DNA of 64,000 bases from Methanomassiliicoccaceae archaeon (GCA_963728405.1 CAVSJV010000002.1:64001-128000), one strand, 5' to 3'. Shown: positions 1-64,000, counted from the first letter of the stretch. A program made the numbers and translations. The notes: generated by a model from the letters alone, not told the origin.

Positions 1-589
1 AGATTGGATGGGGCCTGCTCAGGACAGGGCTTCTCCACCAGGTCATCGATCAGATAGGTCCGTTCGCCGACCTTTGTTCCTTTGATGATGCCGTAGTCCC
101 TGATCTTCTCCCGGGCCACCGGTTCCACCGCGATGACCGAGCCCCCCTCTCTTTATGAACGTTGATGAGCTGCTTGACCACCGGGACCTTCGCCACATTG
201 ATGGTATCGCCGAGCATGACCACAAAGGGCTCGTTGCCCACATGTTGTTTGGCCAACAGAACGGCATCTCCCAGGCCGCGAGGGACCTTCTGGCGGATGA
301 AGTGGATGTTGGCCATGTCCGAGATGGCCCGGACCTCGCCGAGCTCCCTCTCCTGGCCCCGGTCCATGAGGAGCTTCTCCAGTTCAGGGGAGCTGTCGAA
401 GTGGTCCTCGATGGACCGCTTGCCTCGGCCGGTGATGATCAGAATGTCGGTGATGCCGGCGGCAACCGCCTCTTCCACCACGTACTGGATGGTGGGTTTG
501 TGGACCACCGGGAGCATTTCCTTGGGTTGTTCCTTGGTCATCGGCAGGAACCTGATGCCGAAACCGGCGGCGGGAATGACCGCTTTCAT
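1..589 (-). CDS. galU: UTP--glucose-1-phosphate uridylyltransferase (3' end off window; 1-nt deletion in G-run near 145)
   Basis: [27 protein letters not shown] signature; adding one G restores [14 protein letters not shown]...YGII...LVEKP. Confidence 0.92.
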
Positions 590-593
590 GGGA

Positions 594-1856
594 TCACCAG
601 CATATCCCTTCGTAGTTCTTGGTCTTTACGACCCCCCGGCCATCAACGACCATCTTGTCTTCGTATAGTGCCGGGTCGGCGAACTCCTTCCATTCGGTGA
701 CGATAAGCACCGCGGCCGCTCCGTCCACGCACTCGCGGGCCGAGGAGCAGAAGGCGATATCCCGGAACTCTCGGCGGAAGTTGTCCATGCCCTTGGGATC
801 GTAGGCCTTGACCCTAGCCCCTCTCTGAAGGAGCCCCTTCACGACCGTCCGGGAGCTGGCCTCTCGTACATCGTCGGTGTCTGGCTTGAACGCCAGGCCC
901 AGGACCGCCACGGTGACGCCACGGACGTCCATATGCTTGTCCAGCAGGGCCAGCAACCGGTCCGGCTGGTGTTTGTTGACCTCCAGGGCGGCCGCCATGA
1001 GCCGTGGTTCCAGGCCCCTACGGCGAGCTTCGGCCACCAGGCCGGAGACGTCCTTGGGGAAGCAGGACCCGCCGAAGCCGCAGCCCGCTCTTAGGAAATA
1101 CGGCCCGATCCTTTGGTCCATGCCCATGCCCTTGGCCACATCCCGCACATCGATGCCCATGTCCTTGCAGATGTTGCCCAGCTCGTTGACGAAGGAGATC
1201 TTGGTGGCCAGGAAGGCGTTGGACGCCACCTTGACCATCTCCGCGGTGGAGGGTGGTACGGTCAGGAACGGGCAATCGAACGAAGCGTACAACGAACGGA
1301 CCAGTTCCGCCGCTCTGGCGTCATGAGAACCGATGACCACGCGGTCGGGGTTCATGAAATCATCGACCGCCATGCCTTCCTTGAGGAACTCAGGGTTCAC
1401 TGCCACCCCGAAGTCCCGACCGGCGGTCATGCCCGAGGCCCTTTCCAATATCGGAGTGACCAGTTTCTCGGTGGTCGTCGGGGTCACTGTGCTCTTGACC
1501 ACGACCACGTGGTAGGACCTTTTCATGGCCAGGACCTTGCCGACGTTCTCGGCGGCCTGCTCTATATAGGTCAGGTCCAGGGAGCCGTCGGGACGGGAAG
1601 GGGTCCCCACGGCTATGAAGGTGAGGTCGGTTCCGTTCACCGAAACGATGTCCAGGGTAGCGCGAAAATCCCCCTTGGCCAGATGCGCTTTCAGCATGTC
1701 ATCGAGCTTCGGCTCATAGATGGGCGCCCTGCCTGCGTTGATCGAACTTACCTTTTCGGGGACCACGTCGATGCAGGTGACATCATGTCCTAGCTCCGAG
1801 AGGCACAATCCCGTGACCAGGCCGACATATCCGGTTCCGATGATCGAGACTTTCAT
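594..1856 (-). CDS. ugd: UDP-glucose/GDP-mannose 6-dehydrogenase
   Basis: GTGYVG Rossmann motif, [18 protein letters not shown] catalytic Cys, [13 protein letters not shown]. Confidence 0.93.
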
Positions 1857-2194
1857 TCTACTACTTCCATCCCGCTTTGTCGCTCACCATCTGGAAGGGG
1901 CCATATTATCTTTTCGTGCGCGAGAAGTTCCCTCTCAAGGGACAGGATGGATCGCGCCTTGTATCGACCGGGAAGCGCTCATGTCGATCGGATGGAACTT
2001 CCTGCCTCGGCCGTTATCGCTCCGCGGATGGCCTGTGGGAAGTGGGGGGAGATCTCCGGACGGTCCGACCTTGCTTTCGACCGGACGATAACATGGGGTC
2101 CATTGAGCAATTCCGCGGGCTCCTGCCCCCGTTCTCCAAAGCTAACTCCCTCACATAAAGTTAAGAATGCGCCCGTCATGGCCTTTCCTTAACG

Positions 2195-3499
2195 ATGTTC
2201 GAGAGAATAGCGCGCTTCGCTAATGCCGAGGGAATGGCGGGGCCGGCGTTCGTCATGATCATCGCCACGGTCGTCGGCGGTGGATGCAACTTCCTGTTCC
2301 AGGTGATGATGGCCAACCTAGTTCCCACCGATCTGGCGGAGCTGAACACTCTGCTGGCCATCTTATACATCGTGACCGTACCGGCGAGCGCGGTCCAGAG
2401 CGTCCTTATTCGATATGTTTCCAAGTATAATGCGCAGGGCCGGGACGATGTGATCTCCTGGCTGATGAAACGCATTCTTATCTACACTGCAGTGGCGGGG
2501 ACGGTCATAGCGATACTGCTCATCCTGGTCCTGAATATGTCAGAGGTAAGGTCGACCCTCAAGCTCACCTCCACATTGCCCGTATTATTGTTGGCCATCG
2601 GCGTGCTGATATCGCTAGTCATGCCGGTAGGCCATGGGCCCCTGCAGGGTCTGCAGCGTTTCACCTCATATGGCTTGCTCAACGTTGGCAATTATGTCCT
2701 GAAACTCTCGTTCGGGGTCGGCCTGGTACTGCTCGGCTTCAGCGTCTCGGGCGCAGTGGGGGGTGTCGTGATCGGTCTGGCCTTTGCGGCAGGCCTGTCG
2801 TTCATCCTGGTTCGCAAGTATCTCTTCATGCCGGGCACGCCGGTCGAGGGCAAGGAGATATGGTGGTTCACCCTCCCGGCCATGATCGGCGTGCTGTGCG
2901 TCACCATTCTGTCCCAGGTCGACGTCATCTTCGCTACCAGCCTAATGCCAAAAGAAGAGGCCAGCTATTATGCCGCGGCGTCCACTCTGGCCAAGATCAT
3001 ACTGTTCCTGCCGGGAGCAGTGTCCACGGTCATGTTCCCCAAGATATCGAAGGCCCATGCCGAGAGGGGGGAAACCCTTCGTATCCTCAAGACCGCTTTC
3101 ACCATGACCTTGGCCCTTTCTGGCCTAGTGGTGGCGGCGTACTTCTTGGCCCCTAACCTCATCCTTGACATCCTCATTCCCGGCAACCCCTATAAGGCGT
3201 TGATCGCTCCCATCCTCCAGTGGCTGGGGATCGCCATGTTGTTCCTCGGATTGGCCAATCTGTTCATGCTGTATGGCCTGGCCACCGACGGGCACGCTTA
3301 CATAACGATCATGGGGCTGTCGGTCCTGGTGCTGGTATCCCTTATAGCCGCCGTCGTGGCCAGCGGGGCGGTCTTCACCCCGATGATCCTGACCGCCATC
3401 ATGGTGCTCACCGGCCTGTTCATCGTGACCCTCAGCGGTATATACCTCATCATCATCGAGAGGGAGTGGCGGCCGCGGAGTTCCCGTCGGGCGAACTAG
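2195..3499 (+). CDS. Wzx/MOP-family oligosaccharide flippase
   Basis: About 12 hydrophobic helices, VDVIF...YYAAAS..AK..LF.P..VSTVMFP pattern; divergent from UDP-sugar genes. Confidence 0.8.
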   Translation: MFERIARFANAEGMAGPAFVMIIATVVGGGCNFLFQVMMANLVPTDLAELNTLLAILYIVTVPASAVQSVLIRYVSKYNAQGRDDVISWLMKRILIYTAVAGTVIAILLILVLNMSEVRSTLKLTSTLPVLLLAIGVLISLVMPVGHGPLQGLQRFTSYGLLNVGNYVLKLSFGVGLVLLGFSVSGAVGGVVIGLAFAAGLSFILVRKYLFMPGTPVEGKEIWWFTLPAMIGVLCVTILSQVDVIFATSLMPKEEASYYAAASTLAKIILFLPGAVSTVMFPKISKAHAERGETLRILKTAFTMTLALSGLVVAAYFLAPNLILDILIPGNPYKALIAPILQWLGIAMLFLGLANLFMLYGLATDGHAYITIMGLSVLVLVSLIAAVVASGAVFTPMILTAIMVLTGLFIVTLSGIYLIIIEREWRPRSSRRAN

Positions 3500-4539
3500 A
3501 TCTTGGGCAGCACTACATGGAAGACGCTGCCCTTGGTGTAATCGCCGGGCACGGTGTTCTCCACCCATATCTTGCCATTATGGCGTTCGACCAGGGCCCG
3601 GGCCAACGCCAGGCTCAATCCGCTCCCCCGGATCTTCTTCTGCTTATCCAGTCGGTCGAAGCGCATGAACAGGAATTCCTTCTTATCATCCGGTATGCCC
3701 CGACCGTTGTCCGTGAACATAAGATGCCAGTGCTCGCCCTCGTCCACCAGGTCGACGGATACGCGAGGTGAGTCCGAATACCGGACCGCATTGGTCAGGA
3801 TGATGCGGAAGACCTCCTCCAGTCCGGGCTCCGCAGCCACACGGTGAGCCCCGGCGGGAATGCGGTCCTGGATATCGGACGGCTTACCCGCGTTCGCCTC
3901 CAGCACCGAGGCCATGGCCTCCTCCACGGACGGCCGCAGGTCTAGGATCTCCGTCGCCCGCAGTGGGCTGGTCTCCAGTTGGCGAAGCGTCCTAGCGGTG
4001 TCTATCATATGGTTGAGCGCCTCGGTCTGGCGCACTGATGTGTCGACGTACTTCTGCAACTTTTCCCGCGGCAGTTCTTGAGATTGGATCATCTGCAGAT
4101 AGCCGTAGACGGCGGTGATATAGTTCGGAGCGTCATGGGTCAGAAGTTCGTGGTACACTTCCAATCGGTCGGTCCTCTTCTTCAACATATCCTCCGAACG
4201 GAGGAACGATCTGAACAGGCGAACGAAGTCGGCCACCAGTTCGCAACCGGTCGAGTAGAGGCATATCAGGGTCCTATCCTCAGGCAGTCCCAGTAGGACC
4301 ATGCCTGGCTGAACAGTGCCGGAGGACAGCTCCACCAATCGCTCCGATTCTAGAGGCAGGGCGGGCGCTCCATACTTCCGCAGTTCCGGGGCGAGGTCGT
4401 TCCGGGACATCCAGGCCTGGCCTTCCATGTTGGCGATGATGGCCTCGCCCTTGTTATCGACAATGAACGCCGGGAACCTGGCCTCGGCGAACGCCAGGGG
4501 CCAAGCGGTTTCCAAATTCTCTCCGAGCGGTGAGCCCAT
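3496..4539 (-). CDS. Cytoplasmic sensor histidine kinase
   Basis: H-box LTHDAPNYITAVYGY, N-box LTNAVRYS, DNGRGIP, GSGLSL; RBS GGAGAGGT before Met at 4539; no adjacent response regulator. Confidence 0.88.
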   Translation of the reverse strand: MGSPLGENLETAWPLAFAEARFPAFIVDNKGEAIIANMEGQAWMSRNDLAPELRKYGAPALPLESERLVELSSGTVQPGMVLLGLPEDRTLICLYSTGCELVADFVRLFRSFLRSEDMLKKRTDRLEVYHELLTHDAPNYITAVYGYLQMIQSQELPREKLQKYVDTSVRQTEALNHMIDTARTLRQLETSPLRATEILDLRPSVEEAMASVLEANAGKPSDIQDRIPAGAHRVAAEPGLEEVFRIILTNAVRYSDSPRVSVDLVDEGEHWHLMFTDNGRGIPDDKKEFLFMRFDRLDKQKKIRGSGLSLALARALVERHNGKIWVENTVPGDYTKGSVFHVVLPKI

Positions 4540-4645
4540 TTTGACCTCTCCAGTACGATGAGAATTCGTTATGATGATATATTGATGCCGACCTCCGGCA
4601 AGATTTATCATTCCCGAGCATCCTCATTGCCATGGGGCGACCGGT

Positions 4646-6226
4646 ATGACATTCAAGAACGAGGAGACATATCAGCGGATGGCCGGACAGGGGAACACGG
4701 GATCTTTTCATTCCGCATACGAAAGGGCTGCCGACCGACTGCTAGGCCAGGTCAGGACCGCGGAGATCGACTACCCCAATCATATCGATGGCAAGCCCCG
4801 GCTGTCCGATAGGCAGTTCAAGGACCTCAGCCCGGGGGACGATTCACTGGTGGTCGGCCTGTTCCAGAAAGGTACGAGAAATGATGTCGCTGAGGCCATT
4901 CGTTCCTCCAAGCACGCGTTCGAGCTATGGTCCCGGGAGGATTGGGAGGAAAGGGTCAGGGTGTTCGAGAGGGCGTCCGACCTCTTGCGCCGTCAGAAGT
5001 ATGAACTGGCCGCGGCGATAACCTTGGACAATGGAAAGAACAGGTTCGAAGCGATGGCGGATGTGGATGAGGCCATTGACTTCATCGATTACTATTGCTC
5101 GGAGATGCGTCGCCATAACGGTTACGTCCGGGTGAGCGATCCCCCCTTCCCCGATGAGGATGTCAAGATCATGCTTCGCCCCTACGGGACGTGGGCGGTC
5201 ATCTGTCCGTTCAATTTCCCTCTGGCCATCACCGCCGGCATGACCACCGGGGTCCTGATCACTGGCAACACCGCGGTCCTTAAACCCTCCTCCACGGCCC
5301 CCCTGCCAGTCCATCTGTTATATGAGGTCCTGGCCAAGGCCGGCCTCCCCGATGGGGCGCTCAACCTGGTGGCTGGTCCGGGCGGAGAGGTCGGCGACGC
5401 CCTGGCCAAGAGCCCGGAGATCGATGGGGTGGTTTTCACCGGTTCTCTGCAGGTGGGCATGGACATAATCAAGGAATCGCCACCCGGGAGGCAAAGGCCG
5501 GTCATCGCCGAGATGGGCAGTAAGAACCCGGTGATCGTGAGCGGGGAGGCCGACCTCGATGCGGCCGCCCAGGGGATAATATCTTCGGCCTTCGGCTATT
5601 CAGGGCAGAAATGCTCGGCCTGTTCCCGCCTGTATGTCCATCGGTCGGTGCACGACGAGCTCATGGGCCGTCTGGTCGAGATGACCGAGGAGCTGGTAGT
5701 GGGAGACCCCTTTTCCAAGGACACTTTCCTCGGTCCGGTCATCACCACGAAGGCGATGCAGGACTATCTGAAGTGGTGCGAGATGGGTCGCCGTGACGGT
5801 AAGGTCCTTACGGGCGGTATGCGGCTCGAACAGGGCGACCTGGCTCGAGGTCATTATGTAGCTCCGACCATCGTCGATGCGCTCCCGGCCGATCACGAGC
5901 TCGTCAAGCGTGAACTGTTCGTGCCATTATTATGTGTGCAGAGCTTCGACAGCATGCAGGACGCGCTTGCCATGGCGAACTCGACCGAGTTCGGGCTGAC
6001 CGCGGGCATATTCTCGAGGAACGAGGTCGAGGTGAAGTACTTCTTTGACAACATTCAGTTCGGCGTCGTGTATGCCAACCGCAAGCGGGGAGGCTCTACC
6101 GGGGCCATGGTGGGGGGTCAGGCCTTCAGCGGATGGAGGTCCTCTGGCTCCACCGGCAAGGGAACTGGCTCCAACCACTACCTGCAGCAGTTTCTACGGG
6201 AGCAGAGCCGCACCGAGTGCCGCTAG
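4646..6226 (+). CDS. Aldehyde dehydrogenase, 1-pyrroline-5-carboxylate dehydrogenase (RocA/PutA-like)
   Basis: PFNFPLAI, FTGS, AEMGSKN, SAFGYSGQKCSACSR, STGAMVGGQAFSG. Confidence 0.87.
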   Translation: MTFKNEETYQRMAGQGNTGSFHSAYERAADRLLGQVRTAEIDYPNHIDGKPRLSDRQFKDLSPGDDSLVVGLFQKGTRNDVAEAIRSSKHAFELWSREDWEERVRVFERASDLLRRQKYELAAAITLDNGKNRFEAMADVDEAIDFIDYYCSEMRRHNGYVRVSDPPFPDEDVKIMLRPYGTWAVICPFNFPLAITAGMTTGVLITGNTAVLKPSSTAPLPVHLLYEVLAKAGLPDGALNLVAGPGGEVGDALAKSPEIDGVVFTGSLQVGMDIIKESPPGRQRPVIAEMGSKNPVIVSGEADLDAAAQGIISSAFGYSGQKCSACSRLYVHRSVHDELMGRLVEMTEELVVGDPFSKDTFLGPVITTKAMQDYLKWCEMGRRDGKVLTGGMRLEQGDLARGHYVAPTIVDALPADHELVKRELFVPLLCVQSFDSMQDALAMANSTEFGLTAGIFSRNEVEVKYFFDNIQFGVVYANRKRGGSTGAMVGGQAFSGWRSSGSTGKGTGSNHYLQQFLREQSRTECR

Positions 6227-6377
6227 GGCCGCGGCCACCGACCGGGCGTCCTGGGGCTGATGCGGGGCGCTGAGGAATGGGCAGAGTCTATCTACGTCTA
6301 TAGGAAATTACCGTGCATCGAGGTCAGCGCCCTGACCTAGCTAAATGATTTAAAGTCGATGTTCCGTAGTAGCGCCG

Positions 6378-7043
6378 ATGCTGGGTCTGGAGGAGGTGAT
6401 CGGCCTGGAAGTGATCAGCTCAGATGCGCGGGTCATCGGAACGGTCGAGGGAGTGGGCATCGACCTGGCCGGCTGGAAGGTCCGCGCGTTGCGGGTCGGT
6501 CTCCGACGAGGCATGGAAGAGATGATAGGCCGAAAGCGGCGGTACTTCGCCGTTGACAAGGTCTACATCCGGACCTCAGAGCTTCAGGCGGTCTCCGATG
6601 CGATAATCATGCACAGGCCGGTCTCGGCCATTGCCGACGTCATTCAACCTGAAGGAGAGACCCTGACCCCGGCGGGGGCGTTCATGGGCATGCGGGTCAT
6701 CTGCTGCAACGCCCGGTTCGTTGGCAACGTCGATAACCTGCTCATGGATCCCGAAAAGGAGTGGACGATCCCCTTCATCCAGGTAAAATTGGAACGGGAT
6801 GCCATGGAGCAGCTCAACATGCATCATTCATTCATGGGCTCCTCGCTGATCAACATCCGGACCTCGGACATTAAGGCCATCGGGGACATGGTGATCATGT
6901 CGGTCACCTTGGACGAGCTAAAAAAAGATCTGAGCGAAAAGGTACAGATGGCTCAGCATGGAGCGGGTGGTGGGGCGAGGGCCGAGGCCAAGGACGATGA
7001 TCACACCGAACAAAAGGTCCTGGGGCAGGAGATCGTTAGATAG
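6378..7043 (+). CDS. Tandem PRC-barrel domain protein
   Basis: Two units: IGLEVISSDARVIGTV..V.ID...WKV and MGMRVI..NARFVGNV..L.MD....W.I...IKAIGDMV. Confidence 0.75.
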   Translation: MLGLEEVIGLEVISSDARVIGTVEGVGIDLAGWKVRALRVGLRRGMEEMIGRKRRYFAVDKVYIRTSELQAVSDAIIMHRPVSAIADVIQPEGETLTPAGAFMGMRVICCNARFVGNVDNLLMDPEKEWTIPFIQVKLERDAMEQLNMHHSFMGSSLINIRTSDIKAIGDMVIMSVTLDELKKDLSEKVQMAQHGAGGGARAEAKDDDHTEQKVLGQEIVR

Positions 7044-7127
7044 TGGCTTGAAATCAAATTCAATATTCACATTGAGATAATTTTATAACAACATGCCGTG
7101 GCATCGTTCCCAAGTAAGCGTTGGTGA

Positions 7128-9455
7128 ATGAAAATGGCCCGCGGTCGATTCCTCCCCGTAATGATATGTCTGATGGTACTATTGAGCTCCCTGGGTTCCC
7201 TGGCCCTACCAGGTGGCCAGGCCATGCTTACCTCTCCGCCCCCTCCATCCCTCCAACCCATCGCTATATACGACGAAAGCGACCTCCAGTCGATGGCCCT
7301 GGTCGAGGATTGCTACGGGTCCGGTTCATCCGTCGACCCGTATGTGCTGGAAAACCGGACCATCGCCTGGGACAGCGCGGGAGCGGCCATCTATATCGCC
7401 AATACGACATCCCACCTGCTGATACGTAACTGTACCCTGACCGGTGCGCCAGTATCGATCATGCCCTACTCCTATGGTGTCCAGATCACCAACTCCTCTA
7501 ACGTTAGGATCGATCGCTGTTCCATTCAGAACTTTAACGGACAAATCTTGGTCGGAACCGACGGCCAGGTCGGAGGTTGTGAGGATATCACCATCTCTAA
7601 CTGCTCCCTCTTCGGCCCAAGCAGCAATTTGGGGGGTACTGTCATCGACCTGAAGACCGTCTCTAACGCGGTAGTGGAAGACAACCTGGTGACCGGGGGA
7701 TATACTGGCATCAATCTGTTCAATGTCGCAGACTGCCGGGTGAGCGGCAACAACATCTCCTATAATAACGGCAATGGCCTCTTCCTTTCCAGTACCAGCG
7801 CCCACAACATCATCGAGGGCAACCTGATCGCTAGCAACGGGCTCGGTGGGCTGAGCGGAGCGGTAATGGCCGTGGAGGGCTCGAACAACCTGTTCTACGG
7901 CAACGCCTTTGTGTCATGGTCAAGAACTGACCCCTACTATGCCCCCGTCTCCCTGATGACGAACAACCATAATCTCTGGAACTCTACCGAGGGAGTGGGC
8001 AACTACTGGGGCAATCAGTGGGACAGCACGCTCGGCGGTAACGAGAGCTTCATCGGCCACTCCGTGGACTGGAATGGCCAGGTCCTGCAGCAGCATGTGA
8101 TCGGTTCTTGGATCAATGAGATCGATCATCATCCCTGCCGCTACATCATCGACGCTCCGGCCATCGCCCCGCCAGTTATTACTGCGGGCGAAGTGACCAT
8201 CTCTTGGTCCGCGCCAAGTTACACCCTCGGTCCAGTCATATCCTCATATGTGGTCGTACGCAGCGATGGAGTGAGATTTTCGGTCGCTGCCAACGCCCTA
8301 TCCTATGTCGACGGCATGACCGGTGAGTGGTCGTCCTATAGCTACGCCGTACAGGCCCAGAACGCCTGGGGGGCCGGTGGGGTCGGAACATCCTCCATCG
8401 CCCAGAACATGGAGAGGCCAAGCTTGTCCATCATCTCGGCCCTGAACAACACCTGGGACGCCTGGACCGATGTGACCAACCCCTATGCCATCAGTCCCAA
8501 GAACATACTGGTGGAGTGGAGGGGCTACGATTCCAACTCGGCCTTGCCTCTCCAAGAGCTCTCCCACTACTGGGTGACCTTGGACAACTCCACCTGGCTA
8601 GATGTGGGGCCGGCGACCAATTACACATTTGATAAGATCGTCGAGGGGAAGCACGCCGTCCAGGTCAAAGGACAGGATGCGGACGGGAACATCGTCCTCG
8701 CCGAGAAGGCCTTCTCCGTCTATCGCCTCCTCGAGGTATCCATGGACTTGGACGCGATAAAGGCCACCCTGGGCTCGGACGTGACCGCATCGGTGACCGT
8801 CATTGACTATGCCACCGGTCAGCCCCTGTCGCAAGTTGCGGTCGACTTTTACCAGTCCGTCGACGGCGGCATGACCTACGGAACGAACAAGTTCGCCTCC
8901 GGCAGCACCGACAACGGTGGAAAGGTCACCGTGAGCTTCATCCCGGCGTCCACCTCCAATTATGTGATCCAAGCTCGGGCCGCTATGGGGAACGTCATGG
9001 GGGTCTCCACGAGGCAATATGTCGCCAACGTTTCCCTGACCGTTGCCCCGTACGAAGGCAAGAACGCCTTTTCCGTGCTCTCTACCTCAATGGTGACCGA
9101 TCTATCCTTCGATTCCATCACCAAGGTCCTGCGGTTCACGGTCAGCGGACCTACCGGAACGACCGGGGAAACGAAAGTGTCGATCGCCAAGTCCCTGGTG
9201 GCCGATGGCCATAGCGTCAACGTGAGCCTGGACCAGAACGCCGTCGAGTACACCGTTACCTCAATGGGCGATTACTGGGTGCTCACCTTCACCTATCATC
9301 ATTCCACCCACGCGATCGCGGTAGGGATGCCGACCCTCGGCACCCAGGCCCCCGGAGGGGTTCTGGGTCTGGATCCCCTGCTGCTGGTCGGCCTCATTAG
9401 CGTGGTCGTGGTGGTCCTGGTGGGTGTATTCCTGGTGCGTCGCCGCAAGACCTGA
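7128..9455 (+). CDS. Secreted, C-terminally anchored surface protein (NosD-like beta-helix, FN3, Ig-like domains)
   Basis: Signal peptide, N/I/G-rich parallel beta-helix repeats, GNYW motif, FN3 ISWSAP...Y.VQAQNAWG, C-terminal TM followed by RRRKT. Confidence 0.85.
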   Translation: MKMARGRFLPVMICLMVLLSSLGSLALPGGQAMLTSPPPPSLQPIAIYDESDLQSMALVEDCYGSGSSVDPYVLENRTIAWDSAGAAIYIANTTSHLLIRNCTLTGAPVSIMPYSYGVQITNSSNVRIDRCSIQNFNGQILVGTDGQVGGCEDITISNCSLFGPSSNLGGTVIDLKTVSNAVVEDNLVTGGYTGINLFNVADCRVSGNNISYNNGNGLFLSSTSAHNIIEGNLIASNGLGGLSGAVMAVEGSNNLFYGNAFVSWSRTDPYYAPVSLMTNNHNLWNSTEGVGNYWGNQWDSTLGGNESFIGHSVDWNGQVLQQHVIGSWINEIDHHPCRYIIDAPAIAPPVITAGEVTISWSAPSYTLGPVISSYVVVRSDGVRFSVAANALSYVDGMTGEWSSYSYAVQAQNAWGAGGVGTSSIAQNMERPSLSIISALNNTWDAWTDVTNPYAISPKNILVEWRGYDSNSALPLQELSHYWVTLDNSTWLDVGPATNYTFDKIVEGKHAVQVKGQDADGNIVLAEKAFSVYRLLEVSMDLDAIKATLGSDVTASVTVIDYATGQPLSQVAVDFYQSVDGGMTYGTNKFASGSTDNGGKVTVSFIPASTSNYVIQARAAMGNVMGVSTRQYVANVSLTVAPYEGKNAFSVLSTSMVTDLSFDSITKVLRFTVSGPTGTTGETKVSIAKSLVADGHSVNVSLDQNAVEYTVTSMGDYWVLTFTYHHSTHAIAVGMPTLGTQAPGGVLGLDPLLLVGLISVVVVVLVGVFLVRRRKT

Positions 9456-9465
9456 GCGCCAAAAC

Positions 9466-9492
9466 CTCTTTACTTCCTCTTTTATTTTTTTC
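9466..9492 (+). terminator. Oligo-T archaeal terminator
   Basis: CTCTTTACTTCCTCTTTTATTTTTTTC just after stop at 9455. Confidence 0.55.
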
Positions 9493-9526
9493 ATGACAAT
9501 CTTTTTTAACAGCGTCACCCAATCAT

Positions 9527-9766
9527 GTGGCGATGGCCGACCTTCGGACCTGCTCCCATTGTGGCAAGAACTTCAAGCCAAGATTCTTCTTGGCCATCAA
9601 GCTGGGCACCAAGCGATTGGAGCGTTGCCCCCACTGCCACAAGCTGACCGATGTTTACGCTCCTCCCAAGGTGGAGGAGAAGCAGGAGCACCGGGAGATG
9701 GCCGTAAATACGGACGAGGCCCTAAGGCGCCGGATCGAGGAGAGTCGATTGGAGGAGAGCCGATGA
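9527..9766 (+). CDS. Small zinc-ribbon protein
   Basis: CSHC...CPHC; stop overlaps ABC ATPase start (ATGA). Confidence 0.7.
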   Translation: MAMADLRTCSHCGKNFKPRFFLAIKLGTKRLERCPHCHKLTDVYAPPKVEEKQEHREMAVNTDEALRRRIEESRLEESR

Positions 9767-10686
9767 TCGAGGCCCGGAACCTGACCCGCAAGTTCGGCGG
9801 GGCGACCGCAGTGGACTCCCTGGATCTGACCATAAATGATGGGGAGGTCTTCGGCTTCATCGGTCCTAACGGCGCCGGTAAGACCACCACCATCCGCATG
9901 ATGACCTGCCTTATCTCTCCGACCAGTGGGTCGGTCCTGATCAACGGGCTGGACGTCAACCGCCCCGATGAGGCTCTGCAGATCCGTTCGAAGATCGGCT
10001 TCCTGCCCGAGGTCCCCGGCCTATACGAGACATTGTCCGCATACAAGAACCTCGACTTCTATGCCGCTCTCTACGACGTGCCGGCCGATAAGCGGGAAAG
10101 GCGCATCAAGGAGCTACTGGAAACCCTGGGCATCTGGAACCGCAAGGACGACATCGTGGGCAAGTTCTCCAAGGGCATGAAGCAGAAGATCGCCATAGCC
10201 CGTGCCCTGGTCCATGAACCCGAGTTCCTGTTCCTGGACGAGCCGACCTCTGGCCTGGACCCCGAGGCGTCCCTTACCGTCCGCACTTTCCTGCTGGAAC
10301 TGAAGAAGGAAGGGCGGACCATCTTCATCAATACTCATAACCTCGACGATGCCGAACGGCTCTGCGACACGATCGGAGTGATGAAGACCCGCCTGCTCGC
10401 GACCGGATCCCCGGCCGAGCTGTCTCGCATGTTCTGGGGACACACCACCGTGATTCATTTGCGTTCCTCATCCGCGGCCCTGGTCGCAGCTGTCAGGGAC
10501 GTGAGCGGCGTTACCGCCGTGCAGGAGTTCGAGGGCAAGTTGCTCATCGATGTCACCGACCCGGAATCGGTCAATCCTGAGATAATCAAGTGCCTCTTAA
10601 AGAATGGAGCTCAGATCGTCTTCGTTAACGAGCTCAAGCGTGGTCTCGAGGACGTCTACCTTCGCCTGCTGGGGGGAAAACAATGA
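9763..10686 (+). CDS. ABC-2 type transporter ATP-binding subunit
   Basis: GPNGAGKTT, FSKGMKQK, LFLDEPTSGLD. Confidence 0.92.
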   Translation: MIEARNLTRKFGGATAVDSLDLTINDGEVFGFIGPNGAGKTTTIRMMTCLISPTSGSVLINGLDVNRPDEALQIRSKIGFLPEVPGLYETLSAYKNLDFYAALYDVPADKRERRIKELLETLGIWNRKDDIVGKFSKGMKQKIAIARALVHEPEFLFLDEPTSGLDPEASLTVRTFLLELKKEGRTIFINTHNLDDAERLCDTIGVMKTRLLATGSPAELSRMFWGHTTVIHLRSSSAALVAAVRDVSGVTAVQEFEGKLLIDVTDPESVNPEIIKCLLKNGAQIVFVNELKRGLEDVYLRLLGGKQ

Positions 10687-11708
10687 GGTTCGATAAGATC
10701 TGGATCGTGGCCAAGAAGGACCTCGCCGAGTTCAGGACAAACAAGTACGTCATGTACTCCATCCTGCTGATGCCCCTGCTATTGTCGATCGTTCTGCCGA
10801 CTATCTATCTCGCTCCTTTCAGCTCGTTGGTCTCCAACAATCAGCCGCTGGATGTGGGGCATTCTCTGAACATGACGGTCATCGATGACCAGACCCTTTC
10901 CAATGGGACCTACACCAATACGACGTTCAACTATTGCGACCTCACGGACATCGTCGCCATCAACTGCCGGTTCGAGGGTTCTAACGTCATCAACTCTCTG
11001 GTCCGTGACTCGTACATGGGGAACTCGACCCTCAACGGTTCGGCCCTTTTCCACTCGAACTACTGGAATGTCAATTACGTCGGCTCTACGGTATCGAACT
11101 CTATCGACATCAGTGGACAGTCCAGCGATCAGGCCTTTCTGCTGCAGTTCATCAACTTCCTGCTCATCTTCTTCATCATGATCCCGGTCATCCTGCCCAC
11201 GGTCATGGCTTCCTATTCGTTCGTGGGAGAGAAGCTCAACAGGAGCCTAGAACCCCTGCTGGCCACCCCGACCACTGACTCGGATCTGCTGGCCGGCAAG
11301 GCGTTGTCCATCTTCCTGCCCTGCATGGTGATGACCTGGCTATCGTTCATTCCGTTCGTGGCCATCGTCGACCTGTTCACCACCAAGCCCTTGGGTTATG
11401 CGCCTCTTCCTGACGCTACCTGGCTGATCGGGGTCTTCCTTATCGCCCCCTTGTTCTGTGTGATGAGCATCGCTCTCAATGTTGTGGTCTCCTCGCGGGT
11501 GAGCGATGTCCGCGCCTCCCAACAGATCGGCTCGCTCGTCGTCCTGCCGGTGGTGGTGTTCTTCGTGGTCGCCTTGGCGGGGTTCTTCACCCTCGGTCCG
11601 GAGGTGATGCTGCTTATGGCTGGCATCATCCTATTGGCCGACCTGGGGATCGCCTTCCTCTCTCTGAAGACCTTCCAGCGGGAGCAGATCCTGATACGCT
11701 GGAAGTGA
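10683..11708 (+). CDS. ABC-2 type permease with Asn/Ser-rich extracellular insert
   Basis: SFVGEKLNRSLEPLLATP motif, about 6 TM helices, coupled to ATPase. Confidence 0.85.
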   Translation: MRFDKIWIVAKKDLAEFRTNKYVMYSILLMPLLLSIVLPTIYLAPFSSLVSNNQPLDVGHSLNMTVIDDQTLSNGTYTNTTFNYCDLTDIVAINCRFEGSNVINSLVRDSYMGNSTLNGSALFHSNYWNVNYVGSTVSNSIDISGQSSDQAFLLQFINFLLIFFIMIPVILPTVMASYSFVGEKLNRSLEPLLATPTTDSDLLAGKALSIFLPCMVMTWLSFIPFVAIVDLFTTKPLGYAPLPDATWLIGVFLIAPLFCVMSIALNVVVSSRVSDVRASQQIGSLVVLPVVVFFVVALAGFFTLGPEVMLLMAGIILLADLGIAFLSLKTFQREQILIRWK

Positions 11709-11786
11709 AACCTTTCCCTTTTGGGTTTGGATTGCGCTGATAGATTTAAATGACCGGCGATGAAAAACACATAACAAGGGTTCAAG

Positions 11787-12300
11787 GTGACCCAGGAACA
11801 AAGGCCGCACTGCACCTTCATCTACGACCAGGTCTCTCGCATTTCATCCCCGTCCTTCTCGGAGGCGGAGCATCGAGGTCGGCTGAAGGATCGCCTGTTC
11901 AGAGAAGGAAGCATCCTCTCCAACCTGTTCTCCGGGATGTTCAGGAGGCGGCACGACCGTCTCATCCAAGAGGCCGAGGCATGGATCCACCGAGAGCCGG
12001 GTTCGATGTCGGTGACTTGGTACAGGTCCGTCCGATCAACGAGATACGGGTGACCCTTGACGGTAGTGGGGTTGTCGAGGTCTCAGCTTCATGCCGTAGA
12101 TGGAACAGTACTGTGGTCGTCGACTCCGAGCGCATAAGCGGGTCCAGCGGATCATGATGGGGTCCACCGGAGAGCTGCGAAGACCATCCATGCCCAGGCG
12201 ATATTGGAAGGAGCTAGCCGCGATAGCTCGGCCCATCAGGGCTGTGATAGGTGCTGCCCCTGCTTCTGGCGGGAGCAATGGCTCAAGCGGGTCCCTTTAG
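11787..12300 (+). pseudogene. Decayed gene for a Cys-rich hypothetical protein
   Basis: Fragments across several frames, GDLVQVRPINEIRVTLD / CRGLSFMP*MEQYCGRRLR..KRV / ILEG...HQGCDRCC.CFWREQWLKRV, with in-frame TAG at 12097. Confidence 0.65.
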
Positions 12301-12353
12301 GCTCGGGAGTGAAAAAGAAAGAGAAAGGGGGGCCAAGAGACCCCCCCAGGTGT

Positions 12354-13454
12354 TCAGCTCTGCTTCCAAGTGGAGATGGCCACGCCCACTCCCATGAACA
12401 CTGCAGTCAGCACCCCCAGGATGATCAGGTTGTTGAGGGCGCCGCTATTGTTGGCGTAGATCATGGCATCCCGAAGACCGTTGTTCACATAGGTCAGGGG
12501 CATGACCTTGGCAATGACCTGCAGGTAGGTTGGCATCGATTCCAGCGGGAAGAACGATCCCGCCAGGAACATCATGGGGAAGGTGATGGCCCCGGCCGCC
12601 GCACCGGCGGTCTCCTCTTCCTTGACGAATCGGGCGATGATCAGGCCTAGGGCCGAGAACATCGCGCTGGCCAGTATGATGATGCCTATCGAGATGGCGT
12701 CGAGGGTCAGATGGACGTTGAAGGCCAGGTTCCCGACGACCAGGATGATGCCCACTGACAGGAAGACGGTGATGATCTGCCAAAGGATCAGGGAGATGAG
12801 CCACTCCGCCTGAGTGATGGGTGTGGTCGCCAGTTTCTTGAATATGCCGTTCTCCCGGTACCGGGTCTGCAGACCGACCATCCAATTCACCGTGGTGGTC
12901 ATGGCGGTGAGGCCGATGACGCCGGGCAGGAAGAAGTCGATATAGTTGAACTGGTTGTTGTTGGCGATCCCCTGGAACTCGGTATTTACCACCATGGTCC
13001 CGTTGGCCAGGTAGAGATTGGTGCCCTGAGTGATGGCCGTTACGGCGGTTGCCACGGTCAACGACGAGCCGCTGGAATTGTCCAGACGCAGCTCGACGGT
13101 CACGTTCTGCCTGTACGGTTCGGGAGCGAAGGCGTTCTGGAAGTCCTTCGGTATGATGAGGAACGACGCGATAGAATTATCTTTGATGTACTGGGTCGCG
13201 GATACGTTCGGGTCGACATCGACGATTTTGAGCACCTTGGTGTCCGTAAGGGCCTGAATGAACTCATGGGAGGCCGCTGTATTGTCCATGTCCTGCACGT
13301 ACAGGTTGTAAGTGGTCGTCCCGCTGCCACTGAAGATCGCCCCGAACAAGAGGATCAGGAGCACTGGAAAGGCCACGGTCCAGAAGACCGCTCCCGGGCT
13401 GCGGAAGAACATCTTGGCGGTGGCGATGAAGTTGATCAGTATCCGATTGGCCAT
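12354..13454 (-). CDS. ABC-2 type permease
   Basis: YIDFFLPGVIG, RENGIFKKLATTP, FPMMFLAGSFFP, PLTY. Confidence 0.88.
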   Translation of the reverse strand: MANRILINFIATAKMFFRSPGAVFWTVAFPVLLILLFGAIFSGSGTTTYNLYVQDMDNTAASHEFIQALTDTKVLKIVDVDPNVSATQYIKDNSIASFLIIPKDFQNAFAPEPYRQNVTVELRLDNSSGSSLTVATAVTAITQGTNLYLANGTMVVNTEFQGIANNNQFNYIDFFLPGVIGLTAMTTTVNWMVGLQTRYRENGIFKKLATTPITQAEWLISLILWQIITVFLSVGIILVVGNLAFNVHLTLDAISIGIIILASAMFSALGLIIARFVKEEETAGAAAGAITFPMMFLAGSFFPLESMPTYLQVIAKVMPLTYVNNGLRDAMIYANNSGALNNLIILGVLTAVFMGVGVAISTWKQS

Positions 13455-13456
13455 TA

Positions 13457-14389
13457 TCAGCACGCCCCTGCTTCCTCGCCGTCCGCCAACCGCTTGCCGG
13501 TCAGGGAAAGGAACACATCCTCCAGCGTCGCCCTTCTCAGTTGGATCTCATCATAGTACACATCGCCTTTCTCCAGGCGCAGGACCGCTTCGGGCAGAAC
13601 TTCCTTACGGTCGAGACGCACTACGACATCGATGCCCCTCAGCTCCACTTGAGGGGAGATGCCCTTGAGCTGCTCGTAGGCCTTGGAGTTGCCGCCCCGC
13701 ACCCACATTGAGGTTCCGGAACCGTACTTGTCAATGATCTCCCGGGGGGAACCAAGAGCGATGAATTTGCCGCTGTTCATGATGGCTACGCGGTCCGAGA
13801 GCACTTCGGCCTCTTCCATGTAGTGGGTGGTGAGGATGACCGTCTTCCCTTTGGTCTTGAGGCCTTTGACGACATCCCAGACCTCTCGTCGGGCCTTGGG
13901 ATCGAGCCCCGTGGTCGGCTCGTCCAGGAAGATGATGTCTGGGTCGTTGACCATGGAGATGGCCACCCCGACCCTTTGCTTCAGCCCTCCGGACAAGTTC
14001 TTGAAGTAAACGTCCCGCTTATCTTCCAGGTTGACCAGTTTGATCAACGTTTCGGCATCCAGGCGATGGCTGAACATTCCGCCAAAGTAATCGATGTTCT
14101 CCTTAACGGTCAGCAGATCGAAGGCGTTGAAGTCCTGAGGAAGGACCCCTACTTTCTTTTTGATATCGCGTACCTGACCCTCAATGTTCAGGCCCAGTAT
14201 GGTCACCTCCCCGGAGGTCTTGGTCTTCAGACACTCGATGATCTCCACCGTGGTGGTCTTCCCTGCACCATTGGGGCCCAGGATGGAGAACACTTCCCCT
14301 TTGTGGACCTCGAAGTCTATACCATCCACCGCGGTGAAGTCCCCGTACTTTTTGACGAGCTTGTTGACAGTGATGACATTCTCAGCCAT
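13457..14389 (-). CDS. ABC-2 type transporter ATP-binding subunit
   Basis: GPNGAGKTT, LSGGLKQR, FLDEPTTGLDP, LTTHYMEEAE. Confidence 0.92.
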   Translation of the reverse strand: MAENVITVNKLVKKYGDFTAVDGIDFEVHKGEVFSILGPNGAGKTTTVEIIECLKTKTSGEVTILGLNIEGQVRDIKKKVGVLPQDFNAFDLLTVKENIDYFGGMFSHRLDAETLIKLVNLEDKRDVYFKNLSGGLKQRVGVAISMVNDPDIIFLDEPTTGLDPKARREVWDVVKGLKTKGKTVILTTHYMEEAEVLSDRVAIMNSGKFIALGSPREIIDKYGSGTSMWVRGGNSKAYEQLKGISPQVELRGIDVVVRLDRKEVLPEAVLRLEKGDVYYDEIQLRRATLEDVFLSLTGKRLADGEEAGAC

Positions 14390-14509
14390 TTTTAGAACCA
14401 AGAACAAAATGATATGCGCTGTATAAAAACGATTTCAAAGTCGGCCACCCCCGTAGACCGGCAAAATGAATAAGGTCAGGGGCAATTCCCGGCTGGGCAA
14501 GGTGTTTCG

Positions 14510-15233
14510 GTGTCATCGTTAAGATATGACAGACAGGTAAGTCTTCCGGGGTTCGGGGAGGAAGGTCAGGAGCGGCTCCGCCAAAGCACGGTGGGCATCA
14601 TGGGGATCGGAGGTCTGGGAAGTCCCGCCGCCTATTATCTTGCCGCGGCAGGGGTCGGTCGACTGATCTTGGCCGATCCTCAGGGGCCTGACCTTACCAA
14701 TCTGAATCGCCAGCTCCTGCACTGGGAGGAGGACGTCGGCCGGGGGAGCAAACCTCGATCAGCGGCCTGGAAGCTGGAGCGGTTCAACTCCGAGATCGAG
14801 GATCATTGCCCGGACCGAGGAGGTCACTCCCGAGAACATTGGAGTGGTGTTCAAGGGCGCGGACGTCATCCTGGACTGCCTGGACGGATTCCCGGCCCGT
14901 TACGTTCTCAACGACCACTCCATCTCCGCGGGTATCCCTTTCATCCACGCGGCCGTAGAGGGGATGCACGGTCAGGTCACCACCATCGTGCCCGAACAGA
15001 CCCCCTGCTTGCGATGCCTGTTCCCCCGGGCCCCGACGATGCAGGGGGCCTTCCCCATCCTGGGGGCCACCGCCGGCGTGTTCGGTTCCCTACAGGCGGC
15101 CGAGGCGGTCAAACTGCTGACCGGAGTGGGAGAACCGTTATGCTCGAAGCTGCTGGTCGGCGACCTGCAGTTCAACAGCTGGGAAATGATCGAGGTGGCC
15201 CGGGCGGATACATGCCCCGCGTGTAAAAAATAG
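14510..15233 (+). CDS. ThiF/MoeB/UbaA-family adenylyltransferase (extra G near 14800)
   Basis: RYDRQ, GIGGLGS, NLNRQLLH in first frame; DCLD, PCLRCLFP, CPAC in second frame. Confidence 0.88.
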
Positions 15234-15249
15234 GGAAGGGGGAGGACGT

Positions 15250-15618
15250 TCAGTCCTCTAGGGGTTTGTAATCTATCAGGTTCTGCAGGCTCTTGACCCC
15301 GACCTTGACATGGTCGACGGCCTGCCCAAGGACCACGGCCCCGTCGGGGGTCAGGCGGTATATGCGCTTCCTGCCCACGGTCTCCTGAGATATGAGCCCT
15401 GACCGCTGCAGCTCCTGCAGAGCGGGATATATCGAACCAGGGCTAGGCCTCCAGGTGTGCTCGCTGAGGCGGTCGATCTCCTTCATGATAGCGTAGCCAT
15501 GCATCGGCCGCTCCGAGATCATCTTCATTATCGCCAGTTTCAGGAAACCCGAATGGAAACTGCTGAAGCTGAACGCATCCCTCATCTCCTCGCAAACCGC
15601 CTCTGTTATGTCAGCCAA
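15250..15618 (-). CDS. PadR-family transcriptional regulator
   Basis: PMHGYAIM, PSPGSIYPALQEL, RKRIYRLT. Confidence 0.9.
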   Translation of the reverse strand: MADITEAVCEEMRDAFSFSSFHSGFLKLAIMKMISERPMHGYAIMKEIDRLSEHTWRPSPGSIYPALQELQRSGLISQETVGRKRIYRLTPDGAVVLGQAVDHVKVGVKSLQNLIDYKPLED

Positions 15619-15627
15619 TTTGATTCC

Positions 15628-16353
15628 TCATAGGAAATAGAACCGCATCCCGTGCTGGGCGCAGAGATTGGCCATGAGCTCCATGCGCTCGACCACCCCA
15701 CCGTAGCGCCTGGCCGGTCCCTTGCCCTCGCCCTCGAGCTTCTCCTTGAGCACCTTGCACTCGGCCGCCAGCTTCTTGGCGTCCTCGGGGGAGAGCTTCT
15801 CTCGGCTCTGGGCCAGCTCCGGTATGCGGGCCACAACGGTAAGGCCATGCTTCTTGGCGATCTCTGGCAACTGGGAGTTCTCCGGTCCGAAGGAGCCGAT
15901 GCAGCCCCGGCCCTTGTCCCACGACATGCCGCACTTGCCGCAGATGACGTTGGTCTCATCGAGCGGGACGGTGTCCCACTGGGTCATTAGGTTGTCTGGT
16001 CCCGCCTTCTTGATGATTTCCTCGACCTGAGGGGGGGAAAGGCTCGCCAGAACGACCCAACCCGTATAGACCTTCTTCGCCACTGGGCGCAGTTTTGCCA
16101 GGTCCTCATCCTTTTTGACCTTCTCCAGAAGGAAGCTCTCCTTCTCGCCGTCCAGGCGATTCCTCTTCAAGAACCCCTCCCAATCGGATGAGAACAACTT
16201 CTTGGCATCCTCGGTCTGTACCATCTCGTCATAATCCGCGCAGGCCTCGAAACCCTGAATCGAACCCAGGCGGGCCTTCAGGACAGTCTGCTTTCCAATC
16301 TTGCACATTGAGTTATTACTGTCCAGTTCACAAATAGCCATGCTGATTCCCAT
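15628..16353 (-). CDS. Conserved hypothetical Cys-containing protein
   Basis: 241-aa ORF with CGKC..SWDKGRGC; immediately upstream of padR. Confidence 0.75.
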   Translation of the reverse strand: MGISMAICELDSNNSMCKIGKQTVLKARLGSIQGFEACADYDEMVQTEDAKKLFSSDWEGFLKRNRLDGEKESFLLEKVKKDEDLAKLRPVAKKVYTGWVVLASLSPPQVEEIIKKAGPDNLMTQWDTVPLDETNVICGKCGMSWDKGRGCIGSFGPENSQLPEIAKKHGLTVVARIPELAQSREKLSPEDAKKLAAECKVLKEKLEGEGKGPARRYGGVVERMELMANLCAQHGMRFYFL

Positions 16354-16435
16354 GTTGTGCCCCCTTGTCGGGCCGTCTAGCTTCAGGATGGTATTTATCG
16401 TTTTTCTTGAGTTTCTTCGTTCTTGACCGGACCTT

Positions 16436-16933
16436 CTAGGGCTTTATGGTGGAACCTAATGTGCTCATCTCATTCACCGATGGCTGTCTGGACCGCAACC
16501 ATTCCTTTCGGTAAGAGAGCAGCTCGGCCAGGTAGTACAGCCCCTTGAGCGAGGCGGCCAGGATGAACAGCAGGACCAGACCGGTGAACGAGATGGACAA
16601 CCCGAACTGGTCGAACTCCAGGACCAGGTTCCCACCACGTGTGACGAACCAGATCCATAGGCAGACCAGCACCACCACGATCGTCCCGAAGATGAAGCGG
16701 GAGATGGAACCGCGGGGATAGAAGCCGCGGAAGAATGAAAGGACGGCGATCGGTATGCCGAATATCACCACGATGTTCATGACCTCTTCGAGGCCGATCT
16801 GTTTAGCTATGTCCTGACCGCCGGCCTGCACCAGCAGGGAGGATGCCCCTATCAGCAGGATGAGCGGGAGGAGGAGATATTTGATCCCTGACACCACCGA
16901 CGCGATGATGCCCTTTCCTACAGTTGCCATCAT
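16436..16933 (-). CDS. Four-TM membrane protein
   Basis: Four hydrophobic segments. Confidence 0.7.
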   Translation of the reverse strand: MMATVGKGIIASVVSGIKYLLLPLILLIGASSLLVQAGGQDIAKQIGLEEVMNIVVIFGIPIAVLSFFRGFYPRGSISRFIFGTIVVVLVCLWIWFVTRGGNLVLEFDQFGLSISFTGLVLLFILAASLKGLYYLAELLSYRKEWLRSRQPSVNEMSTLGSTIKP

Positions 16934-16948
16934 CCAGGGAGAACTCGC

Positions 16949-17771
16949 TCATAGCATCCCTTCCCATTGGTAAACGTAGTCCTGATGCAGGGTGGCCCCC
17001 TGGAATGTCAGGCCTGTGCCGACGGTCAGGTCCTCGGGATGGGTCCTGAGCCAAAGGGCGGCCTCCTGATCGATGGTAAAGCGCAGCTGCCCCTGATTGT
17101 AGCTCTGCAATACGATGGTTTGCGCGGCAGAACCCAGCAGGGAGGTGGAGTTCCTCAGGGTGGCTTGGAGATCGACGGTACTACCGATCACAACATCAGA
17201 GGCGCTGAATGTGTAGGGCACCAGGACGTCTATGCTCGTCCCGTTGATCTGGGTCTGGATCCCTCCGGTGTCCACCATGAAATCGCTGATCAGCGGCTTC
17301 CAGTCCATGGATTGGTTGGTGTGCACAGTCCGCCTTGATCAGGCCCATGCTATATCCCGCCGCCATCCCCACCTCCACGTTCAGCCTGGTGCTTTCGAAC
17401 ACCAGTCTCTTTAGTTCTGTGGTCGGCACGGTGCTGAGGTCCAGCTCCATGTCGATGTTGACCTGAGTGGTCCGTCCCTTGACAATGGTCACCGGGTCGG
17501 AAGCATGGTCGGCGATGAGGTAGTCACCGTCGCTGACTCGGAAATGCACGCTGAAGTCCGTGATGTCGAAGTAACCACCATTGTAGATATCCATAGGGAT
17601 GGTGAACTTCGCCACGTTGTTCTCGTAGCTCGGTTTGGCCAGTTCCTCCTGGGGCAGGTGGATGCGCAGTCCCCCGCTCGCTAAGGGGAGGACGCTCAGA
17701 ACGATGATCGCCACGATCGCCAGATTGACGAGGATGATGCCGACCCGGACCCCCAGAAGACCCCAACGCAT
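16949..17771 (-). CDS. Membrane-anchored beta-rich extracellular protein (extra G near 17330)
   Basis: N-terminal TM; ORFs 17196-17792 and 16949-17326 join as MGLIKATVHTNQS if one G is removed. Confidence 0.7.
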
Positions 17772-17923
17772 GTCCGTGCATCTAACAATCATTCTTTATT
17801 CTTTACTTTGATATAATCGGGTCCTGATAATGATGGAGATCTTCAAAAGCGTCCCGATTAGGCGAAGCTGCCTAGCAAAAGATATATCAACGCTCCCTAA
17901 TTAACGCGGACACGGGGTAATTG

Positions 17924-18217
17924 ATGGATAGTGAGTTGTTAGAGGTGGAATGCCCGATGTGCGACCACAGGATATCTGTCGACGCGGTCCGTTGCCCTAA
18001 CTGTAATGCCGTCTTTTCCTTATGTGGAGTGGACGAGCTGCAAAAGGTGGCCCGGGAGCTGAACGGCCTGGATGCCACGGATAAGCCTTCCGAGGTGGGG
18101 GGCGATCCCCCCCGGGCTGAGGGGAACACCATTGCCGATGGTCACAAGATGCCGGAAACTAGCGAGCCGAAGGGGAAGAACAGCATCCTGGGCAAGCTCT
18201 TCAAGAAGAAGAAGTAG
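17924..18217 (+). CDS. Zinc-ribbon protein
   Basis: ECPMC...RCPNC; basic C-terminus KLFKKKK. Confidence 0.7.
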   Translation: MDSELLEVECPMCDHRISVDAVRCPNCNAVFSLCGVDELQKVARELNGLDATDKPSEVGGDPPRAEGNTIADGHKMPETSEPKGKNSILGKLFKKKK

Positions 18218-18253
18218 GGCGAAAGCATCGCCAGAGCGTAGGTTGGATGGTCG

Positions 18254-18751
18254 ATGAGCGAGATAAGGATCAGGAAACGTCACCGTCTCCGGGAGAAGGA
18301 GATCAAGCTCCTGGAGGAAGAGATACGGGCCCGTCTCGGGGTCGAGCCGTTCAAGCCAGGGGACGCGGTCGACCGGGCGGAGAGCACTGACTTCGACGTT
18401 CTGTTCATCGGCAACCAGGTCCAGGGCATCATTTACCAAGGCAAGGCCTTCCTGACCGTCCGGGGTCTCCTGAAGAACCCCGCCGCCAAATCCTACGTGG
18501 TCGTGGACATGGGGGCGGTCCCCTTCGTCACCAAAGGCGCGGACATCATGGGCCCGGGCATCGTGGACGCCGATCCAGCGATTGTGCCGGGGGACCTGGT
18601 CTGGATCAAGGACATCAAGAACGGCCGGCCCCTGGCCATCGGCGAAGCCTTGATCGGCGGTGAGCAGATGAAGACCCGGGCCCCCGGGAAGGCCATCAAG
18701 AGCATTCATTACGTTGCTGACAAACTGTGGAAGGTCGACGAGGACCAGTAG
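18254..18751 (+). CDS. PUA-domain RNA-binding protein (Tma20/MCT-1-like)
   Basis: VVVDMGAVPFVTKGADIMGPGIV, GKAIKSIHYVADKLW. Confidence 0.9.
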   Translation: MSEIRIRKRHRLREKEIKLLEEEIRARLGVEPFKPGDAVDRAESTDFDVLFIGNQVQGIIYQGKAFLTVRGLLKNPAAKSYVVVDMGAVPFVTKGADIMGPGIVDADPAIVPGDLVWIKDIKNGRPLAIGEALIGGEQMKTRAPGKAIKSIHYVADKLWKVDEDQ

Positions 18752-18879
18752 CCCCCCGCTCATTTCTACCCATCGGAACGATGGGGTGCATGCCCATCAA
18801 TGCCAATATCTTGAACTGGACCGGGAGGAGCCACTCTCCCTCAACTCTCCTTCTGACCGGCCCATTGGTCTGCGGACGC

Positions 18880-19290
18880 TCGATGGGTGAGGCCAGGAAG
18901 GCACTGTGATCGATCCCCGCGTTCCGCAAGATGGTCGGGGGAGGTCGCGGCGGACATGGCAGTGGAGGCCGTGTTGGACCTGTGGGCCAACAGCCGAACC
19001 AGGCGCCCATGCCTCTCTAAGAGGGGGCCGACTTCCGGACGCTAGAGTGCTCGATGATCTGGCATGACGTCCTGCTCGTCGCCGAGTCCTCGGCCGGTTC
19101 GACCGGCTGCGGCAGGACCCCACCTCAGGGAGATGATCTCGTTCATGACTGCACAAGGGGACGCTAATGGGCGATTCACCCCGGGATCGGTCTGGATGCT
19201 GTGGAAGGGGTGGGACTTCGGGCAGAGGAAAGAGCCTTCAAGGACGCTGACCTGGGCGGTCCACCGCTTCCTCTTCAGGTTCGAAGGGCT
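18880..19290 (+). pseudogene. Decayed 3' part of a prenyltransferase/squalene-cyclase-like-repeat hypothetical gene
   Basis: Frame-hopping peptide AVEAVLDLWANSRTRRPC..RGADFRTL..MIWHDVLLVAE/VLGRFDRLRQDP/LREMI..QGDANGRFTPGSVWMLWKGWDFGQRKEPSRTLT resembles a recalled family C-terminus; boundaries approximate. Confidence 0.6.
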
Positions 19291-19361
19291 GGTCGGATCC
19301 GAAGCCAACCCATGCAAAAGCTAAATAGCCAACATCGTATTCCCAGAAACGTAGGGATGCC

Positions 19362-19745
19362 ATGTCTTTGCTCAGCAGAAAGCCTTTTGCGAAGAATAAA
19401 GAGGACGTTCAGACCGTGGAGACGGACCAGTACATCGACCTCGGTGCCATGCACTTCGATGACGAGTCTGCCACCGGTGGAAAGGGAATGATAAAGCTTG
19501 CCGAGATCTACCGTTTCGAGGACCTCTCCGAGCTTACTCAGCCAGTCTACGACGGTAACATCCTCATTCTAGATTATGCCAATATCGCCAATGACATCGA
19601 TACTCTCAAGAGGATCACCAGCGAGCTCAAGGCCGTCGCTAGGGACACCAACGGGGACGTCGCGGCCATTGGGCACGACCTCATCGTGGTATCCCCTCGG
19701 GGCACCAAGATCGACCGCAATAAGATCAAGGGCGGGTTCAAGTAA
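19362..19745 (+). CDS. sepF: Cell division protein SepF
   Basis: YIDL N-terminal motif, VYDGNILILD, GDVAAIGHDLIVVSPRGTKIDR. Confidence 0.88.
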   Translation: MSLLSRKPFAKNKEDVQTVETDQYIDLGAMHFDDESATGGKGMIKLAEIYRFEDLSELTQPVYDGNILILDYANIANDIDTLKRITSELKAVARDTNGDVAAIGHDLIVVSPRGTKIDRNKIKGGFK

Positions 19746-19828
19746 ACCCCCAAACCACTTTCCAAAACCATATAGTAATGTTTCTGGAAAGGCCAAGGAT
19801 TATTATCTACTGGACCGTTTAATAGGGC

Positions 19829-21139
19829 GTGCCCGGTTCAAAGGTCATTCACGACAGCGTTCACGGCAGTGTCAAGGTCGAAGGTATCTTTCTCGACCTG
19901 TTGGAGCGGCCGGAGATGCAGCGCCTCCACGGAGTGCATCAGCTAGGCCTGGCCCACTATGTGTTCCCGGGAGCGAACCACACCCGCCTGGAGCACTCCC
20001 TGGGCACTTATCACATCGCGGACATGATGTGCGCCGCGCTTCGGCTCTCGGAGCAGGAGCGGAAGACCGTCCTGGCTGCAGCCTTATTGCATGACGTCGG
20101 GCACGCACCGTTCTCCCACACCCTCGAGGAGGTCGTTCACGATCGGGTGGGTAAGGACCACATGGACATCTCCACCGAGCTCGTCAAAGGTAGGTATCCG
20201 TCGGTCAGCGCCGAGGACCTGGAGATCCTCGGCCCTCTCCCCCCCATGTTCGAGGTCCTGGAGGCCGACGGCATTTCCGTAGACGAGGTCTGCGAACTGA
20301 TCGCAAGCTCTCACCTCGCCCTCGGCTCCGGCCAGAGGTTGCTGGTGGAAGGGGGGCAGGCCCATTTCGGGGGACACAACTACCTGGGCCAGATGATCTC
20401 CGGCCCTCTGGACGTGGACCAGATGGACTATCTCCGCCGGGACGCCTACTATACTGGGGTCGCTCATGGGACCATCGACATCGACCGCCTGCTCCAGACC
20501 GTGGCCATCTTCCATGGAGACCTGGTGATCAACAAGGGTGGCCTGGTGGCCGCGGAGGGGCTGTTGGTCGCCAGAGCGTTGATGTACACTTCGGTCTACT
20601 ATCACAAGACCGCCCGCATCGCCGAGATGATGCTGTGCAAGGCGGTCGAGCTGGCCCCGGCCGAGGTGCTCGAGGATCTTCACCGAGACACCGATTGTGC
20701 CCTGGCCGCCAAGCTCAAGGCCTGCGGGGGCGAGACCGCCAGGCTCATGACATTGTTGAACTATCGCCGTCTTTATAAAAAAGCGGTCATGCTCCCTATA
20801 TCGGGCCTCACCGAGGAGCAGATCGCTCAATTGATCGAGCTTTCCGAATACCCGCGCCGAAAGGCTAAAGAGCGGGAGATCGCCGAGCGGGCCGGGGTCC
20901 CCGATTCCGAGGTCCTGCTGGACATACCGGACCGGTCTCTCCTGCTGTCGGAGCCACGCATCGGCAAGACCGAAGTGCCCATCCTGGACGGTGAGAGGGT
21001 CAAGCCCCTGTCTCGTTACAGCCCGCTGGCCAAGGCTATCCAGTCGCGCGGGGTACATGATTGGGCAGTGATGGTCTCCACGCCCGCGGTCAACCGGGAA
21101 GAGGTAGAGCGGGCCGCTCCCAAGGTGCTCTTCAGCTGA
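19829..21139 (+). CDS. HD-domain phosphohydrolase (dNTPase-like)
   Basis: IHDSVHG, QLG...VFPGANHTRLEHSLG, LLHDVGHAPFSH, DVDQMDYL.RD. Confidence 0.92.
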   Translation: MPGSKVIHDSVHGSVKVEGIFLDLLERPEMQRLHGVHQLGLAHYVFPGANHTRLEHSLGTYHIADMMCAALRLSEQERKTVLAAALLHDVGHAPFSHTLEEVVHDRVGKDHMDISTELVKGRYPSVSAEDLEILGPLPPMFEVLEADGISVDEVCELIASSHLALGSGQRLLVEGGQAHFGGHNYLGQMISGPLDVDQMDYLRRDAYYTGVAHGTIDIDRLLQTVAIFHGDLVINKGGLVAAEGLLVARALMYTSVYYHKTARIAEMMLCKAVELAPAEVLEDLHRDTDCALAAKLKACGGETARLMTLLNYRRLYKKAVMLPISGLTEEQIAQLIELSEYPRRKAKEREIAERAGVPDSEVLLDIPDRSLLLSEPRIGKTEVPILDGERVKPLSRYSPLAKAIQSRGVHDWAVMVSTPAVNREEVERAAPKVLFS

Positions 21140-22591
21140 TCAGCCCTTCATGACACCGATGGGTGTGAGATGAGCGACCTTGCGGGATAGGCCAGCGCCC
21201 ACCACGATGTCCACGACCGATTCGATGTCCTTGTAGGCCTCGGGGGCTTCTTCGAGGATGCCGTCCTTGGTCGCCGATTTTAAGAATATGCCCTTCCCGG
21301 CGAGATCGTCCCTGATCCCCTGGACAGTAAACTTCCTGAGCGCTTCGTTCCTGGACATGACCCTGCCAGCCCCGTGACAGGTGGAGCCGAACGCCTCCTG
21401 CATGACCTTCTCCGTTCCGACCAGCACATAGCTCCCGTGCCCCATGTCCCCGGGGATCAGCACAGGCTGTCCGATCGAACGGTATTGGGAGGGGACCTCC
21501 GACATGTCGCGGGGGAACGCCCTGGTGGCGCCCTTGCGGTGCACGAAGACCTTCCTTTTCCTGCCATCCACCTGGTGCTCCTCGACCTTGGCGATGTTGT
21601 GGGCCACGTCATACACCTGGTACATACCCATGCTCTCGGCTTCCCGCTTGAAGTGCTCCTCGAACGATTGGCGTATCCAATGCAGGATCATCTGACGGTT
21701 GGCCCATGCATAGTTGGCACCGCAGGCCATGGCCCTGAAGTAGTCCTCGCCCTCCTTGGAATGCACCGGCGCACAGGCCAGCTGGCGGTCCGGAAGCACG
21801 ATGCCGCTCTGTCGGATGGACCGCTCCATGACCTGGAGATAGTCAGTGGCGATCTGGTGGCCACAGCCCCGGGAACCGCAGTGCACGGTCACAGTGATCT
21901 GTCCCTCCCGGAGACCGAACGCATCGGCCGCGGTTTGATCATAGACCCGGTCCACCACATCAACTTCGAGGAAATGGTTCCCTGAGCCCAGGGAACCGAC
22001 CTGAGGGATACCCCTCTGCTTGGCCTTGGAGCTCACGGTGCGGGGATCGGCGTTCTGCATCCGTCCGCCTTCTTCGGTGGCGAGGAGGTCTTCCTTCCAG
22101 CCATAGCCTTTCTCCACTGCCCACTCCGCGCCATGGGCGAGGATCTCGTCGATCTGCGCCGCGGCCACATCCACCACCCCTTCCGAGCCGACGCCGGCGG
22201 GAACGTTCTTGAACAGCGTTCCGATAAGATCCTTGATGCCGGGTCGGACGTCCTTCTCTTCCAGGTTGGTGCGGACGAGGCGAACGCCGCAATTGATGTC
22301 GAATCCGATCCCCCCCGGAGAGATCACACCCTCTTCCGCATCCATGGCCGCTACACCACCAATGGGGAACCCATAGCCCCAGTGGATGTCTGGCATGGCC
22401 AGGGAATTACCTACGATGCCGGGCAGAAAAGCCACGTTGGCCGCCTGCTCGGGTGCATTATCCTCTCTCAGGCTGGGGACCATCTTCTCACTGGCGAAGA
22501 TGATGGCGTCCGTGCGCATCCCGCTCTTGTAGCTCTTGGGGATCTTCCAACGGTAATCGTCAATCCGCTCCAGGGGTCCAGTGTAGCCCAT
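21140..22591 (-). CDS. rtcB: RNA-splicing ligase RtcB
   Basis: MPDIHWGYGFPIGG, GFDINCGVR, GSLGSGNHFLE, HRKGATR, STCHGAGR; no intein seen. Confidence 0.96.
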   Translation of the reverse strand: MGYTGPLERIDDYRWKIPKSYKSGMRTDAIIFASEKMVPSLREDNAPEQAANVAFLPGIVGNSLAMPDIHWGYGFPIGGVAAMDAEEGVISPGGIGFDINCGVRLVRTNLEEKDVRPGIKDLIGTLFKNVPAGVGSEGVVDVAAAQIDEILAHGAEWAVEKGYGWKEDLLATEEGGRMQNADPRTVSSKAKQRGIPQVGSLGSGNHFLEVDVVDRVYDQTAADAFGLREGQITVTVHCGSRGCGHQIATDYLQVMERSIRQSGIVLPDRQLACAPVHSKEGEDYFRAMACGANYAWANRQMILHWIRQSFEEHFKREAESMGMYQVYDVAHNIAKVEEHQVDGRKRKVFVHRKGATRAFPRDMSEVPSQYRSIGQPVLIPGDMGHGSYVLVGTEKVMQEAFGSTCHGAGRVMSRNEALRKFTVQGIRDDLAGKGIFLKSATKDGILEEAPEAYKDIESVVDIVVGAGLSRKVAHLTPIGVMKG

Positions 22592-22752
22592 ATTAAACAC
22601 CCGCTTCGTCAATGGGGAGCCTTGGATATAATGTCTTCCGGCCGACTCCCCTAGTGGTCCGTGTGGTTAGCTGGGCATAATATTATTTATCAATGGGGTT
22701 GCATAGTTATCGAAGGGGAACGGTAACGGACGTGTCGGTCCTGACGGAGAAC

Positions 22753-23856
22753 ATGCAAAGCTCGACCGAGGTAGTGGTGCGTAGATACCGCGAGGGCGAC
22801 GAGGCCCGTATCGTGTCGTTCCTGGAGCGGGGGATGGGCTGGCCAGCCATTTGTTCTCCGGTACCTCGTCTTGACCACTGGCAATGGAAGTTCCTCGGCA
22901 ATCCGCTGGGGTTCCATCTGGTCTGTGTGGCCGAGCAGAACGGGAAAATCGTCTCCCATTCCGCCTCTCTGCCGGTGAGCATGAAGGTCGGTAGCAGGAC
23001 CGTTCTGGCATCCCAAGGCGTCGATCTATGCACCGATCCCTCTTTCCGCGGTCGTGGCCTCATAGGGCAGACCATGGAGTGTCGGAACCAGATGAAGGAC
23101 GAGCAGGGGGTGGCCCTCGATTTCGGGTTCCCCAATCAGGCAGCGTACCACCTTAGTATGATCAAGCAAGGCTTCCAGGACCTGAGCATTAGCATGCTGC
23201 AGCATCGGTACATCATCGACGAGGGGCAGTTCTTCCGAAAGGTCCGATTCGGTTCGATTAAAAGGCTGGGCTATGATTCCTATCAACTATTGAAGCGATC
23301 CCTGAGCCGCCAGGTGGAGCTGGGAGGAGGCATCACATTGGCGAGAGAGAGGGAGTTCGGACCAGCGTTCGATACCCTCTACCATCGGGCGGCTGACGGT
23401 TTTGACCTCATCATTGCCAGGGAGCACCGTTATCTGAACTGGAGGTACGCCGACCCTCGGGGTGGTGAGTTCATCATTCGGTCGGTGCGGCATAATGATC
23501 GTCTTGTAGGGTTTATGGTCCACAAGAAGGAGGAGCGAGGGGAGAGCCGTTACCTCAACGTGGTCGACGCCCTCGTCGATCCTGAATTCCAGGACGTCAT
23601 GTCCATCCTGTTGATCGATGCCATATCGATGGCCCGGGAGCTGAACATCGAGACCATCCTGTGCTGTCTGCCTGACGGCCATCCCTACGAACGGCATTTG
23701 GCGGACATGGGCTTCCTGGCCCAAGTCCGGTATACTGGTGACCGGCCGATGAGCGTCATATGTCTGGACCGTGAGAAAGGAAGAAATGACCTCAACCTTC
23801 TGGGAAAGGAGGGCCTGCGGGCCCACATCATGCTCGGGGACACCGACTGGGTCTGA
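22753..23856 (+). CDS. Two-domain GNAT-family acetyltransferase
   Basis: VRRYREGDE, DLCTDPSFRGRGL acetyl-CoA motif, GFPN, YLNWRY; start uncertain (22693-22753). Confidence 0.82.
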   Translation: MQSSTEVVVRRYREGDEARIVSFLERGMGWPAICSPVPRLDHWQWKFLGNPLGFHLVCVAEQNGKIVSHSASLPVSMKVGSRTVLASQGVDLCTDPSFRGRGLIGQTMECRNQMKDEQGVALDFGFPNQAAYHLSMIKQGFQDLSISMLQHRYIIDEGQFFRKVRFGSIKRLGYDSYQLLKRSLSRQVELGGGITLAREREFGPAFDTLYHRAADGFDLIIAREHRYLNWRYADPRGGEFIIRSVRHNDRLVGFMVHKKEERGESRYLNVVDALVDPEFQDVMSILLIDAISMARELNIETILCCLPDGHPYERHLADMGFLAQVRYTGDRPMSVICLDREKGRNDLNLLGKEGLRAHIMLGDTDWV

Positions 23857-23923
23857 TCTCTTGATATTTAACTAGGTGGATTTATAGCATACCAAAGGAA
23901 CTGTCCGCCGAGGCGGTCTGGGG

Positions 23924-25117
23924 TTGTCAGGCTTTGTCGCGGCGGTTCTGGCGGCATCTGGGGTTATGTTCTTTGCCATGGGGGCCTATGTCCTGGCCAG
24001 GAACCCGTTCCAGCAGGCCTCCCGCTCCTTCTTTCTGCTCACTGCCGGATTGGGCATTGCCTGCTGCCTTCAGATGCTCATCGACAGGACCATGGATGGG
24101 GACATAGCACTGCTGACCGCACGGATCTATGTGTTCGCCTGTGTCGTGAGCTTTGGATCATTTCTGATGCTGGCCCTCGATGTTTCCCCTCAACGGGAAG
24201 GCCTCGCTACAAGGGGGCGTCGTGCCCTCCTTTTCGCCCTCATCATCGCGGCCGCCGCCGTATTGTTCTTCGCCATCGATGGGGTTCTCCCTCGGGAGGT
24301 CGGATTCAGCATTCAATGGGGTCCCGGGACCGCCGCCTTCATCCTGGTCTGTGGCGCTCTAGCCTGTTCTTCCACACGGGAGATGATCCGATCCCACGCG
24401 TCCTCCACCGACCGAGGGTTCAGAGCTCAGAGCATCATCCTGGCCAATAGCGCGGTCATCCCCCTGATCGCCGTCGGTTCTACCGTCCTGGTGAGCGCCC
24501 CCGGACTCGAAGGTCTGGCCGCCATCTGTTATTTGGCCGTAGGAGCATTCCTCGGCTATCTTGTCATCGCCTACAATCTCTTCCAGCTCCCGTCCGTACG
24601 GAACGGCCATATGGTGGGCGTCAGGACCGCTCAGTCGATCGCCCAGCCAGGTTCGACCGTTCTGTTCGAGGGAAAGGGCTCCGAGCCGGCCTTCAAGACC
24701 TTGATCGAGGAGCTCCCCTTGGGGGAAAAGGGACTGATCATCACCCGCCTCCATCCCGATCAGGTGAGGGAAAGATATCCAATCGACAATACTCGCATTC
24801 TGTGGCTCTGTAGCCAGCCTGGGGAGGACCGGGTCGACCCCCTGGGCCTTACCATACTTCAGAACATCATGATCGAGCATATGCAGAAGCATGGGCGGAC
24901 CATCATCCTGTTGGACGGGATCGAGTACCTCCTGTCCGAGAACCACCTCGATAAGGTCCTCCGCCTGATCTATGCCGTCCATGACTCGGTGGTCATATCT
25001 GGCTCCAGGCTCCTGGTCCCTTTGGACCCTCAGACCGTGGGCCTAAGGGACCTGGCCCTCATCGAGAGGGAGTTCTCCCTTCAGGTGGGCGCCTATGAAA
25101 ATGACGGACCAGCATAG
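23924..25117 (+). CDS. 7TM membrane protein with C-terminal DUF835 (KaiC-related) domain, copy 1
   Basis: About 7 TM helices then GLIITRLHP..VRERY...LWL...VDP...IILLDGIEYL..EN. Confidence 0.8.
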   Translation: MSGFVAAVLAASGVMFFAMGAYVLARNPFQQASRSFFLLTAGLGIACCLQMLIDRTMDGDIALLTARIYVFACVVSFGSFLMLALDVSPQREGLATRGRRALLFALIIAAAAVLFFAIDGVLPREVGFSIQWGPGTAAFILVCGALACSSTREMIRSHASSTDRGFRAQSIILANSAVIPLIAVGSTVLVSAPGLEGLAAICYLAVGAFLGYLVIAYNLFQLPSVRNGHMVGVRTAQSIAQPGSTVLFEGKGSEPAFKTLIEELPLGEKGLIITRLHPDQVRERYPIDNTRILWLCSQPGEDRVDPLGLTILQNIMIEHMQKHGRTIILLDGIEYLLSENHLDKVLRLIYAVHDSVVISGSRLLVPLDPQTVGLRDLALIEREFSLQVGAYENDGPA

Positions 25118-25164
25118 GTCATCGTTCATTATTTGTAGTTCACAGGCATTCCCAGTGTGAACAC

Positions 25165-26364
25165 ATGCTGGAAGGGGACCTAGGGTACTCATTGATCTCT
25201 TTGGCCGCCGGGATGGTGTGCCTGGGCTTGGGGCTCTATGTTTTCTGGAAGAATCCATACCCAAAAATATCTCAGATATTGGTCATCACGATGTCCTTAT
25301 TGGCCATCAACGCGGTCTTTCTTTTCCTCATCGCAAATGCTCCCGATGATCTTACTGCGGGCCTGTTCGCTCGCGCCACCATCTTCTTCAGCATCCTGGT
25401 GGGGGCATCCTTCATCTTTCTATCCTATTACCTACCTTACGAGCGACGGAACACCTGGGTTCTTCAGAACCGCACCCTGTTCATGATCATCAGCGTTCTG
25501 GCGGCTCTGATAACGGCGGCCCTCGTCGATAAGGTCTATTTTGACCAGTATGGTTACTGGTTGGACTACTCTCCTGCTCTTTTCCTGTGGCTCGGCCTCG
25601 GGCTGGCCATGAGCTCCCTCCCCCTTGTCGTGCTGACCCCGATCTGCCGGCGCTCGACCGACATGGTGGTCAGAAGATCTGTGACGGTCATGTCTTTCGG
25701 GGTGATTCTGCCGATGCTGTTCGTCATCGCCGAGATCATCACTGAAGAGGCCGGATTACGGATGCCCCACCTTCCGGCGGTGGGGTTGTTGTTGACCGGC
25801 GTCTTATTTTCCATAGCGGTCCTAAGGCTCAAACTGTTCATTGTCGAACCGGTTAAGGAGTATGGGATGGAAGCGCAGTCAGGGAAGGACATTAGTATCA
25901 AGTTGGTTAGCGGGCATTGCGACCTTATCAAGAGCAAGAAGGCCGACCTCTCGTACCGCATGTTCGTGGCCGAGGTCGCTGCGGGGAACAAGGGCCTTCT
26001 GATCACCAGAGTACATCCCGACCAGGTCCGAGAGAAGTATGGGCTGGTCAAGACCCCCATACTGTGGCTCTCAGGCCAACCCGGACCGGACCGCATGGAC
26101 CCCGCATCTCTCTCCATACTGCAGCATACTGTGGTAGATTTTCTTCAGAAAGGGAATACCTCGGTCATCCTCTTGGACGGGCTGGAGTATCTGGTCTCAG
26201 AGAACCAGGTTGATAAGGTCCTGAGGTTCGTCTACACCGTGCACGATGCCGTGGTCATCTCCGGTTCGAAGTTCATCGTCCCGGTGGACCCCGACATCCT
26301 GGGAACGAAGGACATGGCCCTTTTCGAAAAGGAGTTCGTGGTCATCGAAGAGCCGTCGGAATAG
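25165..26364 (+). CDS. 7TM-DUF835 protein, copy 2
   Basis: About 7 TM helices then GLLITRVHP..VREKYGL..TPILWL...VILLDGLEYLVSEN. Confidence 0.82.
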   Translation: MLEGDLGYSLISLAAGMVCLGLGLYVFWKNPYPKISQILVITMSLLAINAVFLFLIANAPDDLTAGLFARATIFFSILVGASFIFLSYYLPYERRNTWVLQNRTLFMIISVLAALITAALVDKVYFDQYGYWLDYSPALFLWLGLGLAMSSLPLVVLTPICRRSTDMVVRRSVTVMSFGVILPMLFVIAEIITEEAGLRMPHLPAVGLLLTGVLFSIAVLRLKLFIVEPVKEYGMEAQSGKDISIKLVSGHCDLIKSKKADLSYRMFVAEVAAGNKGLLITRVHPDQVREKYGLVKTPILWLSGQPGPDRMDPASLSILQHTVVDFLQKGNTSVILLDGLEYLVSENQVDKVLRFVYTVHDAVVISGSKFIVPVDPDILGTKDMALFEKEFVVIEEPSE

Positions 26365-26404
26365 CGACCGCTGGTTTATCCGGTGGCAGGTCGTTACGGG
26401 CCTT

Positions 26405-27614
26405 ATGTTCGAGGGAGATCTGGCGTTTTCATTTATGGACCTGGCCGTCGGACTGATGACCCTTGCTATGGGCTCCTACATCTTCCTTCGGAACCCCTAT
26501 CTCCGCTTGTCCAAGCTCTTCCTGGCGGTGACGGCGCTCTACTCTATCGCTGCCATCGCCGCGTTCCTGATGCTCAATGCCCCAGATGAAGCCTGGGCGC
26601 TGCCATGGGCTCATCTCATGACCCTGGCCATCGTAGGGGCATTCTCGGTCCAGCTCTATCTTATCACTCTCCTGCCCATCGAGCGGAATCCCCGGCTCCT
26701 TTCCGATCATAAGTTCCTCTACTCCGCTCTGGCGTTCCTGGGGGCGGCGCTGACCCTGATTGCAGTGCAGGACGTCGAGCTGACCCCCTTCGGCTACTGG
26801 ATCCCGGTCGGCCTGGGCCTGGCGGTATTGCTTGGAACAGCATCCCTCTTCGCCATCGCCTCCATCTCGCTCCTGGTAACCATCTATGACCGCTCCGGGC
26901 CAGAGATCCGTTTCCTGGTCCAGTTGCTCTCCATCGGCATATGCTTCCCCTTGCTGTTCGTGGTAGTGAACGCAGTGGTGGAGATGGGGGGAGGCAGCCT
27001 GCCCTCATTGTTCCCCATCGGGTTTCTCATATCGACCACGGTCTTTCTGTATGCGATCATAAGGCATGACCTGTTCCAGTTCAAACCACCCCTTCCCAAT
27101 GGGAAATTACCCGCGCCGACCATCCAGACCGACACCGGAGGTGAGGGCAAATGTTTGCTCATCGAAGGTAAGCGATCGGACAGCGCCTATTTGTTGCTCT
27201 TGGATAAACTAGGGGAGCGGTAAGCGTGGGCTGCTGATCACCCGGCTCCATCCTGACCGCCTACGCGAGGACTACGGCCTGGTCAAGGTACCCATGATCT
27301 GGTTGGCCACCCAGCCCGGACCGGACCGCGTCGATCCCACTTCGCTCTCCATCTTACAGCACACTATCGTGGACTTTTTGCAGAAGGGTCCACCGTCGGT
27401 CATCCTCCTGGACGGGCTGGAGTATCTGATGTCCGAGAACCAATCGGAAAAGGTCCTGCGGTTCGTATATACACTTAGGGATCTGGTGACCGTCTCCAAT
27501 TCCCAGCTGCTGGTCTCCTTGGACCCCGAAGTGCTGGAACTTAGAGACCTCGCTAAACTGGAAAGGGAGTTCGAGTTAATTAGAACAGAGAAAGGGGCCG
27601 GGTCCGAGATTTGA
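26405..27614 (+). CDS. 7TM-DUF835 protein, copy 3 (extra G near 27213)
   Basis: MFEGDLAFS start parallels MLEGDLGYS of copy 2; removing one G of GGGG gives KLGSGKRGLLITRLHP. Confidence 0.8.
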
Positions 27615-27696
27615 ACTCGAGTCTAGGGATCCACAGTCCCACAGGATGCCAGGCTACCCCAACCCGGCCATGGCGAGACCTCCTCAACGCATAAGT

Positions 27697-28161
27697 CTAC
27701 ATAAACCTTTCTTCGGTAAAAGGTCCCGCTCCCCTATCGGACCACGCGACTTCCCTACCCATCCTCCGATAGAGATGGACAACTGCTTCTGGGCGTTGAA
27801 GTCCGGAATCGATGGCGAGCTCCCTCGACCCCTCGGCCTTGAGCCGGCTGAACTCTTCGTTGATCAGGGGGCGTGGATAGTGAAGGACGACCCAACCTTC
27901 CGACAGAAGGGAATTAAGGAACGCCTCGTCGAAGGCATGGGCTCCTCCCCCGCAAGAGGATTCGAAGTCTTCCGTCCATCCGCTTCCATCTCCATACCGA
28001 TCCTCTAGTCGGATCCTCGGGACTGCCCCCTCTGCTCTCCGCCGACCGGACCCGGGCGCCAATAATCGAGGGGGGGGAACCGATCCTTTCATCAGCGACC
28101 CTTCGGGCATCATCCATCGCAATTTTCGCCACTCCCCTCGGCTGATACCTGGGCAATTCAA
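27697..28161 (-). pseudogene. Possible decayed GNAT acetyltransferase
   Basis: LKAEGSRELAIDSGLQRPEAVVHLYRRMG resembles the GNAT C-terminal motif; the rest is unrecognisable. Confidence 0.35.
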
Positions 28162-28297
28162 GACGAGTTGGCGTATATTTCAAGGGCGCCCTCTCAAAAA
28201 CGGGCCGGATAGACCTTGGCAGGACAATAATCTGGTCCGGTTGTATTCTGGTTTACAATATGGTTAAGAACAGTCCTTTTCTCTTACTCTTGAAAAC

Positions 28298-29209
28298 ATG
28301 AATAAGGACGTTCTTTCAGTGCTCGACCTGCAGGAGGATATCGATGATGTCCTGGTTCAGGCGGCCAAGCTCAAGCAGCAGAACGAAAAGAGCGGCCAGC
28401 AGCTAAAAGGCCAGACGCTGGCCATGATATTCGAGAAGTCAAGCACCCGAACGAGGGTCTCATTTGAAGTTGGCATGATGCAGCTGGGAGGTAACACCAT
28501 CTATCTCAGCCAGAAAGACACCCAGTTGGGGAGGGGAGAGACGGTCGCGGACACCGCCCAGGTCCTCAGCCGGTATGTCGAAGGCATTGTCTATCGGGCT
28601 TTCAGCCACGTCAACATGGCCGAGCTTGCCAAGCATGCCACGGTCCCGGTGATCAATGCGCTGGACGACATCGAACATCCCTGCCAGGTGATGGCGGACC
28701 TGATGACGATCAAGGAGCAAAAGCATGAGCTGTCTGGTCTGAAGTTCACCTACATCGGAGATGGTAACAATGTGTGCAACTCTCTTCTCCTGGGCGCGGC
28801 TTTGACCGGTATGGACTTCGTGGCCGCCACTCCGTTGGAATATCGACCCAGCGCGACCATTGTAAAGAAAGCGGCATCCTTGGCCAAGGCAACGAAGGCC
28901 TCGAGCAAAGTGATCGCCGATCCCATGAAAGCCGCGACAGGGGCCGATATCATCTATACGGACACATGGGTCTCCATGGGCCAGGAGTGCGATGCCGATC
29001 GCAAGGAGAAGCTGCTCCGGCCTTATCAAGTGAACAAGGCCATCATGGCAAAGGCGGAAAAGGATTGCATATTCATGCATTGCCTCCCTGCCCACCGCGG
29101 CTCAGAGGTGACCGAAGAGGTCATCGATGGAAAGCGCAGCGTGGTGTTCGACCAGGCGGAGAACCGGATGCACGCCCAGAAAGCTATCCTCATCAAGCTT
29201 ATGGGCTGA
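28298..29209 (+). CDS. argF: Ornithine carbamoyltransferase
   Basis: FEKSSTRTR, HPCQ, YTDTWVSMG, FMHCLP, QAENRMH. Confidence 0.95.
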   Translation: MNKDVLSVLDLQEDIDDVLVQAAKLKQQNEKSGQQLKGQTLAMIFEKSSTRTRVSFEVGMMQLGGNTIYLSQKDTQLGRGETVADTAQVLSRYVEGIVYRAFSHVNMAELAKHATVPVINALDDIEHPCQVMADLMTIKEQKHELSGLKFTYIGDGNNVCNSLLLGAALTGMDFVAATPLEYRPSATIVKKAASLAKATKASSKVIADPMKAATGADIIYTDTWVSMGQECDADRKEKLLRPYQVNKAIMAKAEKDCIFMHCLPAHRGSEVTEEVIDGKRSVVFDQAENRMHAQKAILIKLMG

Positions 29210-30798
29210 GCTGTTTTAGGACGATATCATCGATCGCGAGTAGGAACGCATCCTCCCGGCCCTCCGGGACGGTCGCTCCTGCCGCGATGTTGTGCCCGCC
29301 CCCCGTGCCACCTACGGTCTCTGATGCCTGGCGCATCGCCGCGGATAGGTCCAGACCTCGCTTGGTCATATCCCTGGTACCCCGACCCGACACCTTGACG
29401 GTGCAGGTGCCGTCCATCGATTGGGCAAATGCAATGATCGGACGGTCGGCTGGAACCTCCGGCGTTCCCAGCAACATGCCGGCCACGATGCCCACGATGG
29501 TGTCCTCGATGCGGTCCCGCCCGTTGAAGTAGCGCACCGCCTTCAACGCCGTCCCTCCCGGAGAGATGACCGATGCGCTAAATGACTCGTCTCTCTTGAC
29601 CAGCTCTATTGCCATTCTCAGCATGTCGCGATGGTTATCCTGCTGACGCATGGCCTCGCCAAGCCCCTCCATCCGGTCGCCCAGGCAGACCGCCTTGCCT
29701 ATCTCCGGGCGGTCGTGGCGGCCACAAGCGTTAAGCATGGTAGCGAACTCCTTGGCGTCGAACAGCGCCCGCATGTTCGGCGTCCAGGTGGAACCATCGG
29801 TCAGGTCGCAGCGCTCCGGTCCGCTGCTCGCATACCAGTCGATAGCGGTCCCCGGGAGGTCTCTGGCTAGTGTATACACCTCTCCTATCAGTCTTCGGAC
29901 GTAGGCCTCTCCCTTGCCCGCGTCCAGCATGCGGTTGACCAGCGCGCTCACGATGCGGCGCTTCTCCTCCCTTGACAGCTGGGACCAGGTGCGGAACCGA
30001 TCACCGTCCTTCAATGGGACACCGACCGCCGCCAGGAAGTCGATACAGGCCAGCTTACCCTCGTCCTGGGCGATCGGGTCCTCGTCCAGAACGTCACTCG
30101 CTCTTCTTCCAGACCTCTCGCCGGTCAAGAACGGCAAGAGGGCTGGCTCGTTTGAATATTGGAGCAGACATGTGCAGGGGGCGGGTCTGGCGGCCGAACA
30201 GGCGAACGTCTTTCTCCGCCGTCACCAGGCCGAGGGAAAGGGCGTCGTCCAGGATGGTGCGATTATATCCACAGAGGCGGCTCTCGGCAGCATCCTGGAA
30301 ATCTCCGACCGCACCGATGATCGCCAGTACCGACAGGTCCTTGTTCCCGGGGTCCATCTTCTTGGCCACCAGATAGGTGACCCCGGCCCCCGAGACCTCG
30401 CTCGAACCGTCCAGGCCGAAAAGATGAGGATTGACATGGCCCTCGCTCGATCCGGCCTCCGAAGGATCGACACGATGGTGATCGGTCACCACGGATCGAC
30501 CATGCTCGAGCTTAGAATACATGCCGCTCCCCAGGTCAACGAACCAGATCCTGCTAGCGGGATGCGAGCGTATCCTTCCGACCTCCGCGTCGTCCAGTTT
30601 CTTGACGAAGCGGACGGTGTGCTCGATCCCCGCCCGGCCGAGGGCCGCCGAGGCGATCGATGAAGCGGTTATGCCGTCGGCATCGATGTGGCCGACCACC
30701 AGGACCGACCCGGAGGATCGAAGCATTCGGGCAGCTCCCTCCGCAGCTTTCTCAAAGCCCTTAACATCACGTATCGGGGTCACAGCGTCCATGTTCAA
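29199..30798 (-). CDS. recJ: DHH/DHHA1 RecJ-like (GAN/HAN-type) nuclease (extra base near 30168)
   Basis: HIDADG, DLGS, TDHH, GAVGD, EFATMLNACGR, GGGHNIAAG. Confidence 0.87.
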
Positions 30799-31589
30799 TC
30801 TGACTCATGAACGATACGGTTCTTTAGTGTTGCGTATACATGTTCGGCAAGCGGGCTGAGGTTCTTGGTATCCTCTTCGTTATACTTCTTCAATAATTTT
30901 AGAGCGTTCTCCTTTCTCGACCGCTCCCAGACCCTCCATAGGTAAACGGCCTCCTCTCCGGTGACGTACTCCACCTCCCTGGCCCGGGCGATGCCCATCT
31001 GCTTCTCCACTGATTTCAGACCGCCCTGAAGTCCGACCCGACGGCAGGCGTGGCGCAGGTCGAAGTGAGGGACCCGGGGAACGGTGAACGGGAAGTGATA
31101 TTCCAATATGGGTAGATCGAAGGAGCTCCCATTGAATGTCACCAGTAACTTGACGCCCTCCAGAGCCTTCTTGAGGGAACCGGCGTCAAGATCCTGTCCC
31201 CTTGTCAAGGAGATGGTTCGGCCGTTTCTATAAATGCCCACCACGGTGACGTTGGCGTAGCTGGACCGCCCATCGGTCTCAATGTCTAGGAAGGCGGTCT
31301 GCTCGCGGAACATATCATAGAGGCGCCAATGCTCGACCGTCGGCAGTATCTTGCTAAAATATTCAGTCCTACCGTTATTGAGGAAGACCTCGGCTCGTTC
31401 GAGATGCTGGTCGAGATGTTCCTTCCGGTCCTTGGCGATCCCTTTCACTTTGGATGCCGAACGGAAATCATCCCAATCCCTTACCCCGCTCTTCCAGAGG
31501 TTCCTCTCTTTCCCCTTCCCGACCGAGGGCAGGATCTGAACTGTCCTCCGGATCACGACGCCGGCATCGCCGAAGCTCATTGATACCAT
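30795..31589 (-). CDS. YprB/RNase_H_2 (DEDD) exonuclease
   Basis: FLDIETDG, TFNGSSFDLP, HFDL, GGLKSVEK, YNEEDT. Confidence 0.88.
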   Translation of the reverse strand: MVSMSFGDAGVVIRRTVQILPSVGKGKERNLWKSGVRDWDDFRSASKVKGIAKDRKEHLDQHLERAEVFLNNGRTEYFSKILPTVEHWRLYDMFREQTAFLDIETDGRSSYANVTVVGIYRNGRTISLTRGQDLDAGSLKKALEGVKLLVTFNGSSFDLPILEYHFPFTVPRVPHFDLRHACRRVGLQGGLKSVEKQMGIARAREVEYVTGEEAVYLWRVWERSRKENALKLLKKYNEEDTKNLSPLAEHVYATLKNRIVHESD

Positions 31590-31696
31590 TTTCCATGGGT
31601 TAAGTGAAAGTGTCGGCCTACCGGGGGTAAGATAGAAATAGTGTTGTCCGCTTAGTTCGATTCACCCTGGCCATGCTCGCTGGGGACGGAAAATAA

Positions 31697-32422
31697 ATGG
31701 ATGAGATCGAGGTCTTCAAGGGCGTTTTCGTTACCGCCGATCTGTGCCTGCATATTCCCGAAGAACGGACCGTGGTGGTTGCCGACCTCCATATTGGCTA
31801 TGAATCGGCGCTGGAGGCCGAAGGCATACATATCCCTCGCATCCAGACCGAAGCGGTCAAGGACTCGTTGGGCAAGATAATTGAGAAATATGAACCGGAC
31901 CGGCTAGTCGTGCTGGGTGATCTCAAGCATGAGTTCAGCCGGAACCTGGGACAGGAGATGAAGGACGTCCGGGCGGTCCTGGACAGCATCTCTGGCCAGG
32001 TCGAGATCGTACTGGTAAGGGGGAACCATGACAATTTTCTGGAGAACATCGTCTCGAGGATACAGATCCCCGTTGTGCCCCTATACCGCGCCGCAGGACT
32101 GACCTTTGTCCATGGCCACCAACCCTGCGCAGATCGGCCTTTGATCATGGGGCATGAGCATCCATCGATCAAGATCGTCGATCGAGTGGGAGCGTATCTC
32201 AAGATGCCCTGCTACCTCCTGCTTCGGGACGAGGGCATATTGGTCCTCCCGGCTTTTAGTCCGTTAGCTTCGGGGACCGACCTAACTGGGGTGACCCCCG
32301 CGGAGTATCTCTCCCCTATCATCAAGAACATAAATGTGAGGAACGGAGAAATTTTCGCCTGCAGCGACATTGGTCTTCTTCCGTTAGGAAAGCTTGCCGC
32401 CCTAGAGGGCCTCCGGCTGTGA
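31697..32422 (+). CDS. Calcineurin-like (ICC-like) metallophosphoesterase
   Basis: ADLHIGYE, LGDLKH, RGNHD, HGH, GHEHP, LPAFS. Confidence 0.9.
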   Translation: MDEIEVFKGVFVTADLCLHIPEERTVVVADLHIGYESALEAEGIHIPRIQTEAVKDSLGKIIEKYEPDRLVVLGDLKHEFSRNLGQEMKDVRAVLDSISGQVEIVLVRGNHDNFLENIVSRIQIPVVPLYRAAGLTFVHGHQPCADRPLIMGHEHPSIKIVDRVGAYLKMPCYLLLRDEGILVLPAFSPLASGTDLTGVTPAEYLSPIIKNINVRNGEIFACSDIGLLPLGKLAALEGLRL

Positions 32423-32569
32423 GGATGAGAATTGCATACTCCATCCCAACTGGCCTAACGCCGTTAAAAAAAGCTTCTTTTATTGGTCCCATTTGAATGC
32501 AACAATGTAACAATTGTTGTAGCGAAAATGCCCCTTCAGATAGTGGATTATGGGGGCCTAGATTTATGT

Positions 32570-32603
32570 GGATGGTACATCCATCCATAAAAGAATTTAT
32601 AAT
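32570..32603 (+). promoter_or_regulatory. Palindrome GGATGG-TACAT-CCATCC, 9-nt spacer, TATA box (TTTATAAT) of corrinoid protein gene
   Basis: Perfect 6-5-6 inverted repeat at 32570-32586; TATA at 32596. Confidence 0.7.
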
Positions 32604-32658
32604 TAAGCAACTTAATGCAATGAGTAACTCTTTATTGTTTAGAGGAGGGAATCAGAGT

Positions 32659-33300
32659 ATGAGCAACGAGATACTTGATAAGCTAGCAGATGTCGTAGTT
32701 AAGGGAAAGATCAAGGAAGCCAAGCCCCTCGCGGAGCAGGCCTTGGCCGCCGGCGTCGACCCGAAAGTGATCATCTTTGACAGCCTAAGCAAGGCCATGG
32801 CCGTTGTAGGACAGAAGTATGAGAGCAAGCAGTACTACCTGCCCCAGGTTCTCCTGTCCGCCCAGACCATGTACCAAGCACTTGATGTCGTCCTCCCCAA
32901 GATGAAGGTGGACGCCAAGGTGAAGGCACCTGGAAAGGTCGTTATCGCGGTCGTCGAGGGAGATGTCCACGACATCGGAAAGAACATCGTGAAGGCCATG
33001 TTGACCGGCGCTGGTCTGACCATCTTTGACATGGGCCGTGATGTGCCTGTAAAGAACCTGGTCGAGAAGTGCAAGTCCGAGGGTGCCCAAATCCTTGCAA
33101 CCTCTACCCTGATGACCCCCACCTTGGCGGGTATGAAGGAGATCGAGAGGATCCTGAAGGAGGAGAACCTGAAGGGCAAGATCAAGACCATCATCGGCGG
33201 TGGGGCTACCTCCAAGGAGTTCTCTCAACAGATCGGTTCGGACGCCTGGGCGTACGACGCGGTCGAAGCAGTTTCTGTCGTCGACGGCCTGCTGAAGTAA
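32659..33300 (+). CDS. Methyltransferase cognate corrinoid protein (MtaC/MtbC-like)
   Basis: B12-cap domain, EGDVHDIGKNIV (DxHxxG), STLMT, IIGGG; RBS GGAGG. Confidence 0.95.
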   Translation: MSNEILDKLADVVVKGKIKEAKPLAEQALAAGVDPKVIIFDSLSKAMAVVGQKYESKQYYLPQVLLSAQTMYQALDVVLPKMKVDAKVKAPGKVVIAVVEGDVHDIGKNIVKAMLTGAGLTIFDMGRDVPVKNLVEKCKSEGAQILATSTLMTPTLAGMKEIERILKEENLKGKIKTIIGGGATSKEFSQQIGSDAWAYDAVEAVSVVDGLLK

Positions 33301-33327
33301 ACCATATGATAAACAAGAAGGACTCAG

Positions 33328-33357
33328 TCCTTCTTTTCCTTTGTTTTTTTATTTTTT
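33328..33357 (+). terminator. Long oligo-T terminator
   Basis: TCCTTCTTTTCCTTTGTTTTTTTTATTTTTT after corrinoid gene. Confidence 0.65.
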
Positions 33358-33515
33358 AACCCGAGGGCGAAGCATATCGTCCCATCACCCTCATCGATGG
33401 TCGGATAGGAGATGAACATAGAACTCCTAATGATAAGCAGAAGAGGGACTCATTGTCGAAAGATGCTCCGGCGGTCAGGGCGGACTGGACGCGGTCCGAT
33501 GAAGGGGGTGAGGCA

Positions 33516-34400
33516 ATGCAGAGTATCGAAGGTATCGAGATCCCGATCACCAATGGCAACAAGGTCCTCTTCCCTCGGGACGGCTACACCAAGAACGATC
33601 TGGTCCGTTACTATTCACTGATCGCGCCCGTTATGTTGCCGCATATGAGGGGCCGCCCGGTCTCCATGGTGCGGTATCCTGACGGCATCGATGGCAAGAG
33701 CTTCTTCCAAAAAGATACACCATCCTATTTTCCCAAATGGCTCCGGCGCATCACGGTCGAAAAGAAGGGCGGAACGGTCGACCATATACTTTGCGAGAAG
33801 GAAGCGGACCTAGTCTACCTGGCCAACCTCGCCTGCATCACCCCCCACCTCTGGCTGAGCAGGGCGGACCGTTTGGACCGCCCGGACCGAATGATCATCG
33901 ACCTGGACCCCGCCGACACGGACTTCAGTAAGGTGATGGCAGCCGCTCTATTGCTCCGGGACGAACTAGAGGGGCTCAACCTCTCCCCGTTCGTTATGAC
34001 GACGGGATCGAGGGGTATGCATGTGGTTGTTCCCTTGGACCGGTCAGCTTCTTTCGACGAGGTTAGGAGCTTCGCCCGTCAAGTGGCAGGTACGGTCATG
34101 GCCGGAAGGGAGGACGAGTACACGCTAGAGACCTCCAAGGCCGATCGGGGTGGGCGTTTGCTGATCGACACTTTCCGCAACTCCTATGGCCAGACCGGTG
34201 TCGCTCCTTACGCGATCAGGGCCAGGGATGGGGCGCCCGTGGCCACCCCTCTTATGTGGAAGGAGGTCGAGAGAGGTTTGTTCGGGCCCCACTCCTTCAA
34301 CATTGGGAACATATTCCAGCGGCTTAAGGAGACAGGGGATCCCTGGAAAGATATCGATGCTCAAGGGGGGTCCCTTCCCGATGCGACGGAATGGCCCTGA
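33516..34400 (+). CDS. Stand-alone LigD polymerase-domain (archaeo-eukaryotic primase) protein
   Basis: KVLFP..GYTK.DL..YY, RYPDGI.G.SFFQKD, DLDP, TTGSRGMH, APYAIRAR.GAPVATP. Confidence 0.9.
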   Translation: MQSIEGIEIPITNGNKVLFPRDGYTKNDLVRYYSLIAPVMLPHMRGRPVSMVRYPDGIDGKSFFQKDTPSYFPKWLRRITVEKKGGTVDHILCEKEADLVYLANLACITPHLWLSRADRLDRPDRMIIDLDPADTDFSKVMAAALLLRDELEGLNLSPFVMTTGSRGMHVVVPLDRSASFDEVRSFARQVAGTVMAGREDEYTLETSKADRGGRLLIDTFRNSYGQTGVAPYAIRARDGAPVATPLMWKEVERGLFGPHSFNIGNIFQRLKETGDPWKDIDAQGGSLPDATEWP

Positions 34401-34504
34401 CCCGGGGAGATCCCCCTGCATCTTCCTATGTTCTGATAATCTTGGTAGAACACTTATCTTCAGAGCCGTCCAATCCGCCGAACGATCGGGTGAGGTCCTT
34501 GGAT

Positions 34505-36473
34505 GTGAAGATCAAGAACGCTACCTATGGGCTGGGCATCGATACCGGTGGGACGTACACCGATGCGGCCATAGTCGATATGGCCACCCGGAAGGTAGTG
34601 GCTAAGGCCAAGTCCCCGACCACCCACTATGATCTTACAATAGGCCTCGGCGGGGCAGTGGATAACGTCCTGGCTGCCACGCACAGTTCGTCCGGAAGAA
34701 ATTGCCATGGTGGGGGTCTCCACCACGTTGGCCACTAACTCCATCCTGGAGGGAAGGGGTGGCAAGGTCGGTCTCATCTGCATAGGGTGGCGGCCTGACA
34801 AGGATTGGCCGACCGGGGCTACTGGGGAAGTGTTCATCGCCGGCGGCCACGATGTCCGGGGGCGGGAGCAGGCAGCCCTGGACATGAATGAGGTGGAGAA
34901 GGCCATCGCAGCCATTTCCGCCAGTTCCGATTCTCTGGTGGTCTCTTCTATATTCAGTGTTTACAACTCAGAGCACGAGGAAGCGGTCCGGAAAGCGGTG
35001 GCCAAGAGCAGTGGCTTGCCAGTAGTGGCAGGACATGAGCTTACCAGCGAGCTGGGCATCATGGAGCGGACCATCACCGCGGTCCTGAACGCTCGCCTAT
35101 TGCCGATCATCGCCCAGTTCCTTTCTGATGTTAAAGGTGCTCTCGCCCGGAGGAGCATAACCTCCCCCATAATGGTCTTCCGGGGTGACGGAACGCTCAT
35201 GAATCTCGATACCGCCCGAAGGCGCCCGGTCGATACCATCCTTTCTGGGCCTGCGGCAAGTGCGGTCGGCGGTCAGGTGCTGGCCGGAGTGGAGGACTGT
35301 ATCGTGGTGGACATGGGAGGGACATCGACAGACATCGCCTTCCTAAGGGGAGGATTTCCCCGGGTCTCCGAACTGGGCGCTTCCGTGGGGCAGTGGAGAA
35401 CTAGGGTGCAGGCAGTAGATGTTTGGACCTGCGCCCTGGGTGGGGACTCTGAGATCATCACGACCACTTCAGGGGAGGTTCGAATGTCCACCGACCGGGT
35501 GGTCCCTTTGTGTTTTGCCGCCCAGAGGTATCCGGGACTTCTCGAGAAGATCAAGGAGCGACAGGAGGTGCACTATTTTGCCGCGTATCCTAGGGATGCC
35601 GGTGAACTGACCCGGGCGGAACAGGAGGTCTTCGACCATCTCCAAAGGAGCGGGGCGAGCAGCATAAGCGAGCTCAGGGCGGCCTTGCCCGAGCTCTATA
35701 TGATCGATTCATATCTCGACTCCTTACGCAACCGCAACCTGGTGGTCGGAATCGGCCCTACCCCCACCGATGTCCTACATGCTGAGGGAATATATCTGCA
35801 GGGCAATGTCGAAGCATCGATCAAGGGGCTGGAATCCGTAGCTCTATCCCTGGGGCGGACCCTGGAGCAGATCGACAAGCTCGTCCTCAAGATGATCTCA
35901 GATCGGATCGCCCGCGAGGTGGTCAACAAACTTCTGATGGACGAGGTCAGCAATATCCCTGAGGGGGTCGCCGGCAACTATATGGTCGACATCGCTACCC
36001 GAGCCAGTCCCGCGGGTAATATGCAACTGGGCATGACCCTGGGCCTGCCCTTGGTCGGCATCGGTGCCCCGGCCCACGTGTTCCTACCGCCGTTGATGGA
36101 GCGGCTGGGCACGAAGGTGCTGATCCCGAGGGACCACGATGTGGGGAACGCCGTCGGAGCGGTCTGCAGCCAGGTGTCCATATCGGCCGAGGTCAGCGTA
36201 TTCCCTCGGAACTTTAAGTTCATATTATGCACCCCGTATGGTTCTCCGATCGAGTTCGAGCACATCAGTGAAGCAATTGCCCGAGGCAGAGATCTTGTCA
36301 CCAAGCACGTGAAGGATGAGGCCGCGAGGGCCGGGGCCATGAACGCTCGGGTGATCATCGATGTCATCGAGCGTAGGACCACCGCCGGATACCTCGTAGC
36401 GGGAGATATCATCACTCAGGTCGATATAAAAGCCAGAGCCGTGGGGAAGCCAACAATCGTTGACAAAAATTGA
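34505..36473 (+). CDS. Hydantoinase A/oxoprolinase-family ATPase with no B-subunit partner (extra A near 34685)
   Basis: GIDTGGTYTD, STTLATN, LSGPAAS, DMGGTSTD, GGDS, TPTD, GNAVGA. Confidence 0.88.
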
Positions 36474-36483
36474 CGAAAACTAA

Positions 36484-36534
36484 TTATATAGTAACTCCAA
36501 TTGCGAATCAAGATATTCGTAGAGTTATAGGAGG
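36484..36534 (+). promoter_or_regulatory. Promoter of MtaA-like gene: TATA box, nested inverted repeat, RBS
   Basis: TTATATA 36484-36490; TAACTC..TGCGAAT/ATTCGTA-GAGTTA; AGGAGG 36529-36534. Confidence 0.55.
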
Positions 36535-36540
36535 CAATTT

Positions 36541-37539
36541 ATGACACCCAAAGAGAGGTTCATGGCAGCGCTTTCCCGCAAGGAGCTAGACCGCCCCGCC
36601 GTTGGATGCGTTACCCAGTCCGTGACCGTTGATCAGATGGATGCTGTAGGCGTTCACTGGCCTGAGGCACACACCGACCCACAGATGATGGCAACCCTAG
36701 GTGCCGCCGGGCACAAGGTGTTCGGGTTCGAGAACGCCAGGATCCCCTTCTGTTTGACCGTTGAAGCGGAGATCTTTGGAGCCACCGTGGATTTGGGCAA
36801 GGTCGACAGGACCCCCATGGTCAAGAAGCACGCCTTCGATGCTGACGCCACCCCTACCTTCCCTAAGGACTTCGCTTCCATGGGCAGGGTAAAGACCGTC
36901 ATCGAGGCCACCAAGCTGCTGAAGCAGCAGGTCGGCAATGAGCTCCCCATCGTCGTCGGGACCACCGGCCCCCTGACCATCGCTGGTCACCTGGTCGGCA
37001 CTGAGAACCTGCTACTGATGATGATCACCGACCCCGAGGCCGTGCACAAGTTCATCAAGGTCTCAACCGAGATGGAGAAGGCCTACCTGAAGGCCCTCGT
37101 GGCCGCCGGTGCCGATGTCATCGCCATGAGCGACCCGTCCGCCTCCACTGACATGCTGTCCGGAGAGATGTTCGACGAGTTCGCGAAGCCCTACATCAAG
37201 ACCTGCTGGGAAGGAGCCGAGGGTGCCAAGAGGATTCTGCACATCTGCGGTGACACCACCATCCTGCTCGACCACATGATTGCCACCGGTTGCGAGGCGC
37301 TCTCCATCGAGGAGAAGGTCGACCCCTTCAAGGCAGTCGAGCTCGTCAACGGCCGTGCTGCCCTCGTCGGTAACATGGGTGTCGTTCGCCCGCTGCTCCA
37401 GGGAACCCCTGAGGACTGCCGCGAGCACGCTATCAAGATCAAGCAGGCCGGCTTCAACGTCGTCGCTCCCGGATGCGGACTCGCTGCCCGTGTACCCAAG
37501 GCCAACATCGAGGCCATGGTCAAGGCAATCAAGGGCTGA
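36541..37539 (+). CDS. mtaA: Methylcobamide:CoM methyltransferase (MtaA/MtbA family)
   Basis: PFCLTVEAE, DPSAS, Zn ligands LHICG and APGCG. Confidence 0.92.
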   Translation: MTPKERFMAALSRKELDRPAVGCVTQSVTVDQMDAVGVHWPEAHTDPQMMATLGAAGHKVFGFENARIPFCLTVEAEIFGATVDLGKVDRTPMVKKHAFDADATPTFPKDFASMGRVKTVIEATKLLKQQVGNELPIVVGTTGPLTIAGHLVGTENLLLMMITDPEAVHKFIKVSTEMEKAYLKALVAAGADVIAMSDPSASTDMLSGEMFDEFAKPYIKTCWEGAEGAKRILHICGDTTILLDHMIATGCEALSIEEKVDPFKAVELVNGRAALVGNMGVVRPLLQGTPEDCREHAIKIKQAGFNVVAPGCGLAARVPKANIEAMVKAIKG

Positions 37540-37619
37540 AACGGTCCACCCGCGCAACAGGAAGTTGAAAACCCTTTCCAATTCTCAATTTTTTAAAATA
37601 GAATCGATTTGAAGAGGTT

Positions 37620-38657
37620 TCAGTACCGCCCATACTTCTCGCATGCTTCGCGAACTCTGATGATGTTCTCTTGAGGGCTCTTGAACGGTATCTCGCTACC
37701 GGGAGCAATGATCAGGCCTGGATTCTTCCCATAGAGGTCGAGGGCCGAACGCACCTTGCCTTCCACATCCTCGGGGGTCCTCTTGAAGATGACCTCCTGG
37801 TGGTTGATCCCGGACATCATACACACCTTGCCGCGGTATTTTTGAATTAGGCCGGGCAGGTCTACGAAGTCATTGTTGAAGTGGGTGCAGCTGGCTCCTG
37901 CGGAGATCTGCTGATCAAGGTACGGGAACTGGGAGTCGTTATGCACGATGGTCCTGATGCCCAGGCTCCTGAACTTCTCAAGGACCTGGTGAAGATATGC
38001 GATGTCGTAGGCGTCGCACATCTCCGGAGATACCAGGGTTCCGGACGCGCTGCTGTCGTCAAGGAACGTGGCTTCCAGACCAAGGGCAGCGATCCTCTCC
38101 CCATACATGATCTCGGACCCCATTGCCACTTTGATCATACGGTGCACGATGCTCGGGTCGTTGATAGTGTCCATCATCAGGTTCTCATAGCCCCTGAGTT
38201 CGGTGGCCACGAAGAACGGCGAGATAACGCTGCCTATGACTGCGACCTCCTTTCCGATCTTCTCCTGCAGGATGGCCCCGGCCTTGATGGGTACGGACCA
38301 GAACGTGTCCTTCATTGGGTCTACGACCTCCAACTTGTCCACATCTGCAGGTTCCTGTACGACATACTTGTCTATCCGCGGATAGAAGTCGCGCTCAGGG
38401 AACTTCCAGGTGCTTCCTAGCGCTTGCGCTTCGGTCAGCAGGTCCCCCCAGCCAATCATTACATTATCATAGCCGAAGAGCTCGTGGGACTTCATGCAGA
38501 TCTTGGCGAAGGCGGCGGGATCATGGAACCCTTCCCTCATGGTCAGTCCAGCCACCTGGAGGACGTGCTTGGCTCCCCCCAGTTGTTGGTAGAATACCGG
38601 CACCCGGTCTGGCGTTTCCAGCCTCAAAGAGGACTGAAACCTCTCCCTGGAGTTCAT
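37620..38657 (-). CDS. UroD/MtaA-superfamily protein lacking canonical Zn cysteines
   Basis: ERF..L....PDRVPV, EAQALG, SPF, ELRG.ENLM; IVHND and APGSEIP in place of HIC and APGC. Confidence 0.85.
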   Translation of the reverse strand: MNSRERFQSSLRLETPDRVPVFYQQLGGAKHVLQVAGLTMREGFHDPAAFAKICMKSHELFGYDNVMIGWGDLLTEAQALGSTWKFPERDFYPRIDKYVVQEPADVDKLEVVDPMKDTFWSVPIKAGAILQEKIGKEVAVIGSVISPFFVATELRGYENLMMDTINDPSIVHRMIKVAMGSEIMYGERIAALGLEATFLDDSSASGTLVSPEMCDAYDIAYLHQVLEKFRSLGIRTIVHNDSQFPYLDQQISAGASCTHFNNDFVDLPGLIQKYRGKVCMMSGINHQEVIFKRTPEDVEGKVRSALDLYGKNPGLIIAPGSEIPFKSPQENIIRVREACEKYGRY

Positions 38658-38795
38658 GCTAATTCATATCCGCTCGTGGATAAATCTAAGTTTCGTAACT
38701 ACGCTGGATAATGCGGTCATCTGTCGTTTCTCGATCGCCCAATTCCGTGTGATTCTATTTATAGCCCATTCCCAATTTCAATCCGGCGACTTAAC

Positions 38796-40436
38796 ATGGG
38801 TTACGGCATAGCACTGGACGTTGGAACTAGCGGATATCGCAGCCATCTCGTTGACCTCTCCAAGAATGGTAAGATAATCTCTACCGCGATCACCATGCGC
38901 CACCCGCTTCCTGGCGCCAACATCATGGACCACCTGCACTTCTGGATCGAGAATGGTTCGGAGGTCGGCCATAGGATAGTCATGGACACGGTCAGCCACC
39001 TGATCGAGATCCACGGTGTCGACACCAAGAAGATCGACCGGTTGGCCGTTTGCGGCAACCCTGCCCAAGTCTCCATGTTCGAAGGCATCGAGGTAAGGGA
39101 TCTGGCTTATGCCGGACAATCTCTCTTGAATCGCCTGAAGGTAAAGGTTCCCGACCGCCGGGCTAAGGTCATAACTGCCGGGGAAATCGGTCTCACCGCG
39201 ATGAGGCCCGAGGCTGCTGTGGTAATTCCCCCATCCATTCGCCACGAGATCGGGGCCGACGCGCTGGCCATGATCATCAAGTCCCACATGTTGGAAAAGA
39301 AGGAGACCTGCATGGTCACCGACTACGGCACCAACGCCGAGATGGGCCTATATCACGACGGTGAACTATACACTGGCTCGGCAGCGGCAGGGCCGGCCAT
39401 GGAGGGGCAGGCCATTCATCACGGCATGCTGGCCGCACCGTTCGCTATTTCCGACTTCAACTTCGCCGAAGATGGGTTCTGGAGCAACTATGTCCTTTCC
39501 GATGTCCTAAAACCAGTGGAAGGCATGAGGGTCAACCCCTCCACCAGCGCCACTTGCCTAGTCAATGATATCCAGGCGAGGGGCATCACCGGCACCGGCG
39601 TCGTCGCCGCTGTGGCATTGGGACTGGAGTCCGGTCTCATCGAGCCCCCATACATAAGGACCAGGGACAAGGTCCTTCACTTCCAGAATGGTATCGACTT
39701 TGGCGAGGCGGACCTCATCGAGGCCGGAAAGGCCATGGGGGCCATCCGGGCCGGTCACCGTACCCTCATCGAGGAGGTCGGGATCGACGACCTGGATGTC
39801 AAGACCATGTATCTGGCTGGTGCATCGGGTACCTATGTCGATCCGATTAAGGCACAGACCGTGGGGATGGTCCCCCGGGTCATTGACCACACCGTGCAGG
39901 TAGGCAACACCTCGCTCATGATGGCGTACGACCTCCTGGTCAAGGATGAGGCCGTGGATGATATGCAGAGGGTGGCCGACTCCATCGCCTCCAAGCACAT
40001 CATGTTCGCCACCAGCAAGATCTTCGAGGACATGTATGTCAATGAGATCGCCTACTGGGTGGAAGGAATGCCTCTTGATATGTACAACGAAGTGCTCATA
40101 AGCTCCGGCCACAAGCCATTGCCCCCGATCGTCAGGCCGAAGACGACCCAGCGTATCGTCAGCTCGGATATCCCGGTCCTCGGCGATAAGGGCCTCAGGA
40201 TCCTGGACAATGTCGGCGTTTACCTGATGGGCAGCTTCGAAGGCTGCATCGGTTGTAAGAAGTGTGAGAAAGAGTGCCCCGAACGCGCCCTTACGGTGCT
40301 GGAAGGCGGTCTCCACGGATTCACCATAAATATCGCCACCGAACATTGCCTTGGGACCGCGTGCAAGAAATGCGAGTCGGTCTGCCCCCAAAAGGTCTAT
40401 CGGTTCAGTGATCTGAAGGTCACTCAGAGAGCCTAA
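38796..40436 (+). CDS. ramA: Corrinoid protein reductive activase RamA
   Basis: ALDVGTSGYR, RHPLPGANIMDH, HEIGADALA, DYGTNAEM, C-terminal 2x[4Fe-4S] motifs. Confidence 0.93.
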   Translation: MGYGIALDVGTSGYRSHLVDLSKNGKIISTAITMRHPLPGANIMDHLHFWIENGSEVGHRIVMDTVSHLIEIHGVDTKKIDRLAVCGNPAQVSMFEGIEVRDLAYAGQSLLNRLKVKVPDRRAKVITAGEIGLTAMRPEAAVVIPPSIRHEIGADALAMIIKSHMLEKKETCMVTDYGTNAEMGLYHDGELYTGSAAAGPAMEGQAIHHGMLAAPFAISDFNFAEDGFWSNYVLSDVLKPVEGMRVNPSTSATCLVNDIQARGITGTGVVAAVALGLESGLIEPPYIRTRDKVLHFQNGIDFGEADLIEAGKAMGAIRAGHRTLIEEVGIDDLDVKTMYLAGASGTYVDPIKAQTVGMVPRVIDHTVQVGNTSLMMAYDLLVKDEAVDDMQRVADSIASKHIMFATSKIFEDMYVNEIAYWVEGMPLDMYNEVLISSGHKPLPPIVRPKTTQRIVSSDIPVLGDKGLRILDNVGVYLMGSFEGCIGCKKCEKECPERALTVLEGGLHGFTINIATEHCLGTACKKCESVCPQKVYRFSDLKVTQRA

Positions 40437-40452
40437 GGGTCGTATCTCAAAA

Positions 40453-40504
40453 GGGACATCGGCGCTGTCATTATCCGACGCCGATCCCTCCATTTTCCTT
40501 TTTT
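40453..40504 (+). terminator. Hairpin plus T-tract after ramA
   Basis: ATCGGCG...CGCCGAT stem followed by TTTTCCTTTTTT. Confidence 0.5.
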
Positions 40505-40685
40505 AATGTTGCCGAGTGGGGCGAAAAGGGCTTCCTCGAGCATTCCGATGGGGCCGCGGTCGAACCGATTTGATGAATTGTTCTTCGGTAACGATTTAAT
40601 ACAGATTTAGTATATAGTATGAAACGAAGTTCACAAATTAGCCTGCTATCGGTCTGGTTTTGGAACATTGTTGCAAGAGGAAGGC

Positions 40686-41159
40686 ATGGACGATACCGAC
40701 CTGAATATCCTGCAGATCCTTAGGGAAAATTCCCGTGACAGCCTGGGGAAGATCTCAGAGCAGCTGGGAATATCCAAGGCTACGGTCTCCCGTCGTTTGA
40801 CCCGGATGGAACAGGAAGGTTACATTTCTGGCTATTCCATAGCCACCAACCCAGCCCGGTTCGGTCTCATGAAGGGAATTATCTCCCTGCAGGTAGTTGG
40901 CACTGCTGTGAACGGGGTCATCGAGCAGCTCAAAGAGAACAAGGAGATCGAGTCGGTCATGAGGGTGTTTGGTGACCACGGTCTGATCTGCGAGGTGTAT
41001 GCTAGCAGCGTTGACTCCCTCTATGCCCTCATCCAGGATCGGATCTTGAAGATACCTAATGTCCGCAACGTGGAAGTGGACATCGTCATCGATCGTATGT
41101 CCATCAATCCGGATGCCGAGTTCGACATGGCCCGCTCCAAGATCGAAGGGCGGAGTTGA
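40686..41159 (+). CDS. Lrp/AsnC-family transcriptional regulator
   Basis: MDDTDLNILQIL.ENSR.S...IS..LGIS.ATV.RR, C-terminal RAM domain. Confidence 0.9.
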   Translation: MDDTDLNILQILRENSRDSLGKISEQLGISKATVSRRLTRMEQEGYISGYSIATNPARFGLMKGIISLQVVGTAVNGVIEQLKENKEIESVMRVFGDHGLICEVYASSVDSLYALIQDRILKIPNVRNVEVDIVIDRMSINPDAEFDMARSKIEGRS

Positions 41160-41993
41160 TCAGTCCCTGATCAACAGGACCCAGCGGTCGTAGAATGTGT
41201 CGCGCTGGTTCTCGGAGATATCTGCTTTCTTCCCCGCGCCTAATGCCCACATCCTTACCAGCTGGGCTTCCTTTTCTGTCTCCACCGTCACCATAGTTTC
41301 CTCGCTCAGGTCCATCAGCTCATGCAGGATGGCCCTCCAAATCAAGGACGTGAAGTCGTTGATGGACCCGGCCATCAGCGCCAGGCCCAGCTCCGTGGGG
41401 CGGATGTAGTGACCCAGCAGGGAAGCGTCGATCCACATGGTTTCCTCGGGATGTAATCTTCCCTTTGAAAGGCCTAGGCTAAGAAGGGTGGGATCGTTAT
41501 CGAAGGCCAGGGGGGTTAGCCCTATCTCCCGGAGTATGGACGCGCCCATGCCTGAACCGCACCCACAGTCCAGGCAGGTGGCCCCCTTTCGATCGCCCCA
41601 GACGTCATCCAGCAAAGACCTGACCAGTGATGCCCTCTCGGCCGAATAGTCCTCCAGGGCCGGGGCAGTGGTCCTTTGGAGGTCCAGAGCATAATACTCC
41701 CTGGTGGCCCTCATCCATTCATCCTGGGTCGTCCTTACTATTTCGCCGTCCAGCTCTTCGAAACGCTCCACGGCGTCGACCACGGGAGTTCGCAAAATAA
41801 AGTTGGTAGCTTTCCACTTACCATCGGTGTGTAATGCCAGGGCTAGGGGCCAATCCTGGTCGTCCACTACTAATCGGGCCTGGTCCGCAACATCTCCTAA
41901 GAGCATGCTGGTAAAGGCCTCATCGGGCAGTACATTGAAGGTTGGCTCGTTGAACTCGACCTCTGGCAGCTCCATGATCTTCAGGATCTTCAT
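41160..41993 (-). CDS. Class I SAM-dependent methyltransferase (candidate MCR-modifying, McmA-like)
   Basis: CLDCGCGSG SAM motif; divergent from ycaO-tfuA. Confidence 0.75.
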   Translation of the reverse strand: MKILKIMELPEVEFNEPTFNVLPDEAFTSMLLGDVADQARLVVDDQDWPLALALHTDGKWKATNFILRTPVVDAVERFEELDGEIVRTTQDEWMRATREYYALDLQRTTAPALEDYSAERASLVRSLLDDVWGDRKGATCLDCGCGSGMGASILREIGLTPLAFDNDPTLLSLGLSKGRLHPEETMWIDASLLGHYIRPTELGLALMAGSINDFTSLIWRAILHELMDLSEETMVTVETEKEAQLVRMWALGAGKKADISENQRDTFYDRWVLLIRD

Positions 41994-42108
41994 AAGGACA
42001 CCCGGCCGCTCAGGAAGAAACGGTCCGCCCTATATTTTTGTTTGCCAATCCGGCCAGGGCCGGGGCGTTTCGAGAAGTTTATTAGCGTTAGAGCGCATGG
42101 CCGCTCCC

Positions 42109-43312
42109 ATGAAGTTGGGCCCCTCCCCCAAGAAGTTCACAACGGACGGGCATAGGACCGTCGACCCTCAGGAAACCCTAAAACGTGTCGAGCCACTGAT
42201 GAAGGTCGCTGGCATCACCAGGGTGGCCGACATCACCGATCTGGACCGCATAGGGATCCCCGTCTTCTCGGCCATCCGCCCTTCTGCCGAGAGCGGTGCC
42301 ATCTCAGTATACAATGGAAAAGGTCTCACTAAGGAGGAGGCAAAGGTCTCAGCCATCATGGAAGGCGTGGAACGCTACTGCGCCGAGGTGAGGGGCTTCA
42401 ACATCGTTCGCAAGGGTGCCGAGGAGTTCTTGGCCTCTCATAATGCGGTCAACCCATTGGACCTGATCCTGACCCCGGCCTCGGCGTTCCACCTCTCCAG
42501 GCAGCCAGTAGGGTGGACCAAGGGCTTTGAGCTCAACATGATGGAGGACATATGGGTGCCAGCCAGCGCGGTATTCCATCCTTATGTGTCCAAGCTAGAT
42601 ATGGCCCTTTTCCGGACATCGACCAATGGTCTGGCCTCGGGAAATAACCTGGAAGAGGCGGTCTTCCATGGCCTGTGCGAGGTCATCGAGCGTGACGCCT
42701 GGTCCCTAGCCGAAGGCCGGCGCAAGATCAACGGCGACATCGAGCTTCCCGAAAGTGGCATGGTCAAAAGCTTGGTTGATAAGTTCACCTCAAAAGGCAT
42801 CGAGGTACATCTCAAGAATTTGACCTCTGATATCGGCGTATGCACTATAGCCGCTGCGGCCGACGACAGTGGTCATGCAGGACCCGGCATTGCTGACGCT
42901 GGGGATCGGCACGCATCTCAACCCCGAGGTCGCGGCGTTGAAGGCCCTCTTAGAAGTTGCGCAGAGCCGCCTCACCCAGATTCACGGTGCCAGGGAGGAT
43001 ACGGTCCGAGGGGAGCACAGCAGGAAGCTCGGGTACGAGCGCATGAAGCGCATCAACAAGCTGTGGTTGACCGAGAACGGGCCGTTGGTGAAACTAGAGG
43101 ACCTCCCCCGCGCGGACACTGATGATATCTTTGACGACCTTCAGGTCGTCCGTTCCAAGCTTAACGCCCGAGGACTGAACCGTACGGTGGTCGTCGATCT
43201 CACCCGGAAAGAGCTGGGCATCCCTGTAGTAAGGGTCATTGTGCCCGGCCTGGAGGTCTTTGCCATCGATGAGGACCGTGTCGGGCCGCGAATGATGGGA
43301 GGAATGGCCTGA
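42109..43312 (+). CDS. ycaO: YcaO McrA-glycine thioamidation enzyme (extra A near 42868)
   Basis: GITRVADITDLDRIGIPV, YNGKG, SAIMEGVER, STNGLASGN, EVIERD, EVAQSR, PVVRVIVPGLE. Confidence 0.92.
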
Positions 43313-43953
43313 GGCCAGTGATCTTCCTTGGCCCCAGCCTTCCCCGGGAGGAGGCCATGGCCGTGTTGGACGCCGACTATCGTCCTCCTGTAAAAAGGGG
43401 CGACCTTGCGTCGATCCCCACAGAGGTCGAGGTCGTGGGCATTGTGGACGGCGTCCTGCTGAATGATGCGGCGGTCGGGCATCGGGAGATATTGGCACTG
43501 CTCGATAGGGGGGTGAAAGTCCTCGGGGCAGGTAGCATGGGAGCTTTGCGAGCGGCGGAATTGGCCGATTTCGGCATGGTAGGTATCGGCCGGATATTCG
43601 AGGAATATGTCTCCGGACGTGTAGAAGGCGATGACGAGGTCGTCCTATCTTATGACCCTTTCACTCTACTCCCCCTCTCCGAGCCGCTCATCAATATCCG
43701 ATTAAACCTGGAAAAAGCTAGAGAAAAGGGGGCGATCGGTCCCGAGACCGAAAAAGCCTTATTGATCGAAATGAAGACGGTATTCTACCCTCGAAGAAAC
43801 TTCTCACTGTTAATTGAAATGGCAGAGAGAATATCGGAAAAAAAAGAGGCTCAAAAATTGAAAAATTTCCTTCGAGACGAGGCCGAAGATTTCAAGCAAA
43901 AAGACGCACTTTTTTTACTAAAGGCCGTTAAACAAATCACTTGTATTTGTTAA
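43309..43953 (+). CDS. tfuA: TfuA, YcaO partner (start CTG 43309 or GTG 43318)
   Basis: IFLGPSL, PPVKRGD, DGV, HREI, SMGALRAAEL, DDEV. Confidence 0.93.
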   Translation: MRPVIFLGPSLPREEAMAVLDADYRPPVKRGDLASIPTEVEVVGIVDGVLLNDAAVGHREILALLDRGVKVLGAGSMGALRAAELADFGMVGIGRIFEEYVSGRVEGDDEVVLSYDPFTLLPLSEPLINIRLNLEKAREKGAIGPETEKALLIEMKTVFYPRRNFSLLIEMAERISEKKEAQKLKNFLRDEAEDFKQKDALFLLKAVKQITCIC

Positions 43954-44021
43954 AAATTAACCAATGTTAAGAAAAATTGGAACATGCTGGCTACTTTCAA
44001 AAAATCACGATTGTTTACGCT

Positions 44022-44054
44022 GGTTGGATTATCCATCCAGCAGCATGTTTATAT
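44022..44054 (+). promoter_or_regulatory. Palindrome GGTTGG-ATTAT-CCATCC, 9-nt spacer, TATA box (TTTATAT) of mcr operon
   Basis: Site 44022-44038 flanked by GCT/AGC; TATA at 44048. Confidence 0.7.
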
Positions 44055-44074
44055 GCCCTTCTCTACTTACTAGG

Positions 44075-44196
44075 CTCCGCAAGGGGATTCGATTTTCATC
44101 GTAAGGGTCTAAGCTCAAGCGATGGGAATCAAGAAATATTTAGCTCGGTCGGGGGGACTCTGCCGGGTGAGGAAAAGATATCAAGGAGGTAGAAAT
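44075..44196 (+). promoter_or_regulatory. Structured mcrB 5' leader with RBS AGGAGGT
   Basis: Three hairpins (44075-44086, 44091-44130, 44143-44168); RBS 44184-44190. Confidence 0.5.
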
Positions 44197-45516
44197 TTGG
44201 CGAAATACAAGGACAAGATAGACTTGTACGACGACCGGGGTAAGCTCATCGAGAAGGATGTACCCCTCGAGGCTATTAGCCCGTTGAACAACCCCGCCGT
44301 ACAGAAGATTGCATCCTTGGCTAAGAGGACCATCGCCGTGGACATGACCGGACTTGAGAAGTCTCTCAAGAGCGGACGTGTCGGCGGTGGCTACATCAAG
44401 GGCAAGGAGATCAACGCCGATGTCGTCGCGAACGCAGAGAAGCTCGCGAAGAGGGTCCGGGATATCCTGAAGGTCGAAAAGGATGATGACACTGATGTAA
44501 GGGTCATCATGGAAGGGAAGAGGATGATCGTCATCGTTCCCTCCGGTAGACTCGACGCCGGTGTTGAATACACCACCGGTTTCACCGCTGCAGCCGCTGC
44601 GGTCACCCAGGCCGTCATTGACGAATTCGACGTAGACATGTTCCGCGCGAACATGGTAAAGGGTGCTGTTTGGGGCAGATATCCCCAGAGTTTGAACTTC
44701 CTGGGAGCTAACCTGAAGTCCATTCTCGAAGTGCCGCAGAACAACGAAGGCGCCGGTTATGCCCTGAGAAATATCATGGCGAACCACCTGGTTGCTCTGT
44801 CGAGCAAGAATTCGATGAACGCAGCTGCTCTATCCTCGATCTTTGAGCAGACCGCTATGTTCGAGCTCGGTGACGCTGTCGGGCCGTTCGAGAGGTACCA
44901 CCTCTTGGGCCTAGCCTACCAGGGACTGAACGCGAACAACATGGTCGTTGACCTCGTAAAGGAGAATGGCAAGACCGGAACCGTCGGCACTGTCGTCGAG
45001 TCCCTGGTCTCCCGTGCCATCGAAGACAAGGTCATCAAGGTCAAGGAGAAGCTGCCGTCCGGATACAAGGTGTACACCACCAACGACTTCCCGTTGTGGA
45101 ACGCGTACGCTGCGGCCGGTATGCTTGCTGCCAACATGGTCAACATTGGTGCCGCCAGGGCTTCCCAGGCTGTTCCTGCGACCATCCTGTACTATAACGA
45201 CCTGCTCGAGCATGAGACTGGACTGCCAAGCGTTGACTTTGGGCGTGCGATGGGTGTTGCCGTCGGTATGTCTTTCTTCAGCCACTCTATCTATGGAGGC
45301 GGCGGGCCTGGTCTGTTCCACGGTAACCACGTCGTGACCAAGCACTCCAAGGGCTTTGTCATCCCGTGTATCGCCGCAGCCTGCTCTCTGGATGCCGGTA
45401 CTCAGATGTTCTCCCCGGAGAACACCTCGTCCCTCGTTAGGGATGTATTCGGCGACATTCCCGAGTTCAGGGCCCCGCTGAAGGCCGTCGGTAAGGAGGC
45501 AAAGAAGCTGAAGTAA
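44197..45516 (+). CDS. mcrB: Methyl-coenzyme M reductase beta subunit (TTG start)
   Basis: [43 protein letters not shown]. Confidence 0.98.
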
Positions 45517-45532
45517 GCGGTCTGGTGGCTTG

Positions 45533-45955
45533 ATGAACAGTACTGACAAACCTGAAGCAGTTCCGTTGCCGGAGATTCTAATATTCCCTAACAGGTTGCT
45601 CAAGGCCGAAACGACCGAGACGCTCCTGAACAAGGTATATGAGGTCCCCCACGTAAGGCAGGTCAACATCGCTGGCGAAGGATTGCCGGCAGTGCTTGGC
45701 TCTGGCCCCGGTAAGGGACTTCCGAACGAGCACCCTGAACGCAGGGTAATCACAGTGAAAGGAAAGCAAGTGGAGCTGCGTCTGCTCGTGGGACGGGTGT
45801 TTGTCGAGATCGACGACATTGATCACGTGCAGCAGGCACTGGAGGACATCGAGAAAATTTGTATCGAGGTCCTTCCGTTCGGCTTCAATCTTGAAGTAGG
45901 CCGGTACTCGAAGTACAAGCCAACTGTGACCGATTACGCAAAAGGCAAGAGGTAA
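45533..45955 (+). CDS. mcrD: MCR operon protein D
   Basis: [30 protein letters not shown]. Confidence 0.94.
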
Positions 45956-45960
45956 TTACT

Positions 45961-46734
45961 ATGGCATACCAGAGACAATTCTATCCCGGATCGAGCCAGG
46001 TCGCCCAGAACAGGCGCCGCTACATGGACCCTTCCCAGAAGCTGAAGAAGCTCAGGGACATCTCCATGGATGACGTCGTTAGGATCATGGGCCACAGGGC
46101 TCCTGGAGAAGATTACAAGAGCATCCACCCGCCACTGGAGGAGGGCAACGAGCCGGATGACCTCATCCGCAAGTTGGTCGTCCCCATCGAGGGTGCAAAG
46201 AAGGGAGACAGAATCAGATACATCCAGTTCACCGACTCGGTGTACTTCGCTCCGATGGTACCGTACCTGAGGGCCTGGATGTACATGACCAGGATGCGCG
46301 GCTTCGACACCGGTACCCTTTCCGGCAGACAGATCATCGAAATGAGGGAGAGGGACCTCGAGAAGGTAGCGAAGGAGCTCATCGACAACGAGACCTTTGA
46401 CCCCGCAAAGACCGGTATCAGAGGCGCCACTGTGCACGGGCACGCCTGCAGGCTTGACGAGAACGGCCTGATGTTCGATGCCTGGCAGAGGTACCGCTGG
46501 AACGCCAAGAAGGGAGAGGTCGAGTACACGAAGGACCAGGTAGCTATCCCACTGGACAAGCCTATCTCTGTAGGCAAGCCACTGTCCGATGCTGACCTGA
46601 AGAAGATGACCACCATCTTCAGAGTAGATGGCGTTGACATGAGGGACGACCCTGAAGTCATGGCCTTAAACCTGAGGATCCACAGGCTCAGGACCCTATG
46701 CGGGTTCCAGTCCTACGCGGTCAAGGGGGAGTAA
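45961..46734 (+). CDS. mcrG: Methyl-coenzyme M reductase gamma subunit
   Basis: [38 protein letters not shown]. Confidence 0.98.
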
Positions 46735-46737
46735 ACA

Positions 46738-48402
46738 ATGGCAAAGGAAAAGGACAAGTTGTTCTTGGACGCAATGAAGAAGAAGTTCAAGGAGGCCCCG
46801 ACTGAGGTCAACACTCACTACTACACCTTTGGTGGCTGGAAGCAGTCCAAGAGGAAGAGAGAGTGGGTTGAGCAGGCCAACAAGATCGCCAAGGCCCGTG
46901 GCATCCCGATGATGAACCAGGACATTGGTGTTCCTCTCGGCCAGCGTGTCTTGATGCCCTACCAGCTGTCTCACACCGACATCTACGCTGAGGCTGATGA
47001 CCTGCACTTCGTCAACAACGCCGCTATGCAGCAGGCGTGGGATGATATCCGCAGGACCGTCATCTCTGGTCTGGACACCGCTCACCAGGTTATCGAGAAG
47101 AGGCTGGGCAAGGAAGTTACTCCTGAGACCATCAACCACTACCTCGAGACCGTGAACCACGCTATGCCCGGTGGCGCAGTCGTGCAGGAGCACATGGCCG
47201 AGTGCAGCCCCGCCCTAACCGCGGACTGCTATGTGAAGGTCTTCTCCGGCGATGACGAGCTCATCAGCCAGATCGACAAGCGCTTCGTGATCGACATCAA
47301 CAAGGAGTTCCCGAAGGACCAGGCCAAGCAGCTGAAGGACGCTATTGGCAAGTCCCTGTGGCAGAAGGTCGCGTGCCCGACCATCGTCGGCCGTGTCTGC
47401 GACGGCGGTACTATGTCCCGGTGGAGCGCCATGCAGATCTCGATGTCGTTCATCAGCGCGTACCGGCTAGCTGCCGGTGAGGCCGCCATCGCGGACTTCG
47501 CCTTCGCTGCCAAGCACGCGTCGGTCGTAGAGATGGGTACCATGATGCCCGCCAGGCGTGCACGTGGCCCCAACGAGCCCGGTGGAATTCCATTCGGGTT
47601 CCTGGCCGATATGGTCCAGTCCTACCGTACCCACCCTGACGACCCTGGCAGGGCTGCCCTGGAAACCGTCGCTCTCGGCGCGGTCATCCTGGACCAGATC
47701 TACCTCGGGTCGTACATGTCCGGCGGTGTCGGATTCACCCAGTACGCTACTGCGGCCTACACCGACGACATCCTGGAAGACTACACCTACTGGGCCCTTG
47801 ACCTGATCAAGACCAAGTATGGTGGGCTGTGCAAGAGCAAGCCTTCCATGGAACTGATGGACAAGCTCGGAACTGAGGTCAACTCCTATGCGCTGGAAAT
47901 GTATGAGAGGTACCCGTCTGCGATGGAAGCCCACTTCGGTGGCTCCCAGCGTGCGACCGTTGCCGCCGCCGCCACTGGTATCGCTTGCGCGATGGCCACT
48001 GGTAACGCCGACTTCGGTGTCAACGGCTGGTATCTGTCAATGATGCAGCACAAGGAAAGGCACGGCCGCCTAGGCTTCTACGGGTACGACCTGCAGGACC
48101 AATGCGGTGCAGCCAACTCGTTCTCCTACAGGAGCGACGAGGGCCTGCCCTTCGAGCTCAGGGGCCCGAACTACCCCAACTACGCCATGAACGTCGGTCA
48201 CCTGTCCGGATACGCCGGCATAGCGGCAGCCTCTCACGCGGCCCGCGGCGACGCTTTCGCCTGCAGCCCGCTGATCAAGGTCGCCTTCGCCGACAAGAAC
48301 ATGCCGTTCGACTTCGGAAACATCACGAAGGAGTTCGGCCGTGGCGCCCTCAGGGAGTTCATGCCTGCTGGCGAAAGGTCCGTAATCATCCCCGCTCAGT
48401 GA
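46738..48402 (+). CDS. mcrA: Methyl-coenzyme M reductase alpha subunit
   Basis: [55 protein letters not shown]. Confidence 0.99.
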
Positions 48403-48406
48403 GCCC

Positions 48407-48685
48407 ATGATCGTCGGTGACATCGTAAAGTACAGAAACACCGGGACGGTAGGAAAGATAGTGGAAATCATGGAAGAAGGAAAGGTGGTCTGGGCACTCC
48501 TGGACACCTCAAACCTCTTCTATGATTCGACCGCTCTCGATCTGGCCAATCCGGACGAGTACCACGGTGCCGCCGAACGTGAAAAGGGCTTGAGGGACCA
48601 ACTGGAGGACATCAACCGTCTCCGCGAGGAAATGGCGGAGATGGCCGAAAAAGCCTCCAAGATAACTCCCTCAGGCGCGGGTTAG
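48407..48685 (+). CDS. DUF2098-family methanogen protein
   Basis: VGDIVKYRNTGTVGKI...W..LD...L.Y; directly after mcrA. Confidence 0.82.
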   Translation: MIVGDIVKYRNTGTVGKIVEIMEEGKVVWALLDTSNLFYDSTALDLANPDEYHGAAEREKGLRDQLEDINRLREEMAEMAEKASKITPSGAG

Positions 48686-48851
48686 GACCTTCGGGCTAAC
48701 TAACAAACCCCTTCCCTTCACATTTTTCTAGATTCTTTGAGGGGCGGAGCCATCGCACTAAGGGGCCATGGCTGAAACATGTTGTCTATGAAATTAGAAT
48801 AGAGTGTAATTTATTATTTGCTTTTTTATTAATCCGCTCTCGAGAATAAAC

Positions 48852-49492
48852 ATGGATGAGGGTCAGCGAACTGAAGGTAATGGGGGCAAGGGAAAGGGGA
48901 GAACCATCATCTCGATCATCGCCGTCGTGGCCGTAGTGGCCATAATACATGACCGCGGTCATTCTTTCCGGCCTGAACAGCACAGCGGGATCGAATGATA
49001 AAGACAGGCTGATAACCAAAGCGAACGCGGACCTGGTCATCGGCCTCAATGATCTGTCTCCGGGGTGGGTGGTCGATATCACCTACAGGCCGGATACCGA
49101 TGTGCACGAAGATAATGTCACAGCAGGCGTCGCCAGGTACAACCACACCACCTCCACCGACCCCCTCATGATGGAGTTCGTCACCATACAGATTTATCGG
49201 GTCAACACAACAGAGAATGCCACTGATGTGTTCGCTCAGATCTTCGCGAACGCTGGTTGGCACATGTGGCAGGCCGTGCCCCTTACCACCGTCGGGAACT
49301 GTCAGTGTCGGTGACGAAGGAGTCCTCTGCAGCGGCAATTGGACCGGCAGCCACGCCGCGATCAAGACCCTGGTGTTCAGGGAGAACAACGTCATTGTGC
49401 TCATGGTCTACGAGGCCACTGAGAACATGAACCTGTCCGACGAGGCCGTGATCGAGCTGGCTACTAAGCAGGACGCCAAACTATTGAGCTGA
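48852..49492 (+). CDS. Membrane-anchored extracellular protein (1-nt insertions near 48948 and 49295)
   Basis: MDEGQRT...RTIISIIAVVAVVAII joins MTAVIL..; C-terminal VGDEG...FRENNVIV..V..LATKQ. Confidence 0.6.
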
Positions 49493-49578
49493 ACGACGAG
49501 GGGGTGGCTATGGCCACCCTGCCTTCTCTTATCAAGTTCTCGGCGTTGTCAGATATACCTTCGCCCGGTGAGATATGC

Positions 49579-50136
49579 TCAGCAGATTTTCTCATCGGCG
49601 TCAAAGCCGATGAGTATCGATGCCAGCTTGGGGTCGTCCTCGAAACCATGCATCTCGCGGAGCATCATATCGGCCGGAGCGGAAGGAGAGCATGAGACAA
49701 CGTTCTTCATCCCCATCTCGGTGACCTCGGGGAACGATACTGGAGGCATGACAAAGAATTCCCGCTCTTTGCCCTTCCTTTCAGGATACATGACGAACTC
49801 CTCGGACAGCCAGATGATCTCTTCCTTGTTGGTGGCGAGGAACTCCTTCATCCGGTTGGGCAAGACCTCTTCTCCCAGGACGATACCGTCATCGGAGAGG
49901 AGCATGACTGTGGGCTCGGGCGGGGGCCGAAAGCTCGCTTTCTTGATGATGCAAACTACATACTTGCGTTCGAGGCACTTCTCCACGCCCATATTGATGA
50001 CAGGGATCCCGAGTGTTGCCTTGATGTCCTTCTCGATGTCCACTATCTTGGAACGGCAGGAATCGCTGAGAGGAAAGACATGTATCGTGCCCTTCATCTC
50101 CTTGAGCCTGGCAACCACGTCGCTCATCTTAGCCAT
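49579..50136 (-). CDS. Uncharacterised protein, paralog of 54312-54878
   Basis: Co-linear similarity: NMGV..CL.R, GIVLGEEV.P, LSEEFVMYP, V.SCSPS...D, LIGFD. Confidence 0.8.
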   Translation of the reverse strand: MAKMSDVVARLKEMKGTIHVFPLSDSCRSKIVDIEKDIKATLGIPVINMGVEKCLERKYVVCIIKKASFRPPPEPTVMLLSDDGIVLGEEVLPNRMKEFLATNKEEIIWLSEEFVMYPERKGKEREFFVMPPVSFPEVTEMGMKNVVSCSPSAPADMMLREMHGFEDDPKLASILIGFDADEKIC

Positions 50137-50257
50137 ATATGCGTGGTGAGAGCATAAGTTGTAATAAATCTAACCACCGTCCGCAAGAACGAAGTACCAG
50201 AAAGTACGGCCCAAAAGAGAGCTAGGATTTTATATCGCTTCAGCCGGTGCCCCCGAC

Positions 50258-50560
50258 ATGAGCCTTTCCCTGATCGCCAAGCAGCAGCCCCAAGCTATAA
50301 CAAAGCTATACAAGCTGAAGCATGAGGTCTTCCAGGACGGGGCCCTGACGTCCAAAGAAAAGGAGATCATCGCCGTATCCCTGTCCTGCGTGCTCAAATG
50401 CGAGACTTGTCTGGAAACTCATGTCAAGTCAGCCAAGGACCTCGGTGCGACAAGGGACGAGCTTAGAGAGGCCATGCTTGTGGCGATGTACCTGGCCGGT
50501 CCGACCGCGTTAGTGTGGAGCCCCAAGATCGATGAGGCTCTGGCCGATGACCTTGAATGA
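50258..50560 (+). CDS. Carboxymuconolactone decarboxylase/AhpD-like protein
   Basis: DGALTSKEKEIIA, CETCLETH, GATRDEL.EA. Confidence 0.88.
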   Translation: MSLSLIAKQQPQAITKLYKLKHEVFQDGALTSKEKEIIAVSLSCVLKCETCLETHVKSAKDLGATRDELREAMLVAMYLAGPTALVWSPKIDEALADDLE

Positions 50561-50574
50561 CGAAGGTCACCCGT

Positions 50575-50916
50575 TCAGCAATCGAAGTCAAATTTAACGC
50601 TTCTCTTCAGTCCGAACCCCGCGGCGGCCTCGGCCGACTTGATCAGGGCCGAAGGAATGGGACATGCGGAATGAGCCAGAACCTTGCCGCAGGCCTCGTA
50701 GACCGGATTGGCGGAGAACGGCATTTTGAGCGCGTCGAATGGGCTGAGATCGTCCGTCAGTTCGTCCCTGAGCTTCTTGACATGAGGGCAATCGGAGGAG
50801 ATGTCGAAGTGGATGGAGCCATCAACGTAGGTGGCGGTTATCCTGGTCCGAAACCTGCAGACGCCGGGGTCCACAGTTAAGCATACCTGTCCGGAACCTT
50901 CATTGACCGAGGACAT
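50575..50916 (-). CDS. Small Cys/His-conserved protein (DUF6951-like)
   Basis: VDPGVCRF.T.I, I.SDCPH, HSACPIP..LIK.AE. Confidence 0.65.
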   Translation of the reverse strand: MSSVNEGSGQVCLTVDPGVCRFRTRITATYVDGSIHFDISSDCPHVKKLRDELTDDLSPFDALKMPFSANPVYEACGKVLAHSACPIPSALIKSAEAAAGFGLKRSVKFDFDC

Positions 50917-50981
50917 GGAGGGGCAATGCGGCATGGCGCTTCTTAACTCTTTCTGATTTCCGTTCAGGGTTCTCCAGGCAC

Positions 50982-51959
50982 CTAGTAGCCGGTCTGGTCC
51001 TTTCTAGTGCGGGAGATCATCTCGAACATACCGCCTTTAGTGATGTCCACGATGCCGAACACGGCCACCGCCTCCTTCTTTCTGATGATCGGTACGACCA
51101 CCACTGGTACGCCACGATACGGTCCGGAAGGTGATATCTTCCTGATCACCATGCTTTTCTTCAGCGATTCCTCGAGGACCGGGCCCGTGTAGTTGGTGTC
51201 TAACACCTCGCCATCCTCGCACCTGACCCCGTAGTTGTTCTTGCTTCGCATAGTGACCGGGAGTCTTCCGACCAGTTCGTGGACTGCCAGCGCAAGGCAC
51301 TTTAGGTCCTCGGCCTCGGTGTCAGGGCTTATTAGGCCCGATGGAGAGCCCTCCTTCCAGCAGGGTTTGGACTGATCGCTCAGAGAGAGGCCAGCTGTGA
51401 CCGCCCCTTTCTCGGCGACCTCGTATGAGTTCGCCGTCCCGATGATCACCACATCGTTCTCCTCGATGGAGAAGGCCGAGCGGATGGGTGCCAACCTGAC
51501 CTGGTCCGGTTCGGCCTTGTCGCCGGGAAAGAAGAGCTTGCCGTTCTTGGCTATAAGGGTGGTCGCCCCGACCGCCCCGGCCCGAACAGCCTCGTCCCTT
51601 TGCTCATAGCCCGTCCCGATCCGGTCGGCCATTCCTTTGACCAGGACCGCACAATCCTGAGTGGATATCGTAAGGCCTTCGATCTTTACAGGGGCGGCGG
51701 TGATGCCAGAAGTACGGAACTGTTTGATTCCCCGGTCGGTGAGCACGGCGCCCAGCTTAGTGTTCTCCACCGAACCCTCTCGGATCATCTTATCCAGGAT
51801 GGTTCGGGTGCTTCCTTCGCCGATCCCCAATGTCTGGGACAGGGCCTTGCGGCCTATCGGTCCCTTTTCATTGATGATGTCGTAGGTCTTCCAAACGTGG
51901 AACAAGGAGAACTTGGGGGTAGGCCCCCCTCCAGAATAGGCCTGGAACTTAAGAACCAT
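50982..51959 (-). CDS. Winged-HTH transcriptional regulator with DUF4443-like and C-terminal DUF2111-like domains
   Basis: GGPTPKFS..H, PIGRKALSQTLGIGEGSTRT HTH, EQRDEAVRAGAVGAT, LPVTMRS...GVR.EDG.V.D.NYTGPVLE...GPYRGVPV. Confidence 0.85.
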   Translation of the reverse strand: MVLKFQAYSGGGPTPKFSLFHVWKTYDIINEKGPIGRKALSQTLGIGEGSTRTILDKMIREGSVENTKLGAVLTDRGIKQFRTSGITAAPVKIEGLTISTQDCAVLVKGMADRIGTGYEQRDEAVRAGAVGATTLIAKNGKLFFPGDKAEPDQVRLAPIRSAFSIEENDVVIIGTANSYEVAEKGAVTAGLSLSDQSKPCWKEGSPSGLISPDTEAEDLKCLALAVHELVGRLPVTMRSKNNYGVRCEDGEVLDTNYTGPVLEESLKKSMVIRKISPSGPYRGVPVVVVPIIRKKEAVAVFGIVDITKGGMFEMISRTRKDQTGY

Positions 51960-51969
51960 CTAGGGGGTT

Positions 51970-51999
51970 GGATGGTCTATCCATCCTATATCCTTTTCG
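51970..51999 (-). promoter_or_regulatory. Palindrome GGATGG-TCTAT-CCATCC between the regulator's TATA-like element and start codon
   Basis: Perfect 6-5-6 repeat at 51970-51986; minus strand reads CGAAAAGGATATA-site-10 nt-ATG. Confidence 0.7.
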
Positions 52000-52080
52000 C
52001 CAAGTTCCACACATGGCCTATATGGTGTCGTATATAATGGGGGAAGACTATATACTGTTAATAAAGGATGTCGGGATGTT

Positions 52081-53706
52081 ATGACTGAGTCATCGGATGC
52101 ATTCGTAATTATTCTCAATGTCAGTAAAAAATTCGGCGGCTCTTACGCTCTAAGGGATGTGAGCGCCACCATCAGGTCCGGAGAGATACTCGGGCTCATA
52201 GGACGTAGTGGTGCGGGCAAGTCTGTTCTCATCAATATGTTGAGGGGAACCCCTGATTACCGGCCCGACTCTGGCAAGGTCATTTATCGATTCAATTCCT
52301 GCAATGCCTGTGGATGGGTCGAACTCCCCTTCGAGGGAAAGAGATGCGGCAAGTGCGGCCGGGACATGAAAATAAAGGAGGTCGACTTTTGGGCCCTTGA
52401 CGATGAGGACCCCCTCAAGACCCAGATACGGCGGCGCATTGCCATCATGCTGCAGAGGACCTTCGCCCTGTTCGGAGACATGACGGTCATCGAGAACGTA
52501 TTCGAGGCATTGGGCGAGCACATGCCTGAGAAGCAAAAGGTCGACCGGGCGTTGGAATTGCTAAGGATGGTCAAATTGGACCATCGTATCACTCACATCG
52601 CCAGGGACCTGTCGGGCGGAGAGAAACAGAGATGTGTCCTGGCACGACAACTGGCCAAGGATCCCATATTGTTCCTGGCCGACGAACCTACCGGAACTCT
52701 AGATCCTCAGACGGCCGACATCGTGCACCAGGTGCTTATCGATTCGGTGAAGAAGAGTGGCATGGCCATGGTCGTGACCTCACACTGGCCTAAGGCCATC
52801 AACACCATGGCCGATCGGGCGGTGTGGCTGGAATCGGGCGAGATGATGAAGATCGGGAAGCCTGTTGATGTCACCACCGAGTTCATGGTGGGTTTCGACC
52901 CTAGGACCGAGGACCATGTCGATATAGGTCAACCGCTAGTAAAGATCGAGGACGTCAAGCGTTACTATTATTCTTACACGAGGGGTGTAGTGAAGGCCGT
53001 CGATGGCGTTTCCATCGAGGTTGGGGAGAAAGAGATAGTAGGTCTGGTCGGGCTGTCCGGCGCGGGTAAGACGACAATCTCGCGTATGATCGCTGGGATA
53101 TGCGAACCATCCGATGGCAAGATATCGGTGCGCATTGGCGACGATTGGGTCAACATGGCCGAGCCAGGCCCGGAAGGGAAAGGGCGAGCGACCCAGTATA
53201 TCGGGATCCTGCATCAGGAGTTCTCCCTATACCCGTTCGATACTATATTGCAAAACCTAACTGTGTGCATCGGGATGAACCTTCCAGCAGAGCTGGCTAA
53301 AATGAAGGTCATCCAGGTGCTCCTAGGGGTCGGCTTTACTCGCCAGGAGGTGGAGCGCATCCTTTACGCTTATCCGGATAATCTGTCAGTGGGGGAGAAA
53401 CAGCGGGTGGCCCTCGCCCAGGTGCTTATACGGGAGCCGCGGATTGTCATTCTGGACGAGCCGACAGGTACCATGGACCCCATTACTAAGTTGTCGGTAG
53501 CGAAGTCCGTTCTCCATGCCCGAAAGGAGCTGGGAGAGACCTTCCTCATAGTATCGCATGACATGGACTTCGTCATCAATTGCTGCGACCGCGCCGCTAT
53601 AATGAAGGACGGCAAGGTCGTCGCGATGGGAGATCCTAAGGGCATCGTCGGACACCTGACCGAAAAGGAATCGGAGATCATGTTGCGAGGCGGTGCGGAG
53701 CAGTGA
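52081..53706 (+). CDS. atwA: MCR system component A2 (ABC-type ATPase)
   Basis: Two NBDs ([16 protein letters not shown]), CxxC..CxxC insert, [25 protein letters not shown]. Confidence 0.96.
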
Positions 53707-54305
53707 AGGACCAGATCGGCCGGCACATGAGCTTCGTGGAGTGCCGGGAATCGCGCGGTCTCGGCGTGGGGGGCGGTCTCGCTCAACGGGCCACGATCTC
53801 CGAGAGCGGCCGGGATGTCGTCGCGGTGGCCATGGGGCCGGGGAAAAGGCACATCACCAAGCCGGTATGCGAGATCACCTATGCTCTAAGGGAGGAAGGC
53901 ATCGACACAAGCGTCATTGTGGTCAACGCCGGCTCGGGTGTTCCAGCCGATGCCCCGGACGTTAGCACCGGCTCGATCTTTGGTCTTGACCAGATCGAGA
54001 TCGACCGCATACAGCAGTTCAAGATCGCGCTCATACACCTGGGAAATGTGCGCAACCACATCATCTATAAAGCGAGGCTCATTCTGCGCAATGTGGATCT
54101 GCCCGCAGTGGTGGTGTGCCAGGCTCCCGTCGATTTCGAGGACTTCGCCCGCATCGGGGTCAAGACCCGCCTGGTCATGCCTCGCAAGGAGGACATCGCC
54201 ACCAAGGGCACGATCATGGAGATCGTGCCTGGTATAGTGAGGGGGACGACCGCTCCACAGAACAAGCTGGATGAGATCGTCTCCAAGGTCCGCCGCAACC
54301 TGTGA
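53703..54305 (+). CDS. mcrC: MCR operon protein C
   Basis: [35 protein letters not shown]. Confidence 0.95.
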
Positions 54306-54311
54306 GCTCTA

Positions 54312-54878
54312 TCACTCGAGGTCGAAGCCTACTAGGTGGGTCCACTGATTGGGAGCAGTATAGCCCATGACCCTACGGACGAGATCATCCGACATGGTAG
54401 AAACACTTCCGGAGGTCACCCTGGTCACCCCGGGAACGTCCTCGATATAGTGGAACTTGATCTCGTCGATCAGGAAGTACGGCTCGCCGGAGATATCGAC
54501 CTCTGGATGCATAAGGAAGTCCTCGGACAGGAATGAGGCCTCGGGGTCCCTCTCCAGGATCTCCACCCTCTGCTCTGGGGTCACATACTCGCCCATGATC
54601 TGCCCCTTCTGGTCCAGCATGAACAGCAGGCCCTTGTTATCGACGAGCAGGTGGGTGTTGCCGACCAGGATGAGACTTACCTCGCGGGCCAGCGCTTCCC
54701 AGACGCCCTTGTTCACGAAGGGCATGAGCCCGGCACAGGCACCGTTCTTCTCGGCCAGTATCTCCAGTCGAGTGATCTCCTCCTTGAGGTCGGGGTCGAG
54801 GAACCTCATGTCCTCGACACCGGGGATCTCGCGCACCCTCTTCTCCACTTCGGCCAGGACTGTCTGTCGGTCCATCAT
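54312..54878 (-). CDS. Uncharacterised protein, paralog of 49579-50136
   Basis: NKGV..AL.R, GQIMGEYV.P, LSEDFLMHP, VTSGSVS...D, LVGFD; purine-rich RBS before Met 54878. Confidence 0.8.
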   Translation of the reverse strand: MMDRQTVLAEVEKRVREIPGVEDMRFLDPDLKEEITRLEILAEKNGACAGLMPFVNKGVWEALAREVSLILVGNTHLLVDNKGLLFMLDQKGQIMGEYVTPEQRVEILERDPEASFLSEDFLMHPEVDISGEPYFLIDEIKFHYIEDVPGVTRVTSGSVSTMSDDLVRRVMGYTAPNQWTHLVGFDLE

Positions 54879-55011
54879 ACCCTCTTCCGCATATGCATTG
54901 AGCTGCCGAGATTTTATTGTTGTGACAGTTGGACCCAACATCCCAGAGCTGCCAGGTAGTTACACCGGGAGAAAGGATAATAACTCCATTGTGCTTTCAG
55001 AAAATGACCAG

Positions 55012-56750
55012 ATGTTGCTGACAGTCAATGGGAAAGAGAAGAACATCGAGACGGGGGCTCGGCTTTCTGAAGCTATCAATGGCGAGCCGTACAATGCCGG
55101 TGCGCTCATCGCCGTCACTCGTTCCACCAGCTCGATGCAAAAGGAGACCAGCGAGTTCGAGATCGTCACCTTAAAAGGCGCGTTTGTCATCCGTCTCAAT
55201 GATTCCGAGTTTGCCAAGAGCTGGCGGGAGCTCATTCCCCAAATAGTGGGCAGCGGGGTCCGCTGGCAGAGCACCAAGGTGGTGGCGGTCGGCTCGTTCC
55301 CCTCGTCCCTGGAAGTAGATAGGGGCCGTTACCGTTACTCAAGGTACGATTGCTTCTTCGCCCTGGGGGGCTTCGACAATCGCTCCACCTACATGATGAT
55401 GGCCAAGATCGATCACGAGGCCGGTTATGGTGTCAAGGACGGCCGCTTCGGACGGGTCACCCGAGGCCGTCACATCCTGAAGGAGATCGAAGAGGGCGAG
55501 AGGATAGAGGCCATCCGGCCAGTGGTGCTCGAACTGTCCGAGAAGGATGCCTTCGTCACCACGGACCTTGATCTCGTGCTGGAGGAAGGCATGTCCGTCG
55601 ACACCTGCGTGCAGGTCGCCCTGGACCACCGGTCCCCGGTCAGCTGCGAGCAGTTCCTGGTCATCACCAATGGCAACCGGTTCAACATCACTGATCGCAC
55701 CGCAACCTATTCGGCCAACTCCGAACGCATGGATGTGTCGCTCATCCCTGAGCACGTCGAGGTGCGGGAAGATGGGACATGACCGTCCGTCACGGCGGTT
55801 CCTTCACCGGACGGGTCTACCTTTACCGCAAGCGACGGCAGCTGTCCCAAGCCCACAATCTGGTCGGCAAGATAACTGCGGGAATGGAACTGGTCCGACT
55901 CGCTCCCCAGGGTTCGTTCATCACTCTCATCAACACCCCCTCGAGGATCATGTCCATCGGCATGACCCAGAAGGAGGCCGGGGCCTTCCTGGAAGCGAGG
56001 GGATTGAAGCAGAGGAGGACCGGGCAGGTCGACGACCTGGCGCTGGTGGCGGAGCAGGAACCCGAGCTGACCATGGAGATCAAGGACGGCGAGGAGGTCG
56101 AGACGTTCGGCGTGCTGCCTGAAAAAGTCTCGGTCTGGGAGTTCGATGATGAACGCTCGTCCCGCACCTCTCACTATGTCCGCAAGATGACCGGACTGGA
56201 CCACAAGCCCATCGGCACGATGAAGGTGTTCTTCACTTTCCAGGACATGCCCATGATCACCTTCGAGGGGAATCCCAGGGAGGCTTCGGTCCTGTTACCG
56301 GAGAATCCCTTCGAGGACGAGTCGCCGCGCGGGCAGGTCGGTGTCACCAACATGTCCCGTCCTAATCGGGGAACCATCGGCATACGCCTGGAAGCGAGTC
56401 CAGAGTTCGGTCCGACCGGGGAAGAGCGCTACGGTACCAATGCTGTAGGCAGAGTGGTATCGGACATCGACACCATGTTGCGCGGGGTAAAGGACGGTGA
56501 CATCATCTACCTGCGAGAGCGGATGGCCGGAGAACAGTTCATGGCTACCGCTCCCGCCAAGAGGCCGGAACTTACCATGGACGAGATCACCGAGATCGCC
56601 CGACGGGCCGAGTTCATGGAACATGCCCCGCCCACCGGACCGTTCCAAGGGGCGGCCAGCGAGACCGGGGAGAGGCAGAAGGCCAATAGGCCGGCCCAGA
56701 AGAGGACCACGGGGGGAAGACCACGAGCGAAGAAACCGAAACAAGAATGA
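55012..56750 (+). CDS. mmp3: Methanogenesis marker protein 3 (1-nt deletion near 55775)
   Basis: VRWQS...VAVG.F, LGGFD, YFRK-like YVRKMTGL...PIG.MKV, GVTNMS, IGIRL....EFGPTGE..GTN.VG. Confidence 0.88.
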
Positions 56751-57148
56751 TCGTGATCGCACCCAGTTCCGAGCTCGCGCCGGACCAGGTGTCAAGATTC
56801 ATCCATTCACTGGGCCTGGACCTGAAAGTCAAAGAGACCTGCTATGGGGCGAACATCGAGGGACCTCGGGACCAGGTAAGAAAGGCGATGGTCGAGGTGC
56901 GCAAGCTGGACCCCAACCGGATATTCACCAAGATCCGGGCCTTCCCCATCGGCGACGAGCGTAGATGCCGGGCCCATCATGGATCGAGACCGGGATTCCC
57001 GCAACTGGAGAAGGAGTGGAAGGACCTGTCGCTTATCGATAAGGGACTGTGCGCGGCGGACTGTGGCGAGGTTTGCGTCGAGCGGCCCAAGCCCGAGAGG
57101 CTGCCGATCAAGAGGCTTCAGGAGATAGTCGACGAGGTGATGAGATGA
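56747..57148 (+). CDS. mmp6: Methanogenesis marker protein 6
   Basis: VKETCYG..IEG, IF.K.R.FPIGD.RRCRA..G.RPGF.QLE.E. Confidence 0.9.
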   Translation: MIVIAPSSELAPDQVSRFIHSLGLDLKVKETCYGANIEGPRDQVRKAMVEVRKLDPNRIFTKIRAFPIGDERRCRAHHGSRPGFPQLEKEWKDLSLIDKGLCAADCGEVCVERPKPERLPIKRLQEIVDEVMR

Positions 57149-57579
57149 AAGTGTTCATTGTACCGCCCAACAGTCTGATCCTATACGATCTGGTCGAGCG
57201 CTTCGGCCATGAGCCCCTATCGCTTATGGGCGAGCTGCGTGAGCATGTGGTCAAGCCGGAAGTGGAATCGCCCCCCCTAAATCTGTCCCAGGAGGACATC
57301 ATGAAGGGCTTGAAGTATGCCGGTATCGAGGTACCGTCGGGCGTCCGGGGTCGACTCGCCATATGGGGGCCGTTGGTCGACCAGGCTGAAGCGGCCATCA
57401 TCATGCATGACATGCCATACACCTTCGGATGCGTCGGCTGCCATCGTACCAACCTCATGCTCATGTACCTAGTGCGGAAGAAGAAGATCCCCACCCTGGA
57501 GATACATTACCCCCATGACGAAGAGGAGGCCAAGGTCATGGTCAGCAAGATCAAAGGCTTCTTGGAGGGATTGAAATGA
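57145..57579 (+). CDS. mmp5: Methanogenesis marker protein 5
   Basis: [43 protein letters not shown]. Confidence 0.9.
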
Positions 57580-58808
57580 CCATCAAGATTGCACAATTAT
57601 CGTGCGGAACAGAGTACTCAGGAATCCAGTCGGAGATCGAGCGGGCGGCCTCTACCGTGGGCGGCAAGATGGTCTATCCGGACGTGGCGTTCGATGACAT
57701 CGACCGTTCGGTGGAGGAGTTCGGCTTCGAGCCAGCCTCGCCTCAGCTGAGGATGATGATCGCTCGGGCCAAGGCCCTCGCCGACGGCCACTATGACGCC
57801 GACGCGGTGTTCATCGCCACCTGCTTCCGTTGCGCCGAGGGCGCCCTGGTCAGGAACGAGGTCCGGCGATACATCCAGGAGCACACCAAGCTGCCGGTCG
57901 TTACCTACTCGTTTACGGAGCGGATGAAGGCCGCCCAGTTGTTGACCCGGATGGAGGCCCTGGTGACCATCGTATCCAAGAAGGAGCTGCTGGCGAGGGA
58001 GAGGCAGGTCGGCCTCACCGCCGGCATCGACTCCGGCTCGTCGACCACCAAGGCCATGATCCTTCGGGACAACGAGATCATCGGCAAGGCCTGGACACCC
58101 ACTGGAGATGTGCTGGGAACGGCTATGGAGGTGCTAGAGAAGGCACTGGCCGAGGCCGGGGTCAAGCAGTCGCAGCTCGAGGGAGTTGGTGTCACTGGCT
58201 ACGGGCGGTTCCTTATCGGCAAAAAGATCAATGCCAAGCTGATCCAGGAAGAGCTCACGGTGAACAGCAAGGGAGCGGTTTGGCTCGCCGACAGGCAGAA
58301 AGGAGAGGCGACGATCATCGACATCGGAGGGATGGACAACAAGGCCATCACTGTCCGGGACGGCATCCCGGACAACTTTACCATGGGGGGCATCTGTGCC
58401 GGCGCATCTGGTCGGTTCCTGGAGATGGTCTCCAAGCGGCTGCGGGTGGAGATCGAGAACCTCGGCCCGATGGCCGACAAGGGCGACTGGAGGAAGGTCA
58501 ACATGAACTCCTACTGCTCGGTGTTCGGCATCCAGGACCTGGTGACCTCGCTCGCCGGTGGCTCCACTATGGAGGACGTCGCCGCCGCGGCGTGCCACTC
58601 CGTGGCCGAACAGGTGTATGAGCAGCAGCTGCAGGAGATCGACGTCCGACAGCCGGTAATACAGGTGGGGGGCACTTCGCTCATAAGTGGCCTAGTGACC
58701 GCGGTCGGGGACATGGTTGGGTCGAAACCGATCATCCCGCCACATTCTCAGTACATCGGAGCGGCCGGAGCGAGCCTGCTGGCCTCAGGGTTCCTAGAGG
58801 GGCTGTGA
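57576..58808 (+). CDS. mmp15: Methanogenesis marker protein 15 (CoA-activase-type ATPase)
   Basis: [45 protein letters not shown]. Confidence 0.92.
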
Positions 58809-59366
58809 TGAGCGAGGAGGATGAGAGCTTCGCGTTCCAGAACTTCGATACTATCTTCCGTCAGATCCTGCAGGATCTGGGGGTCACCCGCAGCGTAGAG
58901 GTCTTCAAGATCCTGGCCGACCCCGACGAGCCCTACTTCCTCGTCTCCATGAAGTTGGGTCGGGCGCGCTCGGCCATCAAGGTCTCGGACATGGCCCAGC
59001 TCAACGAGCACACCGGGGGTACGGCCATCACCATAACCGATGAGAACTGGGCCCCGGCGCTCCTCACTAAGCTGTGGCAGCAATATGGTCGGGACCGCGT
59101 CGAACAGCTCACCCGGTTCGAACTGCTGGTGCGGGGGGCGTCCGTCGGAAGAGCTTACCGCGCTGGAACTTGATCCAGGCGAGGAGCTTAAGAGCAAGTT
59201 GCTGGACGCGGTGTGGAGGATGTTCCCGGAGGGTTTCAAGGTCCGTTACGAGATAGCCGATGATAGGGTCATGACCATCATCGGTACGGAGCACGATATG
59301 AAGGAGAAGTGGATGGACCTGGCCAAGAAGGTGCACCATGAGATGCGGGACGCGGAGGCGCAGTGA
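58808..59366 (+). CDS. mmp17: Methanogenesis marker protein 17 (extra base near 59135)
   Basis: DP.EP.F.V, I.DE.WAP.LL..LW..YG...VEQ..RF, RMFPEGFKV; conserved position between mmp15 and mmp7. Confidence 0.85.
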
Positions 59367-60304
59367 TGTACGAGGTCCTGATGTACGATGGGGGCGTCTA
59401 CAAGGTCAACGAACTCTATGAGCTGGTGGAGGACGTCGGCGGTTTCATCATCCAGAAGACCCAGATCCAGGTCCAGATCATGGTGACCATGGCCATCCCA
59501 GAGGAGGAGCGGCCGGCCATCGAGGCCAAGACCCGTGAGCTGGGAGGAAAGATCGTCAATGTGCCCCTGGCCGGAACAGAGATCGCCGTAGTGGCGCCGA
59601 CATTAGGGAGGCACCATATGCCCCACCCTACCTGTGATATCGCGGAGCAGCTGCGCCGGCTCGGTGCGATCACCGTGGTGATGGGCCTGGCCCGGGGCAA
59701 AGGCCGTCGCACGGCCCAGATCAACGCCGACGAGAAGGCGGTGATCGAGGAGTACGACGCCGCGGTGTTCGTCCTAGGCAACTTCAAGGATTGCATACTT
59801 GAGCATAAGGTGCGGTTGTTCGAGGATATCCAGGTTCCGGTGACCGCGGTGTGCGGGCCGCAGATCGACTCCCTCCCCAATTGCGAGGCCTTGGTATGCG
59901 GCGTAGGTCGGAAGGTAGAGAGGATGCGCCGGGAGGAGGAGATCGCCCGGCTGGACGATGTCTCCGAAGCGATGGAAAAGGTGGTCAAGGGCCGGCGCAA
60001 GGAGCTGGAGGAGGACCCCCTCTTCGTTCACCCCGCCGAGGTCAAGGAGCGCATCGCCGAGCTGGAAGCGGTCCAGAGGAGCCTGCGTCCCGCGCCAGTG
60101 GTCCTTCACCTGGATGGCTTGAGGGTAAAGATCCCCTACCAGGAATGGAAGGAACAGATCGCCGCGGTGGAAGTGTATGGTCATCGGCTGGGGGACATAT
60201 CCACGCTGTCCGATTCCCGCCTGGGCGGAAGCACCCTCATTAAGATCAAGACCCGCTCTGAGGTCGAGGCCCAGGACGCCAAAGGCCGGATGAGCGGTGG
60301 ATGA
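59366..60304 (+). CDS. mmp7: Methanogenesis marker protein 7
   Basis: GGVYK..EL.ELVEDVGG, PLAGTEIAVV.PTL.RHHMPHP.CDI.E, GLARG.G, GNFKDC. Confidence 0.92.
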   Translation: MYEVLMYDGGVYKVNELYELVEDVGGFIIQKTQIQVQIMVTMAIPEEERPAIEAKTRELGGKIVNVPLAGTEIAVVAPTLGRHHMPHPTCDIAEQLRRLGAITVVMGLARGKGRRTAQINADEKAVIEEYDAAVFVLGNFKDCILEHKVRLFEDIQVPVTAVCGPQIDSLPNCEALVCGVGRKVERMRREEEIARLDDVSEAMEKVVKGRRKELEEDPLFVHPAEVKERIAELEAVQRSLRPAPVVLHLDGLRVKIPYQEWKEQIAAVEVYGHRLGDISTLSDSRLGGSTLIKIKTRSEVEAQDAKGRMSGG

Positions 60305-60756
60305 GGTCGTCTGTGAAGAAGGCGGCCCGGACCCCCGGCGCGTACATCCTCCTTTTCCGTCTCCCTCGCTGCGAGGATATGACCGTCGGCCGTCTGGGCA
60401 CCTTTGACCTTGCGTCAGGTCATTATGCTTATGTCGGCTCGGCCAGGGGCGGCCTGGAAGCACGGGTTGGGCGGCATCTGCGAGGTGGGGGAAAGAAACA
60501 CTGGCATATCGACTACCTAACGGAGAGGGCGGTCGATCTAGGTGCATATGTGTTCCCATCCGGCCAGGACATCGAATGCGAGCTTGCCAAGATGGTCGCG
60601 GGGCTGCCTGGTGCAACGATGCCGATCAGAAGGTTTGGCAGCTCTGATTGCCGCTGTATCTCTCATCTTTTCTTATTGGACGGGAAGGCCATCGAAGCGC
60701 TATCGGCCAAGATGTCGGAACGTGGTTCCAAGCCGTTGATGGCAGATCAGCGCTAG
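60301..60756 (+). CDS. GIY-YIG/Uri-superfamily (DUF123-like) nuclease
   Basis: GAYILL, VGRLG, YAYVGSA, R..RH...HWHIDYL, EC, FGSSDCRC.SHL. Confidence 0.88.
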   Translation: MRSSVKKAARTPGAYILLFRLPRCEDMTVGRLGTFDLASGHYAYVGSARGGLEARVGRHLRGGGKKHWHIDYLTERAVDLGAYVFPSGQDIECELAKMVAGLPGATMPIRRFGSSDCRCISHLFLLDGKAIEALSAKMSERGSKPLMADQR

Positions 60757-60879
60757 ATATCATTTGATCAGAGCAGGAGGCCCGGGTGATGAGGCCGGTC
60801 AATCTCCAAAGGTCTGGCCATTTCACCAACGATGGCTGCTTGAAAACGTATAAGTATGATGAATATCTAATACGATAAC

Positions 60880-61174
60880 GCTCAGAGGCGGAATGTGCCT
60901 TTGAGAGGCCTGATGGAGTTCGTGTCCATTCAAGGATGGTCTTGGACCCATCTCGTTCCATCTGCGGTCACAGTACTGCAGTATGCGACCCCGCTGAGAT
61001 AGAGGCTGTCAGTGCGAAGTTGCATATCCGAACCCTCTAAAAATCAACAGTGTCCGTGATAACGGCCTGACCTGGGTAGGAATGGTGCTCATTGGACCAG
61101 AGCGAGGTGATTGCCAGGAGATCAATGAGACCGCTCAAAGACGCGACGTGAACTCTGGGCGCCCCCCCTTTTTT
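60880..61174 (+). ncRNA. Candidate structured small RNA (unassigned)
   Basis: TATA-like TATAAGTA at 60849, several helices, C7-T6 tract at end; no + strand ORF of 60 aa or more. Confidence 0.3.
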
Positions 61175-61280
61175 CCGGACCCCCATAGCAGTGCTTTTCT
61201 ATGCCCTCCTCGGGGATAGATTTCATATATGTTAATGCGACTATCAGGTCAAGATTCCGACTTAACCCAGGAGGCAAAAA

Positions 61281-62876
61281 ATGGAAGCCGCTGCGGACAC
61301 TTCTGAGAAATTTCAAGGTTCAATCGTACAAAAGCTTGAGAGAGAGATAGGCGCAGAGAACGTCAAGATCAGCAAGATGGAGAGATTGCTGTACAGCCAT
61401 GACCTGGCTCCCTTGCCCAAGGAAGCCCAGATGGCCTTCAAGATCATTCCGGACGTTGTGGTGCGCCCCCGCTCCGTCGAGGACGTATCCAAGATCGTAA
61501 AGCTGGCCGCCCATGAAGGGGTACCGATCACCCCCCGCGGCGCCTCGACCTGGGGGCTGGCCGGGGCCGTCCCCGCGTTCGGCGGCATCCTGATCGACAT
61601 GATCGGCGGGATGGGTAAGGTCCTCAATATCGACGAGGAGAACATGACCATCACCTGCCAGGGCGGCGCTTCCTGGAAGCAGGTCTACGACGCCGCGTGG
61701 GAAAAAGGGTTCCTTCTTGGGTCCTACCCCAGCAGCTTCCCGTCTGCCTCAGTGGCTGGATGGATCTCCACCGCCGGTGTCGGAGTGGGCAACTACAAGT
61801 ACGGATCGGCCGGGGACAACATTCGCAGCATGAAGGTAGTGATTCCAGACGGGTCCATCGTCGAGACCGGGTTCGAGACCCTCTCGGACAACATGTCCGG
61901 ATACAACCTGAACCGCCTGTTCGTCGGCGCGGAGGGAACGCTCGGTGTCATCTGCGAGGTCACTTTCAAGCTGACCCCGCGGCCGGAAGTGCTCCGCGCC
62001 CTCGCCTATGCCTTCCCCAGCCTGGATAAGCTCCAGGGGCCCATCAAGGACATCACCCGCTCGAGGGTCAGCCCGCTCCACGTTGCGTGGTCCGACGCCA
62101 ACCACTTCAAGTTCCTGAGAAAGGTCCACCCCAATGCCCCCAACGTGGGCTCGCTACTCCTGGTCACTCTGGAAGGTGACAAGGCCGTCGTGGACCATGA
62201 AGAGAAGGTCATCGACGAGATCGCCGCCAAGCATGGTGGGGCCAAGCAGAGCAGCGAGATCGCTACCCATGAGTGGGACGAGCGGTGCTACGAGTTCCGC
62301 TCTCGCGAGGTCGGCCTGGGTGCAATCCCTATGGAAGTGCTCGTGCCGGTCAACGACTACGCGGCCATGACCAACGATCTCTACGACCTAATGGCCTCGA
62401 TGAAGATGGAGGGCGCCATTATCGGCATATTGACCGACCGCAACACGGTCATGTTCATGCCGTACTACATGTACGACAGCGAGTCCCTCAGCAAGAGCGT
62501 GACGTCCCTTTCGTTCAACTACAAGTGTGGCGATCTGGCCTACAAGAACAACGGCCGGATGCTGGGTGGCTTCGGCCTGTTCTTCGGCTCGCTCCTGAAG
62601 CGGGTCCGTGGGGAAGGCTATGAGGTCGAGGTGGCCATCAAGAAGGCCATCGATCCCAAGGACATCATGAACCCTGGCAAGCTGCTGGGTATGAAGACCC
62701 GCTTCGGCCTGCCGATCGGACCGGGCATGCTGGGCTTCGGAATGGGCGCCATGGCCACGGTCAAGAAGGTCCTGCCGGGCGACAAGAACATGGATAAGAA
62801 GGGCAGCGACTTCGAGCTGGAGAATCTGGAGAAGGAAAAGTTCGAGCAGCACAAGAACGACCCGCTCAAGAAGTAA
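61281..62876 (+). CDS. FAD-binding oxidoreductase (GlcD/D-lactate dehydrogenase-like)
   Basis: PDVVVRP, PRGAST, YKYGS, GYNLNRLFVGAEGTLG, DPKDIMNPGK; RBS AGGAGG. Confidence 0.9.
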   Translation: MEAAADTSEKFQGSIVQKLEREIGAENVKISKMERLLYSHDLAPLPKEAQMAFKIIPDVVVRPRSVEDVSKIVKLAAHEGVPITPRGASTWGLAGAVPAFGGILIDMIGGMGKVLNIDEENMTITCQGGASWKQVYDAAWEKGFLLGSYPSSFPSASVAGWISTAGVGVGNYKYGSAGDNIRSMKVVIPDGSIVETGFETLSDNMSGYNLNRLFVGAEGTLGVICEVTFKLTPRPEVLRALAYAFPSLDKLQGPIKDITRSRVSPLHVAWSDANHFKFLRKVHPNAPNVGSLLLVTLEGDKAVVDHEEKVIDEIAAKHGGAKQSSEIATHEWDERCYEFRSREVGLGAIPMEVLVPVNDYAAMTNDLYDLMASMKMEGAIIGILTDRNTVMFMPYYMYDSESLSKSVTSLSFNYKCGDLAYKNNGRMLGGFGLFFGSLLKRVRGEGYEVEVAIKKAIDPKDIMNPGKLLGMKTRFGLPIGPGMLGFGMGAMATVKKVLPGDKNMDKKGSDFELENLEKEKFEQHKNDPLKK

Positions 62877-62951
62877 ACCCTTTATTCCAAATCTCTTACT
62901 CTTTATCCATTTTTTAAAAATAATGAGGGGGGGACCCGGAGGTCCTTTTTT

Positions 62952-63122
62952 CTACTGTCTCGAGGTGGTCCTGATCTGCTCCTTGGACCACTTATCGGGG
63001 TGGGCGTCGAACTTAGCCTTGCATCCCGCTGAGCAGAAGTAGAATGTCTTCCCCTCGTACTCGCTCATGTACTCTGCTCCCTGCTCATCCACCTCGCATG
63101 CGCAAACTGGGTCCTGTGGCAT
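62952..63122 (-). CDS. YHS/TRASH metal-binding protein
   Basis: MPQDPVC...YEGKTFYFCS.GC..KF. Confidence 0.85.
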   Translation of the reverse strand: MPQDPVCACEVDEQGAEYMSEYEGKTFYFCSAGCKAKFDAHPDKWSKEQIRTTSRQ

Positions 63123-63166
63123 TTTTACACCTGCAGGCAACGTTCGAGCTGGGGGGATATCAAGAT

Positions 63167-63313
63167 TTACTTTTTCAGGTACTTCTGGGGGTCCTTGTCG
63201 AACACCTTCTTGCATCCCGGAGCGCAGAAATAGTAGGTCTGTCCGTTCAGCTCGGACTTCCACTTGGCGGTCTTCTCATCTACATCCATCTTACATACTG
63301 GGTCCACTGCCAT
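63167..63313 (-). CDS. YHS/TRASH metal-binding protein (48 aa, below ORF-track cut-off)
   Basis: [14 protein letters not shown]...GQTYYFCAPGCKKVFDKDPQKY; TAATG overlap with copA. Confidence 0.85.
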   Translation of the reverse strand: MAVDPVCKMDVDEKTAKWKSELNGQTYYFCAPGCKKVFDKDPQKYLKK

Positions 63314-64000
63314 TATTTCTTCACCTCTTTCTTCTTTATTTCCGGCGTATAGCGCTTGAGCAGCAGGGCGTTCGTAACCACGGACACCGAGCTCATGGCC
63401 ATGGCTGCCGCGGCCACGATGGGGTTCAGCAGCACGTGGAAGAACGGGTACAGGATACCCGCGGCGATGGGTATGCCGGCCGAGTTATAGCCCAGCGCCC
63501 AGAAAAGGTTCTGCCGGATCTTCGACATGGTCCTCCTGGACAGCTGGATGGCCGCCACGACGTCGGTGAGGTCGCTTTTTATCAGCACGATGTCCCCTGT
63601 CTCCATGGCCACATCCGTGCCGCTGCCGATGGCGATCCCGACGTCCGCCTGGGCCAAAGCCGGGGCGTCATTGATGCCGTCGCCCACCATGGCGACCTTC
63701 TTGCCTTCGCCCTGCAGCCTGGCCACTTCATTCGCCTTGTTCTCTGGGAGCACTTCGGCGATATACTTGTCTATGCCGACCTGCAGGGCGATGACCCTCG
63801 CGGTCCGCTTATTGTCGCCGGTGAGCATGATCACGTCGATCCCCATCTTCTTTAGTTCGGAGATCGCCTCTTTGGATGTCTCCTTGATGACATCCGCCAC
63901 TCCGATGATACTGGCCAGATGGCCGTCCACCGACATGAGCATGGCGGTACGGCCCTCTTCCTCCAGCTTTTGAAGGGTCTGCTCCGATGAGGTCACCGAG
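63313..64000 (-). CDS. copA: Copper-translocating P1B-type ATPase (3' part)
   Basis: [34 protein letters not shown]. Confidence 0.93.

Follow-up and report, generated by a model that had tools for sequence, protein, structure and literature searches.

Operator copies in the window

The window (the whole stretch of DNA that was analysed, 64,000 nucleotides) carries the operon of methyl-coenzyme M reductase (MCR), a corrinoid protein gene, two regulator genes and an operon for MCR activation that is divergent from one of these regulator genes:

32659-33300, plus strand: corrinoid protein gene (Pfam B12-binding_2 and B12-binding; NCBIfam TIGR02370 at 197 bits, under the 215-bit cut-off)
40668-41156, plus strand: Lrp/AsnC-family regulator gene (NCBIfam LrpA-like matches, all under their cut-offs)
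44197-48402, plus strand: mcr operon, with mcrB at 44197-45516 (TTG start; McrB by Pfam) followed by three co-directional ORFs that are 74-95% conserved in relatives
50982-51959, minus strand: candidate regulator of 325 aa (Pfam PH0730-like_N wHTH, DUF4443 and DUF2111)
52081-60301, plus strand: MCR activation operon (NCBIfam), with A2 (atwA) at 52081-53706, mcrC at 53703, mmp3 (two ORFs) at 54457, mmp6 at 56747, mmp5 at 57145, mmp15 at 57576, mmp17 at 58805-59170 and mmp7 at 59363

We scanned the window for GG(A/T)TGG-N5-CCATCC (GGWTGG-N5-CCATCC), a 17-base palindrome. The exact pattern matched the window at exactly 32570, 44022 and 51970, the three sites that the sequence-only reading had claimed, and the spacers of all three end in AT. 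The operators and the promoter elements next to them are as follows:

32570-32586, no strand: operator copy 1, GGATGG-TACAT-CCATCC (GGATGGTACATCCATCC), corrinoid gene promoter, PWM score 25.1
32596-32601, plus strand: TTTATA box, 9 nt downstream of operator 1, with a purine-rich BRE-like ATAAAAG stretch before the box
44003-44017, no strand: AT-rich element AATCACGATTGTTTA, a near-palindrome 4 nt before operator 2
44022-44038, no strand: operator copy 2, GGTTGG-ATTAT-CCATCC (GGTTGGATTATCCATCC), mcrB promoter, PWM score 25.4
44048-44053, plus strand: TATA box (TTTATA) of the mcr promoter, 9 nt downstream of operator 2
51970-51986 (exact; double site 51966-51986), no strand: operator copy 3, GGATGGTCTATCCATCC, regulator gene promoter
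51987-51994, minus strand: TATA-like element of the regulator promoter (GATATA), directly abutting operator 3

The same reading had found no other match with zero or one mismatch, which is incorrect, as a one-mismatch scan adds 22832 and 51966. Since the latter copy (51966-51982) overlaps the exact operator 3, operator 3 is a double site. In 100 dinucleotide shuffles of the window, the pattern matched 0.05 times on average and twice at most, and the observed 5 strand-matches were reached in none of them. The whole 2.73-Mb genome has four exact sites, one of which lies outside the window, upstream of a second corrinoid operon. All four are intergenic, in the promoters of mcrB, the two corrinoid units and the regulator, and they score 25.1-25.7 with the PWM, while the next-best match in the genome scores 18.6; the motif is thus rare, and every strong match is in a promoter. 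The raw genome-wide count of the N5 pattern (4) is not above chance, with 0-5 matches for each of the other spacers and about 1.5 expected. The motif is therefore significant for its position and conservation, not for its count.

The flanking sequence confirmed the 9-nt spacing to the TTTATA boxes at 32596 and 44048 and also the proposed placement of operator 3 between the TATA-like element and the ATG of the regulator gene. In this genome, the target promoters carry the operator directly upstream of BRE/TATA, with 8-10 nt between it and the TATA box. Operator 3 precedes the ATG (51959) of the minus-strand regulator gene by 10 nt. The operator/BRE-like/TATA arrangement of 32570-32601 recurs in most corrinoid promoters of relatives. 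The AT-rich near-palindrome, which is also conserved and is specific to mcrB promoters, is a candidate Lrp site. Between the regulator gene and atwA, the intergenic region ranges from 102 to 754 nt, and the operator stays with the regulator gene. With its promoter at such a variable distance from the operator, the MCR activation operon is probably not under the direct control of operator 3.

Conservation of the operator in relatives

The exact pattern was present in 35 of 41 related genomes, with 110 sites in total compared to 4 for the reversed control. We examined 90 sites in relatives, namely 74 of these 110 and 16 from five further f3 genomes; 20 of them precede mcrB, 29 precede corrinoid genes and 10 belong to the regulator promoter. 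The 74 sites comprised 15 at McrB genes, 23 at corrinoid genes, 10 at regulator starts, 1 at a URO-D methyltransferase gene, 7 uncertain ones, and 18 in coding or GC-rich DNA, which were taken as chance. Among the 16 f3 sites, 5 belonged to McrB (in 5/5 genomes) and 6 to corrinoid genes, while 2 were uncertain and 3 were taken as chance.

At mcrB, 20 of 30 genomes had an exact operator at the orthologous position and 3 had one with a single mismatch; of the remaining promoters, 4 had a half-site only and 3 had none. The distance from operator to TTATA was 10 nt in all 15 mcrB promoters in which it was determined. At the regulator gene itself, GGATG-N7-CATCC was found with at most one mismatch in 29 of 30 loci, the single miss being cut by a contig end, and, with the same tolerance, in 16 of 20 loci of the two most distant families, f7 and f2. 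In relatives it always lies between the TATA-like box and the ATG, and the box (of the TTTATA, TTTAAA or ATATTT type) directly precedes the palindrome. The corrinoid orthologue (91-92% identical) has the operator 71 nt upstream in both regulator-bearing congeners, G007 and G009. In the corrinoid promoters of genus g3, the operator is 15-20 nt from the TATA box; this genus keeps the regulator and has only a half-site at mcrB. No mcrB site was seen by eye in 12 of 13 f7 loci, although most f7 genomes keep the regulator, and clear target sites were found in one of five f7 genomes. The position is kept across families whose regulators share just 40-65% identity, and only the 17-mer and the TATA box are common to the promoter classes. 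The sequence-only reading had named two outcomes of such scans that would speak against it, a lack of conservation in orthologous promoters and a high genome-wide frequency with no preference for promoters; neither was observed. The palindrome, found at methanogenesis promoters and conserved across an order, therefore probably binds a methanogenesis regulator that has not been described before.

The wHTH-DUF4443-DUF2111 protein

The protein encoded at 50982-51959 belongs to the PH0730-like wHTH/DUF4443 family by its Pfam gathering scores (PF22167, 35.8 bits with a cut-off of 30.2; PF14544, 96.5 bits with a cut-off of 27) and by a fold like that of 2P8T. This structure was the best match of its AF2 model (pLDDT 84.6), with a Foldseek E of 2.8e-10, a TM of 0.77 on the target and an rmsd of 2.9 over 188 columns. 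The gene is present in 119 of 121 genomes of the order, and 45 homologues show little or no variation in the recognition-helix region GEGSTRT. The genome that contains the window also has a short PH0730-like paralogue (wHTH and DUF4443; G000 C2:194190-194750), which occurs throughout the order. The homodimer model of the regulator scored 0.55 by the model's own confidence, compared to 0.00 for the best of three controls; among proteins of solved structure, 20 of the 30 pairs and 1 of the 23 single chains reached this value. At least 45% of the contacts agreed between runs, the pLDDT of the partner was at least 75, and the modelled interface runs through DUF2111 (residues 208-319).

DUF2111 (PF09884) matched residues 226-307 at 114.5 bits with a cut-off of 27. 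The best matches in a fold search with this domain were all PAS/GAF/Cache/IclR-type sensor domains, with Z of 6-8.3, which is the range of common arrangements, and Foldseek with DUF2111 returned nothing at E <= 0.001. Among the lineages searched, only MCR-bearing archaea had DUF2111; in Methanobacterium, the domain is encoded by a small gene within the MCR-activation operon. One cluster representative, P0133, has a DUF2111 fusion in reverse order. Two other assignments were rejected. Neither the regulator nor its C-terminal part had any NCBIfam match, to methanogenesis marker protein 17 (TIGR03291) or otherwise; Mmp17 is the DUF2113 protein, and the window has an mmp17 gene of its own. There was also no Pfam match to the IclR family, and the whole-chain TM to IclR proteins was only 0.17-0.25, any likeness being at the level of domains (Z 6-7.4).

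Joint loss of regulator and sites in three congeners

In three congeners (G004, G005 and G008), the regulator was not found and only the short paralogue was present, with synteny otherwise kept. These genomes had no site at mcrB, none at the 86-88% identical corrinoid orthologue and none at any of 11 corrinoid paralogues, and the AT-rich near-palindrome was lost together with the mcrB operator. One intact site with activator-type geometry was found in G005, at a contig edge. The TATA region and core promoter of mcrB are nearly unchanged in these regulator-less relatives, which indicates that the operator is not needed for a working mcrB promoter. In families f1-f6, synteny places an orthologue of the Lrp gene about 2 kb upstream of mcrB; the same three congeners and 7 of the 10 f7 genomes checked lack it. 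Since Lrp is also missing in the three site-less genomes, their co-loss cannot separate the regulator from Lrp, and the loss of the regulator, Lrp and the sites was probably a single evolutionary event.

Proposed function and alternatives

On balance, the best explanation of these results is that the 50982-51959 protein, to which the phyletic and positional evidence points, binds the operator, represses its own gene and raises mcr and corrinoid transcription, and we consider this probable. The sequence-only reading had proposed the same self-repression together with co-activation of MCR and the corrinoid gene, and the results support it. According to this proposal, GGATGG-W-N3-W-CCATCC (core GGATG-N7-CATCC) would be the operator of the wHTH-DUF4443-DUF2111 protein, bound as a dimer. 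In the regulator's own promoter, where the operator occupies the gap between the TATA box and a presumably almost leaderless start, the bound protein would keep its gene from being transcribed. At the promoters of mcrB and the two corrinoid units, the operator abuts the BRE, 8-10 nt upstream of TATA, and archaeal activators help TBP/TFB bind from sites just upstream of BRE/TATA. As this is an activator-type position, the protein would most likely raise the transcription of MCR together with that of methyl-transfer corrinoid proteins, a sign of regulation that is read from position. DUF2111, a putative PAS/GAF-like sensor module, probably serves both in dimerisation and in signal reception; the signal may be a metabolite of methanogenesis or one of the MCR-activation proteins. 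Several results count against this proposal, namely the intact site in G005, the lack of an mcrB site in most f7 genomes and the mere half-site in genus g3 in spite of the regulator, the nearly unchanged mcrB core promoter of the regulator-less relatives, the absence of Lrp from the same three congeners, the unremarkable genome-wide count and the modest Z of the sensor-fold matches. As a tentative extension that is possible rather than probable, DUF2111 may be a methanogen-specific MCR-activation module that left the mmp operon and was fused to a DNA-binding protein, so that the fusion would read the state of MCR activation or a cofactor (CoM, CoB, their heterodisulfide or F430) and set mcr and corrinoid transcription.

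We consider it unlikely that the regulator binds these sites and represses everywhere, with BRE occlusion at its targets shutting off the regulon. The operator ends close enough to TATA for a footprint to cover the BRE, and the regulator-less relatives with a near-identical core promoter must still make MCR. However, known archaeal repressors act mostly on or downstream of TATA/BRE, and activators such as Ptr2 typically have sites with their centre near -48.

It is less likely still that the mcr-linked Lrp/AsnC protein (40668-41156) binds the palindrome in a Ptr2-like manner, with the wHTH-DUF2111 gene as just one of its targets. The synteny of its orthologue with mcrB in f1-f6 agrees with such a role, as do its absence from the three congeners that lost the sites and from seven f7 genomes without an mcrB site, and the core read as GATGG-N5-CCATC would fit the 5+5+5 layout of Lrp sites. 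In contrast, the Lrp promoter has no exact site in the window or, by coordinates, in G025, G026, G028, G035 and G036; the regulator promoter still has the palindrome in five complete f7 genomes that lack an mcr-linked Lrp; and G097 carries it upstream of two corrinoid genes. The mcrB-specific AT-rich near-palindrome next to the operator is also a more natural Lrp site.

Binding by the short paralogue or by some other protein is improbable. The paralogue shares the wHTH family with the regulator and occurs throughout the order, and Zn-ADH genes are preceded by another palindrome of related sequence, TTGGAT-N5-ATCCAA, which indicates that similar operators exist; yet the paralogue is kept in the three congeners where the sites are gone, and the site is tied to the core promoter of the long form in every family. 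That the sites arose by chance, or by the copying of a promoter fragment from gene to gene without any binding factor, is scarcely credible in spite of the unremarkable genome-wide count, given the 110 sites in 41 genomes where the control had 4, promoter classes with only the 17-mer and a TATA box in common, and a position kept across such divergent regulators.

Taken together, the results define a precise 17-bp operator, name a candidate protein for it and outline a candidate regulon that is small and coherent (MCR, corrinoid methyl carriers and the regulator), in an order of methanogens common in guts, rumen and wetlands. Binding by the 50982-51959 protein would also tie DUF2111, an orphan domain confined to MCR-bearing archaea among the lineages searched, to the MCR-activation system, which was solved recently, and the three congeners without regulator and sites constitute a natural experiment. 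If the tentative extension above is true, no other transcriptional regulator dedicated to methyl-coenzyme M reductase would precede this one, and DUF2111, DUF4443 and PH0730-like proteins would gain their first function. Within the portions of the literature searched, we found no factor that controls mcr operon transcription via a defined operator, and our searches on regulators, promoters and palindromes of Methanomassiliicoccales or Methanomassiliicoccus found nothing relevant.

Comparison with known systems

PH0730 of Pyrococcus horikoshii (PDB 2P8T) aligns with residues 14-190 of the regulator (E 1.1e-11), and both have a wHTH and an alpha/beta domain; PH0730 has 200 aa and lacks DUF2111. 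Within the portions of the literature searched, no function or operator is described for it, and the only mention of PH0730, DUF2111 or DUF4443 is in one paper, in an unrelated context (PMC6316755). The stand-alone DUF2111 proteins of other MCR-bearing archaea share this domain with the regulator at 40-46% identity, but they are 110-140 aa long and lack the DNA-binding part. Their gene lies between mmp6 and mmp5 in 52 of 80 loci (Methanobacteriaceae and Methanofastidiosia-like) and adjoins a PH0730-like gene in none of the 80, whereas in Methanomassiliicoccales DUF2111 is fused to the DNA-binding part and the gene is divergent from the MCR-activation operon.

Ptr2 of Methanocaldococcus jannaschii is an Lrp-family activator with a palindromic site just upstream of BRE/TATA; the position of the target site is alike, while the protein family differs from that of the regulator. 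The Msr regulators (ArsR-type with DUF1724) are dedicated to the corrinoid/methyltransferase operons of Methanosarcina, a methylotrophic methanogen; the 50982-51959 protein has no Pfam match to the Msr family, and to our knowledge Msr regulators do not control mcr. IclR-type one-component regulators have a wHTH followed by GAF-like sensor domains, and IclR chains appeared in both fold searches; with no sequence match to the regulator, this is a resemblance of plan and not membership. MDR1, Phr and TrmB are archaeal autorepressors with operators between TATA and start, and although their protein families are unrelated to that of the regulator, operator 3 is placed alike in its own promoter.

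Operator sites in the window and across the genome

A pattern search for the palindrome GGWTGG-N5-CCATCC found exactly three occurrences in the window, at 32570, 44022 and 51970, which are the three sites named by the sequence-only reading. In 100 shuffled windows the mean was 0.05 matches, and none equalled the observed number. The genes next to these sites are:

32659-33300, corrinoid protein gene (Pfam)
44197-45516, McrB (Pfam)
50982-51959, minus strand, the regulator: PH0730-like winged helix-turn-helix (wHTH), DUF4443 and DUF2111 (Pfam)
52081-53706, component A2, atwA (TIGR03269, 779 bits), first gene of the operon divergent from the regulator: A2, mcrC, mmp3, mmp6, mmp5, mmp15, mmp17, mmp7

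The arrangement described in that reading was found again in the flanking sequence: all three spacers end in AT, TTTATA (32596 and 44048) starts 9 nt after the end of sites 1 and 2, respectively, and site 3 lies 10 nt 5′ of the ATG of the minus-strand regulator gene, immediately after a TATA-like box on that strand. When one mismatch was allowed, two more matches appeared where none had been seen by eye, at 22832 and at 51966, the latter overlapping site 3 to give a 21-bp double site.

The window corrinoid gene appears monocistronic, with no cognate methyltransferase adjoining, because a gene for a LigD-type primase-polymerase (33453-34400) follows directly 3′ of it. Between two of the putative target promoters (36541-40433) lie MtaA (NF004889, 366 bits), a second MtaA/CmuA-like gene on the opposite strand, and the corrinoid reductive activase RamA (TIGR04270, 714 bits); no operator was found at any of these three genes.

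The sequence-only reading had raised the possibility that the motif is frequent genome-wide without promoter bias. The whole assembly (2.73 Mb, 18 contigs) has only four exact sites, and the fourth (C17:102140) lies 107 nt 5′ of an operon encoding a corrinoid protein, a URO-D-type methyltransferase, a small ORF, a second corrinoid protein and CobW, with a TATA-like box 8 nt after it on the gene strand. We dropped an argument from enrichment by count, since a scan of the genome with spacers of N0 to N20 gave 0-5 matches per spacer and the four at N5, against about 1.5 expected from hexamer frequencies, are not significant. It is the placement of the sites, not their raw count, that is remarkable. 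A weight matrix was derived from 47 sites of relatives and made palindromic; on it, the four sites score 25.1-25.7 and the next match, within a gene, scores 18.6; there are 47 matches in the genome that score at least 10, and 30 of them are genic. A weaker match, GGTTGGATGATACATCC (score 18.0, C17:10557), is possibly a fifth regulon member and lies 107 nt 5′ of an amino-acid-permease-family (AA_permease_2) gene. At the same locus, a URO-D methyltransferase and an MtrA-like gene are found about 1.5 kb further, past opposite-strand ORFs. Of the four callable corrinoid genes of this genome, two are first in units that carry a site, a third lies further down in one of these units, and the fourth has no site. 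The MtaA-like genes have none (0/5).

Conservation of the site at mcrB and corrinoid promoters

The slightly relaxed pattern GGWTGG-N5-CCAWCC is present in 35 of 41 related genomes (110 sites, table sum), compared with 4 occurrences of the reversed control pattern in the same 41 genomes. We examined 74 of the 110 sites, at 70 loci, by Pfam scanning of the flanking ORFs, and classes were assigned by hand. Fifteen sites are 5′ of McrB, 23 are 5′ of corrinoid proteins (5 of these divergent from a DUF169 gene), 10 are at the 5′ end of the regulator gene (among them L015, identified by reading the N-terminus across a contig end), one is 5′ of a URO-D methyltransferase and 7 are uncertain; the 18 in coding or GC-rich DNA were counted as chance. 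The 16 sites of five further genomes of family f3 comprise 5 at McrB (one in each genome), 6 at corrinoid genes, 2 uncertain and 3 chance sites. Positions 7 and 11 of true sites are always A or T, and the motif is therefore GGATGG-W-N3-W-CCATCC.

Conservation in orthologous promoters, on which the sequence-only reading had made its proposal depend, was found at mcrB. In 23 of 30 genomes the best-scoring matrix match in the 300 nt 5′ of mcrB occupied the same position (20 exact, 3 with one mismatch); the left half-site alone was kept in all four genomes of genus g3, and three genomes had neither site nor half-site. The constancy of the spacing to the TATA box held as well, with 10 nt from the site to TTATA in 15 of 15 mcrB promoters. 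A second conserved element, the AT-rich near-palindrome AATCACGATTGTTTA (window 44003-44017), lies 3-5 bp 5′ of the mcrB site (4 nt in the window); it is kept in the mcrB promoters of most families and is absent from corrinoid promoters. Further downstream, a stretch of the mcrB 5′ leader, GCAAGGGGATTCGATTTTCATC (window ~44079-44101), is conserved throughout the order, family f7 and the genomes lacking the regulator included; an Rfam search of the leader gave no match at E <= 1.

The regulator's own promoter

The site is likewise conserved at the regulator gene: a match to the core GGATG-N7-CATCC with at most one mismatch is present in 29 of 30 loci, and the remaining locus is truncated at the end of its contig. 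Families f7 and f2, the most distant ones, have such a match in 16 of 20 loci; of the other four, L067, L069 and L078 have different inverted repeats of the GGAT type, and L077 lacks one. The two hexamers are separated by 5 nt in family f1 and by 9 nt in f3 and f6 (GGATGGAT-N5-ATCCATCC), a form that reads as two 17-mers overlapping at a 4-bp offset, like the double site of the window. Everywhere, a TATA-like box precedes the palindrome, whose end lies either a few bases short of the ATG or on it, and this implies a nearly leaderless regulator transcript. From this position between TATA and start, the regulator would repress its own promoter.

The regulator is divergent from atwA in all 43 loci in which both starts were found. 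The intergenic length varies from 102 to 754 nt and the operator stays beside the regulator gene; the site is therefore part of the core promoter of the regulator and not of atwA, and the atwA operon is unlikely to be a direct target. Within this operon Mmp3 is split into two abutting ORFs (window 54457-55779 and 55779-56747) that match the N- and C-halves of TIGR03268, the first with an additional N-terminal part of about 188 aa.

Loss of sites in congeners without the regulator

Of 121 genomes of the order, 119 yielded the regulator, and the two that did not are 66-67% complete. In the near-complete congeners G004, G005 and G008 (G008 is a single contig), only the short paralogue, a wHTH and DUF4443 protein without DUF2111, was found; gene order is preserved from ycaO up to the genes that precede the regulator position, and the regulator and atwA are absent there. 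Their mcrB promoters retain the TATA box and the conserved leader and have lost the left half-site, together with the AT-rich near-palindrome. Their orthologues of the window corrinoid gene (86-88% identical) have no site, whereas the orthologues in the regulator-bearing congeners G007 and G009 have one 71 nt upstream, so that conservation at this promoter also follows the sequence-only proposal. The corrinoid paralogues of the three genomes have no site either (0/11). Since these genomes are probably one clade, the co-loss amounts to about one event. G005 keeps one intact site with activator-type geometry (L024, C6:102-118), 102 nt from a contig edge and pointing off it; either this is a relic or the regulator sits in unassembled DNA.

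If bound at mcr and corrinoid promoters, the regulator would act as an activator from about -48. This mechanism is weakest in the sign of regulation at the targets: because the regulator-less relatives keep the same core promoter, repression by occlusion of the BRE could also be accommodated, although we regard it as rather unlikely once binding is granted.

Other candidate binders

Orthologues of the Lrp/AsnC-family gene at 40668-41156 lie about 2 kb away from mcrB in families f1 to f6, and the gene is also missing from G004, G005 and G008, where the sites are lost; therefore co-loss does not discriminate between the regulator and the Lrp. Family f7 also has genomes without it: G029, G033 and five complete ones, in which a 28-30% identical paralogue was all that was found. 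By eye 12 of 13 f7 loci have no mcrB site. However, the five complete Lrp-less f7 genomes retain the palindrome at the regulator promoter. In a search of five complete f7 genomes, G097 among them, GGATG-N7-CATCC gave 61 sites, and in a sample of 18 regions (19 sites), partly picked by spacer composition and hence biased, only two sites, both in Lrp-less G097, are 5′ of corrinoid (MtaC-like) genes. Moreover, an exact site was found at none of the Lrp promoters checked by coordinates (window, G025, G026, G028, G035 and G036), and the AT-rich near-palindrome, confined to mcrB promoters, would be a more natural Lrp site. We thus consider binding of the palindrome by the Lrp quite improbable.

Binding by the short PH0730-like paralogue is disfavoured, as the three congeners that lost the sites retain it; the site of the paralogue may be TTGGAT-N5-ATCCAA, a related but distinct palindrome. 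This sequence occurs at Zn-dependent alcohol dehydrogenase genes, twice in each of two duplicated promoters of this genome (C9:2660 and C17:43902) and once in G009 (L026, C1:346455), 12 nt before the start.

Models of the regulator and distribution of DUF2111

The AlphaFold model of the regulator, built with 45 homologues (pLDDT 84.6), has a winged helix (19-83), an alpha/beta domain (86-195), a disordered linker (196-206) and DUF2111 (216-323). Among solved structures PH0730 (2P8T) resembles it most, and next come IclR-type regulators, GAF domains and the DNA-bound DNA-binding domain of CggR. The third helix opens with GEGSTRT, a stretch that varies little or not at all in the alignment of the 45 homologues. 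Modelled on its own, DUF2111 (pLDDT 90.5) has only PAS, GAF, Cache and IclR ligand-binding domains as structural matches, with Z of 6-8.3, the range of common arrangements. A two-copy model scored 0.55, compared with 0.00 for the best of three controls; the score measures model confidence only, and it is above a mark that was attained by 20 of 30 proteins whose solved structures are pairs and by 1 of 23 whose solved structures are single chains. Contact agreement between runs was at least 45%, partner pLDDT was at least 75, and the symmetric interface runs through DUF2111. The regulator would be predicted to bind its operator as a dimer held together by DUF2111.

Within the phylum, PF09884 (DUF2111) is present in 17 of 17 Methanomassiliicoccales and in none of 134 other genomes; among 14 control genomes, only M. 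jannaschii and M. acetivorans have it. A search of 1.84 billion representatives returned only 77 clusters, among them proteins of about 320 aa with the domain at the C-terminus, as in the window's fused protein, and stand-alone forms (110-140 aa). P0133, a cluster representative, has the reverse order DUF2111-wHTH-DUF4443 and therefore indicates an independent fusion of the two parts, and P0121, a tandem of two DUF2111, fits with pairing of this domain.

The 80 stand-alone loci come from Methanobacteriaceae, Methanofastidiosia-like, Methanomicrobiales, Methanosarcinales, Methanoperedens, Methanotrichaceae and Methanomethylicota records. In 52 of them the DUF2111 gene is between mmp6 and mmp5, in the cluster Mmp3-Mmp6-DUF2111-Mmp5-Mmp15-Mmp17, and in none of the 80 does it adjoin a PH0730-like gene. 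The same cluster genes form the operon divergent from the regulator in the window, where mmp6 and mmp5 abut directly, and the sole DUF2111 of this genome is the C-terminus of the regulator. DUF2111 would sense something linked to MCR activation or to a methanogenesis cofactor.

Two other identities for DUF2111 were rejected. It is not Mmp17, which is a DUF2113 protein, and it is not among the components of the purified MCR activation complex in the accessible part of the 2025 Nature paper, which gives McrC, Mmp7, Mmp17, Mmp3, A2 and DUF2098 (PMC12176620). A 2026 preprint on M. acetivorans, in its accessible part, lists A2 and Mmp5, 6, 17, 7, 3 and 15 and calls the operon constitutive (10.64898/2026.03.18.712670).

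Comparison with known systems

In the literature searched, which left out most subscription journals, and in the accessible parts of its papers, we found no description of the regulator, of its operator, or of a function for DUF2111, DUF4443 or PH0730-like proteins. A one-component archaeal regulator is of a known kind; what appears to be new is that the putative sensor module is borrowed from the set of genes for MCR activation and that the putative regulon includes mcr itself.
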